Assembly (NCBI RefSeq): GCF_006345805.1
Contig: NC_043007.1
Coordinates: 71,424,001 to 71,488,000 of the forward strand
Reading direction: 5' to 3'
Length of the DNA stretch: 64,000 nucleotides
Source of the DNA: Octopus sinensis
Lineage: Eukaryota
Made by a program: the position numbers and the translations under genes. Below, in pieces: positions 1-64,000 of the stretch. The notes beneath the pieces were generated by a model, which saw nothing but the letters and a program-made list of their open reading frames with translations, ran no database searches and was not told the DNA's origin. Each line of letters starts with the position of its first letter. Positions within the stretch are counted from its first letter, which is position 1.

Positions 1-306
1 GTGTGTGTTCGATATATAAATATGTATATATAATGTATATATACAAAGTGTATATATCTGTATTTATGTATATTAAACTTTTTAATACTTTTTGATAGTT
101 ATATATATTTTTAAACAAATTATAAATATAATTTAATAATTTTTATTTTAAATTTAAATAATTAAAATTTTTCAATTTTATATATTTTCTATATTATATT
201 TTTATGTTTTTTTGTTTTTTTTTTGCCTATTAGTGGTTTTATCTCTAATTTAATTTATACATATATATATAATTTGTATATATAATGCGTGCACACACAC
301 ACACAC

Positions 307-415
<109 letters not shown>

Positions 416-477
416 ATATATATATAATGTGTGCATTATGTGGTCGGTCAGTTCACCTGAAAATATGCACACCTATG

Positions 478-1452
478 AACCCTTTCGTTACTATATTTCT
501 GACCAAAATACACCCCTTATGTGTTTCAATTAATTTCTAACATAATCATAAAGTTAGTCTGGTTTCATTAAACAACTATAACTTTTTTATTTATCAATAT
601 ATTAGCGTGAATTTTGGAAGATAATTGAATGAAATGTTCTCAACCAATTCTATACTATAATTTTTGTCACAAAGTGACTCTAATTGCAGGTAGATACAGG
701 TAAATTCAACAAAATATAAAATTATTAAAATTTTGTTCAAACATCGCTATAGAAAATGGGTTATTAGCTAATATTCAATTGGGTATACAACAAAATTTTA
801 CAAGAGAATTTGTTATTCTGGGTAACTTTCTGATACCCATAATAATATTTTTGGCAAAATAGTCTTAATTTCATTTAAGGTTGTTGGAAACCACTAACTA
901 TCCTTTCTTTCGCTTTGTTTACATTTAGCGTAACGGTTCGTTTCCGCCGTAATGATTTCTAATAGGCTCATTCGAAAAAGTAAAAAGAAATAGTCTAAGG
1001 CTTTACTCTCCTGGGAAAGTCTGTGGCTTGGTCCAGTTTCTTCAGAAAAATCACCGAAAGAAACAGTTTTTAAATTTTCCCTCCATTCAGGTGCCAATTC
1101 ATTTTCTTTATCGCTGTCGGAGCTCTTGGATTCACTGTTTTCACTTTCGGAAAATGAAACATCAGATTCATTATCAAATACCACGTGCTTTTTTTTTCAG
1201 TCATAGAGTTAGATTTATCAAGGTCTTCAGTAGAAAATCCTTCGAATTCTGACTCGCTGCTTGATATGAGGAAATTCGTATCCATTTTTTGTCAGAATTA
1301 CAAAGTTTGAAAACACAATAGGAACAAATTTTGGAAAAAAATCTCCCAAAATTCACGGAATTAAAATTACACTTCGATCGTTGTACAAAACTGTAGATGA
1401 ACTGTTTACGAAGTATATTCACGTGTTTTCACGAATGTAATAAAGAGATTTG
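478..1452 (-). mobile_element. piggyBac-like DNA transposon relic
   Basis: ORF 894-1184 has an acidic Ser-rich N-terminus plus GP...ALDYFFLLF..SLLEIITAETNRYA, typical of PGBD4-like transposases. Left end AACCCTTTCGTTAC; right end degenerate. Confidence 0.65.
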
Positions 1453-1509
1453 AACAGAAAGTAACAACCACACTCTTACCCGCGCGTAGAGCGGGTCACC
1501 TTCAGCTAG
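1453..1509 (+). mobile_element. Helitron 3' terminus
   Basis: Hairpin ACCCGC-GCGTAGA-GCGGGT followed by CTAG|T; same family as the end at 3451-3507. Confidence 0.7.
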
Positions 1510-1647
1510 TATATATATATATATTTAAATAGGTGAATGAATTATCCTATGTTTATCATCAGCATGGTAGAGGAATTTTGTTAACATCTTCGTTCGACTC
1601 CATTCTTTCATTTATATATACATATATATCGAACGTATGTATACATG

Positions 1648-1679
<32 letters not shown>

Positions 1680-2574
1680 ATACATGTGTGTGTGTGAGTG
1701 TGTGTGTGTGCTATGGGTAACCGCGCGCCATTAGCCACACGTGTGTTTGTATATGTATTTACGTGCGAATACGTGTTTACATGTTCTGTGTGTTCATGCA
1801 TGTGTGTGTGTGTGTGTGTGTTTGTGTTAGTATGTGTGTGTGTGTGTGTGTGTGTGTGTCTGTCTGTCTGTTTATATCTACGTGTATTTCTGTTGGCGTG
1901 TAGGTGTATGTTCTATGAAGTAGGTGGGTAGACCGGTTGTACTAGCGCCTTGTATATCCGCAGAGAGAACATCACCATTTTATCCTTACTAAATTGGACG
2001 ACAAGATTGTGGCAGTCAGTAAAATCTCTCCTCACTTCTGTTAGTTTTTCCACTTAATGATGACCATTGTTTTTCTTTACTTTCGTTCCTCTTTGTTCCC
2101 TTTTCTCTCTTTTTCTTCCTACTCTTCAAATCTAAACGACACACTATTGCATATTCTTGGGTCTAACCCTATGCTTATCGCTTATCTGTTCTCTAGGCAT
2201 ACAGCTGGATATTTTTTAATTTTTTTTTTTATTTTCTACTACTGGCTTCATTTTCTATTTCCAATTACTACTGTAGTGGATTTAACATGGGAACTCTGAG
2301 TGGCAGTGCAACATTCAAAAGTCTGCAAACATTACAAATGCAGTACATCAGTAAAATAAAAGAGGATAATTCTGAAATTTGAAATATGGTATTCTTTAAT
2401 GTAACAATTAAGATTCAAATTATGTATGTTTTCATTTTCCATTTGTATTTTCAATTAAATATAAAAAAAAAAAAAATTGCTCTCATCTGCAAATGCAAGC
2501 AATTATGAAATATCTATTGATTAAATTGTAGATTATTGGATATATTAATTATTCATGAAATCATTAGTTAAACA

Positions 2575-3507
2575 TCAACATCTATAAAGCTGAAAAGCGA
2601 AAAGTTTGTTTGTCTCATTTTGCGATTGGAACGGGTTAAGGGGTACTAGATGGGATCGGATTGGCTCCAAAATTTACAGGGACATGTAAAAAGAGGCGAG
2701 GAAGTGAGTGGACTAGTGCTAGAAACCCCTATCTCAAAAGCTGTGGTTTCTAGGGCAACAAAACCCACATTTTGACAAGTGTTTGTGCTTTTTCCCTTTC
2801 GTATATCACCCTCTCTTCCTCCGTCTCTCTCTTTCCTACCTCCCCTCCAATTACTCTCTATAACGACGTTTGACAGCTTCGCCGTCGCTGTTATTCTTTC
2901 TATCACCACCTCTCTTACTGTATGTCTGTCTGTATTTATAGAGAGAAAGTTTTGACAACCGCAAAAGTTTAAATATTCCCGCCACAGGCCTTTCAGAACG
3001 GTGAATGATTACGTTGATACTAATTGGATTTCTATATGAAAAGGGGTCTAAATGGGACTGGAAGGGGATTAAAATTCACAGGAGGGTGTGTTTAGGAATT
3101 CTCTGTTACATCAAGATAAAAAATTTAGTTTCCAATATTTTTTCATTTTTGTTCAGCTCGCAAGTTCGCCTGTCCCTTCTAAATTTTAGTGTTTTGCTGT
3201 CTGCCTTGAAGCAGGCCTTTCGTTGTCGCTGCCTGATATTTGTGATTGATCTTACAAAATACTTCTTTCTCAACTCACTCAAGATGTTTTGTTCTTTATA
3301 AATGGGAGATAGATAGATAGAGAAAGATAGAGAGTAAGAGAAAGCGAGGGAGAGTCCGAGAGAAAGGAAGAGTAAGAGAGTGGGAAAGTGAGAGAGAAAG
3401 GAGAGAGAAACAAAGAGGGAGAATGTGCTGATAAGATATAGAAAGGAAGCAACACAAAGTAACAACCACACACTCACCCGCGCGTAGAGCGTGTCACCTT
3501 AAGCTAG
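2575..3507 (+). mobile_element. Non-autonomous Helitron inserted in the 3'UTR of M4 copy 1
   Basis: 5' TC (TCAACATCTATAAAG), 3' GC hairpin + CTAG, inserted between A and T with no TSD. Removing it restores similarity to the 3'UTRs of copies 2 and 3. Confidence 0.8.
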
Positions 3508-3520
3508 TCTGATTATATAT

Positions 3521-5442
3521 TTAATGCCCATAATCTTCATTACAAATCATCATTTGAACTATATAACTCATATATGACTCTCCAACATAATCTGGATCAC
3601 AGCCATAAGTAACACGTATACTAACATCCTGTAAATTTTCAGTAGATTCTGGAGATAATTTGACAAAGAACTTATGTCCTTCAGGCTTCCCCAAATTCAA
3701 TTCTGATGTGCCTTCAGCTAATAATGTAACTAGATCTGAACCATCTGAACCTTCTTCCTCTGTTATCATATTGCTCTTTGATACCTTAATATGAACTTTG
3801 CCACACATACTAGTGGCAGTAATTGTAATATTCCCAGCCCAGCTTGGATAAACAAAATCAAAGACTGGGTTTGTTTTAACTGACACTGTGATACCTGAGA
3901 CTGTTTTGTTAAATGGCAATCCTCGAATATGTTTCTCTACATCACATGGTTTAATTCCCACAAGTTCATAGGCTTTAATAAAGGGGGTTAGATCTTTCCC
4001 AAGATCATAGGCAACCTTCAAAGTATCACAAGCCCCTGAAGTGAAATCTGTATGAGGATGCCAATATATTTCATTGGCAATAAGGAAAACTCGATAAGCT
4101 TCCTTGATATCCATTTTTAATTCGTGTACAATGTAGTAAAAAATAAAATTATAAATCCCACTTCCATGATGAGGATCCGTGTTTTCAGTGAAGTTATCTA
4201 CATGACTTATAGATATATTGTCCAGGGATGGGTCTGCCATAAATCTCAATGCTTCCTCATCTTTCATGATGTTGAAGCCAATTAACCAGTCATTCCCACT
4301 TGCATAAGCTTCAGTGACCTCTCCAGTCATATCAGAAAAAGCCTCATTCATAGATCCAGACTGATTAAAGTAAAGCAATCCAGAGTGTTGTTCTGTGAAG
4401 CCATGGGCAAGTTCATGCCCGATAATATCAGCATCTGTTAAAGGATAAAAGTATTTATAGCCATCACCAAATGTGCAATATGTCCCATCCCAAAATGCGT
4501 TTTCAAAATCTTCTCCAAAGTGAACACGCAATATAGCTTGTTCGTTTAGTATTGAAGTATTATACCATTCCTGAAACATTTGAGATACTACACTGCCGTA
4601 ATAGAAAGCATCAAGTGCTGGAGATGACGCTGCATTGACACTATCATTAAAACCAACGTCACAAAGATAATACATAGGATCTGTATTATTAGAGTCTGCC
4701 TCAAAACTGTTTTGCATGTCTATAACCTTTACATAATTGTTTTCAAGGAAACACATGTCACCAATTTGAGTTACAAAAGCTTTGTGATTTTTCTCACTAA
4801 ATTTGTATATTCCTGATTTTTCATTACCGCCGGAACCAGTCAGTACTCTGGAAATTGTATCTAAATTGTTATATTTCAACAGTATTTCTCCAGTGTTACC
4901 ATCAATGACAAATGTAGGCCGTTTAATAACTATTTCATTTTCTATTCGATAATTAATATTGTATACTAATCGAGGTTTGTCATTTTCATCCATGAAAATC
5001 ATAATTTCATATTCTGGTTCGATACTATTTGCGTAAATCTCATCTCCCTCTGCTTTAAAAGCAATATCAAAGACATCTGATTTGGAAAGCTTTGGTTTTA
5101 CATTTGTAATATCATCTTCAATTCCTTGAATAAATGTTCCTGTTGCATCACCAGTCAAATGTCCATCTTTATCTTCTGTAACAGTTAATGAAGCATCAAA
5201 AACAGGAACACCTAAGAACTTCTCTTGTAAGCGTAAAACTTCTGTGCCTTCAACTGTTTTGATACGGTTTGACTCTTCAACTTCTTCATACTCCTTCAAA
5301 CCAAGAAGATCTCTGACTGTTACTTCAGCTTTATCTAAATGACGCCGCTGAAACGGAGCTGAGGGATGATAAATCATCCTCCTTGCTCTTTCATGGGCAT
5401 CAACGCGATAAGCTGCGTCAGATGTCTTTATCAGTAACAAAC
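3521..5442 (-). CDS. M4 (thermolysin/pseudolysin-like) zinc metalloprotease, copy 1, exon 2 (prodomain, catalytic domain, C-terminal extension)
   Basis: 639-aa open frame with HELAH (HExxH), GSMNEAFSD (third Zn ligand), NAFWDG, FGDG..FYPL, DPHHGSG and a PepSY-like FVIDGNTGEIL. It starts at a splice acceptor (minus strand tttttag|GT, AG at 5444-5443), not at a real ATG. Confidence 0.95.
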
Positions 5443-6657
5443 CTAAAAAAATGAAAGCATTAAAATCATTAATAACAGCAACATCAGGATTTTTTTAAAA
5501 GAAGACTAATTTTTTAACAATACATACAAACATAGTGACTGAACAACAGAAATAGGTCTGTATCTATTTAAAAAAGAATTAAATTAGCAATTCAAATTAA
5601 TAGAAATATGAGCTTATAATTTCAAATATATTGTCCAATAAAAAAAATTACATCAGTCAAACCTATTTTAGTGCGAATAATTTCATCCAAAGAGAAATTC
5701 AGTTTGTTCATGCAGTTAATTTAATATTTGATGAAATAGGGAGGTGATTTGTTACAAGGAGTGATTAGTTTTAAGTGAATGGAAGCGAGTGTCCTTTTAG
5801 TAAAACAACAATCAGTATCTGGAAACTACAAGTTAACTAAGGTCTGCACATCGGTTATGTAATATTTCAACAGAACATAAAAGTGAACAATTCCAAACAC
5901 ATTACAAATATTTTCTATAAAGATTCTATTGTAACTCATTTACATGTGTACACCACTGCATGAATTATAAATGGCATTTGATGCATAAATTGAGTTAAGT
6001 ATTACATTCTGTTCCCCAGAAATTCACTTCCCGAGCCATTGATCTCAACAAAGGTATGTAAGATTTATGTCAGTAAATCCATTATTCCTAGCAATGACAT
6101 CTTTCTCTTAGATTTCTAAAGTCATTCTTCCCTGTATCCACAGGTAAGTTAAATTACTGTGACACCTTTTTCTGCGACGAATTTGTAAGTTCAGCTACCA
6201 GCCCAGGCCCACTAATCGTCAGAGTATCAAAAATCAGACGACAGAATGATAAACAATTGTATTGTGAACGTCATTACTGTACAACTGTTTCTGCAGTAAG
6301 ATGATGTAGACTCATAGTTGAGTTCCTGCGAAACAAACAACTTATAGCTTCATCAGAGCCTGAAATATGAAGTGAAATTTATTTGGGAAGAAACATCTAC
6401 ATTTATGCATATACACCCAAAAGCATTATCAGTGAGAAGACAAACACATGTGTGAAGGGAATGAAATTCAAGGCCCCACTCCCTTGAAATAACATTAATG
6501 TTAAGGCTTTATAAGGAAAGGTACACTTAGATGCAAAGAAACTGTAATTAGATCTATCAGTGAAAATATATGTATACATTATCACATGAAAAGTATACCC
6601 ACACACCCAGATCTATATACATATACATACAAATATATGGATACAAATATTCATACA

Positions 6658-7852
6658 TTGGGTTGGTAAAAAAGTTCGTCGCGTTCTTCAATAGGTGATA
6701 TGTTTTATCACGTGACAGAAAATGACGAGTATATTTTCTAGAAAAGTGGATCTCAACGCATTTTGCTGTTTTAAATTTGTGCGGATTATTTACTTCTACT
6801 GTTCTTACGATAAAATTGAAAAAGAAAGAGCATGAAATTCATATTCCTCATTTAACGCTCTTTCGTTTCCGGGGAGGCAAAAACGCTGGACAAACAGCAA
6901 AGAAGATATGCGCTGTTTACGGAGATGGTGTTATATCTGAAACTACTCTCTGTAAGTCGTTCGCTAGGTTTAGAACTAAGAATTTTGACCTAGATGATTG
7001 TGAGCATTCTGGCAGGCCTGCAGTCGTTGATAATGAACAAATTGAGACTTTTATGAAAATACAATAACCTACGTTACACAGTACGAGACATCGCAGAGAT
7101 TATCCACGTATCTCATGCGAGCGTTATAAAATATTTAAAACACTTGGTTATATGAATTGCTACGATGTTTGGGTGCTTCAAAGCTTAACAGAAAAATATT
7201 TAATCGAGCGCATTTCCATCTACGGTTCTCTAATCTGAGGAAACAAAATTGATACATTTTGGAAAAGAGTGGTCACGTGTGATGAGAAATGGATTATTTA
7301 CAACAACATAAAACGAAAGAAGTCCTGGTGAAAACGAGATGAACCACCTTCAATTTCTCCAAAACTGGTCTGTATTTGAAGAAGGTGATGCTCTGTATCT
7401 GGTGGGATTGGAAGGGTACTGTGTATTATAAGCTACTTCCACAAAATCAGACGTTAAATTCAGACTATTATTGTTTCCAATTAGACTGTTTAAAGGTGGC
7501 AATTGATGAAAAACGTCCAGAATTGGCCAACCAAAAGGGACAACGCTAGACCACACGTTTCTTTGGAGACCAGGCAGAAATTGGTGCAGTTTGGGTTGGA
7601 TGTCCTGCCCTACACATCGTACTCACCTGACCTTGCACCTTCGGATTATCATTTATAATAGCCACTTAGATCAGTCATTGACCCAGGAAAATGCTAAGCT
7701 CTAGGAGGATGGGATCATGATGCTGCCTCAAAGATGACGAAAAGTAGTGGAACAAATTGGCAAGTATGTGGTTGAATAAAGGTGTGTACAAATATCTAAG
7801 TATTGTTAATGAATGTTACATAAAAACCGGCTCAAATTTTTTCCCGACCCAG
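6658..7852 (+). mobile_element. Degenerate mariner transposon in intron 1 of copy 1
   Basis: HTH region (..ICAVYGDG..SGRP), TCDEKWI, KVMLCIWWD and YSPDLAPSDY motifs broken by stops and frameshifts; imperfect TIRs. Confidence 0.9.
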
Positions 7853-7913
7853 TACATATACGTATATATCTATCTCTTTCTCCTCTCTCCGCCCCTCTCT
7901 CTCTCTCTCTGTA

Positions 7914-7946
<33 letters not shown>

Positions 7947-7958
7947 CACACACACACA

Positions 7959-8028
<70 letters not shown>

Positions 8029-10166
8029 CAAGAGTTATGGAATGGAGTAGGAAAAATCCCAGCTTCATATGTTTCATAGCCAGTGGAATTTCAGAAATGG
8101 TAAAATCCAAGTGAGGCGTATACCGCGGGCTACTCTTCAGGCCAAGTATATCTTGATTAGATTCAAGGTTATATTGTTGCAAGGAGGTACCATTTGACAC
8201 AAAGAAGATTCAATCAGAATGTGTAGAGAGTACAGTATGAGAGAGGTATATAAATGTAGGGAGAAGGGAAGAATGAAGAAAAAATAGGAGAGAGAGTGAA
8301 ATGAAGAAGGAATTCGGTGCGGTAAGTTGACTGGTAGTAGATAGTTTAGAGCTATTTGATGTCTACTTCTAGCGTGTTGATGTTTATCAGAACCATTTAC
8401 TATAATTGTATCTGTATAATTATATATCAGTATTAATTGTCCCTATATGGTTTTTATTATACACTGGCCACTTGATAAAATTTGAATTTATATTTTTATA
8501 CACTGGCCACTTGATAAAATTTGAATTTATATTTTTTTCGGGTATATTATACTGAAGACGGCATACGGATTTTATATCTCTTAGCTATGTGTGTGTATAT
8601 GTTTGCGTGTCTGTGTTTGTCCCCCAGCATCCAAGGCTCCTTCATTGGAACTTCAACATAAACAGAGTATTTTTGTATGTATGTATGTATGTATGTATGT
8701 ATGTATGTTTGTATGTACGCGTACGTGCAGATTTGTATTTTTTGCTTTACGTATGCCTTCTCATGCATATATTTACATATCTAGATATGGTCTTTTTTCA
8801 ATCATAAACTTCTAAAAAATTTTACAGATTTTTACAGTTCCAGTGATGATGTATGTATGTATGTATGTATGTATGTATGTATGTATGCATATATGTATAT
8901 AAGTTTGTATGCATGTATATATATTATTATAAAAAATATACCTCCAATTCTGCATCACTCCAGTTCACAAAACATTTAGAAATTATGACATTTTGAAACC
9001 ATTTAAGTAAATAGAAATATATCTATTAAGAATTTCAAGCATATTTTGAGTTTATCTTTTCTTTATATTTCTTTTCACATGAAAAAAAACCTTAGTTCTA
9101 TGTTCACATTTACCATCCAAAGAAGAAAAACGTCAGCAAAGTCTGACTCATGTGGGAAGACAAAAACACAGATATCCTATAAGAACCAAAAGAGATCTCT
9201 AAAATTTTGATCTTAACTAAAACAAATTGACGATATATGGAACCATACCAAAAAAATCAACAAGTGAATTTGCAGATTTCACCGAGCTTTTCACCGAGCT
9301 TTTCACCGAGCTAATCAAACTTTAAAGCAGTTGTGCGAAATTATAGAGACAGTAATACAACGCAGTCTAGAACAAAACTCAGAACACAAGCGAGAAAGCA
9401 ACAATATTTATCAGCAACAAGTGTATTCAGTCAAATACAGCTGAAATCATATTTGATTCCAAATATTCAAAATTAGCAAGGTGTCGTTTGGAACATGTTT
9501 AAAATAATGGCAAAGCTAAAATATATGAAAAGTGGATTTATTCAACGCCAATTTTGTAAAATATGATCTTGTCACAAACAAGTTTTGTGGTCTGTTTTTT
9601 GTAAGGTACTTCAATGAAAGAAAAAAGAGGGCGCTACACATTCAAATGATGTTCATTGGCAGCAAAGTTCATGCTTGACTTGCCATTATTGAACTTCTAA
9701 GTTGTAGAGTGATATCTCTGTATCGTACTAAAGCCTGCAATGAATTTCAGCCCCTAACACATCTTCAGACCAGAAAAAATAGGTCACAGATCTCTATTCT
9801 TCCTTGGTGAACACTTTTAGTTGAGCAGCCATGTTTACTCTGTAACACAAGAAAGAAAACTGGAGCAATCAAAGTAAGTTTGGATACATAAACACAAGAG
9901 GGCCAACTTTTGGCACACGTCTGGAAGGCAGTGCGACCAAAATAAAGCGAACGAGCGTGTGTTTGAGTGTATGTGACGGTGATAGCAACTTTAGCCTTCA
10001 TTTTTTCCCATTGTCTATCATATAAGTATTGAAATAATATCCATAAGTAAAACCTAAGTTCTATAAAATGTTTCATGTAGAAAACAAGTAATTTGTCATA
10101 ATCAGAAAATATAAAGATAAAATACATGTAAATTCAATAATAAAAAATTCTTGAAAATATACTTAC

Positions 10167-10215
10167 TGCCAAATAGGAGATGCCAGGAATAAAATAAAAC
10201 CATCAAATGACTCAT
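10167..10215 (-). CDS. M4 protease copy 1, exon 1 (signal peptide MSHLMVLFYSWHLLFG-)
   Basis: ATG at 10215; 49 nt followed by donor GTAAGT (10166-10161). Phase 1 matches the exon 2 acceptor (A|GT = Ser), giving hydrophobic MSHLMVLFYSWHLLFGSLLLIKTSDA and a 656-aa precursor. Paralogous exons occur at 19.8 and 49.3 kb. Confidence 0.85.
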
Positions 10216-10290
10216 GATTGTGTAATATTCACAAGTCCTCTGCTCTTTTCAAAAACCAGCTCAAGATGTATCTCAGTCATTGCTGACTCT

Positions 10291-10300
10291 TATTTATATA
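10291..10300 (-). promoter_or_regulatory. TATA box of M4 copy 1
   Basis: Minus strand TATATAAATA about 76 nt upstream of the ATG; present at the equivalent position in copy 2. Confidence 0.65.
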
Positions 10301-11099
10301 GTCAGTCTAATCATTACGTGGGCCGCCCACCCCCTCAGTATCCACATCAATTCAGTCTACTGCTTACCAACACTTGAAGAGAAGAAATTTTTGTATTAAC
10401 ATACTGAATAATTGTTATCATTATAAGTAATTCACAACGAGTTATTGCAGTCACTGTTATTTGTAAATTACTACCTGACATTTAAGGTGAATTATCGAGG
10501 TATTTGCTTATTTATTTATTCTTTCTCGTTAATATGAATTGCTTTAGCTACAGAATCCATTCAATAAAAATTAGAAGTAATCTTAATTGGTTACATTCCA
10601 GGAAATTAAACAGTAAATCAGTAATAATCACTACAGATTAAAATTGATAATACAATAATTTATTCCCTCCACCAGTCTGTAATATTTTAGTTTCTGAAAT
10701 AAATTTTCATCCATTCTTTTCATAAAAGTCTCTCCAATCTCATAAATGTCTTGAAAAGTTTTCAAAAAATACTATAACTGAACCATCATAACTCTCAAAA
10801 CATGTATTTTGTCTTAGTTTAAGGGGGTTTAAACCCCAACTTTAACATGGTTTCTATATTTAAAGTTAAGGATCCAGAAGATTAAAATTAATGGAGACAT
10901 CTATGCATCATTTACTTCTCTGTAGAAAGTGAGAACATTGTATAGCATTTGGATTATCTATAGATCTCTATATATTTTCAAATTTTATATATTGACATTT
11001 ATTATTTGATTTAATTCTTAAAATTTTTATAGATTAAAATTTTATCATTTCATTTTATTTTTATTTTCGATTTAAATTCATCTGAACGCTCGGCATCGG

Positions 11100-12030
11100 T
11101 GCAATTTGGTAGCTCGTCTGTAGTGGAATCTTCCATTAAATATTATTTGCTTTTGCAAAACTTCTCGCCCTGTCCTCTATTTAAGCTTCTTGATGTCATA
11201 GAATAATCATCGCCTGATGAACGTACTTTTCATCTACATCAAACTAGTAGTAGCGCGTGTTATACGTGTGGAATGAAACGCATACATTAATAGTAGACTC
11301 TCATTAGATGGAGTACTCTTCTTGTTCACCTTTTTACGCAAATCAATTTACTATTCACCTCCTTACGCTGGATTTCGATTGCATATTCATATATGATATG
11401 ATTGGCATGATTGCTTTATAAAAGAGTCACTTTAAAAGGATTCAACTAAGTTTCGCACGAATATGAATTCATACCACATTGTCTATTCAACCAAGAATAT
11501 ACCTATACCATCAAAACATCTACATCTTTTAATACTGCTTGTGAAAGTGGAGGACCTCGTGAGGAGAATGCGGTGGAAAGCAATATTTTTCGATGCTGGA
11601 ATACCTACATCATATAAAGAATATTATGATTTGAAAACAAAAAGATACTCTTCTTCTGTTAAAAATTTAGTTCCATTTGAGTCTTACCTCCTTAATTTAG
11701 TCACTAACATTAGATTTTGTATCATAATCCCTTCCAATCTAAAATGTTTTCGGACATCAAAAGTTTTTTGAAATCCTAATAAAAATTAGTATTTTCAGAT
11801 AAAACTAATAATTTGTGTGAAGTATCTAAAGAGATTTATAAGAGACTATTAATCGATACCATTACTGCCAAATATAATTTAAAAAATCAACGGTAAAAAA
11901 ATACTATGACATCAACAGGACGGTAAAATTCTTGCGAATCGTAGTAATACAGATGATAGATTACAGTGTTTAACGAAGAGAGAGGGTTTTATTTTGCTAA
12001 AAGATCACAAACCTAATCACCACCTGTACG
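11100..12030 (+). mobile_element. Penelope-like retroelement, 5' ORF fragment
   Basis: YSTKNIPIPS...RRMRWKA...DKTNN...LKDHKPN resembles the N-terminal region of Penelope-like RTs. Confidence 0.65.
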
Positions 12031-12243
12031 TGAAACTATTAGCAACGTGTGTAATACATGTGGAGTAAAATGCATACATTGATGCTCGAAATGAGGAGTC
12101 TATAGGCAGCCGCCAACTGATGAAGGGTCGCTCTCTCTACTTACTTGTCTTGTTCTCCATTTTTCTTTCGTTGTTTGTGTATTAACTTGTTTATCTTCGT
12201 ATTTCATGTTGTTTACACAGTTGGTGACGTCCTGTACCCATAT

Positions 12244-12257
12244 ATTAATATACATAC

Positions 12258-12292
<35 letters not shown>

Positions 12293-12922
12293 TGTATGTT
12301 TGTATGTAAGTATGTATGTATGTAGATATGTATGTAGATATGAATATGTATATATGTATGTATGTATGTAGATATGTATATATGTATGTATGTATGTAGA
12401 TATGTATATATATGTACGTATGTAGATATGTATATATATATATATGTATGTATGTAGATATGTATATATATATATGTATGTAGATATGTATATATATATA
12501 TGTATGTAGATATGCATATATATATGTACGTATGTAGATATGTATATATATGTATGTATGTAAATATGTATATATATATATGTAGATATGTATATATATA
12601 TATATGTATATGTATGTAGATATGTATGTATATATATAAATATATATGTATATGTATAGATGTATGTATATATATATGTGAATATGTGTATGGATACCCA
12701 TATATGTATATATATATATATTATATATATATATATATTTCTATAAGTATGTATGTATATATATGTATATATGTATATATGTATATATGTATATATATAT
12801 ATATATTATATATATATATATATATATGCTTGTATATATGTGTGTATACGTGTTTATATGTACATATATATGTATATATGTATATGTATATATATTTATG
12901 TATATATATACATATATATATA
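12244..12922. repeat. Compound (TATG)n/(TA)n microsatellite
   Basis: Directly visible; source of the spurious YI/HTYI ORFs. Confidence 0.95.
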
Positions 12923-12964
12923 TGAATAAATAAATGGAGTTTAACGCATGTGTAAATCAAATAG

Positions 12965-13059
12965 TTTTACTTTCGACACATGTTTCTAAAATTCCACTGA
13001 TAGTATTCAAAAGAATAGATGGTATAAACAATGCAATCTTCTCTTCAGGAAAGTGAAAA
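12965..13059 (-). ncRNA. Type I hammerhead ribozyme motif
   Basis: Minus strand: ttttcactttc-CUGAAGA-stem II-GAAAC-AUGU-GUC-gaaagtaaaa. Stem I pairs; stem II closing pair is mismatched. Lies 3' of a GIY-YIG fragment. Confidence 0.6.
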
Positions 13060-13299
13060 AAACGAAACTCGTCAATAAGACATTTTAGCAAAAAATGATG
13101 GATTTGTAGAGCGATGAACTGAACGCTATTAATATTGTTTAAAAGAACGTTTTATGATATAACGTCATAAGTAGCTTACAGAAAGAGTAGGGATATTAAT
13201 AGTGAATGTTAAATATAAAGGAAATTAAAGTTTAAATTATATATAATGATAGAGACTACTTATATGCACTAAAGGTGTGTTTTTGCCAATGTTTACATC

Positions 13300-13700
13300 T
13301 GTATGCTCGCTCTATAACCGTGTTTACTAGGGGATTTTTAGAAAAAATAATGAAAAATAGCTCAGAATTGCAGAGAAGACAGAATTCCTTGCCTTTGTCA
13401 TAAGGTATCGAGATTGAGGGAATCAACCATTCTAAATGAAATTGTTCATTGTGGTCTTTTAGATCCCAAATGAGTTTGCTGAGACCGGTACTATTACCTT
13501 TATTTCTATCCCTAAATGTTGAGTAATGGATAGAAATTCTTTTAGATAACTCTAACGATGTGCTTCCAATGTAAAATCGTACTTTATTACGAGTACTGAT
13601 TATACACTGGTATATAGAATTTTTAATCTTGACATAAACTTAATTCTATTGGAATATATTTATATATATTTCTAGCATAAGGGTGTCCACATAGTGGTTT
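13300..13700 (-). mobile_element. Penelope-like GIY-YIG endonuclease fragment
   Basis: Minus strand encodes ..IYQC..FYIGST..HYSTFRD..LSKLIWDLK, homologous to ORF 38609-39070. Confidence 0.7.
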
Positions 13701-13786
13701 CCCTCTAATATATATATGTACATATATATATGTATATATATGTGTATATCTATATATGTATATATATATATCTATCTTTATATATA

Positions 13787-13924
<138 letters not shown>

Positions 13925-14229
13925 ATATAAATTCAATGAGAGGTTAAATTAGCCTCATTAAGGGAGGGTATCATCCAACGAATTACTGATTCAGTACCTA
14001 ATATTTGTTGTGAATAATAATATTCTAAAACAATAGGTATATATATAAATCATGGTTCAAAAGAAAGTAAGAAAATGGAGATATAGCATTTAATAAAAAT
14101 TCATTATCTGCAAACATCAAACGTATTCCCTTACAACTGTGTCAATTAAGCCTAATAGATTAAATAACAATTATTACAATCATTATATTAGGCAAAATCT
14201 CCTCAGAGCGGTAGAAAAAATTGTTAACC

Positions 14230-15715
14230 TCCAATGTTTGACCCGATCAAAAAAATGAAGGAAAAAATAGTGTAATAGGTGTAAAACAACATGTAGTAAA
14301 AGAATATGGAAAAAATAATGCGCTCTGGGAGGGACGACTCGGAAAATTCACATCGGGAATGTTCCTTGTCCTCTCAATACTTACTCGTTCGTCGGCGCAA
14401 TTTTTTCTTCATATTCGTATACTACACATTATTTTACACCTAGTACACTATTCTGAAAAGAATTTTGTGACGGGATGTGTTTGGGATACGAACTCGGATA
14501 ATTCACGCGATCCAGTAACCCGACTTCGACACCCAGCCACCAAAATAATGTGTACTTAGCGATTATTAAAAATCAAAAAGATGTGCGCTTGTGAACAGGA
14601 GTGGGGTGAGTACAGGACTCGGAAAATTCACACGATCAATCTCACAGGATCCGAAAACTCAACGTTAACACCCGGTCATAAAAATGAAAAGAAAATAGTG
14701 CAATAGGTGTAAAACAACATGTAGTAAACGAATATGAAAAAACGCGCGCAGTCGAAGGGGACAAGACTCGGAAAATTCACTTGCCCAAGGTGCCATGCAG
14801 TGAGACTGAACCTAGAGCCGTGTGGTTGGGAAGAATATCTATTTAATTGAGGGAAAAAATCGGATCGTACGAATTGTCTTGGGGCCCCCAACCTCCGTTC
14901 GCCAGCCAGTGTCTTCAACTATTGCCTCGGGTCGACCAATGCATCCTGGAGGCCGAATTTGGCATTTCAGAGGTAAAATTATCTATGCTATAACCGAAAA
15001 GGAAAACAAAAATTTGCGCAGAAAAGTTTTTCGATTTTGTCTTCTGCATAATGGTATTAACAGAAACAATTGCAGCGTAGATGTTTGAAGACGCTCGATG
15101 GCGAAAGGGGTGGAGCAGGACAATTCACACGATCCGATTTTTTCTGCCAAGTAAATGGACATTCTTCCCAACCACACAGTTCCAAGTTCAGTCCCACTGC
15201 ATGGCACCTTGGTAAGTGAATTTTCCAAGTCCGCTCTCCCACGCCCCGTTCGCTAGCGCGCATTGTTTTTTGTTTCATATTCGCTTACTACATGTTGTTT
15301 TACACCTATTACATGATTTTTTTATATTTTCGTGACCGGGTGTTAACGTTGAGTTTTCGGATCCTGTGAGATTGATCGTGTGAATTTTCCGAGTTCTCTG
15401 CCCCCACCCCACCGTTCGCCAGCGTGCATTTTTTTTCTTATTCGTTTACTACACGTTGTTTTACACTTGCTACACTATTCTTGTTTCATTTTGGGTGTCG
15501 AAGTCAAGTTACTGGATCGTGTGAATTATCCGAGTCCGCAACCCACGCGTCACAAAAATTGGAAAAAAAAAGTAGTGTACTAGGTGTAAAATAATGTGTA
15601 GTAAACGAAAATGAAGAAAACAAATTACGCCGACGAACGGGGAAGTGGTAAGAGGACTCGGGACATTCCTGATGTGAATTTTCCGAGTCGTCTCTCCCTC
15701 TTCCGTTCGCCAGCA
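14230..15715. repeat. Foldback-like element with ~600-bp modular inverted arms
   Basis: ~14325-14905 is the imperfect reverse complement of ~15100-15715; subrepeats CTCGGAAAATTCAC and AGGTGTAAAACAACATGTAGTAAA. Confidence 0.85.
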
Positions 15716-16189
15716 TACCATTCTAAAGAAAACTGTCCGACGAACGGGGGCGTGAAACTATGAGTAACAGTTTTTTGTGATATTTTTGCTTCTTTTTAAT
15801 AAAGTACATATATATATATGTGTGTCTGTGTGTGTGTACGTGTGTGTGTGTGTGTGTGTGTGCGTGTGGGGGGGGGGCGTATCCATATGTATTTTCCCTT
15901 GTTAACAATTAACGCGGAAAAAATAAACAAATAGTTACCAGGGTAGCAAAAAATCACACAAGTAAAAAAGGTTGTAATTCCTTGTTTTTAAAGGTAGAAA
16001 TTCCAGATTTACATGAAATATTTTGTATAGTATATATAAATAGATAAACGGTGTTAAACGCAGTTGTTATTCAAATTCTTTTACTTCCGACAAATATTTC
16101 CAAGATATCACTGGTATTATTCCAAAGGAATAAAATGGTGTAGAAACAATGTAATCTTCTCTTCGTGGAAATGAAGAAATGAAACTCGT

Positions 16190-18150
16190 CAATAAGAATG
16201 GCCTGGTCCACGGAATATCAGTCTTGAGCCAAGGCTGAAATTTTATAGGTGCTGATTTCGCTGTAATAGCACAATCTCTGCAGGATTTTACCAACGTCTC
16301 AATATCTTGTCCATTTGCGGCCATTAAACATAACTCCTCATAAGTGACTTCATCCTAGAAATTCCTGGATGTCCTGTGTGGAATTCCTTTAACATTCGAT
16401 TTTGTAGTGAGGCAAGCATTACGACCCTCCGTGCATACATAAGCACATTATCATGTATCGAATACAAATTCGAATTTGTGTTACGTCCAGCCACACGTAT
16501 TTTCTTATTTGTTTCTTTTGATATCACTATTTTTTGTTTTCATGATAAACTCATCCGCTTCTGCTTTAATTTTTATTTCCTCCAATGTGAAAGGTAATTG
16601 ACACACAACGATGCACATATATTTATTTCATTTTCGGCTCTTAACGCTGCTATCACTGTGTCTTCTAGTGGTTCATTATATTTTGGTATTAATCTCGATT
16701 GTCAATCTGCACCTCACAATTTTTTAGATGACAAATATTTCATCTTGAAGTCATAATTTAGTAGGATCGTTCCCCAGCGCTGCAATCTGTTGGTTGTATG
16801 TGTGGGGATACCCTCTTTTTTTTTTATCCATAGATCGACAATAATGGACGGTGGTCTGTCTGCAAACAGAATCTTCTTCCATATATCAATTTATGGAATA
16901 TTTGTACAGCAAATATGATGGCTAATGCTTCCTTCTCTATTTCACTGCAACTTTCATTAGCCGGCAATAAGGAATGCGAAGCATGAGCTACAGTTTTCAG
17001 GCTACAATCTTCATATTTCTGCAAAATCACTGCTCCAGTACCACTTTCACTAGCGTGTGAAGCCACTACTATTTCTGAATTCGGATTAAAATGTGACAAC
17101 GACAATTCCGACGTTAAAATGTTTTTCATTTCTTCAAAATGTTTTGGCACTTGTCCGACCAGTTTCACTTTGCGACTTTTTAAACAAGTTATTCAGGGGT
17201 GCTCTTAAATCATGCATCTTCGGTATGTATACCTGGTAGTAATTTGCGAGCCCCCAAAATGCTTGTAACGTTGTAATGATTGTCGGGGAAGGTATATTTT
17301 TTATTGCACTCGCTCTTCACGGGTCTGGTCTGCACCATTTTCATTGATAATTTGCCCTAAATGCAATATTCTTGACATAAAGAATTCACACTTTTCTTCG
17401 CTGAGCTTAAATCCATAATCTTATATATTTTCGAAGATATTTTAACATGTTCAGCATGCCGGCAACCAGAGTCCCTTTTGGTGAGTACATCGTCAAGGTA
17501 CGATGTAGTGAAATCTGAACCCGCGAACAGTGTTCATAGCTTGTTGGAAAATGCTTGGTGCTACCTTTATACCAAAATGAAGTCAATTGAATTTATACAA
17601 TCCTTTAGCGTTAATAGTTTTGAACATTCTTTATCAACTTGTACCTTCAGGTATGCTTCAGATAGATCCAATTTTGAAAAAAGTTTTCTTCAATTCAACT
17701 TCACGAAAATTTCTTCTGAACTTGGTAACGGATGATTATATGGTATCAAACATTCGTTTGAGCGTTTTGAAAAATCAGCACATACACTGATCATATTATT
17801 TTCCTCTTGATATAACTGTTGTAGACTATCATTTAATGTAATCAGTTTTTCAATAACACCATGCCAACTCGTATTTTTTCGTTGGCAAATCATTAATACT
17901 TTTGCTTATCATAATCGAAAGATTAGAGTGTCTTCCCTTTCAGGGTTAAGTTATTTTCGGGATATTTTCCCATTATGCACTGTTTTGGGTATTTATATCC
18001 CCAAACCCCCCAATATCTCAAGAACCACTTATCCTATTTACGCGAAACTTCTTTTATTCTTCTTGCATTCTGTTTTATTCTGTTTGTATTCACATTTCAG
18101 ATGGACCTTAATTCAGAGTATTTTCCCATTATGCGCCACTTTGGCTGTGT
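16190..18150 (-). mobile_element. Gypsy/Ty3 LTR retrotransposon pol relic (RT, RNase H, integrase Zn finger)
   Basis: EEIFVKLN/FSKLDLSEAY (RT), IVVASHAS..EIEKEALAIIFAV..TDHRPL (RNase H), HTGHPGISRMKSLMRSYV..CRDC (integrase), in RT-RH-INT order. Confidence 0.9.
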
Positions 18151-18401
18151 AACATTGCAAGCGAATAAGATTGAAGTTCATTTTTAATATAACACACTCA
18201 CACACACACTTTTCCCATTCTCCTTTCCTACTAAGAGCTATGCTCGAAACATCATACTCTGTCCTTTCACCGAGCGTCAAACTCACTCAAATATTTCTTG
18301 TGCAGGTCCTCATGTTGCCCGTTTATTCGTTTCTTTATACGTTTATTTGAATTGGCTATATATAAATGTGTGTGGATGCTTAAACATACACACACACACA
18401 A

Positions 18402-18449
<48 letters not shown>

Positions 18450-18452
18450 TAT

Positions 18453-18498
<46 letters not shown>

Positions 18499-18580
18499 CA
18501 CGCTTACTGTATGCATGCGTATATAGGTCTATGTATGTATATATTAACTTGAATTATACATCTATTAACGGATAGAATAT

Positions 18581-18992
18581 TTATTTCTTTACTGTCCACA
18601 AGGAGATAAACATAGAGGGGACAAACAAGGACAGACAAGGGGATTAAGTCGATTACATTGATCCCAGTGATCAACTGGTACTTATTTAATCGACCCCGAA
18701 AGGATGAAAGGCAAAGTCGACCTCGGCGGAATTCCAACTCAGAATTTAACGGCATACGAAATACCTATCTCTTTATTACCCACAAGGGGCTAAACACAGA
18801 GGGGACAAACAAGGACAGACATAGGTATTAAGTCGATTACATCGACCCCAGTGCATAACTAGTACTTAATTTATCGACCCCGAAAGGATGAAAGGCAAAG
18901 TCGACCTCGGCGGAATTTGAACTCAGAACGTAACGCATACGAAATACCGCTATGCATTTCGCCCAGCGTGCTAACGTTTTTACCAGCTCGCC
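18581..18992 (-). mobile_element. tRNA-derived SINE with partial tandem duplication
   Basis: Core GTTCAAATTCCGCCGAGGTCGACTTTGCCTTTCATCC (B-box-like) shared with copies at 24.9, 47.3, 53.2 and 59.8 kb. Confidence 0.85.
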
Positions 18993-19411
18993 CAAAATTG
19001 AGTAAATACTAACACATATATAAACGATTAACACATATTCATTGATATTTACTAGCATCCACTAGTAAGCCAATAAAAATTATATAATTATAACGATTTA
19101 ATTACTATTCATTATTTATTGTGTATTTTCCTAATTCATTTATTTATTTATTTATTATTTTATCTACTTTATTTCATTACATAATCATTTTCCCATACAA
19201 ATATAACACTATTTTAAATATTCATATTATTTATATATATATATTTCTAAGTAAGTTCACTGTATTTTATTTTATTTTATATTCATTTTACATACTAATT
19301 TTATTTTCATTACCAAATTCTTACACACAATATATATGAAATAACATCTTAAACTTTAGTTGTGAATTTTAATTCCTACAAGTAAGATGTGACCTTCGTT
19401 ATTATTAAAAC

Positions 19412-19527
19412 AAAAACCCTGAAGAGATTCTACCTCTTACAGCTTAAATTTTTAACGTTGGAACTAATACAAATGCTCTGAATTACGCATTACCAAGGGA
19501 CCAAAATCGAAACATATGTAGGTTTTT
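19412..19527 (+). ncRNA. Type I hammerhead ribozyme motif
   Basis: aaaaacc-CUGAAGA-GAUU...AAUC-GAAAC-AUAU-GUA-ggttttt: perfect 7-bp stem I, stem II base, palindromic stem III (ACAUAUGU), GUA cleavage triplet. Confidence 0.75.
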
Positions 19528-19647
19528 TTAGCCTTCTATTGTGTTTATAAAAAAATTATTTGCATTTATATCTTAAAAACAAACTATCGTGCAAATAAAT
19601 TAGCTATACGTCTTTAACTCTCCATTTTCTTACATTATTAATTTTAC

Positions 19648-19736
<89 letters not shown>

Positions 19737-19828
19737 TTCATGTAGAAAATGAGTCATTTGTTATCATAAGAAAATTATAAAGATGAAATGTATGTAAATG
19801 TATGATAAATTCTTGAAAATGTACTTTC

Positions 19829-19877
19829 TGTCAAATAAGAGATGCCAGAAATAAAATATAACCCACAAACGTCTCAT
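19829..19877 (-). pseudogene. Orphan M4 exon 1 (MRRLWVIFYFWHLLFD-) with mutated splice donor
   Basis: Homologous to the exons at 10167-10215 and 49262-49307, including flanks. Donor reads GAAAGT instead of GTAAGT, the TATA segment is missing, and no exon 2 lies between it and copy 1. Confidence 0.8.
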
Positions 19878-21129
19878 GATTGCGTAATTTTCACAAATAT
19901 TATGCACATCCTAAAAACCAGCTGAAGGTTTAAACTGATCCTTTCTTGCCTTTATCATGATTAAGGGGCCACCCAGACTCTCAAAACCCACGTCAATCCA
20001 GGGTAAAGCTTACAATCAAATGGGGACGCCAACTAATTGCTTTTGTTACATATATTGATAATAGATTATTTTAGACCCTATTAATTCTGAATCGGTACTT
20101 GACATTTAAGATGAAATAACGAGGTATTTGTTTAATTATATATTCTTTCTCATTAATTCTTATTGCTAAAGCTACAGAATTCGTTCAATAAAAATCAGAA
20201 GCAATCTTTATAGGTTACATTCAGGGAAACTAAATACTATAATAGCAATAATCAGCATAGATTAAAATTAATAATAATTTATACTCTTTTCCACGCCGTA
20301 TTATTTTAGTTTCTGAAATAGTCTTCAGCCATTCCTCCCATAAATTTCTCTCCAACAAAAAAAAAAACAACAAAAAAAAACGATCCATTTGATCAATCAT
20401 AAGCAGATACAGCATATTTCTTTCCTTAAACTAATTACAATGAGCCAGGGCAATTGCCTTACGACACAGGGCAGTTTTTAAAATTTATTACATTTTGTGT
20501 CATTGTCAATAGGCAAGTATTTCTTTTACTAAATTACTATAACATAAAATACTATAACCAAAATGTTATAACTTGCTAAAAATGTATTATAATTTAGTTA
20601 ACCCTTACCTCTAACATGGTTTCTGCATTCAAAGTTATTCAATGATTTTAAATCATAGTTTGGAATTCGCACAAAGGAGTAACAATGCTTCTCCTTTATT
20701 TGAGAGGTTTTTAAAAAGATAAACACACAAATTAACCATACTTCAAACAGTAACCATCTCTGGGCTGATTTAATATTACAGTAAATAAAACACTCTGGAT
20801 GTAAATGGAAACTATTTACTAGGGATCAAGAAGATTAATGTTAACGGAGACTTCTATGCATCGTTTACTTCAGCAAATGAATAATAAAATGTGAATAATA
20901 AAATGTTCAAAATTAATATTTTAATGTATTTTCATAGGACTTTTATGGCCCTTTTTCTGACATGACTTAGAGCAACTCTCTCCCCCCCTCTCTCTCTCTC
21001 TCGTTCATTATGCTATTAATTTTTGTTTCTAAATTTTAACATTGTTAACTCCTTTCTCAATTAGTCACCTTTAAAAAGATCCCAAATATGATTTCAGTCT
21101 TGAAAATGACACAAATACAGGTGAGAACA

Positions 21130-21490
21130 TACTCTTTTACTCTTTTACTTGTTTCAGTCATTTGACTGCGGCCGTGCTGGAGCACCGCCTTTAGTCGAGC
21201 AAATCGACCCCGGGACTTATTCTTTGTAAGCCCAGTACTTATTCTATCGGTCTCTTTTGCCGAACCGCTAAGTGACGGGGACGTAAACACACCAGCATCG
21301 GTTGTCAAACAGTGCTAGGGGGACAAACACAGACACACAAACATATACACACACATACATACATATATATATACATATATACGACAGGCCTCTTTCAGTT
21401 TCCGCCTACCAAATCCACTCACAAGGCATTGCTCGGCAAGATGCCACGCAGTGGGACTGAGCCTGGAACCATGTGGTTGGTAAGCAAGCT
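21130..21490 (-). mobile_element. SINE (second family)
   Basis: tRNA-like head (GGTTCCAGGCTCAGTCCCACTGCG on minus strand), short-repeat tail (AAGAGTA)n and internal CA microsatellite. Confidence 0.75.
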
Positions 21491-21949
21491 TACATTAAAT
21501 AAATAATTTTGAAATTTATAATCTTTCTTTTGAGTCTATCTTAACACAAAATGTCTATATCATTAAACTAATGCAAACTGCATGAGAATTCAAGATTCTT
21601 TAACCATAAAACAGCTGCATGAACTAAGAAATGTGTCTAAAGTATACCAGTGTGTCCTTTACTATTGGAGAGAGAGGAGAGTCAGTCCACTAGTAGATCA
21701 GTGATTGGAGTATGTCAGGTAAAGATTGAATAGGAAGATATGGACAGGGGACTACCTAACGTGGACCACTAACTGAAGTATGTATATGATTGATTGAACT
21801 GGAAGACAGAGAGAGCTGTATTTTCATGTCTTGAATCCAAATATCACTTTGAAAAATGCATATTAGCTATAGGCTTAAAGATACAAGACATGTAATATTT
21901 GATTATTTTATTATAACGTACAATGTGTCATTATGTTTAAAGTGCTAGT

Positions 21950-22995
21950 CCGTATCTACTCTGCCTTTTTGCTTGACTCTTATAGAGGGCTGAAGAATAA
22001 TCTCTTGCCAATGTCCAGCGAGCAGCGGTTTGCTCCATTTACCCTGGTAACACTTGTCCGTGGTTGAAAAATCTTGATGAAACCCTTACTTTGATAGATT
22101 TCGGCCAGTATTGGCCCAGGCCATTATCTAACTTATTAGAAATCACCTTGACCATGTTCGTCATTAATTGCTCCACAGTTCGCTGGAAAAAGGTCTAAAT
22201 GTGAGTCCAAAACGTGGACTAAACTTGACATGTTACATCCCACGTTCTTGTAAGCCTTGATGAGGTTTTCCATCAATTCTTCATACTTCCCTTCCGAGAA
22301 ATCCCTTCGCCACCAACTTGAATGCTTCCCAAGTATATTTCTCCTCCCCCCGATGGGCTGATTCAAAGTTACTATCTTTAAGAAGCTCTCGAATCTGAGG
22401 ACCAATGAAGGCTCCCTCTTTTATCTTAGCGTCGCTCAGTAGGGGAGTGGGGTGGAATTTTAATGTTAAATACTTGATCCCTGACCAGATTTCTCCATAG
22501 CTTTTACAAAGTTTTTCATGTTCCCTAGTTCTATGTGTAGTGGTGATGGCAAAACTTTGTTTGGTTCAGTGAGAGGTGGATGTTGAACATTTTTCATTTC
22601 AGGCCTCAATGATTGATGAGGCGGCCAGTCTCTCCTGATACAGTGGTAACCTCTTGCATGGCTGTCCCATACACACAGAAAGCAACAGTACTTGGTGTAT
22701 CCGCCCTGCAAGCCAATCACAAAAGCAACAGCCTTTAATTCAGCACAGAGCTGCCATTGATATTCACTATATTTTATGCATTGCGGCATAAGCTTTATAT
22801 TCTCATAAGTTTCTTTCATATGTGATGCATAGCCCACAGGAACTGAAGGTTCACTATTGCCATTATGCAACAAGATACCTTTCAAACAAGTTTTTCATGA
22901 ATCTATGAACAGCCTTCAGTGACTGGGTTCGTATTCGATATCAAGTGCTTCCATCAGACCATTAATATTGTTACATCTAAGTTCTTGGAAGCAAA
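21950..22995 (-). mobile_element. DNA transposase relic, probably Chapaev-3/CMC type
   Basis: LLHNGN..GLQGGYTKYCCFLCVWDS..PLHIELGNMKNFVKAM..SHLDLFP..DEHG motifs; second fragment (HFLHSHLDYFP) at ~50310-50360. Superfamily assignment is from recall. Confidence 0.65.
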
Positions 22996-23059
22996 GCTTG
23001 CAGAACTGTCCAGGATAAGCGAGAATCTGAGCCCGGCGCTCTTCCTCATGGGGAATTGC

Positions 23060-24090
23060 TTTGTTCTGCCTAGGCTCTTTTCTGGCTGAGCAGTGAGCCA
23101 TGACACCACGTCGGAGACTGTCATGGTGACTTTGATAACACCATCCAGTTCTGTACCGAACTGATCTGCAATGTCAGTTTTGAAAACACCGGCTGGCAAC
23201 GGGACAAACTGCCAATTAGATTCGGCAGCCTTGGTCTCCGAGTTGCATTGGTAATTGCTCTGCCGGTCTATCACTCCTCCGTCTCCTCCAGCCGCATCCT
23301 TCTTGGTGAAATTCTCCATGAGATAGCCGAACCTGATGTGGATCAGGTACCGGAGTCAGCCCTTGCTGATTGTGCCACTGAAGGCTTGTTGTCCCCCAGG
23401 ATATGGATGCCCATCGCGACTGGGATGACATCAGATGCAAGACATCTCTTGACCAGCACCGCCTTGCCTGCCTCCGTTCTGCCTTGCAGTCAAATAGTGG
23501 TGCATGACTCAATTCGGTGCCCTCTTCATCTATTGGTACTCTTCTAGATGATGAGTGCACCCGTTTCAGGGTGGACCAATGCCTCGGTCACCGCATTTGC
23601 GAGCCGCACAATTGTCGATGCTGAGCGATAGTAGACGAATTCGTCCTGTCCCCTTTATCCTTCAGTCTTTATCCCGATTCCCTCATCACGCCGCACTGAA
23701 TGACATAATCAGTAGGGGTTTTGATGCGGCTGGTTTCCCGTCTCAACTTGAGGTTACAGGTCTCGACCGTGAGTACGGTAAGCGCCCTCATTCGAGGCAG
23801 GCAGATGGCTCGTTTGTGACTGGACGTGCAGCAACACGTTCTCCGACTCCAACAACACGTTCTCCGACTCCAACCTCTCCGCCCATAAAGCAGAGGAGAG
23901 AAAAATCAATAAATACTACTGATTTCCAACGCAAAATATAGGGATGTCAGTGACCCGTCGGAGAAATGAGCCTCGCGATATGGTGGGTCTACTGGAGAGA
24001 GTGCCGCTTGCCATTCTCTCAGTAACGCCATCACGGTCATAACAACAGAGCGCAGCTGAATAACCCTTTTGTTCTGGGATATATAGCTCA
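23060..24090 (+). mobile_element. Non-LTR retrotransposon 3' relic with restriction-like endonuclease (CRE-like)
   Basis: LPIRFGSLGLR and HAALNDIISRG...EVTGLDREYGKRP motifs; GC-richer than the flanks. Confidence 0.6.
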
Positions 24091-24329
24091 TTGCCCCTCC
24101 TCCTCCTCTGTCTTCCGTTACTTTGCCCCACTTTTTTCGTACATTTTTTCTTTGCCGTTTTTTCTTTTACCTTTCACAATTTATATAAGTACTTGAAATA
24201 CTATAACTAAATTGTTATAACATAGAAAGTCACGAAGATCAGGATCAGCATACCAACTATTTGTATGTAATTGTTGCTTGTATAGATGAGTCATTTCAGC
24301 TAGCAAAAGACCAGTATTGCTAAAACCTA

Positions 24330-24662
24330 AGCGGTTTCGATTCCCAGACCGGGCGTTGTGAGTGTTTATTGAGCGAAAACACCTAAAGCTCCACGAGGCT
24401 CCGGCAGGGGATGGTGGTGATCCCTGCTGTACTCTTTCACCACAACTTTCTCTCACTCTTACTTCCTGTTTCTGTTGTACCTGTATTTCAAAGGGCCGGC
24501 CTTGTCACTCTCTGTGTCACGCTGAATATCCCCGAGAACTACGTTAAGGGTGCACGTGTCTGTGGAATGCTCAGCCACTTACACGTTAATTTCACGAGCA
24601 GGCTGTTCCGTTGATTCGGATCAACCGGAACCCTCGTCGTCGTAACCGACGGAGTGCTTCCA
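24330..24662 (+). mobile_element. SINE-like repeat
   Basis: GGTTTCGATTCCC B-box-like head, GC-rich body, (CCA)n tail. Confidence 0.6.
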
Positions 24663-24872
24663 CCACCAATAACTCATATATTTCTCTCATTAAGATATCG
24701 AACAACGGTCACATTTCTTCTTAACTTAGAAGTCACCAAAGAAAATCAGAGATTTTCTAGCATGCATTCTGACTTTGGTATCAGTTTAGGATAAACTGGA
24801 GGAGAGATTTTGCATTACATGGATATAATTCAACAATGTTAAAACTGCAAGAAAATGCGTTTAATATTCGAA

Positions 24873-25065
24873 CTGGCAGAATAATGAACACGCTGGACGA
24901 AATGCTTAGCGTTATTTCGCCCGTCGCTACGTTCTGAGTTCAAATACTGCCGAGGTTGACTTTTTCTTTCATCCTTCAGGGGTCGATGAAATAAGCACCA
25001 GTTGAGTAGCGGGGTCGATATAATCGACTGGCCCCCTCCTCTAAATTCAAGCCTTGTGCATATAG
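24873..25065 (+). mobile_element. tRNA-derived SINE
   Basis: Homologous to 47303-47515 and 59780-60013. Confidence 0.8.
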
Positions 25066-25343
25066 TATAAAGGATTATCATTTCTACTACTGCTATTATA
25101 ATTCGTACTTATTTATCTCATGGAAAATGCGAATGATCAATAGGTATAGTTTTGTAGCTTGTTTGACTTTTAAATTATATATGTGTGTGTATATATATTA
25201 TATATATATATATATATATAAAATTTATAATTATATACATATTTATAACAAGGACTTGGATTGTGCCTCACCACACACTGAAAAGTAGACGTCAAAAGAC
25301 ATTATTACTACTATAAATTTATGGTGGTAATAGGGTTAGGGTC

Positions 25344-25379
<36 letters not shown>

Positions 25380-25988
25380 ATATAGATGTATGTATATCAC
25401 ACACGCACACACACATGCATATATGGTTCAATCGTTATGTTAGTAAAATGTTATAAAATTTTGCGTATAGTAACATTGTTTTTGGAGATAATACAATATC
25501 AGTAAAGAAATTTGAGAAGTTTGAAAAGAAAACACGAAACCGGTTATTTCTCAAAAAACAATGTTGCTCTACGCAAAATTTTATAAGAAAAATCCATAAA
25601 TTATTCCTCTTAAATATATTTACTTATATTAAGGGCATTACTATACATAAATGCCTCACGCTAGGAGGGAATATTAAAGTCAAAACTACCATAAGAAATA
25701 AACAGATTGTACCGAACTCGAGGGAATGCAACTCTCGAAATGAGCATTTTAAAAACACAATTCAGCTGCATATCATATGATTTCATAATTAGTGCACAAA
25801 ATGCACTTATTAATCGTCAGTGCAGGCATAATTCAAGACACATAAAAATGAACAAAAAAAACAAGAAACCAGACGAACACCAAATGTATCCAGCATAGCA
25901 CATAGAATTGTTCACACTTATATATCTATGTAAAAGGCGCTAACTACTTGATAAATTCTTATAATGATTTTATCCTATTTTTCAATTA

Positions 25989-26061
<73 letters not shown>

Positions 26062-26163
26062 GCATACATACACACACATACACACACGCACACATACATA
26101 CACACATATATATATATATAAATCAATAAATGGTGGGGTTGTATTGATCGCACGTGGAGAAAT

Positions 26164-26878
26164 GATAGGAGAGAAAAAATTATAAAAAGGCAGAATTGAA
26201 GGTGAATTTTAATAAAAATGGGTGTATGTAAAATTTAAAAAATAATAACACAAAACGGTTTTCATAGCAAAGCAAATTTTCAAGATTTGAAAGGGGAAAA
26301 GAAATTTTTGAAAGAATCAACAAGGAGAATCTTTTTATTGAAAAATTCCAAACGCATCTTAATATGCAAACTCCACGATGACCATACTCCTTTTTTCTAA
26401 CATCCTATCTGACAAAAAATCGATATTCCCAATTGAAGAGCATAAAATCCACAGAGTTGTCTCCCCTTACTCACAGGAACTGGATAACTCCTACCCCATT
26501 TCCTGTTTTGACATTCTTTTACCAAACACTTTAAACTAAGCACCACGTTTAATCACATGGATCTTAATTCTCCAAAGAAATTTTTCCAAGGACTATTATT
26601 GAACTCAAAAAACATAAAGACTCTACAATGTATCGGTATACTTATTTTTTAATTTTTGTATATGTTTATTATTATTTTTTTTGAAAAAAACATTGTAAAT
26701 TTCTTTTTTATCCTTCCTTAATTTAAAAAAAAATTCTTTTCCCCTTTCAAATCTTGAAAATTTGCTTTGCGGTGAAAACCGGTTTGAGTTATTATTTTTA
26801 AAATTTTCCATACACCCATTTTTATTAAAATTTACCTTCAATTTAGCATTCTGCCTTTTTATAATTTTTCCTCTCCTA
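26164..26878. repeat. Inverted repeat with ~145-bp arms
   Basis: 26164-26309 is the reverse complement of ~26729-26878. Confidence 0.85.
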
Positions 26879-26905
26879 TATATATATATATATATATATA
26901 TCCAT

Positions 26906-27862
26906 TGTTCTGCCAGATGCGGGTTGATTAATTAGCTCTGGGGAAGCTCCCCGACCCTGTCAGGTGAATTAAAGTTCAGTGTGTGAGAGACAGTGAAAGA
27001 GGAAGACAGATTAAGGAATCTGAGGAGCTGACAAGCAAGAGGATGATAGAGAATGTGAAAGAGGAAGACAGATTAAGGAATCTGAGGAGCTGACAAGAGA
27101 GAGAGTGATTGCGACAGAGAGATTGGCGTAGTGACAGCTCAGTCGGTTTTTGGTAGTCAGGGCGAGCGGTTGGATTTAGGAGTGAAGATTTGGAATTTAA
27201 GGCGAGAGGTTAGCAAGTTGGATTTAGCGGTGCTAAGAGAGATGAGGTACAATATGAGACATTGGCTATTATAGTAGGAACTAAGGTACGTGAATTGTGT
27301 ATTGATATGTGAAGAAAAAGAAGGAAAGAGTTGTGGTATTTATGTAAAGAGAATCGATGTATTGAAATGTTGAAAAGAAATGAGACAGTAAAAAAAGAAC
27401 AATGTGAACTGTGTAAAGACATTGTGTACAGAGTTGTTGAAGAGAGAACTGTGTAATTAACATTGAACTGTATAGGCCTTTAATGTTCTTTGAACTGTAA
27501 CTTTAATGTGATTTGAAACAGAACTGTTGTCTCCGGACGTGTACTCTTGAAATGCTGTTGTTATTGCATTTGATGTGTTGTTACCTGCATGTTTAAATGC
27601 TTTGATCTGTGGTATACCTGTATGATGTATTGAGTTGTTGTTTAATTCGACGTGTCCTCTTTAAATGTATCTGATATGTATTTGATGTTGTAACAATTAA
27701 TAGTCATATAAACTAGTTGTTAACGTACCCAATTGCCTTGCCTCTGTGTATCTCTCTCTGTATCTCTTCCTGCTGTTGTAGTTGTTGTTGTTATCTCTCT
27801 CCTCTCCGAGTTTCCGTGGCGAGCTTTCCCGCTGATTGACCTAGCGACGGCAGGTGGTCCGT

Positions 27863-27866
<4 letters not shown>
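26906..27866. mobile_element. Possible solo LTR
   Basis: Bounded by TGTT...AACA, ~960 bp, internal ~60-bp-period duplication (26993-27096); no clear TSD. Confidence 0.4.
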
Positions 27867-27929
<63 letters not shown>

Positions 27930-27930
<1 letters not shown>

Positions 27931-28321
27931 TTATATATAAAAGTGAGGTTGTGTGCTGTCTGTCTCCTACGATTTAGATTCCTAACTACTCCCACATTTT
28001 GCGGTGCAGTTTAACCAAAACCGGGTATCTTATAGTCGTGATTCATATCGAGCCCTTCTGGGTATTAGCGCGCGTCTACGATGAGTCTACGATTTAAAAA
28101 AATTTACCATCAATTTTTCCCATTTTTTAATGCATTTTTGGCATATATAAGGGAAGTAACTCTCTAAAAATTTATTATTAAATCTCAGAACGTAAAAAGC
28201 TACAGTAACACCCCCCCTTTGTGGTTAGCCATATTGAGATGGCTATTATACTTTACATCTCTAAAAATGCTTATATAGTTATTTCCTTTACAAACCCGAG
28301 CAACGCCGGGCGATACTGCTA

Positions 28322-28322
<1 letters not shown>
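27930..28322 (+). mobile_element. Non-autonomous Helitron
   Basis: 5' TATATATAAAA..GTCTGTC; 3' hairpin CCCG-AGCAACGC-CGGG then CTAG|T; inserted in (TA)n. Confidence 0.75.
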
Positions 28323-28370
<48 letters not shown>

Positions 28371-28384
28371 GTTCGTTCATATCA

Positions 28385-28670
28385 TGCCATATTAAACTGG
28401 AAACTCTGTAATGGAGGATGCTATTGAATTTTTGAGAGCAAACCCAACACCAGATTCTCTACGCTGAGCCTTAGGTAGGCCTCTCCAAAAGATAGTATAT
28501 CCATAGTATGTTCATTTACTTGACCCTCATCAGAGAGACGAGTTTCAGAGAGCGCAAGTATATCAAGGGAATATTTCTTAAGCCCCAATGCAATAAGTAT
28601 AGTACGTCTTTCTGGCTGACTTCTTGTTGAAATTATCAAGAAGCGTGCGCACATTCTAGCAACCGAAATT
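28385..28670 (-). mobile_element. LINE (RTE-like) AP-endonuclease fragment
   Basis: ERRT..YSLDILALSETRLSDEGQ..GVGFA motifs. Confidence 0.75.
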
Positions 28671-29066
28671 CAAAGGATGTTTATTTTTACTTTTTCTTGA
28701 AAATTGTTTGACCACAGTGGCAGGGTGACGACCGGGCCCAGCCTGTGATATACTGGGACACCTGCCGAACCAGGCCTGTTCCCCTGACGTTCCTAAGCCT
28801 TTTTTGCCATTTACTGAATCTGTTTGAGACATTTTAGAGTAAGTTACAAGTGCACCTTTAGATTTCTGCCAGCCAACTATTTCGATGATTTTACTAAAAT
28901 TTGCAGTACAGGAAGTACCTGTGCAGAGGAATAATTTTCAGTAGGTGTAGCTTGCACTGCACTACCCCAACCAATTGGCCCAAGAAGACTTTCACCGGTG
29001 TGACATGAAAATTGACGAAACCAGGAATTTCCAAGGACTCTATATAATACACACACACACACGCAC

Positions 29067-29133
<67 letters not shown>

Positions 29134-29682
29134 GTTATAGACATACACATATACACACACATTATACTCTGTTTTAAATAAATTGGAAGCTGTTTAGTAT
29201 ACTAAAAATAGCAGTTATTAAACATACAAAACAACCACAATTCTGATCACCTAATATGCTTCAAAGCGAAAACAAGTCCTCTGCAGTATATTAGAAGGCG
29301 AGATTAGTTGATATCACCTGAAAACAAAACGAGTTTTTAAAAATATCTCTGTGGTGGAAGTAGGGAATTTCTGAGGTGCAAGTTGAGTAGGAATCTGGTG
29401 CCCACCAAATTTGTTCCCAATTGGGCCCCGCACGTCCTAAGTCCAGCCTTGCGTGCAACACTACACACAAGGTGAAGCTGAATAAACACTACTCAAACTT
29501 TAGGTTGGAAGCGAAAGTCAACAGTACTTCTTCATCTAGACTTACAAATAGCTTAACAAAAATATTCAGTAGAGTACGATATAAAATGGTTCATTGTAAT
29601 GCAAACCTAACCGCAATGCAGGTATAACAAGTGCAATTTCTGCATTTCAGAAATCATAACTATCATGCAATGAAGCAATTAC

Positions 29683-30098
29683 GGATCTTTTCGGTTTGAA
29701 CAGCAGTTTTTAACATAATTTCTAGGTAACCAAAAAGTTTTAAACTTCGTATACTGGTAGAATGTGTTTATAAAACATCTTTTTCTCTTGGCTTTATTGA
29801 GAAAATTCTATAGTTTGTAAGATATTTGTTGTTTTTTTTCTTCTTCAATTTCTGCAATTTCAACCAATCACTGACACTATTGAGGTAAAAAAAAACATTC
29901 TGTGCCGTATGAATATGTCCCTCGTTTAAGAAACAGATTGGGTTTATTTACATTTGTGAAGGAAAAAAGATACCCTTCCCCCTAACCCTAACCCGAAAAT
30001 AGATTGAAATGCAGTAGATCGATACTAGGGTCATAATTATGGGTGGCAATTTCATATGACACCGCTAGAAAAAACTGCCGTTCAAACCGAAAAGATCC
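29683..30098. mobile_element. MITE with ~28-bp TIRs and 8-bp TSD (Merlin-like)
   Basis: TIR GGATCTTTTCGGTTTGAAC(A/G)GCAGTTTTT; TSD GCAATTAC at 29675-29682 and 30099-30106. Confidence 0.9.
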
Positions 30099-30708
30099 GC
30101 AATTACAATTAGTACAAATACTAATTTTCTACCCTGATACTTTTCTGTTTAATTGTTTTACCGCTCTTCTGGTTCGATATTCCCAAATTATTTGTAACCT
30201 TATATTTCCACCTCACATGTGACACTGATTTGTACAAAAATCGTTCGCCGTACGCAGACATGCCAATGAACATATGAATGCATGTATATTTCAGAGTCTC
30301 TAAGTTTCCCGTTATTCCTTTTGTATTATACTTTTATTGTACCTTTATATATTTTTATATTCCGTTTGTTTTCTCCGTATATTTCCTTTTTTTTTTTTAC
30401 CTTTTCCTTATAAGCTCTGTAACCCCCCGCTTTTAATCTCTACACAGATGCGTGTTGATGCATATACGCTTCATGTATGCATGTATGTGCGAATGTTTGT
30501 GCGTGTGTGCGTGTGTGCGCGTGTGTATGTACATACCTATGGGTGTGTACGTGTACTTTTGCGTATGCATTTACGTGCGAATGAGTGTTTACATATTGTG
30601 GGCGTACACGCAGTTGGTGTGTGTGTATCTGTGCATGCATTTGCGTGAGTCTGTGTATGCAGGAGGGTATATCAGTTCTATGGACGCCTTATATTTCTAC
30701 AGAGTGAA

Positions 30709-31507
30709 CGCCACCCCCATACTCTTACGCCACCCCATACTCTTACGCCACTCCCATACTCTTACGCCACTCCCATACTCATACGCCACCTCATATCCTT
30801 ACGCCACCCTCATACTCTTACGCCATCCCCATATCCTTACGCCACTCCCATACTCTTACGCCACCCCATACTCTTACGCCACCCCATACTCTTACGCCAC
30901 CCCATACTCTTACGCCACCCCATACTCTTACGCCACTCCCATACTCTTACGCCACCCCCATACTCTTACGCCACCCCATACTCTTACGCCACTCACATAC
31001 TCTTACGCCACCCCCATACTATTACGCCACCCCCATACTCTTACGCCACCCCATACTCTTACGCCACCCCTATACTCTTACGCCACTCCCATACTCTTAC
31101 GCCACTCCCATACTCTTACGCCACCCCCATTCTCTTACGCCACTCCCATACTCTTACACCACCCCCATACTCTTACGCCACTCCCATACTCTTACGCCAC
31201 TCCCATACTCTTACGTCACCCCCATACTCTTACGCCACCCCATGCTCTTACGCCACTCCCATGCTCTTACGCCACTCCCATACTCTTACGCCACCTCCAT
31301 ACTCTTACGTCACTCCCATACTCTTACGCCACCCCATACTCTTACGCCATCCCCATATCCTTACGCCACTCCCATACTCTTACGCCACCCCATACTCTTA
31401 CGCCACCCCCATCCTCTTACGCCATCCCCATCCTCTTACGCCAACCCCATATCCTTACGCCACTCCCATACTCTTACCCCACCCCCACACTCTTATACCA
31501 CCCCATA
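30709..31507. repeat. 18-19-bp minisatellite (CGCCAC[T/C]CCCATACTCTTA), roughly 40 copies
   Basis: Directly visible; explains ORF 30452-31528. Confidence 0.95.
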
Positions 31508-32004
31508 TTCTTAGATAATAGCTTATGACCACAGTTTTTCACATTAACGGTAAAAGTTTTCTCATTTCTTTCTTCTTTATTCCATTCTCTCCCTTTTTCT
31601 TCTTGTTCTTCAACTTTAATTCACACCCCTTCTTGTATATTTTGGGTCTCGCGATCTGCTTATCGCCCATTGGTTCTTTTGACATACTTCTCAACATTTT
31701 TGGCGTTTAATTTTTCTCTTTTATTTTCTTTTGTACTACTGGCTTCTCAAGTCAGTACTGTGGTGATGTGGACTTGGAAATTCCGGGCGACAATGTACTC
31801 TCCATTTGAGTGAGGTAATCTCGGCGTGATGTTTAGCAATGTTGAGCGAAATTCATTGCTTAACTATTATAGCAAGAGATTCAAATAGCTTAGAAGCACA
31901 TTTAGAAAGCATGTATGTAATTAAGTATGTATGTCTTTATGTATGTATGTATGTTGTATGTATGTATGTATGTATGTATGTATGTATGTATGTATGTATG
32001 TTTA

Positions 32005-32822
32005 TGTGGAAGTCGTTCTCCTTCAGTTAACTCTCCATAAAAGAGTTGTTTTGGCATCCTTGAATCCTTCATTCTGACCAGATGACCACTCCATCTGAGC
32101 CTTTGTTTTAACACAAGAGCTTCTATACTTTCACACTGAGAGCCTTCCAATATTTCAAGATCACTGATGCAGTCCTTCCACTTAATGCCATAGATCCGTC
32201 TGAGGCACATCTGATAGAAACGTTCCAGTTGTTTAAGAGGTGTAAGGACTTGCTGAAGGCTTCCTTAAGAGATGCTTGCATCTCTCCTGACACATGGCAA
32301 GGCATAGCTATTGATCGTAGCAGGTAGTGAAGGATTGTGTGAGGGGACAGCCACTTTTGAGAAATCTCGAGTTGCACATGAGAAAGTAAGGAGGGATGTC
32401 AGGAAGGGCATCACTGTTACACTTCTAGAAGGGAAGGGTCTTTCTTTGATGCTGGCATGCAATGTCTGTTCAAGACCCTACCTCAGTAAAGCTGGACTCA
32501 AGAGTCATCTTCGTAGTCATAAAACGAGACAGATGAGTGACAACCTGGCCACTGGTGGTGGTGTAACACACCATACTAATCATATCTGTCGGGCATGTGG
32601 AAGAGAGTGTAATTCGGCAGGAGGACTTAAACGACATGCAAAGGTACATGAAGCCCAGTTACAACTACAGCCGGCTATTACCAGTAAAGGTTTTAGTTGC
32701 CAATTTTGTACAAGATATTGTAGCTCTTTAGCTGAGCTAAAAAGTCACATTCGATCACAGCACCAGTAACAGTTAAGCTTCGTGCAATGGCCATACTCGA
32801 TAACGAGGGGACAGCCATAATA
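32005..32822 (+). mobile_element. 5'-truncated, 5'-inverted RTE-like LINE with C2H2 zinc-finger tail
   Basis: Minus-strand piece RLRWSGHLVRMKDSRMPKQLFYGEL followed by plus-strand KDLLKASL..WQGIAIDR and three CxxC..H..H fingers (ORF 32311-32769). Confidence 0.8.
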
Positions 32823-34099
32823 ATGTATGTATGTATGTATGTATGTATGTATGTATGTATATATACACACTAGGTTGTCCCGTTTTAATGGTCAAAGATT
32901 TTTATGACAACACTATTGTCCGTTGTGGTGCCAGTGGATGAAAAAAATTTAGACTTACAAAGTAACATGGATCTAAAACCATTTTTGTGACTACACAACC
33001 CTCCCTAAGTTGAAAAAATGCGTTTCTTTTTAAATCAAAATTAGTCGTTTTTACTGTGCGCGAGTAATATCAAATCGAAAGGTATTTGTTTAATATTTGT
33101 TTCATAAGTCTCATGCTAGAAAATTATGGTGCAAGTGCATAATTGTTTTTAATGATTTTATGACAAGCTCAATGAAACATGGTTGACAAAATATTTTTTA
33201 TCGTAATCAGCAACAACCTCCCAAGATATATTTTTTAATTTACTTTTAAAGTATATAATACAAGTTGTACTATAAAAAGAGCCCTCACTACATACCTATT
33301 GAGCTGATTTTTAACAGGAAATATTATGATTAGATGTTCATTGTTCACTTAGCACTTAAGCATGAAATAACTGAGATTCATTTAACTTCCATTCCAAATC
33401 ATCCAAGAGACTGCTGTTCAAGCTCGTTATCCTTTTGTTCATGTGAAGGGTTGCTCAGTATTTGGCTGGATTACTTGTCTGATTTTCTATGTTCAATAAT
33501 CTTTTCATTTTGCTTTTCGTGTCTCGCAACAGCTTTGATATATCTTGAACCTTTTCCGTCAAGAATACATTTTCTGAGAGCCCTTTGATCTTTCTCGGTA
33601 CTTTCCTTGTCTTCCTTGTCTTTTTTTTGGTCATGTCTTCTACGTTTTTGGGCATTATATCAAAAGGGTCAGGTCATTATTTCAAAAGAGCAGTTTTTCG
33701 GTACAGTTCTCTCGCTCTTCCTGCTCTTCTAAACAATTTCTACTTTTCAGACACACCAGCTTTTTGTATGTCTGCAGCAAATCTAAAACTTTCTCCTTCA
33801 CATGATTTATTCAGATAGACTGATTTGAGGATTTCAAAATGATTTTGTAATAAAATCCTATAAAATGAATTTGTTAAGGAGAGAATTGAGGAATTTCAAA
33901 AATAACAATATTATAAGATTCAAATTATGTTTATTTATATTTTTCATTTGTGTTTTCAATTGAACATTCGCATAAATGTAAGATTAAAGCTATCTGGAAA
34001 TGCAAGCAATTATGAAATATTTATTGATTAAATTGTAAGTTATTTGACATATTTATTATTGAAACCAGTAAACAAATGTCTGATTAAGTTTTTAATACC

Positions 34100-36012
34100 T
34101 TAATCCTTAATACACATTTCCCGGTGCAAAAAATCTTCAATAAATGTCTCGGAAACAAAATTAGGATCACACCAATAAGTAACACGTAAACTAACATTTT
34201 CCAAATTTTCTCTAGATTCCGGAGACAACATGAAGAAAAATTTATCTCCTTTAGGCTTTCCCAAATTCAGTTCTGATGTGCCTTCAGCTAACAATGTAAC
34301 AGGATCAGAACCATCTCCTTCTGTTAGCATATTGTTCATTGATACCTTAATATGAACTTTGCCATTCATGCCATACATACTAGTGGCAGTAATTGTAATA
34401 TTCCAAGCCCAGCGTGGATAAACAAAATCAAAGACTGGGTTTTTGTTAACTGACACGCTAATACCTGAGGCTGTTCTGTTCAATGTCAATCTTCGAATAT
34501 GTTTCTCTACATCACATGGTTTAATTCCCACAATTTCATAGGCTTTAATAAAGGGGGTTAGATCTTTCCCAAGATCATAGGCAACTTTCAGCATATCACA
34601 AGCCCCAGAAGTGAAATCTGTATGAGGATGCCAATATATTTCATTGGCAATAAGGAAAACTCGGTAAGCTTCCATGATATCCATTTTTAATTCGTGCACA
34701 ATGTAGTAAAACATAAAATTATAAATGCCACTTCCATGATGGGGATTCATACTTGCTTTGAAGTTATCTACATGACTTACAGATTTATTGTCTAAGGATG
34801 GGTTTGACATAAATCTGTATGATTTCTTATCTTTCGCGATATAGACGCCAATTAACCAGTCATTTTTATCTATATAAGCTTCAGCGACTTCTCCTGTTAT
34901 ATCAGAAAAAGCCTCATTTATAGATCCAGACTGGTTTAAGTAAAGCAATCCGGAGTGTTGTTCTGTGAAGCCATGAGCAAATTCATGTGCAACAACATCA
35001 GCGACTGTTGTAGGATAAAAGCGTGTATGGCCATCGCCAAATGTGCAATATTTCCCATCCCAGTATGAACCTTCATAATTTTTCGCATAATGAACACGCA
35101 ATATAGCTTGTTTGTTTAGTATTGAAGTATTATACCATTCCTGAAACATCTGAGATACCATACTACCATGATAAAAAGCATCAAGTGCTGGAGATATCGC
35201 TGCATTGACACTATCATTAAAACCAACGTCACAAACATAATCAATAGGGTCTGTATTAAGAGAGACTTTCTCAAAACTGTTTTGCATATCTATAACCTTC
35301 ACGTAATTATTTTCCAGGAAACACATTTCACCAATCTGAGTTAAAAAAGCTTTGTGATTTTTGTCACTAAATTTGTATATTCCTGATTTTTCATTACCAC
35401 CGGAACCAGTCAGAACTGTGGAAATTGTATTTAAATTGTTATATTTCAATAGTATTTCTCCAGTGTTACCATCAATGACAAACGTAGGCCGTTTGATAAC
35501 TTTTTCATTTTCTATTCGATAATTAATATAGTATGCTAATCGAGGTTTGTCATTTTCATCCATGAAAATCATAATTTCATACTCTGGTTCGATACTATTT
35601 GCGTAAATCTCATCTCCCTCTGCTTTAAAAGCAATATCAAAGACATCTGATTTGGAAAGCTTTGGTTTTACATTTGTAATATCATCTTCAATTCCTTGAA
35701 TAAGTGTACCTGTTGCATCACCAGTCAGATGTCCATCTTTATCTTCTGTAACAGTTAATGAAGCATCAAAAATAGGAACACCTAAGAACTTCTCTTGTAA
35801 GCGTAAAACTTCTGTGCCTTCAACTGTTTTGATACGGTTTGACTCTTCAACTTCTTCATACTCCTTCAAACCAAGAAGATCTCTGACTGTCACTTCAGCT
35901 TTATCTAAATGACGCCGCTGAAACGGAGCTGAAGGATGATAAACCATCCTCCTTGCTCTTTCATGGGCATCAACACGATAAGCAGCTTCAGATGTCTTTA
36001 TCAGTAACAAAC
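34100..36012 (-). CDS. M4 zinc metalloprotease copy 2, exon 2
   Basis: 636-aa frame with HEFAH, GSINEAFSD and NPHHGSG; acceptor tttttag|GT at 36014-36013; colinear with copy 1. Confidence 0.95.
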
Positions 36013-36999
36013 CTAAAAAATGAAAACATTACGATTATTAATAACAGAACCATTAGGAGTTTTTCTTTACGATGGAGACTAATTTTTTTGACAATACATT
36101 CATACATGGTGAATAAACAGCAGGGTTAGGCCTGTATCTATTTGGAAAAGCATTGAACTAGTTTTCAATTCAAATTAATACAAATATAAGCTTATAATTT
36201 AAAATATATTGCTCACTAAAAGAAATACATGAGTCTGACGCGTTTCAGCATGAACAAATTCATCCAAATAGAAATTCAATGAGTTTCTATAGTTAATTTA
36301 ATGTTTGGTGGAATAGGGAGGTGATTTGTTAGATGGAATGACTAATTTTAAGTGAATGGATGTGTATATCCTTTTAGTAAAACAACAACCTCTTTCTGAA
36401 AACTACAAGTTAACTAAGGTCTGTACATTTTTGGTGTAGGATAACTTTGCTGATGATTTGAATGCATTCTGGTTATATTCGACGTTGTTTTTTAAGTTGC
36501 ATTCCAGTATTTTTTACTTCATATGTCCCTTCAAGCGATTCATCATTGACTTACAATGATTATAACAAAAAGCTATCAAATGTATTATTAAAAGTGAAAA
36601 ACCTGAAAATTATAACCTTGATTAGTGTATGACTTATAAGTCATTTATGGGCATATACTTGATGCTAGAATCTTTGAGATGCAATTATATAATTTCGTGT
36701 AGAGTAGTACATTAGGTTACTAAAGCCATTGTTCCCTGATGAGTGTAAGACTTATTCGGCAGTTATGGGAATATAAATATGATGTAAGAATCTTTAAAAA
36801 TGCAAATTTATAGTTTCATGTTTAAGAATTATAAATATAGAGTAGTATTGCATTTTGTTTATCTGAATTCCAACAGAATGACATTTATGCTTTATTTCAA
36901 TATTCATATAAATTCTGCTTCATACCAAACACTCTATTGTATAACATAATTATTTTTCTTGGCTAAATAATCTGCAATAGAAAAGAACAATTAGCTGTT

Positions 37000-38280
37000 G
37001 ATCAACTGTTAATGTAAAGGTAGGAGATTGTAATAGAAACACCACTGATAACGCTATTTAAAACAGATCTAAGGTGATTGGATTTGACATTAATATAATG
37101 GAAGTATTCATTATTTTTATGGTAAGGGTAGTATGAGTCAGGGTTTACGCCTAGAGTAACATCTAAAAAGTTAGTTAATGCAGTGCTATTTTTGATAGAA
37201 ACACAAAGTTTATATATGTTAAAGAATTTATGGCGGGCTTTCTGGGTTTGCTCTAAACTGGAATTCGAATATATTTGGTAGCTACGAAAAGAACTTCGTA
37301 CTTATAGCAATCATTCCTAGCTAAGGAATGCATGTTAATTCATTATAAAAGTAAGATGTACAATGTTGGTAACTTGAACAAAATACAAATATCCCATTGG
37401 AATGTCGAAGTAGTCCTTAATAGAATTTCTAGATCTTCTTATGTTGATAAAGTATATAAGGTAATTTCATGCCATTACTATAACATCTATATCTGAGTGA
37501 GAGGAAAGGTACCGATTTACTCAGAAAAATGGGAAACTGGTTTGTAATAATTGGTAATGTCAAACTGGAGAAACAAAGTATTTGTTTTGTTTTGGGAAGT
37601 GGGGATAAACCACATCCGTTCTGTTCCAAAGATTAAATTTATTTGGTCCCTTACTATTGGAAAAAGTCTAACTAAAATATTGTTAATGATAAGTTCTAGT
37701 TCGGATTTGTTGGGGCAGGCCAACCTGATTAAGGGTTTATTGAGGAAGTTCAGCTTATGAGATTTCAAACTAAGGTTTGTGTGATGGAGGAGGGTTAAGG
37801 GTATAACGATCAGTCCTATCATCTTACTTTTAGGTCTCCAATAAAGTTTAGGTATTGGTCATTGATCTTCTGAAGTGCACTCTTATTTTCCATGATGATG
37901 AAATTTTATATATATCCATCGAGCGCAAATAAGGTTTTGGTTTTATCAGTAATTACATGTATGTACAGCGATTTTGTAATTCTTAAAATTGTCCTTAATA
38001 GTTTATTTTGCAAATAGCTAATGTATTTAGAAAACGTGATGCCTATGATCATATGTAGTAAGACACTCTCAGATTTATCAAGCAAGCTACGATATTATGC
38101 ATTGGGTTCTTGTATATTTATTTTTAGATTAAAAGATTACTTCTTAATAGGTTTTGATGTTTAGCAGAAAGCTCGACCATTATACTCTTCTTTCCATATC
38201 ATTTGTTTTTTGAAGCAGTATTACAATATGAATGTTCCAAGGTTGAATAAGGATATCCTTCATCAAAGAACCTAAGAATT
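37000..38280 (-). mobile_element. Penelope-like RT relic
   Basis: HHTNLSLKS..IRLACPNKSEL..QFDITNYY..GLLRHSNG..FLDVTL fragments, heavily frameshifted. Confidence 0.65.
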
Positions 38281-38608
38281 GGGTATTTATAGTACGTGGC
38301 ACCACATGTAACTAGAGATAAGAAGATATGCAGCTCTAGAATATCAACTAATTGTCTCTTGAGAGGCTTACCGTTGGCGATTTTTTTTCCTCTGTCTTCT
38401 CTTCTCTGGATCTTTCCTACTCCTATGTTTCCGACGAAGAGCTCCGCTCGAAACGTTAAACCCTCCTTCTATCCTTCTTTCCTGAGCGTCCAATAATACT
38501 ATATTTGTTCCACGTCCTCGCGTTGTTGTGTTTTTTGTGCTTTCTTGTTTGGATTAATTATATATATATATTACTTTAATCTGTAATGATAATAATAGGA
38601 ATAGTATC

Positions 38609-39070
38609 GTGACCAATGCTAGCAATAATAATTACACCTATCATAACAATAAAAACTCCGTATTATCCAAAAATTCCGTATTATCCAAAAATTCCAAAAT
38701 TAGAAACACAATTTACCAATGCAAAATTTCTTCGGGTACCGATGTCTTCTTTTACATAGGGGCAACTTCATCTAAATTAGCCCAAAGGATCCCCAACCAT
38801 TATTCAACTTTCCGAGATAAGAGAAAACAACACAGCACGGGATTAAGCAAACTAATTTGGCGTCTGAAAGACAGCAATTCAACCTTCAAGCTGGAATGGT
38901 CCATTTTGTCGGTATCCGTTCCGTTTGATAAGGGCAGAAAAATTTGTGTCGTCTGTAATTCTGATTTTTTTCATATATCATTCGCCAAAGTACCTTTAAT
39001 AAATTCAATCGTCGAGAGGTCCTACAGGTGCTTGCACTGGAGAAAACACACCTTTCACTCATATCAATAA
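38609..39070 (+). mobile_element. Penelope-like GIY-YIG endonuclease fragment
   Basis: IYQCK...FYIGATS...HYSTF...LSKLIW..CVVCNSD; followed downstream by a hammerhead motif. Confidence 0.8.
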
Positions 39071-39653
39071 TGACTAATATAGATAACCCCCTTGAATTTT
39101 AATTAATATATTTCCATTTATATATTTCACCCCTTTAGTTTAAAAAAAAATGTTATGCTTTCAAAGACATACTACCCAGTCCATTGAGGTTTGTTTTGCC
39201 TTTGTCCCAATACCTCACCCTCCTCTTTCTCTTTTTTTTCTTTCTCTTTCCCTCTGTCTATAGTAATCAAGCACACAGACATATATCTGCTACAACACCA
39301 CTATCTGTTTTTTTTTACATCTACCCATCCACATACACATTCACGCACACACATACACACACATAGGTATTAATACAGTTATATTCATTCACTCACACAG
39401 ACACTCATTCACAAAAGAATTTAACAAAACCCACCATATATACGACCTGTTCCAAATCACCTTACTTTTCTTAGGCCTCTCTCCCCCTACTTCGTTTGAA
39501 CTCTTGAACCTTTAGAACCTTCTAGAATTTTCTACATTCAACCAGTTTGACGTCACTCCTTATAAAGGAATATTAAAGAGACACTCATTATCGCTATGCG
39601 TTCCGTGAGAGCAGTCATCTAAAAGTTTTTGTGAATCTTGATGTTGACATAAA

Positions 39654-39752
39654 TTCCTTGTTTTTCCTGATGAGAAAGCGGCATAATGTACTCCTTATTC
39701 CTTCACAATTAGGAATATGCAGCCTTCGAAACATATGTCGATAATAAAGGAA
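39654..39752 (+). ncRNA. Type I hammerhead ribozyme motif
   Basis: CUGAUGA (39667-39673), stem II GAAAGCGGCAUA/UAUGCAGCCUUC, GAAAC-AUAU-GUC (39728-39739), imperfect stem I. Confidence 0.7.
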
Positions 39753-39931
39753 ATTTGTTAATTTGTCGTTCAACTCTATTCTTTCATTTATTCATAAATT
39801 TTATTAAAATACACACACATTTATACACGAAAACACGTTGTCTCTGCGCTAGGCACGTAACTTCAACCGTGTTATTTCTGATGTGAATTTGCTACCCAGG
39901 TATCGATTAAAAGATATTTCATTTTTCTACT

Positions 39932-39997
<66 letters not shown>

Positions 39998-40087
39998 GTA
40001 TGTATGTATGTATGTATGTATGTATGTATGTATGTATGTATTATGTATGTATGTATGTATGTATGTATGTATGTATGTATGTATATA

Positions 40088-40381
40088 AATTCAGGAAATA
40101 CAAGAAAGAAATTCAACTCAGGCAGACTACGATTGGTGGTGTATACATATACGGATTTAATAAAAAGAATTGTCTCAAACATATATTAATACATTCAGAA
40201 TATAGAGTTATAGAAATATAAAAATAAATATGAATAAGCATTCTAATATTTTTTATATTTCTATAACTCTATATTTTGAATGTATTACTATATGTTTTAG
40301 ACAATTCTTTTTATTAAATCCGTATATCTATAGACCAATCGTAGTCTGTCTGAGTTGAACTTCCTTGTATTTCCTGAAATT
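40088..40381. repeat. ~290-bp near-perfect hairpin
   Basis: TTCAGGAAATACAAG..AGACTACGATTGGT..TATAGAGTTATAGAAATATAAAAA pairs with its reverse complement around a short loop at ~40230. Confidence 0.9.
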
Positions 40382-41659
40382 ATCTAGCATCTCTGGTTTG
40401 TCTCGAGCACTTCCATACTTTCTATGATTTTCTAAAGAAAATTTATATATATATACTTTGTTCGATAAATATGAAAAACGTATCAATAACCATTTCTCGT
40501 CTTTTAGACTCAAACGCAAAGCCAATTGTTCGTCCTTATCAAGCAAGATTTGGGAACTGAAGGAAAGCGGGATCGAATTTAGCCTTAAATTGGATAATAC
40601 GGAGAGCTCAGCCTTATAGAGATAGTCGATACGGGTGTTAGCAGTGCTCTATGGTCACTTAGGAGATTTTTAAGTATAGGGACAAGAACAACCTGATTAA
40701 TAGATTAGACCAATGGGTATCATGCCTACATAGCGTCAACCGTACATTTAAGTATTTTCGAAATTAGCGATTATAGGTACCATACTTGAACTTTGATGGT
40801 GGAAATTAATTTTGGTGTCGTATCTGTAGTAAACTTACTCTCTAATATTATATATAATAAAATCATGGTATATTAAGTTATATGGGGAATTAAATTCTAT
40901 TGCATATCTTATAAGCTATATGATATGGTGTGTAATGAGCTATATGTAATTACTATCCCATGAAAACTCCCGCCTACTTAATTTGCCTTCATCATGTTTT
41001 TGGTGATTAAACTATTTGTTCCTTTCTATGATGTTCTACCCTACTGATCATATTATATATATTTCTATTGGCTTTTATGTAAGTAAGTCTCCTAATTATA
41101 TACCTCCTAGAAACTATAAAATCATATATGTAATAAGACCTGTAACATTGCAACTTATAAAATCTCTTCGGTCGGAATACCTCCACCTGCCCTCACTACT
41201 CCCTTACCTACAAGCTCCTCTCTTAGGGTTACCTTTGTCTCTTCCCTACCTCAAAGTTTAATACCCTGTCTCTTTAAATGTAAGTTATATATATTTCTTA
41301 TTTTCTATAAATTCTTATTATTTTGTTTTCTTTCTTTGATATCCTTACCTATTAAATCCCTTCGAGTTGTTACTGTTCTTTAATAGAGATTTTTCAGCTA
41401 CTAGATCTATGCGAAATGGTTAAACTACAGGGTGTTCCAGAAGTCTTGGGCACATTTCAAGTCCTCATATCTACTAGACTATGATTGGTAGTAAGATGAA
41501 ACTGGTACCATTTTAAAGCTATGATTTTTTCATATTTTTCAGATCCAGCTGATGCCTTGCTAACCTCTTGGTAAATAGACACGTTGAGGACTCAGTTTGC
41601 TTGAGTGTTTCTACGTCATTTACTTTGTGTTTTCTTGAGTGGACGGCACAAAACCACAA

Positions 41660-42100
41660 TGACAGGTAAGATCTTCATTTAGAAGACGCATCGTTTTGCC
41701 AGCGTGCCTTCATACTTGCACAAAGTTGGTCCTGATGTTGAAGTTGACTTTGTTCAAATCTTTGAACTGAGGTGAAGCAGGACTGGCGCCAGGTCCTGCG
41801 TTCTGATGCTTTGCTTTCTAATGGAGAAAAGGGAATGTTGCATTGCTTCAAATTGTCTTTTAGTTTTCCTTTGAAGCATAAGAGTAGCCTTCTAAATGAT
41901 CTTCCTGTTGGGAATTGGTCAAAGAGTAGTTGCTTCGAAATTCTGATATCACTCATACATGAGAGAAGACCTGACCATCTAAGCTGAGTGAGCTTCACGA
42001 CTCTCCATTCATCTCCTAGATTAAGCAGCCAGCTTTTGCACTGTTGATAAATCTGGACCATCGCTCTTTAATGTAGGTACCACGGCAGCATGAATGATCT
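41660..42100 (-). mobile_element. RTE-like LINE 3' fragment
   Basis: QLRWSG..MSDIRISKQLLF..KLKDNLK..ERRTWR. Confidence 0.75.
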
Positions 42101-42236
42101 TGGGGACTAGACCCGTTTTCTGCAGGTACTTGACAACATCACCATGCCAAATTTTGTCCAATCTTTAAGTGACATCAGCGCATATGTAAATATATGATAT
42201 ATATGTATATCTAGTTTTTTTTATGGATTATGTGAC

Positions 42237-42304
<68 letters not shown>

Positions 42305-42451
42305 TATATATGTATATATGTTTGTATGTATGTATGTATGTATGTATGTATATATGTATGCATGTATTTATGTATGTATGCATGTATGTGTATGTGGATT
42401 TATCTGTATATATGTATCTATATATGAGTATATTTTTATACGGATATACAT

Positions 42452-44050
42452 AGGTTCCCTGCTTGTGTCCTGAAGGTGTATCGACACCAACTTGCATCTC
42501 CCCTTTCTAATCTGTGGAGAAACTCACTGGATGCTGGCTATATTCCTAAAAACTTTCTGTCCCAGTCTGTTGTCCCAGTTTTCAAAAAGGGAAACAAGTC
42601 CCTTGCAGTGAACTACCGTCCGATCTCACTCACCTCTCATATCATCAAGGTATTTGAGAGGGTGGTGAGATCTCGAATAACCCAATTTCTGGAAAGCAAC
42701 AGACGGCTGATCTCTAACCAACATGGGTTCCTTAATGGAAGGGACTGCCTAACGCAGCTCCTGCATCACTTTGATGACATTTTGAGAGCTTTAGGAGAGG
42801 GATCCAACACCGATGTCATCTACCTTGATTTCAGCAAGGCCTTCGACAGGGTTGATCACAAGATCCTATTGAAAAAAACTATCCAGCATTGGTGTCTCTG
42901 GAAAGTTACTGAAATGGATCAAGAGTTTCCTGACAGACAGATCTCAACATGTTGTAGTTGAAGGGTTAAAATCAAGCCCAGCCAAAGTCAGTAGTGGCGT
43001 TCCGCAAGGCACTGTGCTGGGCCCACTTCTTTTCATCATCTACATTAATGACATTGATGACATCATCAAGCACAGCAACATAAAAATCTTTGCAGATGAT
43101 TCCAAGCTCCAGAAGGTCATAAATGAGGCGAGTGACCGGACATGCCTTCAGTCAGATCTACTGGCTGTTATCCAATGGGCAGAAAAAAACAATATGCTGC
43201 TGAACGAGGATAAATTCGAGTTAATCTACTTTGGAAAAGAGGATGCCCTGAAACTCCCATACTCCCTTCCTTCAGGTGAAACTCTCGTGGCATCCAACAA
43301 CATCAGAGACTTGGGAGTAATTGTGGACAACAACATAAGCTGGGCCACTCATATAAACACCAAAGTTGACATGGCCCGCAGAATGTGTTCCTGGATTCTC
43401 AGAACTTCCAGTCGAGAGATATCCACACCATTATCCTTCTCTTCTCCACTTTTGCCCGACCCCACCTTGAATACTGTTGTCCACTGTGGTCTCCCCACAC
43501 AAAACAAAGTATCATAAAAGTTGAAGCACTTCAAAGGGCAATCACAAAAAAGATAGATGGCATGACAGGCCTCGACTATTGGGGTCGACTAGAAAAGCTA
43601 AAACTTTATTCTCTCCAACGTCGCCGTGAGCGTTACATCATCTGCATGATGTGGAAAATATTCCATCAGCATTGCCCAAATGATGTTGGCATCACCTTTA
43701 AGGTACATCCAAGGCTTGGGCCCCGTGCCATCAGCCCAAAACAAAAATCGCACTCTCATCTCATAACAACAATACGGCACAATTATTTCACCTCAATTGG
43801 CCCCGCTCTCTTTAACATTACACCAAAACACATTAAAACAGAAACAGACCCTATAGGATTCAAGAAGTCTTTGGACAGATTCCTTCAAGAAATCCCGGAT
43901 AAACCCCCTACACCCGGATATGTCTCTGTAAACATTAACTTTCTACTTGAGTGGGCCATAGTGCCCAAATTCTGACTTGAAAGACTTCACCAGGTGGTGC
44001 TATTAGGTTAGACATGGCCTGGGCCAATAATGGCCGAAACCTATCAAAGT
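42452..44050 (+). mobile_element. 5'-truncated CR1-clade LINE (reverse transcriptase)
   Basis: NYRPISLTS, YLDFSKAFD, SGVPQG, FADD, RPHLEY and LYSLQRRR, split by two frameshifts. Confidence 0.92.
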
Positions 44051-44251
44051 ATATATATATATGTATGTAAGCAGATGTTTATGTGTGTATATATATATAT
44101 GTATATATAAGTATATATATTTGCATTTATGTAAATATATGCGCAGGTGCATTGTGTCTATATATGTGTATGTGTATATGTATGTATATATGTATGTATG
44201 TGTATGTATATATGTATGTATATGTACGTATGTATGTATATATATATATAC

Positions 44252-44283
<32 letters not shown>

Positions 44284-44309
44284 ATATATATATACATATA
44301 TATATATAT

Positions 44310-44354
<45 letters not shown>

Positions 44355-44373
44355 GTTTAATATATATATATAG

Positions 44374-44411
<38 letters not shown>

Positions 44412-44429
44412 TTTAATATATATATATAG

Positions 44430-44463
<34 letters not shown>

Positions 44464-45550
44464 GAAATTTATAGAAAAGCAAAAAACAAAGACAGGTGTA
44501 TGAACGACAAGCAAATGTATTAGTTTGCCGCTCGGGAAAATTAAAAAGTTTTTTACGTTTCGAGCCCACGCTCTTCAACAGAAAGGAATAAGAGAAAATA
44601 AACAGAGAGAGAATGAAAAAAAAACTACACATGTATGTTATATATGTAATTATATATTTTATATATGTAACTTGTACATATATTTTATATATGTAATATA
44701 TATATATTTTTTATATATGTAATTATATATTTTATATATGTAATCATATATTTTATATATGTAATATATATATATATATTATATATGTAATCATATATTT
44801 TATATATGTAATTTGTACACGTGTTTATTACATAATGGACAAATAAAATAAAAAATGTATCAATAAATCTCCCTAAATGTATAATGTGACAGCATTACTT
44901 AACGTAATTGCGTTAGGGGCCAAATTATTTGTTATTATACTGAACGAGTTATAAATTTTTTATTCAAACTGAATTTTTATTGCTTGAAGCAAAATATGTC
45001 TTTGTTTTTATACTGAATCATTTGCAAATTTCTTTTATTGTGACTATAGACTTGTAATTTTAAAATAGTATGTTAATGTGGATATCTGAAAATTTTTTAG
45101 TGGATTAATTTATATTTCATGTTAAGTACCAATGAAGATATTTGTCTTGGGTGTAAAATATATTGCTATATTCGTAGTTAAATTTAAATTATATTAAATG
45201 ATTATACATCTATAAATATACAAATTGAATTTATTAATTAATGATGATAACAACAACAACAACAACAATAATAATAAATAAATAATTTTATATAATGCCA
45301 TATGGTGATCTAAAACTTTTCTATTGCAAGTACGACTTCCTGTCTATTTTATAACTATTGCTTTACTCTAATTTCGTTCCTTTCAAAAAACTTAGTAAAA
45401 TTATATATATTTTTTTTTATTTATAGCTTATTTTCTCTTTCTCTTAGAAATGATATAGTTTATAATTATCGTAGCTCTATATTTTTGTTTAGTTTATTTA
45501 CGGAAATTTTTCTTCTGATTAACTAAGTAAACTGGTATCTTTACTTGTTA

Positions 45551-46825
45551 TCAGGTCATCCCATAAGTTCTGTCCGAATTTTGAATAAAGAAAACAAGTA
45601 ATCAAATGTTATATTTAATTAAAATTTAATCATCAATGTACTTTCTCTGATTATCTATGACTTCCTTCCATCTATTTACAAGCTTTTTAATCCCATCAAT
45701 GGTTTCAAAGCGAAGAACTCTGAATTGTTAGTTTCGACCTCCTCCAGGCTTGCGAAAGATATGTCCCCCAAATGATTCTGTAAACTACGAAGCAAATGGT
45801 AGTCTGAAGGAGTAAGGTCGGGAGAATAAGGTGGATGAGGAATTTTTTGAAAACCAAAATCTCCGAGCTTCTGTGATGTAATCTTTGCAGTGTAGGGTCG
45901 CGCATTGTCCTGATGAAACATCACTCCTTTTCGATTCACTAAAGCATGTCATTTTTTCTTCAAAGCTTGGTTCAAACGCTCTAATTGCTGACAATAGACT
46001 TGAGCATTGATTGTTGCATTAGGTAGTAGCAATTCAATGTGAATTATTCCTTTGCAATCCCATCTGATAGAGAGAAGAACCTTTTTCCCATGAAGTTCCC
46101 TTCTTGATTGTAGTTGAGCTTTTTCCCTTTTACCAAGCCACTGTTTTCAACGTTTAACATTTCGATAGAAGATCTATTTTTCGTCACTAGTGACAAGTCT
46201 ATCCAAAATGGGTGAAATGAGTTCACGAGAATGGAGAGAAGAGCAGATATCAACTCGGGATTTGCGGTTGCTTTCGGACAATTCATGAGGCACTCATTTT
46301 CCAAGTTTAGGAACCTTTCCAAGTTGTTGAAGATGACGATGAACAGTGTATGGTTTGAACTAAGCTTTATTGCCAATTCTTTAACTGATAATGCAGGATT
46401 TTCTCCAAGTAATGCCTCAAGGAGCTTATCATCAAACTCAAGTGGACGTGCTGTTCGATCTTCAACTTCAAGGCTGAAATCTCCACTTCTGAATTTTGCA
46501 AACCCTCTTCTGCAAGTTCTTTCATTTAAGCATTATTTCCCATAAACTGAGTGTATGTTTCGAGTCGCTTCGGCTGCAGAGTTTCCTTTTTTTTTGTACT
46601 CATAAAGCATTATGTGCTTCAAATGCTCTTTGGATACGTCCATGTTAGAAAGGATTTTAAACAAAGAAATTTTAATTCTATTATTTTGTAAAATAATATT
46701 TAATTAGTTTAAATATACACAAATACATTAAAACAATTTTATTCCATTAGACATTCTAAAATACTATTAAATTTCATTCAATTTTAAAACAGGTAAAATC
46801 GGACAGAACTTATGGGATGACCTGA
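45551..46825 (-). mobile_element. Full-length degenerate mariner transposon
   Basis: TIR TCAGGTCATCCCATAAGTTCTGTCCGA at both ends, TA TSDs, HQDNARP and HPPYSPDL motifs. Confidence 0.95.
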
Positions 46826-47302
46826 TAGTTATTTTGAATAATGTTTATATCAGTAAGAAAAAAGTGAGTGTAGTTATATACTATCATTATATATAATTAT
46901 ATATCTTTTTGAATAATTATCCATATTATTGTAGTACCCATGAATATTTAGTAGATATACTAACATTATATTCTTTCGAATGTGTATACGTATATAAATT
47001 TATAGAATAAAAATATTGGATTAACATAATCTTTCTCCTTCTGTAAAACTAAGTGAAACTCTGATACTATATTTATTTATATATCATTATCTTTATCATG
47101 TATAAAATGGGTATAGTTATATAATAAACGTAAATTTATCCATTTGTTTAACATCGGCGTGCTTTGTATTTGAATAGAGAATTTAGTGACAGAATTAAAG
47201 ATATCCTTATTTATCTTTTTTCATCTAATATATAATAATTTTAAATAAAATATACTTTCTACTCCATAATTTTTTTTATATTTAATATATTATATATTAT
47301 AA

Positions 47303-47515
47303 AGCGGTGAGATGGCAGAAACGTTAGCACGTTGGGCGAAATGCTTAGGGGTATTTCGTCTGTCTTTACGTTCTAAGTTCAAATTCCGCCAAGGTCGACT
47401 TTGCTTTTCATCCTTTCGGGTTCGATAAATTAAGTAGCAGTTGCTTACTGGGGTCGATCTAATCAACTGGCTCCTTCCCCCAAAATTTTGGGCCTTGTGC
47501 CTAAAGTAGAAAAGA
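47303..47515 (+). mobile_element. tRNA-derived SINE
   Basis: Same core as the other copies in the window. Confidence 0.85.
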
Positions 47516-47639
47516 ATATATTACATATATTATAATAGATATTATATTATAAAATGGTCAGTAGCCAGTGATCATTTTCGATTAAAATACTTTTAGATAA
47601 ATGTTGTTGGAGATTCATAAGAACATTTTATGACTGTTA

Positions 47640-47965
47640 TAAATCTTTATTTAATCTTTTTATCCATTTGAATTTTGCTTTTCTTTTTATTGTACTTATT
47701 ATGTATTTGAATTATTAACGCTCGTGCTTCTAAACATAGGTATTATTGAATCAGTATTTCTGCCGTTTGGCAGTCCTTACATGGAATTTCGTCTTTTTTT
47801 TTTGTAAATCTTTATTTAATTTTTTTATCCATTTGAATTTTGTTTTCTTTTTATAGTACTTATTACGTATTTGAATTATTAACGCTCGTGCTTCTAAACA
47901 TAGGTATTATTGAATCAGTATTTCTGCAGATTGGCAGTCTTTATAAGGAATTTCGTTTTTTTTTT
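47640..47965. repeat. Direct tandem duplication, ~165-bp unit x2
   Basis: TAAATCTTTATTTAAT...GGAATTTCGT appears twice, immediately 5' of a hammerhead-like motif. Confidence 0.85.
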
Positions 47966-47975
47966 CTTTAACCAT

Positions 47976-48055
47976 AGCCCTGACGAGGCTTTTATACATA
48001 GAGAGGAATTTATATAACTTCATTACTGTATATAAGTCGAAAGAAATTGTTGGCT
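47976..48055 (+). ncRNA. Hammerhead ribozyme-like motif (stem III degenerate)
   Basis: agcc-CUGACGA-GGCUU.UAUACA/UGUAUA.AAGUC-GAAA-gaaauu-GUU-ggct. Confidence 0.5.
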
Positions 48056-48290
48056 TTATATGTGGTTTTTGAAGATTTGTTATGTTACATTATATTATAT
48101 TATATTATATTATATTATATTATAATGTAAATAAATTTTAGTTTATCAATTGTATTTATCAATTTCATTTAATATTTGTATATTATAATTATACCCTTTT
48201 ATCTGTGGTATTCAACTATTATACCAGTGAATTGGAGGTTTTACATCCCTTTGAAGGAATTGTTTTTTCCTTCGTTTGATTTATATATAT

Positions 48291-48370
<80 letters not shown>

Positions 48371-49261
48371 GCACACTCACACAAACACACACATACATAC
48401 AAACACGCACACACGTAGGCTCATTACTACACATTTCCTGCTGGTTTTCTGATCAGATTCATATAGTTTCTGTCAATTGCATAATTGCAGAGATTTCAAC
48501 TCAGAATAAGAACAAAATATTACATCAATTGGCGGTGAAGCTCATGGTTCCTGTTGTCTCCTTAACACTCATTCGCCTAGCATGGAAGTGGGTACAACAT
48601 ATGCATCTCAGATTTCCAAGGAACTCAAACAAATAAGAGTGGATAATCGTTTGCACAGGTGAAAAGTCAGGTGATTGATATTTACACCACTATTCTTATA
48701 GTATAACAACGAGACATAATCCTTAACAACCAGTGGCAAGTACCCATTAACCTTTTCCTTTTACAGCAAGCCTATTGAATCAGTTGAATGATAATGACGT
48801 AGCCCACCAGGAATGCAGAGGAACGAACCGAACCGGCAAAGCAGATGAAAGGAACAAGTTTTTAGCAAGAGAGAGAGAGAGGGGGGAGAGAGAAAAGTAG
48901 TGTCGACACAGTCATCTGGGGAGCAATTGTATAGCTATATAATTGGGTTTATAAAACAGGAAAAACATTTGTGATTCAACATAACCAATGGATAAGTTAC
49001 AATAGTTAAGACTCGTTCATGTGCTGATGGGTCTTAACTAAGGCAGCAACATGTTGATAGATCTAGTCACAAAGGAGAAATAGTTGAGGATGATTACAAG
49101 TTCGGTTAGATAGAGAATAGCAGAGATGTTACAATAATCCATAAGTCAAATCTTCTACAAAATATTTTATGTGGAAAATGAGTCGTTTATCATCATAAGA
49201 AAATGCAAAATTAAAATACACGTAAATTTATACAATGAAAAATTCTTGAAAATATACTTAC

Positions 49262-49307
49262 TTCCAAATAGGAGATACCAGCAATAAAGCAAAACCGACA
49301 AATGCAT
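49262..49307 (-). CDS. M4 protease copy 2, exon 1 (signal peptide MHLSVLLYCWYLLFG-)
   Basis: ATG at 49307, 46 nt, donor GTAAGT at 49261-49256, phase 1. It is the only exon-1 homolog seen between exon 2 of copy 2 and copy 3; implies a 13.2-kb intron and a 652-aa precursor. Confidence 0.8.
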
Positions 49308-49385
49308 CTTGATTGCAGAATATTCCCAAAATTTATGCTCTGTCCAAAAACCAGCTCAAGGTTTGACACATTCGTTCCTGAATCC

Positions 49386-49393
49386 TATTTATA
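49386..49393 (-). promoter_or_regulatory. TATA box of M4 copy 2
   Basis: Minus strand TATAAATA about 79 nt upstream of the ATG, same position as in copy 1. Confidence 0.65.
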
Positions 49394-50639
49394 TTGTCAG
49401 CACAATCATTACATGGGTCAACCACTCTTAAAATACCCGCGTTAATTTAGGGTACAGCTTATCAACAACTGGAGAGAAGAAGTGTTAATACACCAAATAA
49501 TTGCTTTCATTACATAATAATAGGTTATTTTACACCCCATCATTTCTAAATTGATCCCTGACATTTAAGGTGAATAAACGAATATTTGTTTACTTGGTTA
49601 TTCTTTCTAGTAAATTCTTACTGCTAAAACTACAGAATCCACTCAATAAAAATTAGAACTAATCTTAATAGGTTTCATTGTGGATAACTAAATACTATAA
49701 TAGTAATAATCAGCATAGAGTAAAATAACGCAAGACTACATTTTGAAATTAACTAAATGGTTACTGTCTATTTATAAGTGATTCTGATCCATTTTTTATA
49801 CTGATTTCAAATATGATTTTAATTTTCGCCTATCAGTTACAGAATTTGGACAAATGGCTGCCAAATATACAGGGTGTCCCAAAAGTTACTGATGGGTTTC
49901 AATTTTTAATAACTTCCTTAACTTTACAAATAAATGCATGAAATTTTGATACAATATAAAGAACATAATGGAAATTAATATGCACAAGTCAAATTTTGTA
50001 ACATTACTACATCATATATAAAAAAAAAATGACATCGCTTAAATGCCAGTCATTTTCGGCTTCGCTCGCATGTGTTCTTTCCAAAACTTGCACCACAATA
50101 CTCTCAAGTGTTTCAAACCCCACTTCTCTGATTTCTTTATTGATGTTCTCCTTCAGTTGCACCAGGGTCTCCGGTTTGTTGACGTAAGCTCTCTCCAGCA
50201 GTAATCTGCCATCATATTTACATTCCACCTCCCCTGGTACCTTCACTCCATTTCTTTAGTGTCCTGGTAAAATGTCTCACTGTGCCCCTTACTTAGAATG
50301 TCCCGGTTCTTCGGGAAATAGTCGAGGTGTGAGTGAAGAAAGTGCATTTTAACACTCATGTTTTACCCAAGTTTGGTTTATAGCAATCTATTTTGTTGAG
50401 CAAAATAAATCAGGTAATCACTGTCATTTGATTCGCTGATACTACAATAGAGAATAAAAAAACAAAACTTTATTACGGAAAAACTAAACGAGGTGAGAAA
50501 AAGAACTAATAACAACTTTAGAAAGTTATGTAGACATTTAAACAGGATATGCAGACTCGTATAACTTATATCCTTTTCTACTTTGTATTATTTTAGTTTC
50601 TGAAATACTTTTCCGTGCATTCCTCCTCCTCATCATCAT

Positions 50640-51480
50640 CATCATTTAACATTGTTTTCCAAGCTGGCATGAGCTGGACTGTTTGACAGGGACTGGGCAA
50701 CTGAAGAACTGCCCAGATTTCATGTCTATTTTGGTATGGTTTCCATGGCTGGATGTCCTTCCTAACGCCAACCACTTTACAGGATGTACTGGGGGCTTTT
50801 ACGCAGCACCAGCATGGGTGCGTTTACACGGCCCCAGTACAGGTGCTTTTATGTGACACCAGTGCCCACGAACCTGCAAAATTTGGAACACTCAAATGGA
50901 GAAGGATGCCGGGGACATGCTGTATGCAAGGACAACCGCGATTTTACTTAGCTTGACGTGTCATCTCAAGCACAGCAAACCGCCAGAAGTATCGGTCCTC
51001 TGCCTTACCCTCAGTGAAGCTCAACCTCTTAAAATTCTTTTTCACCACTTCGTTGCTTGTATTCCTGGGTTTACCCCTTCCATATGTTCCCTCTACAATT
51101 AGGGATCGACATCTCTTGATGTAGCTTTCTTCATTTATACGTATTACAGGACCATACCAGCGCAGTCTTCTCTTTTGTACACTACATCTGATGCATTGTA
51201 TACCCAGTTTTTTCTCAAATCACTTACCTTTTGTCGTATATGTATATTGATATTACCCATCCTCCGGAGAATATTGGCTTCATTTTTTTTCAAGCCTGTG
51301 CATATCTTCACGAGTCACAGCCCATGCTTCACTGTCATGTAGCATAGCTGTTCGTACACAGGCATCATACAATCTGCCTTTCACTCTGAGGGAGAGACCC
51401 TTTGTTACTAACAAAGGTAGCAACTCTCTGAAATTTGCCCAGCCTACTCTTATTCTAACAGCTCTGCTTTTGGAACAATT
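50640..51480 (-). mobile_element. SINE/RTE-LINE 3' composite relic
   Basis: (CAT)n tail; minus strand KFRELLPLL..KGRLYDACVRTAMLH..RLRWYG; a related piece lies at 54465-55100. Confidence 0.7.
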
Positions 51481-51654
51481 TCCACCAAATAATCTGCAAT
51501 AGAAAAAAGATCAACTGTTGATGGAGAGAACGTGATGATTGCTGTGTGTTTTCAATTATAGCTTCGATATTTCTTATACTTGAGCCCATAATTCAGCTTT
51601 TCAAATAAATTATTTATCAGCCTTCCAAATCAGAAAGAGAAAGAGTGAGAGAAT

Positions 51655-51690
<36 letters not shown>

Positions 51691-52689
51691 CTGGAGGCAT
51701 CACTCAGTAAAATCCTGGTCTCAATAATGACCATTTTGTTGTAGAAGGGTTTCCTATTCATCTAATCAGACTTCTAAATAACATTATCCTTCTCTTTTGT
51801 ATCTCATAATTTCCATTGATTTTTATATTAACAATTTATTTCAATGAAGAAATACACCAGAAACAAATTGTTTCACAATTATTTCAAAAGAACAGATAAA
51901 AAACAAGTTAGCAATTCTAAACACATTACAAATATTTTCTCTAGAGATTGCTCCTATTATAGCTCTTTTAGATTTATACATCACTGCAATAATTATGAAT
52001 GGTAATTGATACAAAAACTGTGATAAGTACTGCATTGTATTCTCAAAGAATTGACTTAAATCTTGGGCTCGCTCCCAGTGCCACGGTTCTCAACAATGTT
52101 ATATAACACTTAGATAATGAAATCCATTACTTCTAGCAATGACATCTTACCCGTTGATTGCTAAGGCCATTATTTCCAGCAATGCTGCCGCAGGAACATT
52201 AGATTATTAAAGCCATCGTTCCTTGTAAAGACTTTTAAATTTAGAACGATAATGCCATTGATCCCGGGAAAGATACTTAAATTTAGATTACTAAAGCAAT
52301 AGAACCCATCAAAGAAAATTAACATTTAAGTTTCTAATGCAAATGCTAACGGCAAAGATGCTCAACGCTTAAGTTTTCAAAAACATTGATCCACAGGAAT
52401 AGATTTAGTGTTAAGTTTACTAAAGCCATTGTTCTAAATCTACGTAGTGTTTAGATTACTAAAGGCATTGTTAACCAGTAAAGACACTAAGACTTTGGTT
52501 TTGCTAAAGCCATTCTTTCCCTGAGAAGACACTTAATTCTGGGCTGCTACAGTTACGTATTTCAGGAATGATATTTAACATTGTTACCTGCAAAATCATG
52601 TACTCCCACTAACTCACATCTAATAATCCTTGCTGTCCCTAGGAGACAAACTTTCTGTAGGATCTCTACCGGGCATTCTATTTCAATCC

Positions 52690-52907
52690 CCCTCAGCCAT
52701 TTGTGTTCTTAAGCAGAGTGTGCTCTTCTGCCAATAAATTCGATTTGATTTGGTCTTCGCTTACTGTTCCCAGCGCACTAATTATTATAGAGATGACCTT
52801 TACTGTTCGCATGCTCCAAATTGTTGTTGTTGTTGTTGTTGTTCTTGTTCTTGTTATTGTTATTGTTATTGTTGTTGTTGTTGTTGTTGTTGTTATTATT
52901 GTTATTG

Positions 52908-52939
<32 letters not shown>

Positions 52940-52984
52940 GTTGTTGTTGTTGTGTTGTTGTTGTTGTTGTTATTATCATCATCA

Positions 52985-53028
<44 letters not shown>

Positions 53029-53185
53029 CGATAACATCGCTAACAATGTACCATACAGTTTCACTCCTCTCAAGAAATTTGATTAAGCAAATTGAAACGG
53101 AAGGATACAAATACCTTGGTATATTAGAGTTCAATGGAAAAGAAAATGAAAGAGCAACTGAGGATGGAGTATTTCTGAAGACAGG
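52690..53185. repeat. (TTG)n/(TTA)n microsatellite flanked by R4/Dong-like LINE fragments
   Basis: Trinucleotide tract 52821-53026; flanks encode VKVISIIISALG and EGYKYLGILE, similar to 58170-59615. Confidence 0.7.
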
Positions 53186-53430
53186 TTAGCATGCCAAGCG
53201 AAATGCTTACCAGTATTTCGTCTGCCACTACGTTCTTAGTTCAAATTCCGCCGAGGTCGACTTTGCCTTTCATCCTTTCGGGGTCGATTAAATAAGTACC
53301 AGTTACGCACTGGGGCTGATATAATCGACTTAATCCGTTTGTCTGTCCTTGTTTATCCTCTCTGTGTTTAGCCTCTTGTGGGTAGTAAAGAAATAGGTAT
53401 TTCATCTGCCGCTACGTTTTGACTTCAAAT
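53185..53430 (+). mobile_element. tRNA-derived SINE
   Basis: Same core as the other copies. Confidence 0.85.
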
Positions 53431-55249
53431 TTTTGTAACTACACAAGCCTCTTCAGTTGAAAAAAATGTGTTCTTTTGGTCAAATTGGCCATTTCTGTTG
53501 TGCATGTGTAGTGTCAAATCGAAAAGTAGCTGTTTAATATTTGTTTCATAAATCTCATGCGGATCTACATTATGCACGTAGGCACATTACTACACATTTT
53601 CAGCTGGTTTTCTAATCAGATTCCTATGAATTACGTCAATTACACCATTGCAGACGTTTCAACCCAGAATGAAAACAGAATATAACACAAATTTGTAGTG
53701 AAGCATATGGTCCCTTTTGTCCCCTTAACACTCATTCGCCTTGTATGGAAGTAGGTACAACATATATAACTCAAATTTTCAAGGAGCTCAAACAGATAAG
53801 AATGGATATCTTTTGTACTGGTGAAAAAATCCAGGTGATGGATATCTACACCACTATCCTCATTATAAAACAGAAAGAAGTAATCCTTAACAACCAGTTG
53901 TTGGTTACTATTAACCTTCTCTTTTTACATCAAATCTTTTGAGACAGTTGGAAAGTAATGACGAGGCGTCACAATTGACAAAGTAGATGAAGAGCACAAG
54001 TCGTTTCTGAGAGAGAGTGAGAGAGAGTGAGAGAGAGTGAGAGAGAGAGTGAGAGAGAGAAAGAGAGAGAGTGAGAGAGAGAGAGTGAGAGGGAGAGAGA
54101 GAGAGAGAGAAAGAGTAATGCTGACACAATCATTTGTGAAGTAATTGCATAGCTATATAGTTGGGTCTGGAATACAGGAAAAAAATTTGTGATTCAGCTT
54201 AACCAAGGAATATGTCAGAATAGTTAAGACTCGTTCTTGTGCTAATGGGTCTTAACTAAGGCAGCAACATGTTGGTAGAGCTCGTCACAAAGGAGAAATA
54301 ATTGAGGATGATTACAAGTTTGGTTTGGTAGAGAATAGTAGAGGTACTACAATAATCCATAAGTCAAAACTTCTACAAAATATTCTATGTGGGAAATGAG
54401 TGGTTTGTCACCAGAAGAAAATGCAAAATCAAAATACATGTAAATTTAAACAATGAAACATTTTACTTAGTTTGATGTGTCATTCTATGCACAGCAAACC
54501 GCTAAGAGTCGCGGTCTCCTGTCATACCCTCTTTGAAGCCCAACTTCCGAAGATCCTTTCTCAGCAGTTCGTTGCATGTCTTCCTGAGTCTACTCCTTCC
54601 ATAGTTTCCCTCTACAATCAGAGATCGGCATCTCTTGATGCAACTGTCTTCATTCATGCGCATTACATGATCATACTAGCGCACTCTTCTCTTTTGTACA
54701 CTACATATGATGCCTCGTATACCCAGTTCTTCTCTCAAATCACACTCTATCGTATATGCACTCAGACATTACTCATCCGGCAGAGAATACGGGTTTCACT
54801 GCTGTGTAGCGTAGGTGTTCGTACACAGGCATCATACATTTACACCTCGTCTTTGAACTATGCTCAGCCTATTCTTATTCTTGCAGCTATGCTTTCAGAA
54901 CAGCTTCCATCACGACTAACTTAGTCGCCTAAATAACGAAAACTGTCCACTACTTCCAAGAATCCTTCCCTGACATTTGAGAGAGTCTATTTTTTTGTAC
55001 ATTCTTCTACTATCTCTGTTAGTCTTTCGGTGATACCACTGAATCTCTTATATGTCCATACAAGCTATGGACGCATAAGAGGTCTCCATAGCCCGCATGG
55101 ACACACAAAAGAAATTTTAAACGTTAAACTTAGAACCTAGCGTTGCTAAGAAATGTATCACGAGAAAACATGACGTAAATAAAAACTATAGAATAAATAG
55201 ATAGAAATATGTATTGTAGCTGTGAAAGCATGCGCGCGTACATAGACAT

Positions 55250-55590
55250 ATATGTGGAGACCCCCTTCAGTCGTGAATGACCATGGGATAGCACCTAGAA
55301 AATTACCCTCCGAGGTACAAGTCCGGACAAGGTTGTTTGTGGAAGGCCAGCAGTCACCAATTCATACCAGCCTCCCCTCTCCATATCACAGATGTTATCC
55401 AAGGGAAAGGCAAAGGCTGTTACAGCTTGGCACCAGGGATGTTGCGACTGCTTTCTACAGCTGAGTGATCTGGAGCAACGTGAAATAAAGCGTGTGGCTC
55501 AAGAACACAACACGCATCTCGGTCCGGGAATCGAACTCACAACCTCACGATCATAAGTTCGACGCTCTAACCACTGAGCCATACGTCTTC
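55250..55590 (-). mobile_element. SINE (tRNA-like head at right end)
   Basis: Minus strand TGGCTCAGTGGTTAGAGCG..GAGTTCGATTCCC, A- and B-box-like. Confidence 0.7.
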
Positions 55591-55832
55591 ACTTATATGT
55601 ACATATATACATATATATTTACATATACATGTACACATTATTTTCTCTCTCTTTATTTTCTCTCCCTGTTTCTTTCTGTGTTCCTTTCTGTGGTAGAGCG
55701 TAGACTGGAAACGTTACATACTTTTTCACTTCTTGAGCGTTGAACTAATACATCTGTTTGTTTTCTGTGCCACCTGTCTTCGTCTTTTGTTTTTTTTGTT
55801 TGTTTTTTTTGTGAATTCTCCTTAAATATATA

Positions 55833-56840
55833 CAGTTGCGTCCAAAATATTCAGAACGGCATTGTTTTCGTCAGAAAAGTAGGTATAATTTTTTATCAAA
55901 GTTGTTTTATATTCTATCATTTTCACAGACAATAAATATGATATTATTTGTTATTGTCTCAGATTTTGGTGTAATTTGAGAGGATAATACAAAAGTTATG
56001 GATGATTTAGTAATTTACTGCAAAACCTATGGCGGCCAAAATGATCAGAACGGTTGCTTTTACTCCATGTTTTAGTATATTTAACCGGCGATCTCTAATG
56101 TTTTGAATTTGTTTACATGACGGTTTGTTTACAAAACATTAGTAAGAATATCTGCAGTGTACTTTGTTAATATAATGCCACTTAATCCGTTACCAATTCG
56201 TCAGTAGATTATTAAGCTTCGGAAGAAGGATAATTTAAGTATTGGGTCTATTGCAAAGATTGTTAACAAGTCAAAAAGTGTTGTTCACGGTATTCTTAAG
56301 GTCTACGATGATTGTGGTTCATGTGAAGCCAGAAAGTCTACAGGTAGGCCAAGAAAAACGACCAAGAGAGAAGATTGTGCTATGGTAAAGTTGGTTAAAA
56401 AGGACAGATTTAAAACTGCTGCTGCTGTTTCTCGGGAAATGAGCATTGTACTGAAGAAAACTTTATCTCGAAAAACTGTGTCTCGTCGTTTAGTTGAACA
56501 TGACCTACAAGCAAGAGCACCTTAGTGAAGCCACTGATCAGCTCCAAGAATAAAATGTATCGTCTTACCTTTGCAACCGAACATGTGTTGTGGTCTCAAG
56601 AAAAATAGCAAACAGTGCATTTCAGTGATGAATCTAAGTTTATGTTATTTGACTCAGATGGGAAAAGGTACATTCGTCGAAAAGTAGGTGAAAATTTGTC
56701 GCCTAAATGCCTTAAGACTAGTGTTAAATTCGGCGGAGGAAGTGTCATGGTTTGGGGGAATATATCTGGAGATGGTGTGGGCCCTTTGGTGCGATTACAT
56801 GGAAAGTTAAATGCAGGAGTTTATAAACAACTTGTAAAAG
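55833..56840 (+). mobile_element. Tc1-like transposon, 3'-truncated
   Basis: TA|CAGTTGCGTCCAAAA end; GRPRKTT, FSDESKF and KFGGGSVMVWG motifs. Confidence 0.88.
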
Positions 56841-56879
56841 ATCTGCTTAATAAGGTTCTTCTTTTTGCACTTTAAAATT

Positions 56880-57420
56880 CCGCCCTAGCTAAGCGAGGTG
56901 TGGATATTATTCTAGCTGTCAGTCGAACAGCTATCAAGTTTGGCGGAAAACTTTGGGCCTGCAAGGATACCCTCGATAACTTCGACATTCCAATGGCGGT
57001 TAGCGATTCGGCACCAGTCACAGACCTCGTAAGATGTTACCAACTTTACAGTCACTGGGATCACTTCCCCAATATTTCCGATGGTCTGTATAGAGATGAT
57101 GCTCTCTTTGCGGTCCAGGGTTATAGTAACCGAGAAATCGAACAATATCGTAAAAGAATTAAGATACTTCTTTAAGAAAGTTGGCTATAGTGTATGTTTT
57201 TGTTCCGGTCTTCAAAGTGCAAACTTCCAGGGTGATACCTCAGGTTTACAAAACGATTCTTTTTCTTCTCGCCAGAAATCTGATGGGCTCCTTAATTAGG
57301 TTAACTTGTTATCTAATCACTCTCATTCTGTCCTTAAATCAATGAGTGACATGGTGTCTTATAAAATTTCATATGTATCCAGTAATAAGGAAACATTCAA
57401 ATAATATGCCAAATATTATA
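56880..57420 (+). mobile_element. Penelope-like RT fragment
   Basis: FDIPMA.SDSAPVTDLV..GLYRDDAL (YxDD catalytic motif). Confidence 0.7.
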
Positions 57421-57439
57421 AAAGTGCATTATTTACATT

Positions 57440-57674
57440 ATTTACATTATTTACATTTGACGGATATTTGTCCTCATCTTGTTTGTTGTTAACAAGTTTT
57501 GGCTGATATACCCTCAAGCTTTCATCAGGTGCCTTAAGGAAATTTCGAACTTGGGTTCTCATTCCTAAGGTATTTTTCGAGGTTATTATTATTATTGTTG
57601 TTGTTCTTGTTGTTCTTGTTCTTCTTCTTCTTCTTCATCATCATCATCATTATTATTATTATATTATTATTATA

Positions 57675-57711
<37 letters not shown>

Positions 57712-58015
57712 TATATTATTATTATATTATATTATTATTATTATTATTATTCAGGTCACTGCTTGGAATCGAACTCGGAATCCTGGGTTTAGTAGCCCGC
57801 GTTCTAAACCACTACGCCATATGCCCACAGGCATATGGCGTAGAGGTTAAGAGTACGGGCTACTAACCCCAGAATTCGAAAAATACCTTAGGAATAAGAA
57901 CCCAGGTTCGAAATTTCCCCCAGTTACCTGATGAAATCTGGAGGGCACATCAACCGAAATATTGTGTTAACAAAAACAAGATGAGAACAAATATCCGTCA
58001 AATGTAAATAATGTA
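57440..58015. repeat. Nested inverted repeat: ~140-bp outer arms plus head-to-head tRNA-like hairpin
   Basis: 57443-57580 pairs with 57876-58015; 57775-57878 is a self-complementary tRNA/SINE-head duplication. Confidence 0.85.
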
Positions 58016-58096
58016 CATAATTCCTCATCTCTTAAATATAGAACTGTATTATAAAAGTGCTCTAAACTGAGTCGGCTATAGGAACTTGATTAGGTA

Positions 58097-58153
<57 letters not shown>

Positions 58154-58174
58154 ATTATTATTATTATTATTATT

Positions 58175-59615
58175 CCTTCGTAACACAGTTTAGGTAAAAA
58201 TGCACCGGAGTCTTTAGTCATCTGTCAAGTCTCAACAAGCACCTCAGACAGATAATGCTTCCCTTAAGATGTACGCTGTGCCCAGTCAGGCTGCTTTTAC
58301 AAGACATCAATCTTGCATGGGATTTCCAGTTGCCTTAAGAAGTCTTGAAGTTTCAATGGGATTGAGCCCTACGCTCACCACTGATATCACTTTTACATTA
58401 TCCCCTCGCATTCCATTTTCAACCTCTTTACTCACAACTTGCATGTCATTTGGCATGGCTACATCAATGATCTGACAGTATTTGTCTCTCTTACTCAATA
58501 TGACAATATCCGGTCGACGGTGTTCGATTACACGATAACTTTACTTGGTACATGATCATACCAGTTCTCTCTTACTTCATATTGGCATTTATAGCATAAG
58601 AGCCAATGAAGATAAACACACACTCTATCGTGGCGGCGCTTGTATTCTTTTTGTACAAGGCTCTCACATCCACTTATCAAGTGGGTCACATTTTCCACAC
58701 ACTTTCCACAGAGTCTGTACTTCAGAGTGTCAGAAGTTTTATAGATGTTATACTTCACTGAATTGGTAGCGAGAGCATAGTCTTGCGCAGCAATGATCAG
58801 GCTTCGGTGGTATGCTTCAATTCACCTCGCTCAAGCCATGCCCACGATACTCTATTATCCTTGACGTCTTATGTATTCCTTTCAAACTGTCCATGCATTC
58901 TCTTTTCAAGAAGGTCTTCTTTTCTCTTCTCCTCAGCTCTTTTGTTTAACTCTTCCTAGCCCATCATTTCATCTGCATTTACACCCATATCATTCGTGGC
59001 AGATTGCAGCAGGTCTTCATCACTATTTATCAAATACTCGGCAAGCGTTCTCCTTTTACTCTTTATACAATGGTCTATACTAATTAGTCCTTTGCTATTA
59101 TTCCTTCTTTTCATATACAGACTGTTTACGTTTGCCTTAGGGTATAGCACCCCATGCAGCGTCATCAACTTTCTCGTCCTTCTATCCAGTGTTGATATTT
59201 CCTCCTTAGTCCATAGAGGATGGGCCCACTATATCTGATCACTGCAACTGCCCAGATATTAATTGCGGTAATCAAATTTTTGGCAGTCAGGTTGGATTTC
59301 AACATCATCTTTATCCTTTTTTGAAACACCTCGCTAACCTTGACTTTAATTTCTCTGTGTAGAATGTCATCCAACTCCGAAATCCCTAAACATCTGTACC
59401 CACTACCGTCGGTTTCATCCATTGTCTCTCCTGATGGTAATTGCAATCCTCTCCAGGATGCTCTTCCTTCTTTTCATATTAAGTACCGAGCATTTGGTAA
59501 TCCCAAATTCCATACCGATGTACCTACTACACTTCTGGACTGTTTTAGTTAAGGAATCTATCTGTTTTTCAGATTTCCCAAACAATTTCAAGTCATCCAT
59601 AAACAGAAGATGATG
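58175..59615 (-). mobile_element. R4/Dong-like non-LTR retrotransposon relic
   Basis: MDDLKLF (RT), AINIWAVAVIRYS, RLC..ENVTHLISGC..YKRRHD (CCHC), RPDI..IIDVA (RLE); 3' end abuts a (TAA)n tract. Confidence 0.85.
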
Positions 59616-59779
59616 TTTAAAATTTCAGCGCGTTCGGATGAACAACACTAGAGTTCGCACAAACAGACAGACAGAACAGATTTTATATATTAGGTATACA
59701 TAAATATATATATATATATTTGTGTGGAGGGTGCGTACGTGCGTGCATTTGCATAGGTGCGTCGGTATGTAGATGGGCA

Positions 59780-60013
59780 TAGGGCGGTGAGCTGGCAGAA
59801 ACGTTAGCACGCCGGGTGAAATGCTTAGCAGTATTTCGTCTGCCGCTACGTTCTGAGTTCAAATTCCGCCGAGGTCGACTTTGCCTTTCATCCTTTTGGG
59901 GTCGATTAAATAAGTACCAGTTACACACTGGGGTCGATGTAATCGAATTAATACGTAAGTCTGGCCTTGTTTGTCCCCTCTATGTTTAACCCCTTGTGGG
60001 TAATAAAGAAATA
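59780..60013 (+). mobile_element. tRNA-derived SINE with 16-bp TSD
   Basis: TSD GGTATGTAGATGGGCA at 59764-59779 and 60014-60029. Confidence 0.9.
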
Positions 60014-60511
60014 GGTATGTAGATGGGCAGGCCGCTTGTACAGGTGCCTTGTATTTCTGCAGACCGACCGCCACCCCTTAGCTATTACTAAATCGGACGA
60101 CATGATGTCAGTAGCCAGGAAAATCTGTCGTCACATCTCTTACTTATTGAAGTTTATGGCCGCAATTTTTCCCCATATCAGTAACTTATTTTCTCTTTTC
60201 TCTTTCTCCTTTCTTCCATTCTCTCTCGTTTTCTTCCTACTCCTTAACTCTAAAGTACAATGTCAGTTGCACATTTTGTGTCTCAGACTTTGTTTATCCC
60301 CCGTTGATTCTCTTGACATATTTCTCGACCTGTTTATTTTTTTAATATTTTGTATTATTTGTGGTGTTGTGGACTTGAAAATTCGAAGTGACAGTGTAAC
60401 CTCCATTTTATTGAAGTAATCTCAGCCTGATGATTAGCTATATTTAGCAATATTCATTGCTTAACTATTACATCAAGAGGCTCATCTAGCTGGGAAACAT
60501 ATGTAACAAGC

Positions 60512-60542
<31 letters not shown>

Positions 60543-60646
60543 TGTATGTATGTATGTATGTATGTATGCATGCATGCATGTATGCATGCATGTATGTATG
60601 CATGCATATATGTATGTATACACACAGAAACACACTCTCATCGCCT

Positions 60647-60694
<48 letters not shown>

Positions 60695-61130
60695 GCATAG
60701 AGGGAGTGTGACAGATTTGTAAAAACTCTGCAACTATCGCAAATGTCATAGGTCAGTAGAAAGAAAAGCCTTTTAAGCGCTGTTTCATAAAGCCATCTTG
60801 ACTATTTTATTTTTATATATTTTGTACCACAGGCTTCTCAAGTCACCACTGTGGTGTTCTGCACTTCGAAGGATTGTTAAATGGTCTTGAAAAGTTATTA
60901 AAATGTGAACTTGTTAAAGGAAATAATTTAAGAATTTCAAAAATAACAGTATTCTAATGGAATTTTTACAATTCACAAAATTTTCTTTTTTTTTTTACTA
61001 AACATTCACAGGAAAGTAAGATCATAGCTGTCTGAAAATGCAAGCAATAAGGAAATATTTATTGATTAACTTATAAATTAATGACCATAGTATTCATTAT
61101 TGAAACCAGTAGTTGAACATTTGGTTATAA

Positions 61131-61369
61131 TTTTGATACTCATAAACTTCATCACACATCATTCTATGAACTCAATATTCTTCATATATCTCAGGAACAA
61201 AATATGGATCACAACCATAAGTAACATGTACACTGACATTTTCTAAATATTCACTATCTGGGGGGATTTGACAAAAACATTTTCTACATATTCATTCTAG
61301 AGGGAATTTGACAAAAACTTTATGTCCTTCCAGCTTTCCGAAATTCAGTACTGATGTACCTTTAGTTAA
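61131..61369 (-). pseudogene. 3' fragment of a further M4 paralog
   Basis: Translates to KGTSVLNFGKLEGHKVFVK...YLENVSVHVTYGCDPYFVPEIYEEY*VHRMMCDE, with stops and an internal duplication. Followed by its own 3'UTR-homologous block (~60900-61130). Confidence 0.85.
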
Positions 61370-61680
61370 ATTTCAAAAATGTCAACTTGGATAAATATGT
61401 GAATTTGTTACTTATAATTTTACATTTGATGCAAGATGAGAAAATAACAATATTTTAATGAAATAAAGATACAAATTATGTTTATTACAATTTTCAATTT
61501 GTGTTACCTACTGAGCAACCGAAAAAATGTAAACTTACAATTATCTGCAAATGCAAGCAATTATGAAATATTTATTAATTAAATTGTAAATTAAGGAACA
61601 TATTATTTATAGAAACTGGTATATAAATATCCGATTATATATTTAAAACACGAAATTCTCATTACACATCCACGTGTGAA

Positions 61681-63539
61681 TCATATGGCTCTATCCAACC
61701 CATAAGAAACACGTACACTAACATTTTTTAAATTTTCGCTAGATTCTGGAGATAATTTGACAAAGAACTTATGTCCTTCAGGCTTCCCCAAATTCAATTC
61801 TGATGTGCCTTCAGCTAATAATGTAACTGGATCTGAACCATCTGAACCATCTCCCTCTGTTAGCATATTGCTCTTTGATACCTTAATATGAACTTTGCCA
61901 CACATACTAGTGGCAGTAATTGTAATATTCCCAGCCCAGCTTGGATAAACAAAATAAAAGACTGGGTTTGTTTTAACTGACACTGTGATACTTGAGACTG
62001 TTTTGTTAAATGTCAATCCTCGAATATGTTTTTCTACATCACATGGTTTAATTCCTACAAGTTCAAAGGCTTTAATAAAGGGGGTTAGATCTTTCCCAAG
62101 ATCATAGGCAACCTTCAACATATCACAAGCCCCTGAAGTGAAATCTGTATAATGATGCCAATATATTTCATTGGCAATAAGGAAAACTCGATAAGCTTCC
62201 ATGATATCCATTTTTAATTCGTGTACAATGTAGTAAAAAATAAAATTATAAATCCCACTACCATGATGAGGATCCGTGTTTTCAGTGAAGTTATCTACAT
62301 GACTTATCGATATATTGTCCAGGGATGGATCTGCCATAAATCTCAATGCTTCCTTATGTTTCAGGAGGTTGAAGCCAATTAACCAGTCATTTTTATCTAT
62401 ATAATTTTCAGTAACTTCTCCTGTAATATCAGAAAAAGCCTCATTCATAGATCCAGACTGATTCAAGTAAATCAATCCAGAGTGTTGTTCTGTGAAACCA
62501 TGAGCAAATTCATGTGCAACAACATCAGCATCTGTTAAAGGATAAAAGTATTTATAGCCATCACCAAATGTGCAATGTTTCCCATCCCAAAATGCCTCTT
62601 CATAATTTTTCCCATAATGAACACGCAATATAGCTTGTTCGTTTAGTATTGAAGTATTATAACATTCCTGAAACATTTGAGATACTACACTGCCGTAATA
62701 GAAAGCATCAAGTGCTGGAGATATCGCTGCATTGACACTATCATTAAAACCAACGTCACAAAGATAATACATAGGATCTGTATAATTAGAGACTCTCCCA
62801 ATACTGTTTTGCATGTCTATAACCTTTACATAATTATTTTCCAGGAAACACATGTCACCAATTTGAGTTACAAAAGCTTTGTGATTTTTGTCACTAAATT
62901 TGTATATTCCTGATTTTTCATTACCACCGGAACCAGTCAGTACTGTGGAAATGGTATCTAAATTGTTATATTTTAACAGTATTTCTCCAGTGTTACCATC
63001 AATGACAAATGTAGGCCGTTTAATAACTACTTCATTTTCTATTCTATAATTTATATCGTATACTAATCGAGGTTTGTCATTTTCATCCATGAAAATCATA
63101 ATTTCATATTCTGGTTCGATACTATTTGCGTAAATCTCATCTCCCTCTGCTTTAAAAGCAATATCAAAGACATCTGATTTGGAAAGCTTTGGTTTTACAT
63201 TTGTAATATCATCTTCAATTCCTTGAATAAATGTTCCTGTTGCATCACCAGTCAAATGTCCATCTTTATCTTCTGTAACAGTTAATGAAGCATCAAAAAC
63301 AGGAACACCTAAGAACTTCTCTTGTAAGCGTAAAACTTCTGTGCCTTCAACTGTTTTGATACGGTTTGACTCTTCAACTTCTTCATACTACTTCAAACCA
63401 AGAAGATCTCTGACTGTTACTTTAGCTTTATCTAAATGACGACGCTGAAACGGAGCTGAGGGATGATAAATCATCCTCCTTGCTCTTTCATGAGCATCAA
63501 CACGATAAGCTGCATCAGATGTCTTTATCAGTAATAAAC
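61681..63539 (-). pseudogene. M4 protease copy 3, exon 2, disrupted (exon 1 outside the window)
   Basis: Acceptor intact (63541-63540). GAG>TAG at 63390-63388 (Glu50 of the exon-2 frame). An apparent ~16-nt deletion near the 3' end gives YGLDRAI* and removes the two C-terminal Cys. Catalytic motifs HEFAH and NEAFSD are intact. Confidence 0.85.
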
Positions 63540-64000
63540 CTAAATAATGAAAACATTACAATTATTAATAACAGAACCATTAGGATTTTTTCTTTAAGAC
63601 GGACACTAATTTTTTGACAATACATAGTAAATAAACATCTGGGGCAGGCCTAATTTATTTTTTTAAAATTGTAATTAATTAACAATTCACATTAATACAA
63701 ATATGAACTTATAGTTTAAAATATATAGCTCATTGAAGAAATACATCAGTATCAAGAAATTCATCCAAAAAGAAATTCAATGGGTTTTTGCAGTTAATTT
63801 AGTGTTTGGTGAAATAGGGAGGTGATTTGTTAGACGGAATGAATAACTTTTAAGTGAATGGTTGCGAGTGACCTTTTAGTAAAACAACAAGCATAGCATT
63901 CAAACCAGAAATCTCAATACAAACATTTCAGATCGATTGAGTGTCAATCTGAAGACAGTGCAGAAGATTCGGAAAGAGTTGGATGAGTCCAATTGTAATT

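Follow-up and report, generated by a model that had tools for sequence, protein, structure and literature searches.

Peptidase family M4 is known from hardly any organisms other than bacteria, as the accessible part of one source states (PMC7851659), and the described enzymes closest to the genes reported here are vibriolysin, Vibrio cholerae HapA and Pseudoalteromonas MCP-02, which share the order signal peptide, FTP, PepSY, M4, M4_C and PPC domain (pre-peptidase C-terminal). PPC domains bind protein substrates in bacterial M4 enzymes, according to excerpts of two reports (PMC3327674; PMC7426729). In a window of 64,000 nucleotides of Octopus sinensis DNA, the whole stretch analysed, lie genes for an enzyme of this layout with the same active-site residues, whose catalytic domain has a TM-score of 0.93-0.96 to that of MCP-02. 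Unlike its bacterial counterparts, the octopus gene belongs to an animal host and has a signal-peptide intron and a dibasic convertase-type site; its PPC domain has diverged below Pfam detection, and a helical tail with a Cys pair has been added in about half of the animal family (30/58). Our reading, to which we assign a probability of about two in three, is that these are vibriolysin-type zinc endopeptidase genes of Gram-negative origin that arrived no later than the first molluscs, were inherited class by class, underwent recent tandem duplication in octopods and are predicted to encode secreted enzymes that digest protein outside the cell.

Three colinear M4 reading frames occupy the minus strand (3521-5494, 34100-36028 and 61681-63387) in a window of 34.5% GC with 89 tandem-repeat rows and flanks of animal type, as the initial annotation had described. 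Its proposal of tandem expansion is likewise borne out. The array runs beyond both window ends, and 11 matches lie on 5 contigs. Each array gene has an upstream signal-peptide exon that had been overlooked, and only copies 1 and 2 of the three proposed are intact (Table 1). Copy 3 as assembled contains an in-frame TAG at 63388-63390, within the propeptide, as well as deletions and an early end near 61678-61693. The TATA-like box of copy 1 is retained ahead of four further exon-1 copies in the array and is missing before the orphan exon. Across the octopus array, copies have arisen in tandem and decayed in recent times. The propeptide is near-identical between copies and the differences cluster around the substrate cleft; dN/dS is 0.33-0.56 in six copy pairs and exceeds 1 in none of the regions compared among copies, so that positive selection is not supported.

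Table 1. Positions within the window of the features of the M4 array
Feature	Position	Strand	Details or basis
Copy 1 TATA-like box (putative function)	10291..10299	-	~80 nt upstream of copy 1 ATG
Copy 1 exon 1, coding part	10167..10215	-	49 nt, 16 codons + 1; start of signal peptide
Copy 1 intron	5443..10166	-	4724 nt, GT-AG, phase 1
Copy 1 exon 2	3521..5442	-	signal-peptide remainder, FTP-PepSY propeptide, M4 catalytic domain, PPC-like domain
Copy 1 RARR, furin-type convertase consensus, N-terminal pro-region	5378..5389	-	sequence; predicted cleavage
Copy 1 HELAH zinc motif (H359, E360, H363)	4403-4417	-	sequence
Copy 1 third zinc ligand E383 in NEAFSD	4331-4348	-	sequence
Copy 1 D439/H441 in DPHHGSG	4157-4177	-	sequence
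Copy 1 predicted diverged PPC beta-sandwich, residues ~521-630	3602..3931	-	hhalign, VIA-align
Orphan exon-1 relic	19830..19877	-	usual GT donor absent; no exon 2 between relic and copy 1
Copy 2 exon 1, coding part	49262..49307	-	46 nt; TATA-like box at 49386-49394
Copy 2 intron	36013..49261	-	13249 nt, GT-AG, phase 1
Copy 2 exon 2	34100..36012	-	intact product, 652 aa
Decayed C-terminal remnant of another copy	61130..61400	-	contains a 40-nt tandem duplication (61236-61318)
Copy 3 exon 2, broken as assembled	61681..63539	-	exon 1 outside window, ~6.4 kb upstream

Exon 1 is joined to exon 2 by splicing. Contigs from the public runs X1 and X7, which come from two studies, have loose ends exactly at 5442, with reads placed on copy 1 only. 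The loose end in run X7 equals 10167-10196, exon 1 of copy 1 or of a twin, these 30 nt being identical in a copy outside the window; that in run X1 equals 49262-49291, exon 1 of copy 2. The join was absent from run X15, which is large and DNA-like. The spliced copy 1 product of 656 aa matches letter for letter the NCBI record 'elastase [Octopus sinensis]' (P0001), and in three deep octopus paralog lineages alike the coding part of exon 1 measures 49 nt and codon 17 is interrupted by a phase-1 intron. With the GT-AG intron, the joined contigs and a host-like codon usage (GC3 0.27), the view that these are genuine host genes stands.

All three copies carry HExxH and NEAFSD, and in each the third Glu ligand follows HExxH by about 20 residues within NExxSD, the arrangement that marks family M4. 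The other motifs quoted at the outset proved copy-specific: ENAFWDG is found in copy 1 alone (EGSYWDG in copy 2, EEAFWDG in copy 3), and copies 1 and 3 alone share DPHHGSG and AFYYG (NPHHGSG and AFYHG in copy 2). Copy 2 is thereby altered in its edge strand, GSYW in place of NAFW, with Gly at the edge-strand Asn position, and NPHH in place of DPHH puts Asn at the position of the Asp that backs the catalytic His. As read from its sequence, the predicted zinc site of copy 1 is complete, with H359, H363 and E383 as ligands beside E360, Y374, R416 and H441. The helpers Y374, R416 and H441, plus D439, correspond to the Tyr, Arg, His and His-backing Asp that we take, from thermolysin numbering, to be the M4 catalytic helpers. 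The zinc ligands, E360, D387, R416 and H441 are invariant in 58/58 aligned animal-clade rows, as are four cysteines (C247, C277, C488, C516).

Peptidase_M4, Peptidase_M4_C and FTP score above the Pfam cut-off in 3/3 copies and PepSY below it in 3/3; the PepSY part nevertheless aligns to the MCP-02 propeptide at Z 17.3. The assignment to Gram-negative-type M4 is upheld by sequence, with E 3e-87 for pseudolysin (Pseudomonas aeruginosa LasB), the best match among solved structures, vs 2e-31 for the thermolysin precursor, and by Foldseek, which ranks vibriolysin, ProA and LasB at the top. In VIA-align the AlphaFold model (mean pLDDT 87.1) also matches LasB best (Z 40.8, rmsd 1.8). The LasB match stops at residue 515, however, and the octopus protein is about 140 residues longer, with a PPC-like domain in the added part. 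We reject a LasB-like layout because of this domain; the closest layout is that of vibriolysin and HapA, where a PPC domain is present. Although the Pfam PPC profile gives no match to copy 1, the unannotated C-terminal domain is, on profile and model comparisons, a diverged PPC substrate-binding domain: hhalign against 43 bacterial C-termini gives a probability of 97.6 (E 2.8e-12), VIA-align against the PPC structure 5sv5 gives Z 9.7 (rmsd 3.0, 97 aligned), and PPC and collagen-binding structures match at Z 9.7-9.8. A model of this domain folded alone without an alignment (pLDDT 37) was discarded.

The dibasic convertase-type site is, judging from aligned sequences, a gain of the animal members that is absent in most bacteria. 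It occurs in 24/26 named molluscs vs 3-5/90 bacteria, counts in which the rows are not independent of each other, and no more than 9/26 named molluscs have the strict RxK/RR form.

Named relatives come from at least 16 mollusc genera in four classes, with a chiton, bivalves, gastropods and Argonauta among them. Neither the matches listed (3 x 120) nor the 30 clusters looked up contained a named eukaryote from outside the molluscs. In the reported tree (LG+G4, 55 of 90 rows) a mollusc clade with support 100/99 holds the window lineage and its branching follows the classes (cephalopods 97/95, bivalves 100/99, gastropods 89/89), with a row from a chiton cluster outside these subclades at low support. 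A separate origin of the window lineage, as expected of a cephalopod-only transfer, is rejected (p-AU 0.002). Because orthologs span Mollusca and track the class tree, the acquisition was not a cephalopod event, and since chitons, clams and snails all have relatives of the gene, entry before mollusc diversification is likely. The two octopus lineages are rejected as sisters (p-AU 0.019), and their duplication is therefore older than cephalopods. Orthologs that follow the species tree, which the initial annotation took as the mark of vertical descent, are shown here for Mollusca rather than for Metazoa as a whole. Its proposal of horizontal acquisition is retained in modified form: a bacterial origin of the family is likely from sequence comparison, and nesting among Gram-negatives is absent from the tree. 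Animal rows and the Gram-negative subtype group against Bacillus and Streptomyces at 100/100, and a topology that keeps all 20 Gram-negative sequences in one group survives the AU test (p-AU 0.57). The deeper branching is not stable: the free tree search missed better-scoring trees, the mixture-model tree comes from a quick search only, and a FastTree of 231 rows splits up the animal-like rows (support 0.39).

Several other histories could be told of such a family. The intronless long coding exon and its bacterial-type sequence recall contaminating bacterial DNA or a transfer into Octopus sinensis in recent times, an account refuted by the splice junction and by the orthologs in other octopods and molluscs and further opposed by the host-like GC3, the 11 matches on 5 contigs and the rejected separate origin (p-AU 0.002), which leave it a negligible chance. 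Very improbable too is vertical descent, with no transfer, from an early eukaryote whose gene was lost along most lines. It would accommodate animal rows that may be sister to the Gram-negative rows and just 30-37% identity to bacteria over the precursor, but not readily the retention of the complete bacterial layout including PPC, the 100/100 grouping against Bacillus and Streptomyces, the lack of a named protist, fungal or non-mollusc animal protein among the matches listed, or ten Atlas clusters among those listed that are 98-100% bacterial (taxa from few members). An older single acquisition, early in lophotrochozoans or bilaterians with loss in many phyla, molluscs being one branch that kept the gene, and an unchanged enzyme mechanism, is a possibility that we regard with some doubt. 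In one FastTree 32 proteins without taxon label join the molluscs (0.96), and with three more that have intact PPC domains the sampled rows group at 99/95; many are paralogs on megabase contigs, the dibasic site is present in 25-26/29, one contig (L096) terminates in AATAAA and is mRNA-like, and 0/79 loci from prokaryote genomes fall inside the core group. Yet these proteins could come from unsequenced molluscs or bacteria, named eukaryotes outside molluscs are lacking among the matches and clusters above, and the wider group loses its support in the 231-row tree. An animal-like sister group of this kind could shift the origin much deeper.

How the enzyme would work can be sketched by analogy with its bacterial relatives. 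The signal peptide would route the precursor through the ER, a furin-type convertase would trim the N-terminal pro-region at RARR, and the FTP-PepSY propeptide would chaperone folding before being lost by self-cleavage near residue 212, as suggested by the LasB alignment and the available text of one report (PMC7426729). The PPC domain would bind proteins that are insoluble, collagen or mucin for example, and the cleft differences between copies would broaden specificity. As the likeliest role we tentatively favor the digestion of dietary protein by the gut or the glands that belong to it, a prediction on which we stop short of even odds; excerpts of a paper on Octopus maya digestive enzymes make no mention of the M4 family (PMC12032550). 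A role outside feeding, either in surface defence or in remodelling matrix or mucus that the animal itself makes (in skin, mantle or egg coat, or at hatching), is by analogy a weaker candidate: molluscs of every diet have the family, copy 1 has eight N-glycosylation sequons, and related bacterial enzymes cause collagen to swell and attack the mucus of clams, according to portions of two papers (PMC7426729; PMC9785129). A salivary venom or prey-softening component, with the array expanded for predation, appears less likely still. A secreted protease with recent birth and death of copies and variable cleft residues would suit it, and horizontally acquired bacterial proteins are present in invertebrate secretions, as part of one study indicates (PMC8047071). 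However, bivalves that filter-feed and snails that graze have expanded the family too, dN/dS above 1 is seen in no region, and the venom role raised initially gains no backing from the posterior salivary gland proteome of O. vulgaris, where no M4-type name occurs among the rows listed in the supplement (PMC7693380).

We found no description in the literature of the mollusc M4 family, its origin or its function. Copy 1 is one of the mollusc records that NCBI and UniRef name 'elastase', 'neutral protease-like', 'hemagglutinin/proteinase-like' or 'virulence metalloprotease-like', automatic names carried over from bacterial matches. The 'Peptidase_M4' match of a Perkinsus paper belongs to other families, M41/M48, and the accessible sections of a Biomphalaria paper hold no passage relevant to the mollusc family. 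Among bacteria-derived genes of invertebrates, biomphalysins (PMC8047071), msp130 (PMC11878542) and GH13_1 amylases (PMC7003070) likewise have a patchy spread, a proposed horizontal origin and lineage-specific expansion in the parts of these reports available, where all are other protein families and 0 are M4 peptidases.

Bacteria-to-animal transfer is already known as a kind of event, and the family described here is a real, ancient and apparently undescribed acquisition of that kind. If our reading is right, a spliced, phylum-wide animal branch of M4 enzymes, predicted to be catalytically complete, gives molluscan biology an additional class of protease. Among enzyme transfers from bacteria to animals that can be dated it would then rank with the oldest, and its intron and convertase site would be domestication steps that can still be seen. 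More speculatively, one Cambrian-or-older transfer may have supplied early molluscs, and perhaps lophotrochozoans at large, with a complete vibriolysin whose activation was rewired through an intron-borne signal peptide and furin-type priming and whose collagen-binding PPC domain was kept, founding an overlooked class of secreted proteases with a cleft that octopods diversified for prey digestion. Mollusc M4 genes are at risk of removal as contamination, and M4 reads or 'vibriolysin' peptides from mollusc samples may be products of the host and not of Vibrio.

Six-frame scans of the window, which is rich in microsatellites and has a GC content of 34.5%, uncovered three long minus-strand frames, each carrying HExxH and NEAFSD and scoring above the Pfam cut-off for Peptidase_M4, Peptidase_M4_C and FTP; the array of M4 metalloprotease frames reported in the initial annotation is thus real. 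PepSY, a profile it had also named, fell below the cut-off in all three frames, and several of the motifs it quoted occur in one or two copies only. Among solved relatives the top match is Pseudomonas pro-elastase (E 2.7e-87; thermolysin precursor, E 2e-31).

Coding features and repeats in the window
Feature	Position	Strand	Remark
Frame, copy 1	3521-5494	-	
Signal-peptide exon, copy 1	10167-10215	-	
Orphan exon 1	19830-19877	-	
Frame, copy 2	34100-36028	-	
Signal-peptide exon, copy 2	49262-49307	-	
Decayed copy tail	about 61130-61400	-	
Frame, copy 3	61681-63387	-	ends early through deletions
In-frame TAG, copy 3	63388-63390	-	
Minisatellite	30708-31513		43 copies of 19-nt unit, between orphan exon and copy 2
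Presumed fragmented LINE reverse transcriptase	42428-43975	+	overlapping frames within copy 2 intron
Presumed mariner/Tc1 transposase fragments	6726-7622, 45676-46532, 56208-56820		
Presumed GIY-YIG endonuclease end of Penelope-like element	13256-13639	-	
Presumed GIY-YIG endonuclease end of Penelope-like element	38558-39070	+	
Dispersed SINE-like family	18565-18992, 24870-25078, 47304-47519, 53179-53431, 59784-60018		77-90% identical

None of the three M4 frames has a start codon of its own. GT-AG, phase-1 introns separate the signal-peptide exon from the frame in copy 1 (4724 nt) and copy 2 (13249 nt), and the spliced product of copy 1 (656 aa) is exactly protein record P0001, named 'elastase [Octopus sinensis]' by NCBI. 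Contigs from four public sequencing runs (X1, X2, X7 and X15) were compared with the window over 3420-6000. Those of X1 and X7 diverge from it at exactly 5442, where their free ends continue into exon 1 of copy 2 and exon 1 of copy 1 (or of copy 1's twin outside the window); X2 contigs end before the exon junction, and the join was not seen in X15, a large DNA-like run. Splicing is indicated because the joined form itself is present in X1 and X7, the RNA labels of the runs being guesses. These joined exons, a GC3 of 0.27 and the introns of the genes exclude contamination. Past the copy 1 stop (3200-3520) the sequence diverges from that of copy 2, and AATAAA, present in copy 2, is absent from these 320 nt; the 3' UTR of copy 1 was possibly replaced by an insertion.

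The 124 kb around the window hold one additional intact copy and one fragment, and a whole-genome search returned at least 11 matches on five contigs, with 7 of these 11 being long intact frames and 4 broken or partial; searching by Pfam family gave 9. A close paralog on the same contig, 40 Mb off (L004/L191; C11, 31.4 Mb), has a propeptide frameshift and a shortened exon 1. The four array copies give an overall dN/dS of 0.33-0.56, with values of 0.10-0.27 for the propeptide and 0.36-0.57 for the catalytic domain, and differences lie mostly near the edge strand (NAFW, NAYW, GSYW, EAFW). When copy 2 is compared with copy 1 and with copy 0, a further array copy, synonymous sites have diverged less across the propeptide than across the catalytic domain (p=0.0015), a pattern not found in the two other copy pairs tested; this is a hint of gene conversion. 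The propeptide of an O. bimaculoides record, P0003, is duplicated in part, possibly an annotation or assembly artefact.

An AlphaFold model from a 58-row alignment has a mean pLDDT of 87.1, and vibriolysin MCP-02, Legionella ProA and LasB (Pseudomonas elastase) take the top Foldseek ranks. All 58 rows keep every zinc ligand, the catalytic Glu, R416, H441 and four cysteines. Pfam names no domain in the last 140 residues. Compared as a profile with 43 bacterial C-termini, they match the pre-peptidase C-terminal (PPC) domain (probability 97.6, E 2.8e-12). In a structure search this part was matched by PPC and collagen-binding domains (Z 9.7-9.8), level with the SID1 and PliG sandwiches (Z 9.8-9.9). 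The octopus protein thus has the domain layout of vibriolysin/HapA. A K/R-R pair between signal peptide and FTP, which we take to be a furin-type site, is found in 24 of the 26 named mollusc proteins that could be tested (out of 38) versus 3-5 of 90 testable bacterial ones (out of 109), or 24/26 versus 9/90 in a wider window, counts that are not independent events since the rows are related. Strict R-x-K/R-R occurs in 9/26 molluscs in a 30-residue window, 3/26 in a 25-residue window and 0/90 bacteria.

A protein search with copy 1 gave 675 matches among 7999 scored candidates; in the best 120 of the 675, those listed, the named proteins from bivalves and gastropods reach 341-519 bits, compared with 345 for the best named bacterium. 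Cluster look-ups also bring in Gigantopelta, Physella and the chiton Liolophura, and no named non-mollusc eukaryote appears among the matches listed in three protein searches and three cluster look-ups. An LG+G4 tree of 55 rows, rooted on Bacillus and Streptomyces enzymes, places the window lineage inside a mollusc clade (100/99) that comprises subclades of cephalopods (97/95), bivalves (100/99) and gastropods (89/89) plus a second gastropod-containing branch; a 90-row quick mixture-model tree has the same clade (SH-aLRT 98). The AU test rejects an independent origin for the window lineage (p-AU 0.002) and does not reject the union of all mollusc rows (p-AU 0.82, 29 log-likelihood units above the free tree). 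It also rejects a sister relationship between this lineage and a second one in octopus, on contigs C27, C30 and C10 (p-AU 0.019). A gene on C30, the C3 gene and copy 1 agree in the coding length of exon 1 (49 nt) and in the phase-1 intron at codon 17; for the C27 gene, the 10 kb examined yielded no exon 1. As introns close to signal peptides are often of phase 1, the common structure supports rather than proves a single intron-bearing ancestor. The gene is present in chitons and shelled classes and is therefore Cambrian or older, on class dates that we assume.

That the proteins are of Gram-negative type, as initially proposed, holds: the animal rows join the Gram-negative subtype at 100/100, and a scan of 185,579 prokaryote genomes listed as its best 79 loci sequences 30-37% identical, whose titles name Gram-negative genera. 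Nesting of the animal rows among Gram-negatives is not established, a sister position being retained at p-AU 0.57 and deep nodes lacking support in a 231-row FastTree, and the trees single out no donor. The proposed horizontal acquisition is likely (probability about 0.9) given the distribution and the architecture, topology giving no proof of it. Bacteria-derived gene families are a known kind in molluscs. One paper (PMC7851659) describes M4 as almost exclusively bacterial. The octopus genes are already public under transferred names, and full-text searches of the accessible papers turned up no description of M4 proteases as a molluscan family, though a genome paper's transfer table may list it. 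A species-unlabelled protein group looks animal (paralogs on megabase contigs, a dibasic site, one mRNA-like contig), and some members keep intact PPC domains; as they may come from outside Mollusca, the acquisition may predate the phylum. Three M4 proteins adjoining the animal rows in the tree, P0194, P0297 and P0158, have one or two intact PPC domains each. In P0194 and P0297 the signal peptide is short and a dibasic site is present; these two may represent the least-diverged animal form.

By analogy with bacterial M4 enzymes, the octopus proteins would be secreted, lose their propeptide and cleave in a Zn-dependent manner. Copy 2, in which two helper residues are altered, may be weaker or of shifted specificity, as we assume from thermolysin mutagenesis. 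PPC domains are reported to boost activity towards protein substrates (PMC3327674); they can also bind collagen and make it swell, although maturation often removes them (PMC7426729). M4-type names were not found in the accessible part of a salivary-gland proteome supplement (PMC7693380), nor is the family mentioned in that of a digestive-enzyme paper (PMC12032550). We favor a predicted role in breaking down food protein; remodelling of matrix or mucus is a close second and venom third.

What the first reader, a model, noticed from the sequence alone, without database searches (positions are those of the whole stretch)
5443..10300. Eukaryotic gene structure missed by the ORF track: TATA box, signal-peptide mini-exon and a single phase-1 intron
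The long ORFs begin at splice acceptors, not ATGs. A 49-nt exon 4.7 kb upstream (46 nt and 13.2 kb for copy 2) supplies ATG, hydrophobic core and GTAAGT donor in the right phase. The rest of the protein is intronless. This argues against bacterial contamination and fits an intronless bacterial gene that gained one intron or recruited a host signal exon (inference).
Basis: partly seen in the sequence, partly recalled or inferred. Interest (0 to 1): 0.8.

Follow-up and report, generated by a model that had tools for sequence, protein, structure and literature searches.

The report
Bacterial protease gene domesticated by molluscs
An octopus gene family splices a tiny first exon onto one long intron-free exon to encode a predicted secreted zinc protease of a type otherwise known from bacteria, likely captured from marine bacteria and given its one intron before the mollusc classes split.

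Summary
Copy 1 has a 49-nt first exon (10215-10167), a 4,724-nt phase-1 GT-AG intron and one long exon. Joined, they give 656 aa identical to NCBI's 'elastase [Octopus sinensis]', so the gene model is already annotated. The joint is seen in contigs of 2 of 4 laid runs (RNA by guess). Copy 2 matches an O. vulgaris model; its joint was not read-tested. The protein is an M4 (vibriolysin/LasB-type) zinc protease zymogen. All 10 paralog loci in this genome that keep the start of exon 2, down to about 30% identity, share the same phase-1 intron position, and 7 have a 49-nt first exon. Named relatives occur in chiton, gastropods, bivalves and cephalopods and sit in one clade inside the bacterial vibriolysin branch. 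So this is not contamination and not octopus-specific: likely an ancient bacteria-to-animal transfer with one ancestral intron. Bacterial relatives already carry a signal peptide with the same cleavage motif, which favours intron gain over host-exon recruitment. Ten paper searches found no account of animal M4 genes.

The parts
10293..10300 (-). TATA-like box of copy 1 (TATATAAA), 85 nt before the ATG; use as promoter untested
   Evidence: ATAAATA core invariant in 6 of 6 aligned C11 first-exon regions
10167..10215 (-). Copy 1 coding exon 1, 49 nt: ATG, 16 codons of the predicted signal peptide plus one base
   Evidence: joint in contigs of X3 and X7
5443..10166 (-). Copy 1 phase-1 GT-AG intron, 4,724 nt
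3521..5442 (-). Copy 1 exon 2: rest of signal peptide, FTP and PepSY propeptide, M4 catalytic domain (HELAH 359-363, E383, H441), diverged PPC-like C-terminal domain, stop
49262..49307 (-). Copy 2 coding exon 1, 46 nt; its ATG lies one codon downstream of the position used by copy 1; TATA-like box 86 nt upstream
   Evidence: N-terminus matches P0004; no read test
36013..49261 (-). Copy 2 predicted phase-1 intron, 13,249 nt, holding reverse-transcriptase fragments and other repeats
34100..36012 (-). Copy 2 exon 2, open to the stop
61681..63539 (-). Copy 3 exon 2: same acceptor, but an in-frame TAG early in the propeptide and a shortened C-terminus; likely pseudogene. Its 52-nt exon 1 lies beyond the window (G000:C11, ends 71493957)

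Best explanation
This is a spliced two-exon octopus gene, in tandem copies, for a predicted secreted M4 (vibriolysin/LasB-type) zinc protease, likely descended from a bacterial gene that entered an animal genome before the mollusc classes split and likely gained its single phase-1 intron once, inside the signal-peptide DNA it brought along. Shown: exon structure, joint, domains, catalytic motifs, same intron position in all paralogs. Inferred mechanism: RNA polymerase II starts about 25-30 nt below the TATA box; splicing joins the two halves of a 26-residue signal peptide (cleavage TSDA|AY by the -3/-1 rule); the protein enters the ER; the FTP/PepSY propeptide folds and inhibits the enzyme and is cut off near residue 212/213, as in LasB (position from the alignment; mechanism recalled); a furin-type RARR site (35-38) would allow trimming by host convertases; the mature enzyme would act outside cells as a broad endopeptidase, most likely on food, mucus or matrix (no tissue data).
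For: Joint in 2 of 4 runs; identity to P0001. 15 genome matches collapse to 11 loci. 10 of 10 loci that keep the exon-2 start have an acceptor AG 29 nt before the A-x-R-V-D-A-type motif, phase 1 (for the C3 copy 26 nt before a motif typed one residue earlier). First exons found for 10 of 10: 49 nt in 7, and 46, 52, 28 nt in the others, all phase 1; introns 4.7-13.2 kb. O. bimaculoides models P0132 and P0261 match exon 2 from about residue 17 on and begin like the candidate first exons. Named relatives in chiton, limpet, abalone, apple snail, scallops, clams, pearl oyster, argonaut. Trees: 25-row clade of molluscs plus unnamed rows, SH-aLRT 97, inside the vibriolysin-type bacterial branch (51 rows); gastropods and bivalves each group (98 and 98, 100 rows). 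The four cephalopod-type rows as one clade are rejected, p-AU 0.003, so the paralog split carrying the shared intron is likely older than cephalopods. Whole bacterial layout is kept: the cleavage motif is in 16 of 23 named mollusc and 16 of 44 named bacterial proteins at residues 20-32 (shuffles mean about 1, max 5 and 4); the C-terminal domain matches the bacterial one by hhalign, 96.7%. R-x-K/R-R in residues 16-80: 10 of 23 molluscs, 0 of 44 bacteria (shuffles max 7 and 3).
Against: No donor is resolved: best prokaryotic loci are about 30-37% identical and the backbone is largely open. Tree rows were hand-picked from hits to a mollusc profile, the outgroup is 4 rows of one genome, support is SH-aLRT without bootstrap, and AU groups were named after seeing trees. 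Many rows in the animal-type clade have no name, so its true range and any non-animal eukaryote members are unknown. P0031/P0268 fall among bacteria and join the clade weakly (78) or well (98). Intron positions outside octopus were not read from named genomes; the one bivalve-type contig (L074) has a candidate acceptor 35 nt, not 29 nt, before the motif and a second intron. The cleavage motif is absent in 28 of 44 bacteria and 7 of 23 molluscs. The 23 mollusc proteins include close paralogs, so counts are not independent. N-glycosylation sequon density does not differ (1.16 vs 1.10 per 100 aa). Signal peptides evolve too fast to show that exon 1 itself is bacterial.
Confidence: 0.7

Rival explanations
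1. Ancient transfer, but exon 1 with its promoter was recruited from a host secreted-protein gene (exon shuffling) and spliced to a cryptic acceptor in the bacterial signal DNA.
For: Phase-1 signal exons are typical shuffling modules (debated in PMC1626468, passages); exon 1 brings TATA, ATG and donor together, which a naked bacterial gene would need; exon 1 sequences show no alignable likeness to bacterial N-termini beyond hydrophobicity.
Against: The donor type already had a full signal; exon 2 keeps part of the hydrophobic core and the bacterial-type cleavage motif, and the motif's distance from the start is the same in both groups (residues 21-31 vs 20-32). A DNA search with exon 1 found only the 6 paralog copies, though an old source would have decayed.
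Confidence: 0.2
2. An old eukaryotic gene, inherited vertically and lost in most lineages, that shed its introns from the 3' end by reverse-transcript recombination and kept only the first.
For: A bivalve-type copy has an extra 162-nt phase-1 intron in the propeptide (L074); many unnamed relatives widen the clade; 3'-biased intron loss is known (recalled).
Against: The clade sits inside one bacterial subfamily; all named non-mollusc hits in three searches were bacterial (best 120 each); M4 is described as almost exclusively bacterial (PMC7851659, abstract passage); long-contig unnamed relatives are single open frames from the signal end onward.
Confidence: 0.08
3. Bacterial contamination, or a recent octopus-only insertion with chance splice signals.
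For: Intronless body and bacterial best hits outside molluscs.
Against: Spliced joint; 11 loci on five contigs of 15-174 Mb; host-like GC3 0.26; relatives in four mollusc classes grouping by class.
Confidence: 0.01

Closest known systems
M4 peptidases of the vibriolysin/pseudolysin branch (LasB pro-elastase 8cr3, MCP-02 3nqx; Shewanella, Vibrio, Pseudoalteromonas M4)
   Same: Signal, FTP, PepSY, M4, M4_C and a C-terminal PPC-like domain; HEXXH, third-ligand E, active-site H; E 2e-87 to pro-elastase
   Different: Animal nuclear gene with TATA-like box and a spliceosomal intron; only 30-39% identical; frequent furin-type site in the propeptide start; C-terminal domain too diverged for Pfam
NCBI-annotated mollusc 'elastase-like / neutral protease' proteins, and GenBank AJF36072.1 'metalloprotease [Haliotis discus hannai]'
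   Same: P0001 is identical to copy 1; the others are family members
   Different: Annotation only; no paper on origin or intron found in 10 searches; a paper behind AJF36072.1 may exist outside the library
msp130 genes (PMC11878542, passages read)
   Same: Secreted proteins proposed to come from bacteria by one old transfer into marine bilaterians, dated by shared intron positions and expanded by duplication
   Different: msp130 has nine conserved junctions; here one intron only; different fold and role
Bacterial alpha-amylase in Basidiomycetes (PMC3584928, abstract and outline)
   Same: Transferred bacterial hydrolase that gained introns and duplicated
   Different: There, many introns were gained quickly; here a 1.9-kb exon stayed unbroken in all octopus copies
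Phase-1 intron excess near signal cleavage sites (PMC1626468, passages read)
   Same: Intron at codon 17, ten residues before the predicted cleavage, phase 1
   Different: None in kind; this gene is one instance of the pattern

Membership tests
Peptidase family M4 | Peptidase_M4 and Peptidase_M4_C domains above curated cut-off | tested here: met
   88.8 and 93.9 bits vs 22.4 and 24.4 for copy 1; also copies 2 and 3
Peptidase family M4 | HEXXH plus downstream NEXXSD glutamate and active-site histidine (motif roles recalled) | tested here: met
   HELAH 359, NEAFSD 382, DPH 439; H359, E360, H363, E383, H441 invariant in 23 rows
Peptidase family M4 | FTP/PepSY propeptide after a signal peptide | tested here: met
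   FTP above cut-off; PepSY E 7e-4 but below cut-off; signal judged by hydropathy and -3/-1 rule, SignalP not available
Peptidase family M4 | Zinc-dependent endopeptidase activity and self-processing | not testable with these tools
   No assay; model pLDDT 83.4, pTM 0.74; no fold search result
Vibriolysin/pseudolysin branch | Closer to LasB/vibriolysin than to thermolysin; C-terminal PPC domain | tested here: met
   297 bits to pro-elastase vs 112 to pro-thermolysin; clade support 100; C-terminal profile match 96.7%, though Pfam PPC is not hit
Spliceosomal (U2-type) phase-1 intron | GT-AG ends, frame kept, joined form in transcripts | tested here: met
   for copy-1 type; copy 2 by annotation likeness only
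Bacteria-to-animal horizontal transfer | Integrated in host chromosome, host features, expressed | tested here: met
   (expression from contigs guessed to be RNA)
Bacteria-to-animal horizontal transfer | Animal clade nested in bacteria with support and absent from other eukaryotes | tested here: inconclusive
   Nested at SH-aLRT 97 within 89 within 100, but donor open, rows hand-picked, many rows unnamed, other eukaryotes not surveyed by name
TATA-driven Pol II promoter | Start site 25-30 nt below the box | not testable with these tools
   Contigs end near 10219; box conserved among paralogs

The most novel reading that the evidence does not exclude
An undescribed animal protease family: one transfer of a whole vibriolysin-type gene from a marine bacterium into an early bilaterian or early mollusc, fixed by a single signal-peptide intron that has kept its phase and place for over 500 million years while the 1.9-kb coding body stayed intron-free, then tuned to the animal secretory pathway by furin-type sites and expanded in tandem in many marine invertebrates.
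Probability: 0.45. Interest if true: 0.62.

Novelty: new member of a known kind. Interest (0 to 1): 0.45.

Why it matters
M4 proteases are described as almost only bacterial and are virulence factors of marine Vibrio. A native, old, expanding mollusc family means that 'elastase/vibriolysin' hits in mollusc proteomes and transcriptomes need not be bacterial. It also gives a clean case for two open questions: how a transferred gene is made fit for an animal genome with minimal change, and whether signal-peptide phase-1 introns arise by insertion or by exon shuffling, since here the intron-free ancestor type survives in bacteria. The gene structure as such is ordinary and already annotated.

Tried and rejected
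No listed run is on record as RNA; this is no evidence either way. Copy 2's joint has no read result. Intron bins without cover were not used as evidence. The search meant to name the unnamed relatives returned none with an animal name among 120; cluster look-ups named 1 of 10, 0 of 10 and 5 of 10. The metagenome scan (79 loci) gave mostly gene-dense, bacterial-looking loci; two looked animal-type (L050, a transcript-like contig; L074). A first loose exon-1 scan was swamped by microsatellite hits, its output was cut, and it missed copy 1 through its hydropathy filter; exons were then fixed by DNA likeness. A 55-nt candidate exon for the C27 copy was rejected for the 49-nt one that is 97% like the C10 exon. 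N-glycosylation density showed no difference. No AATAAA/ATTAAA within 1 kb below copy 1's stop. Named molluscs as one clade without the unnamed rows was rejected (p-AU 0.014), but the interleaved rows may be molluscs, so this does not show a pre-mollusc origin. One row (L160) was dropped before the 100-row tree for lack of a motif-bearing frame. No fold search result was obtained. Paper searches listed no paper on animal M4 genes; the library lacks most subscription papers and no supplements were read, where HGT candidate tables might list this family. Annotated P0003 has another N-terminus and P0004 is called isoform X2, so other first exons are not excluded.
Full report
Observation. The minus strand carries TATATAAA at 10300-10293, an ATG at 10215, 16 codons plus one base, and GTAAGTAT. 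The long frame at 5494-3521 is entered through a T-rich acceptor ending at 5443. The intron is 4,724 nt. The joined frame gives 656 aa identical to P0001, which NCBI names 'elastase [Octopus sinensis]'. Copy 2 (49307-49262 plus 36012-34100; intron 13,249 nt) gives 652 aa with 9 differences from O. vulgaris P0004. Of 13 GTAAGT sites on this strand only these two close an open ATG exon of that size, both with a TATA 85-86 nt upstream.

Transcript evidence. Of 24 listed runs four were laid on copy 1. Contigs of X3 and X7, from two studies, join 5442 to 10167 with GT-AG ends; X1 and X2 do not show the joint; X2 has one gap-free 1,897-nt contig over exon 2. The runs are RNA by guess, no DNA control was given, and a neighbouring copy has a 97% identical first exon, so the joint proves the structure for this copy type rather than strictly for copy 1. 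Cover ends near 10219, so the start site is untested. Copy 2's joint has no read result.

Protein. Pfam gives FTP, PepSY (below cut-off), Peptidase_M4 and Peptidase_M4_C. The best solved relative is Pseudomonas pro-elastase (E 2e-87), well above thermolysin. HELAH 359-363, E383 and H441 are invariant in 23 aligned rows. The last 110 residues match the bacterial C-terminal (PPC-type) region by profile comparison, probability 96.7%, and are modelled as a confident beta domain (mean pLDDT 83.4). The signal's hydrophobic peak spans residues 13-21, across the splice joint at residue 17.

The intron is old. The genome has 15 matches that collapse to 11 loci on five large contigs. Ten keep the start of exon 2, and 10 of 10 have an acceptor AG in phase 1 at the same distance, 29 nt, from the A-x-R-V-D-A-type motif (the C3 copy reads 26 nt because its motif was typed one residue earlier). 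First exons were found for all ten: 49 nt in seven, 46, 52 and 28 nt in the rest, with GTAAGT or GTGAGT donors and introns of 4.7-13.2 kb. These include paralogs only 31-44% identical to copy 1. O. bimaculoides models of two distant paralogs switch to exon 2 near residue 17. Copy 2's shorter exon comes from an ATG one codon downstream.

The family. Named relatives come from a chiton, limpet, abalones, apple snail, scallops, ark shell, clams, Solemya, pearl oyster, argonaut and three octopuses. Every other named hit among the best 120 of three searches was bacterial, and the best prokaryotic genome loci reach about 30-37%. In a 100-row FastTree, 47 rows form a clade (96) in which gastropods (98) and bivalves (98) each group. 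In a 51-row IQ-TREE with a mixture model, 25 rows form a clade (SH-aLRT 97) inside the vibriolysin-type bacterial branch (100), donor unresolved. Holding the four cephalopod-type rows together is rejected (p-AU 0.003; group named after seeing trees). So the duplication that separates the C30 type from copy 1, both with the intron, is likely older than cephalopods and, on these trees, than the split of the mollusc classes. Rows were hand-picked from over 500 fetched proteins and many are unnamed; some unnamed clusters have 12-21 near copies on megabase contigs, as tandem animal genes do, so the family may reach beyond molluscs, which I could not show.

Gain or recruitment. Bacterial relatives carry their own signal peptide. 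The motif right after the predicted cleavage occurs in 16 of 23 named mollusc and 16 of 44 named bacterial proteins, at the same distance from the start, far above shuffles. Exon 2 holds that motif and part of the hydrophobic core. The simplest history is an intron inserted into the donor's signal DNA; recruitment of a host exon stays possible because signal peptides drift too fast to align. Phase-1 introns near signal cleavage sites are a known excess, explained either way in the literature (PMC1626468, passages). A likely animal addition is an R-x-K/R-R site early in the propeptide: 10 of 23 molluscs, 0 of 44 bacteria. Against a simple 'one intron everywhere': a bivalve-type broken copy (L074) has a second, 162-nt phase-1 intron and a candidate first acceptor at 35 nt.

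How it likely works. Inferred from M4 biology (recalled): secretion through the ER, cleavage at TSDA|AY, propeptide-assisted folding and inhibition, self-processing near residue 212/213 (by alignment to elastase), then zinc-dependent cutting of extracellular protein. Digestion or mucus/matrix turnover is my best guess; no tissue data were available.

What is known. The gene model is annotated. M4 is called 'almost exclusively from bacteria' (PMC7851659, abstract passage). Ten searches listed no paper on animal M4 genes, but an abalone 'metalloprotease' is in GenBank, most subscription papers are missing, and no supplements were read. Closest precedents: msp130 (PMC11878542, passages) and a fungal amylase (PMC3584928, abstract and outline). 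The scan has one note on this same window and none on other DNA.

Verdict. Observation confirmed; interpretation partly supported. The structure is ordinary and annotated; the interest lies in an apparently undescribed, old, mollusc-wide bacterial-type protease family dated by one conserved intron. New member of a known kind; interest 0.45.

Noticed in passing
G000:C11:71404930-71503900: The tandem array has five units on the minus strand: an intact copy before the window (P0002), copies 1 and 2, copy 3 with an early stop, and a fragment whose first exon lacks the ATG. The introns of copy 1 and the upstream copy are 95% alike over about 4.6 kb.
   Followed up: partly
window 49307-49310: Copy 2 lost the shared start codon and uses a new in-frame ATG one codon downstream.
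   Followed up: yes
G000:C11:31405586-31416694 and C10:4184119-4190953: Further paralogs in pieces: the C11 31.4-Mb copy has a 28-nt first exon (24 nt shorter core) and a frame change; the C10 copy is split over frames; its first exon is 97% like that of the C27 copy.
   Followed up: partly
L074:686-2091: Bivalve-type M4 pseudogene in a metagenome contig with a 162-nt phase-1 intron in the propeptide; P0263's N-terminus breaks at about the same place.
   Followed up: partly
P0031, P0268, P0413 (JGI/Logan, about 2.3-kb contigs): Proteins with an animal-type N-terminus (ARRVDA, dibasic sites) but bacterial-like catalytic and PPC domains; they may be the least-changed members and the best guide to the donor.
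   Followed up: partly
   Followed up: no
window 42428-43975, 38558-39070, 46044-46532, 32308-32769, 30437-31528: Reverse-transcriptase fragments, two frames without Pfam hits, a C2H2 zinc-finger frame and a tandem repeat lie in copy 2's intron or between copies.
   Followed up: no
L009:1-828: A C2H2 zinc-finger array lies within 1 kb of the C30 paralog's end.
   Followed up: no
window 10320-10311: A CCACGTAAT-like element about 20 nt above the TATA box is partly kept in all six C11 promoters.
   Followed up: no

What the first reader, a model, noticed from the sequence alone, without database searches (positions are those of the whole stretch)
34700..36012. Prodomain homogenised, active-site cleft diversified between paralogs
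By manual count, copies 1 and 2 differ at about 7 of the first ~190 residues (5 nt differences over 5041-5340 vs 35611-35910) but at about 18 of the 40 residues running up to and including HExxH. The adjacent intron is visibly much more diverged than the prodomain DNA. The substrate-binding NAFW strand (thermolysin Asn112-Trp115 equivalent) reads NAFW, GSYW and EAFW in the three copies. Inference: gene conversion on the prodomain plus diversifying selection on specificity, as in toxin and immune families.
Basis: partly seen in the sequence, partly recalled or inferred. Interest (0 to 1): 0.75.

Follow-up and report, generated by a model that had tools for sequence, protein, structure and literature searches.

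The report
Octopus protease copies share one propeptide
Neighbouring copies of a bacterial-type zinc protease gene in an octopus keep copying each other's propeptide DNA while their substrate pockets stay different; this is a known pattern of gene duplicates, but one copy has changed pocket residues that almost never vary in this enzyme family.

Summary
The counts hold: 5 mismatches in 300 nt, 8 of 194 prodomain residues and 18 of 40 cleft residues differ between copies 1 and 2. The window holds three tandem M4 (vibriolysin/LasB-like) peptidase genes matching Octopus sinensis proteins.

Gene conversion on the prodomain core is supported. Synonymous rate is about half that of the mature part (p≈0.01). 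Flanking non-coding DNA differs by 19-24%. The mature part of copy 2 groups with an O. bimaculoides orthologue, while the prodomain core groups by species. Collapse is unlikely: the O. vulgaris orthologues and one independent contig carry the same prodomain.

Toxin-like diversifying selection is not shown. Cleft dN/dS is 0.5-0.8, M2a does not beat M1a (p=0.26), dS rises there too, and cleft types are stable across species. The better reading is old specificity divergence protected from conversion, with short tracts also shuffling cleft segments (copy 3 is a mosaic).

Copy 2's lineage changed near-invariant pocket residues (LasB N112G, A113S, L197Y). Copy 3 has an in-frame stop here. Tissue and substrates are untested.

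The parts
49262..49307 (-). Copy 2 exon 1: start codon and signal-peptide-like N-terminus, GT donor, phase-1 intron of about 13.2 kb
   Evidence: tblastn of the P0122 N-terminus, 100%; donor; two contigs of RNA-guess runs continue from 36012 into this exon's letters (loose ends)
36013..36390 (-). Alignable 3' end of copy 2's intron; 70 of 367 sites differ from copy 1
34100..36012 (-). Copy 2 exon 2: whole prodomain, catalytic and C-terminal domains of an M4 peptidase, open frame
   Evidence: model pLDDT 91, rmsd 1.4 A to vibriolysin MCP-02
35429..36010 (-). Copy 2 prodomain (FTP + PepSY; exon codons 1-194; maturation boundary placed by homology, approximate)
35537..35890 (-). Homogenised prodomain core (codons 41-158): 2 of 118 residues differ from copy 1, none between copies 1, 3 and P0004
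34742..35092 (-). Divergent cleft region (codons 307-423): 41 of 117 residues differ between copies 1 and 2
35060..35071 (-). GSYW edge strand (LasB Asn112-Trp115 equivalent)
35009..35011 (-). Thr at the LasB Leu132 position (S1'/S2')
34973..34987 (-). HEFAH zinc motif; the equivalents of LasB Glu164, Arg198, His223 and Tyr155 are also kept in all copies
34817..34822 (-). Ser-Tyr at LasB Ala196-Leu197 (S1' pocket wall), shared with the O. bimaculoides orthologue
34103..34513 (-). C-terminal beta-sandwich, PPC-like; as divergent between copies 1 and 2 as the cleft
   Evidence: 5sv5, E 2.7e-4
3521..5442 (-). Copy 1 exon 2 (NAFW type), open frame
10167..10215 (-). Copy 1 exon 1; exon and flanks differ from copy 2's at 138 of 565 sites
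61681..63539 (-). Copy 3 exon 2 (EAFW type); in-frame stop in the prodomain near 63390 and a shortened C-terminus; its exon 1 was not found in the window
62392..62523 (-). Copy-2-like tract inside copy 3, covering HExxH to YIDK, in an otherwise copy-1-like exon
   Evidence: max-descent P=4e-5; coordinates transferred

Best explanation
These are secreted zinc endopeptidases of the M4 family, carried in a tandem cluster older than the split of O. bimaculoides from O. vulgaris/O. sinensis. Ectopic gene conversion keeps copying tracts between copies. In the propeptide, a folding chaperone and inhibitor (general M4 knowledge) that is probably interchangeable among copies, converted tracts are tolerated and fix, so the copies look young there. 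In the cleft and the PPC-like C-terminal domain, conversion would erase copy-specific substrate preferences and is selected against. Both silent and replacement differences therefore pile up as a peak of divergence, without dN/dS above 1. Copy 2's lineage shifted its S1/S1' pocket early (N112G, A113S, L132T/S, L197Y in LasB numbering) and has kept it. Occasional short tracts move cleft segments between copies and make mosaics such as copy 3. Shown: the divergence pattern, tree conflict, mosaicism and conserved catalytic residues. Inferred: selection as the cause of the peak, altered specificity, interchangeable propeptides, secretion.
For: Synonymous rate ratio prodomain/mature 0.52 (p=0.013); core/rest 0.13 (LRT 21, window chosen after the fact); cleft/prodomain 2.8 (p=0.002). 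Non-coding DNA on the 5' side is 19% (intron end) and 24% (exon-1 region) divergent, so the similar tract is bounded on both sides. Mature part: the AU test rejects the by-species tree (p=8e-14) and copy 2 joins O. bimaculoides P0124 at bootstrap 97-100. Core: the AU test rejects the orthologue tree (p=0.03). V63, E141 and E145 are shared by all 8 O. sinensis/O. vulgaris cluster rows and absent from P0124 and the three outgroup rows. O. bimaculoides paralogues share their own M240, G270 and I295. In all 7 other homologue pairs checked except P0008/P0009, the prodomain diverges more than the cleft, for example 90 of 192 vs 37 of 117. 7 of 25 O. sinensis/O. vulgaris orthologue differences swap between residues both found in other cluster copies. 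Copy 3 mosaic: runs test P=1e-5. Cleft rate is faster in copy 2 than copy 1 against Argonauta (22 vs 8, p=0.016), and 3 of 6 strict copy-2-lineage changes fall in 18 subsite columns of 305 (one-sided p=0.003). N112 is kept in 98 of 99 and A113 in 99 of 99 bacterial-type homologues.
Against: The AU test on the whole prodomain does not reject the orthologue tree (p=0.175), and KH/SH on the core are 0.09. Only three clean derived sites carry the by-species signal. Four-fold sites show no prodomain-vs-mature contrast, and no long GENECONV-type run joins copies 1 and 2 (longest 3, P=0.51). Subsite enrichment for copy 1 vs copy 2 is borderline (7 of 18 vs 52 of 287, p=0.057; 6 of 16 vs 19 of 107, p=0.093). 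No codon test shows omega above 1. Only three DNA sequences were available. Gene order was not compared for O. bimaculoides, whose models are partly faulty (P0002, P0011, P0135).
Confidence: 0.62

Rival explanations
1. One reading: prodomain conversion plus ongoing diversifying (arms-race) selection on cleft residues, as in toxin and immune families.
For: Several subsite codons differ at two or three bases (AAC/GGT/GAG at N112). The N112 position reads N, G, E and D across octopus copies. Cleft omega exceeds prodomain omega (0.58 vs 0.15, p=0.005). M2a fits a small class near omega 4.7.
Against: M2a vs M1a p=0.26 (whole exon) and 0.43 (mature part); cleft omega is below 1 and not above the rest of the mature part. 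Cleft types are nearly fixed between O. sinensis and O. vulgaris, and GSYW is shared with O. bimaculoides. Power is low with three sequences.
Confidence: 0.17
2. Conversion plus relaxed constraint. Redundant copies drift in the cleft, and once a region has diverged it simply stops converting. Copy 2 may be a weak or inactive enzyme.
For: Whole-exon omega is 0.35-0.5. Copy 3 carries a stop and a Trp-to-Cys change at a conserved site, and an orphan exon 1 and a relic exon end show turnover. Asn112 hydrogen-bonds the P1' backbone in thermolysin simulations (PMC12316308, passages), so losing it could lower activity.
Against: The cleft is the most conserved region of the family (mean top-residue frequency 0.76 vs 0.42 for the prodomain), so drift should hit it least. 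Copy 2 keeps all zinc and catalytic residues, and its pocket changes are shared with O. bimaculoides. Spliced-type contigs carry it in two studies (RNA status is a guess).
Confidence: 0.13
3. No conversion: the prodomain is simply under strong constraint, including on silent sites (RNA structure or editing context).
For: Prodomain omega is low (0.15). Orthologue prodomains are nearly identical between O. sinensis and O. vulgaris (0-1 of 194). Four-fold sites are uninformative.
Against: Orthologues (copy 2 vs P0124) differ at 10 of 118 core residues while older paralogues differ at 0-2. Derived residues are shared by all copies within a species group. The prodomain is usually the faster region.
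Confidence: 0.05
4. Assembly collapse or polishing made the prodomains look alike.
For: Near-identical tandem repeats are prone to it, and contig assemblers drop minor variants (tool caveat).
Against: O. vulgaris proteins from another assembly have the same copy-specific prodomains (copy 2 vs P0001: 0 of 194). One 1,191-nt contig in run X1 covers 34951-36012 with 1 other letter and runs on into exon 1. A contig in X7 covers 35175-35772 with 1 other letter.
Confidence: 0.03

Closest known systems
M4 peptidases of the vibriolysin/pseudolysin (LasB) branch, e.g. MCP-02 (3nqx), LasB (1ezm), ProA (6ya1)
   Same: FTP + PepSY propeptide, Peptidase_M4 and M4_C domains, HExxH plus downstream Glu, Arg and His, PPC-like C-terminal domain; rmsd 1.4-1.9 A.
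   Different: Animal nuclear genes with an intron after the signal exon, in a tandem cluster. Copy 2 has G-S for the near-invariant N112-A113, T for L132 and Y for L197; copy 3 has E at 112.
Peak of divergence under gene conversion: primate red/green opsins (PMC3924837, passages) and Tigriopus GOT1p1/p2 (PMC3728101, abstract)
   Same: Old duplicates group by species in homogenised regions and by orthologue at the functional site; rare conversion of divergent segments makes mosaics.
   Different: Here the homogenised part is a coding propeptide while the intron stays divergent, at least four copies take part, and the divergent zone is broad (cleft plus C-terminal domain). The functional difference has not been measured.
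Toxin and host-defence precursors with conserved pro-regions and hypervariable mature parts (conotoxins, cathelicidins; recalled, no call)
   Same: Pro-region far more alike than the mature part.
   Different: Those show omega above 1 and fast turnover between close species (recalled); neither is seen here.

Membership tests
M4 peptidase (thermolysin family) | Peptidase_M4 and M4_C domains above Pfam cut-offs | tested here: met
   3 of 3 copies
M4 peptidase (thermolysin family) | HExxH, third zinc ligand Glu, and the Arg, His and Tyr catalytic helpers | tested here: met
   invariant in the 10 octopod rows shown
M4 peptidase (thermolysin family) | FTP + PepSY propeptide | tested here: met
   FTP passes its cut-off and PepSY is just under; fold match to the MCP-02 propeptide, E 4e-13
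M4 peptidase (thermolysin family) | Asn-Ala-(Phe/Tyr)-Trp edge strand | tested here: not met
   Met in copy 1; copy 2 has GSYW and copy 3 EAFW. The motif is typical rather than defining, so these are variants within M4.
M4 peptidase (thermolysin family) | Zinc-dependent cleavage before hydrophobic P1' residues | not testable with these tools
   needs enzyme assays
Concerted evolution with a selected peak of divergence | Duplication older than the species split | tested here: met
   (mature part, AU 8e-14); gene order in O. bimaculoides not checked
Concerted evolution with a selected peak of divergence | Homogenised region groups by species | tested here: met
   core AU p=0.03 and three shared derived sites; weak, since the whole prodomain gives p=0.175
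Concerted evolution with a selected peak of divergence | Silent divergence rises with replacement divergence at the functional site | tested here: met
   cleft/prodomain 2.8, p=0.002; cleft/rest of mature 1.74, p=0.049
Concerted evolution with a selected peak of divergence | The divergent sites change function | not testable with these tools
   only subsite mapping
Toxin/immune-type diversifying selection | A site class with omega above 1 | tested here: not met
   three sequences, low power
Toxin/immune-type diversifying selection | Rapid change between closely related species | tested here: not met
   0-3 of 117 cleft residues in 5 O. sinensis/O. vulgaris pairs
Toxin/immune-type diversifying selection | Expression in venom gland or immune tissue | not testable with these tools
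   run tissues are not shown

The most novel reading that the evidence does not exclude
Octopuses have turned a bacterial-type M4 protease into a modular family. One propeptide, kept interchangeable by conversion, chaperones and inhibits several enzymes. Copy 2 is an M4 peptidase with a rebuilt S1/S1' pocket (GSYW, T132, Y197) and a P1' preference unlike that of thermolysin or LasB, and short conversion tracts recombine pocket segments into new specificities such as copy 3.
Probability: 0.3. Interest if true: 0.65.

Novelty: new member of a known kind. Interest (0 to 1): 0.42.

Why it matters
The evolutionary pattern is known from opsins and GOT1, so it is not a new mechanism. The value lies elsewhere. 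M4 peptidases are described as known almost exclusively from bacteria (PMC7851659, abstract passage), yet molluscs carry one clade of them and octopuses have expanded it. My paper searches listed no study of this cluster; most subscription journals are not covered. Copy 2 is a natural variant at residues that hardly vary among bacterial M4 enzymes, so it makes a direct test of what Asn112, Ala113 and Leu197 do for specificity. The cluster is also a caution that prodomain-based or whole-gene dating and dN/dS mislead for such copies.

Tried and rejected
No whole genome is held for this window, so the other cluster copies were seen only as proteins, and codon tests rest on three sequences.

Four-fold-site scans and max-chi tests did not detect the prodomain dip (P 0.18-0.88). 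The same-amino-acid scan did (P 0.013-0.059, window chosen after the fact). The GENECONV-type run test found nothing for copy 1 = copy 2. M2a vs M1a was not significant; M7/M8 were coded but not run. The whole-prodomain AU test was not significant.

No RNA holder is listed on record; runs X1 and X7 are RNA by guess only. The contig lay could not settle whether copy 3's stop is real: that place was not among the rows shown (233 rows hidden) and contigs drop variants. Summed contig depth was not used as copy number.

Three look-ups of earlier scan findings returned nothing. Term searches in four cephalopod gland or venom papers found no M4-type enzyme named. The one held supplement of PMC7693380 was cut when stored, and I saw 2 of its 5 'elastase' rows, both unrelated. 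Its Tables S2/S4 and the bioRxiv supplements, which I could not see, may bear on tissue. No paper on thermolysin Asn112 mutants turned up in the listing.

Full report
What is there. The window holds three copies of a long exon on the minus strand: 3521-5442, 34100-36012 and 61681-63539. Each encodes an M4 metallopeptidase with FTP, PepSY, Peptidase_M4 and M4_C domains. The closest solved relatives are LasB, ProA and vibriolysin MCP-02. An AlphaFold model of copy 2 (pLDDT 91) superposes on MCP-02 at 1.4 A and shows a PPC-like C-terminal sandwich. Copies 1 and 2 match O. sinensis proteins P0003 and P0122. A short first exon lies 4.7 kb (copy 1) and 13.2 kb (copy 2) upstream. Copy 3 has an in-frame stop near 63390; the O. 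vulgaris orthologue P0126 is open there and ends at the same shortened C-terminus. The 18 octopus, other mollusc and mollusc-like rows form one clade apart from the bacterial-type rows (FastTree support 1.0). An old transfer from bacteria is a likely origin, but I did not test it.

Observation. It is confirmed: 5 of 300 nt, 8 of 194 and 18 of 40 residues, and NAFW/GSYW/EAFW. The intron end differs at 70 of 367 sites, against 18 of 584 nt over the prodomain, and the exon-1 region at 138 of 565. Two corrections apply. The near-identity is confined to codons ~41-158. The divergent zone is wider than the 40 residues: 21 of 53 between EAFSD and HHGSG and 41 of 134 in the C-terminal domain, with a quiet helical stretch between them (4 of 76).

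Not an assembly artefact. O. vulgaris proteins from a separate assembly repeat each copy's prodomain: 0, 0, 1 and 0 differences in 194 residues for four orthologue pairs. I laid 4 of the 24 listed runs. One contig in X1 covers 34951-36012 with one other letter, linking the prodomain to the GSYW cleft, and continues into exon-1 letters. An X7 contig covers 35175-35772 with one other letter. These are contigs, so they show presence only.

Gene conversion. A three-sequence codon model rejects equal synonymous rates: prodomain/mature 0.52 (p=0.013), core/rest 0.13 (LRT 21, window chosen after the fact), cleft/prodomain 2.8 (p=0.002). Four-fold sites alone do not show the whole-prodomain contrast (7 of 71 vs 17 of 134). 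The stronger evidence is tree conflict. In catalytic, cleft and C-terminal trees, copy 2 joins O. bimaculoides P0124 (bootstrap 97, 100, 99). On 8 rows, the by-species tree is rejected for the mature part (AU 8e-14). In the prodomain the octopus cluster copies group by species (bootstrap 72). The orthologue tree is rejected for the core (AU 0.03; KH 0.09) but not for the whole prodomain (AU 0.175). Rows with under 80% cover and P0009 were left out of the trees, and P0128 and the distant P0007/P0130 pair out of the orthologue-swap count. V63, E141 and E145 are shared by all eight O. sinensis/O. vulgaris cluster rows and not by P0124, P0130, P0005 or Argonauta. O. bimaculoides paralogues P0124 and P0135 share their own M240, G270 and I295, so homogenisation there covers a mature-domain stretch. 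In 6 of 7 other homologue pairs the prodomain diverges more than the cleft, so the octopus pattern is an inversion of the family norm.

Conversion is not limited to the prodomain. Of 158 informative exon sites, copy 3 matches copy 1 at 115 and copy 2 at 43. The copy-2 matches cluster around HExxH to YIDK (max-descent P=4e-5; runs P=1e-5). Of 25 differences between O. sinensis and O. vulgaris orthologues, 7 swap between residues both present in other cluster copies, including a two-residue change next to the catalytic His. I did not compute a formal null for this count.

Selection in the cleft. Cleft omega is 0.57 (grid range 0.4-0.8) for codons 307-423 and 0.55 (0.3-1.25) for the 40 residues. 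M2a does not beat M1a (p=0.26 and 0.43). Cleft omega is not higher than the rest of the mature part (p=0.20-0.24). Cleft types differ at 0-3 of 117 residues in five O. sinensis/O. vulgaris pairs. An arms race is therefore not shown, though three sequences give little power. Other evidence points to an old functional shift. Copy 2's cleft has evolved faster than copy 1's against Argonauta (22 vs 8, p=0.016; P0124 19 vs 4, p=0.003). Copies 1 and 2 differ at 41 of 117 cleft residues, more than Argonauta and the distant unnamed homologue P0009 (37 of 117). I mapped sites with the LasB subsite table of PMC12316308 (passages). Copy 2 and P0124 share G at N112 (N in 98 of 99 bacterial-type and 11 of 12 other mollusc or mollusc-like rows), S at A113 (A in 99 of 99 and 12 of 12) and Y at L197, and carry T or S at L132. 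All zinc and catalytic residues are kept. Three of six strict lineage-specific changes fall in the 18 subsite columns (one-sided p=0.003). The plain copy 1 vs copy 2 enrichment is borderline (p=0.057).

How it most likely works. Conversion fixes where it is harmless (the propeptide) and is purged where it would overwrite copy-specific pockets, leaving a peak of silent and replacement divergence. This is the model described for opsins (PMC3924837, passages) and GOT1 (PMC3728101, abstract). The divergence pattern, tree conflict and mosaicism are shown. Selection as the cause, changed specificity and interchangeable propeptides are inferred. The biological role is open: a secreted digestive or mucus-processing protease is my guess from the family, and no call gave a tissue. 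Term searches in four gland or venom papers named no M4 enzyme. Supplements that I could not see in full may bear on this.

Verdict. The toxin-like diversifying-selection half is not shown. This is a new instance of a known evolutionary pattern in a protease family for which my searches listed no study, with one testable enzyme variant. Interest 0.42.

Noticed in passing
window 19700-20355 (- strand; ATG at 19877): Orphan third copy of exon 1 and its upstream region, 23-25% divergent from the other two. The donor position reads GA instead of GT and no exon 2 of its own follows; probably a relic of a lost copy.
   Followed up: partly
window 60899-61369 (- strand): Degenerate duplicate of the C-terminal exon end and 3' flank just downstream of copy 3 (47% protein identity to copy 1's last 64 residues).
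   Followed up: partly
window ~63390 and ~62664 (copy 3): In-frame stop in the prodomain and Cys at a conserved Trp, neither present in O. vulgaris P0126: a recent pseudogene allele or an assembly error.
   Followed up: partly
window 2402-2553 vs 33903-34060: Copy 1's 3' flank resumes homology to copy 2's about 0.9 kb further on, suggesting an insertion just after copy 1's stop.
   Followed up: no
P0006, P0014-P0016, P0018-P0020: M4 peptidases named from Argonauta, scallops, clam, abalone and apple snail group with the octopus copies in one clade apart from the bacterial-type rows; candidate ancient transfer from bacteria into molluscs.
   Followed up: partly
P0094 (Massilia) and P0013 (unnamed): The only other departures from Asn-Ala at LasB 112-113 among the 112 homologues aligned: GAYW and SAFW.
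   Followed up: no
window 30708-31513: C-rich minisatellite, 19-bp unit, about 43 copies.
   Followed up: no
window 42428-43517 (+): Frameshifted reverse-transcriptase remnant (RVT_1) inside copy 2's intron.
   Followed up: no
window 32308-32769 (+): Short frame with C2H2 zinc-finger-like matches; may be a repeat-derived or partial gene.
   Followed up: no
P0002/P0123, P0126, P0129: Several database models carry duplicated or fused pieces (a repeated prodomain, or a neighbour's C-terminus as N-terminus), a sign of partial duplications or mis-joined models in this cluster.
   Followed up: no
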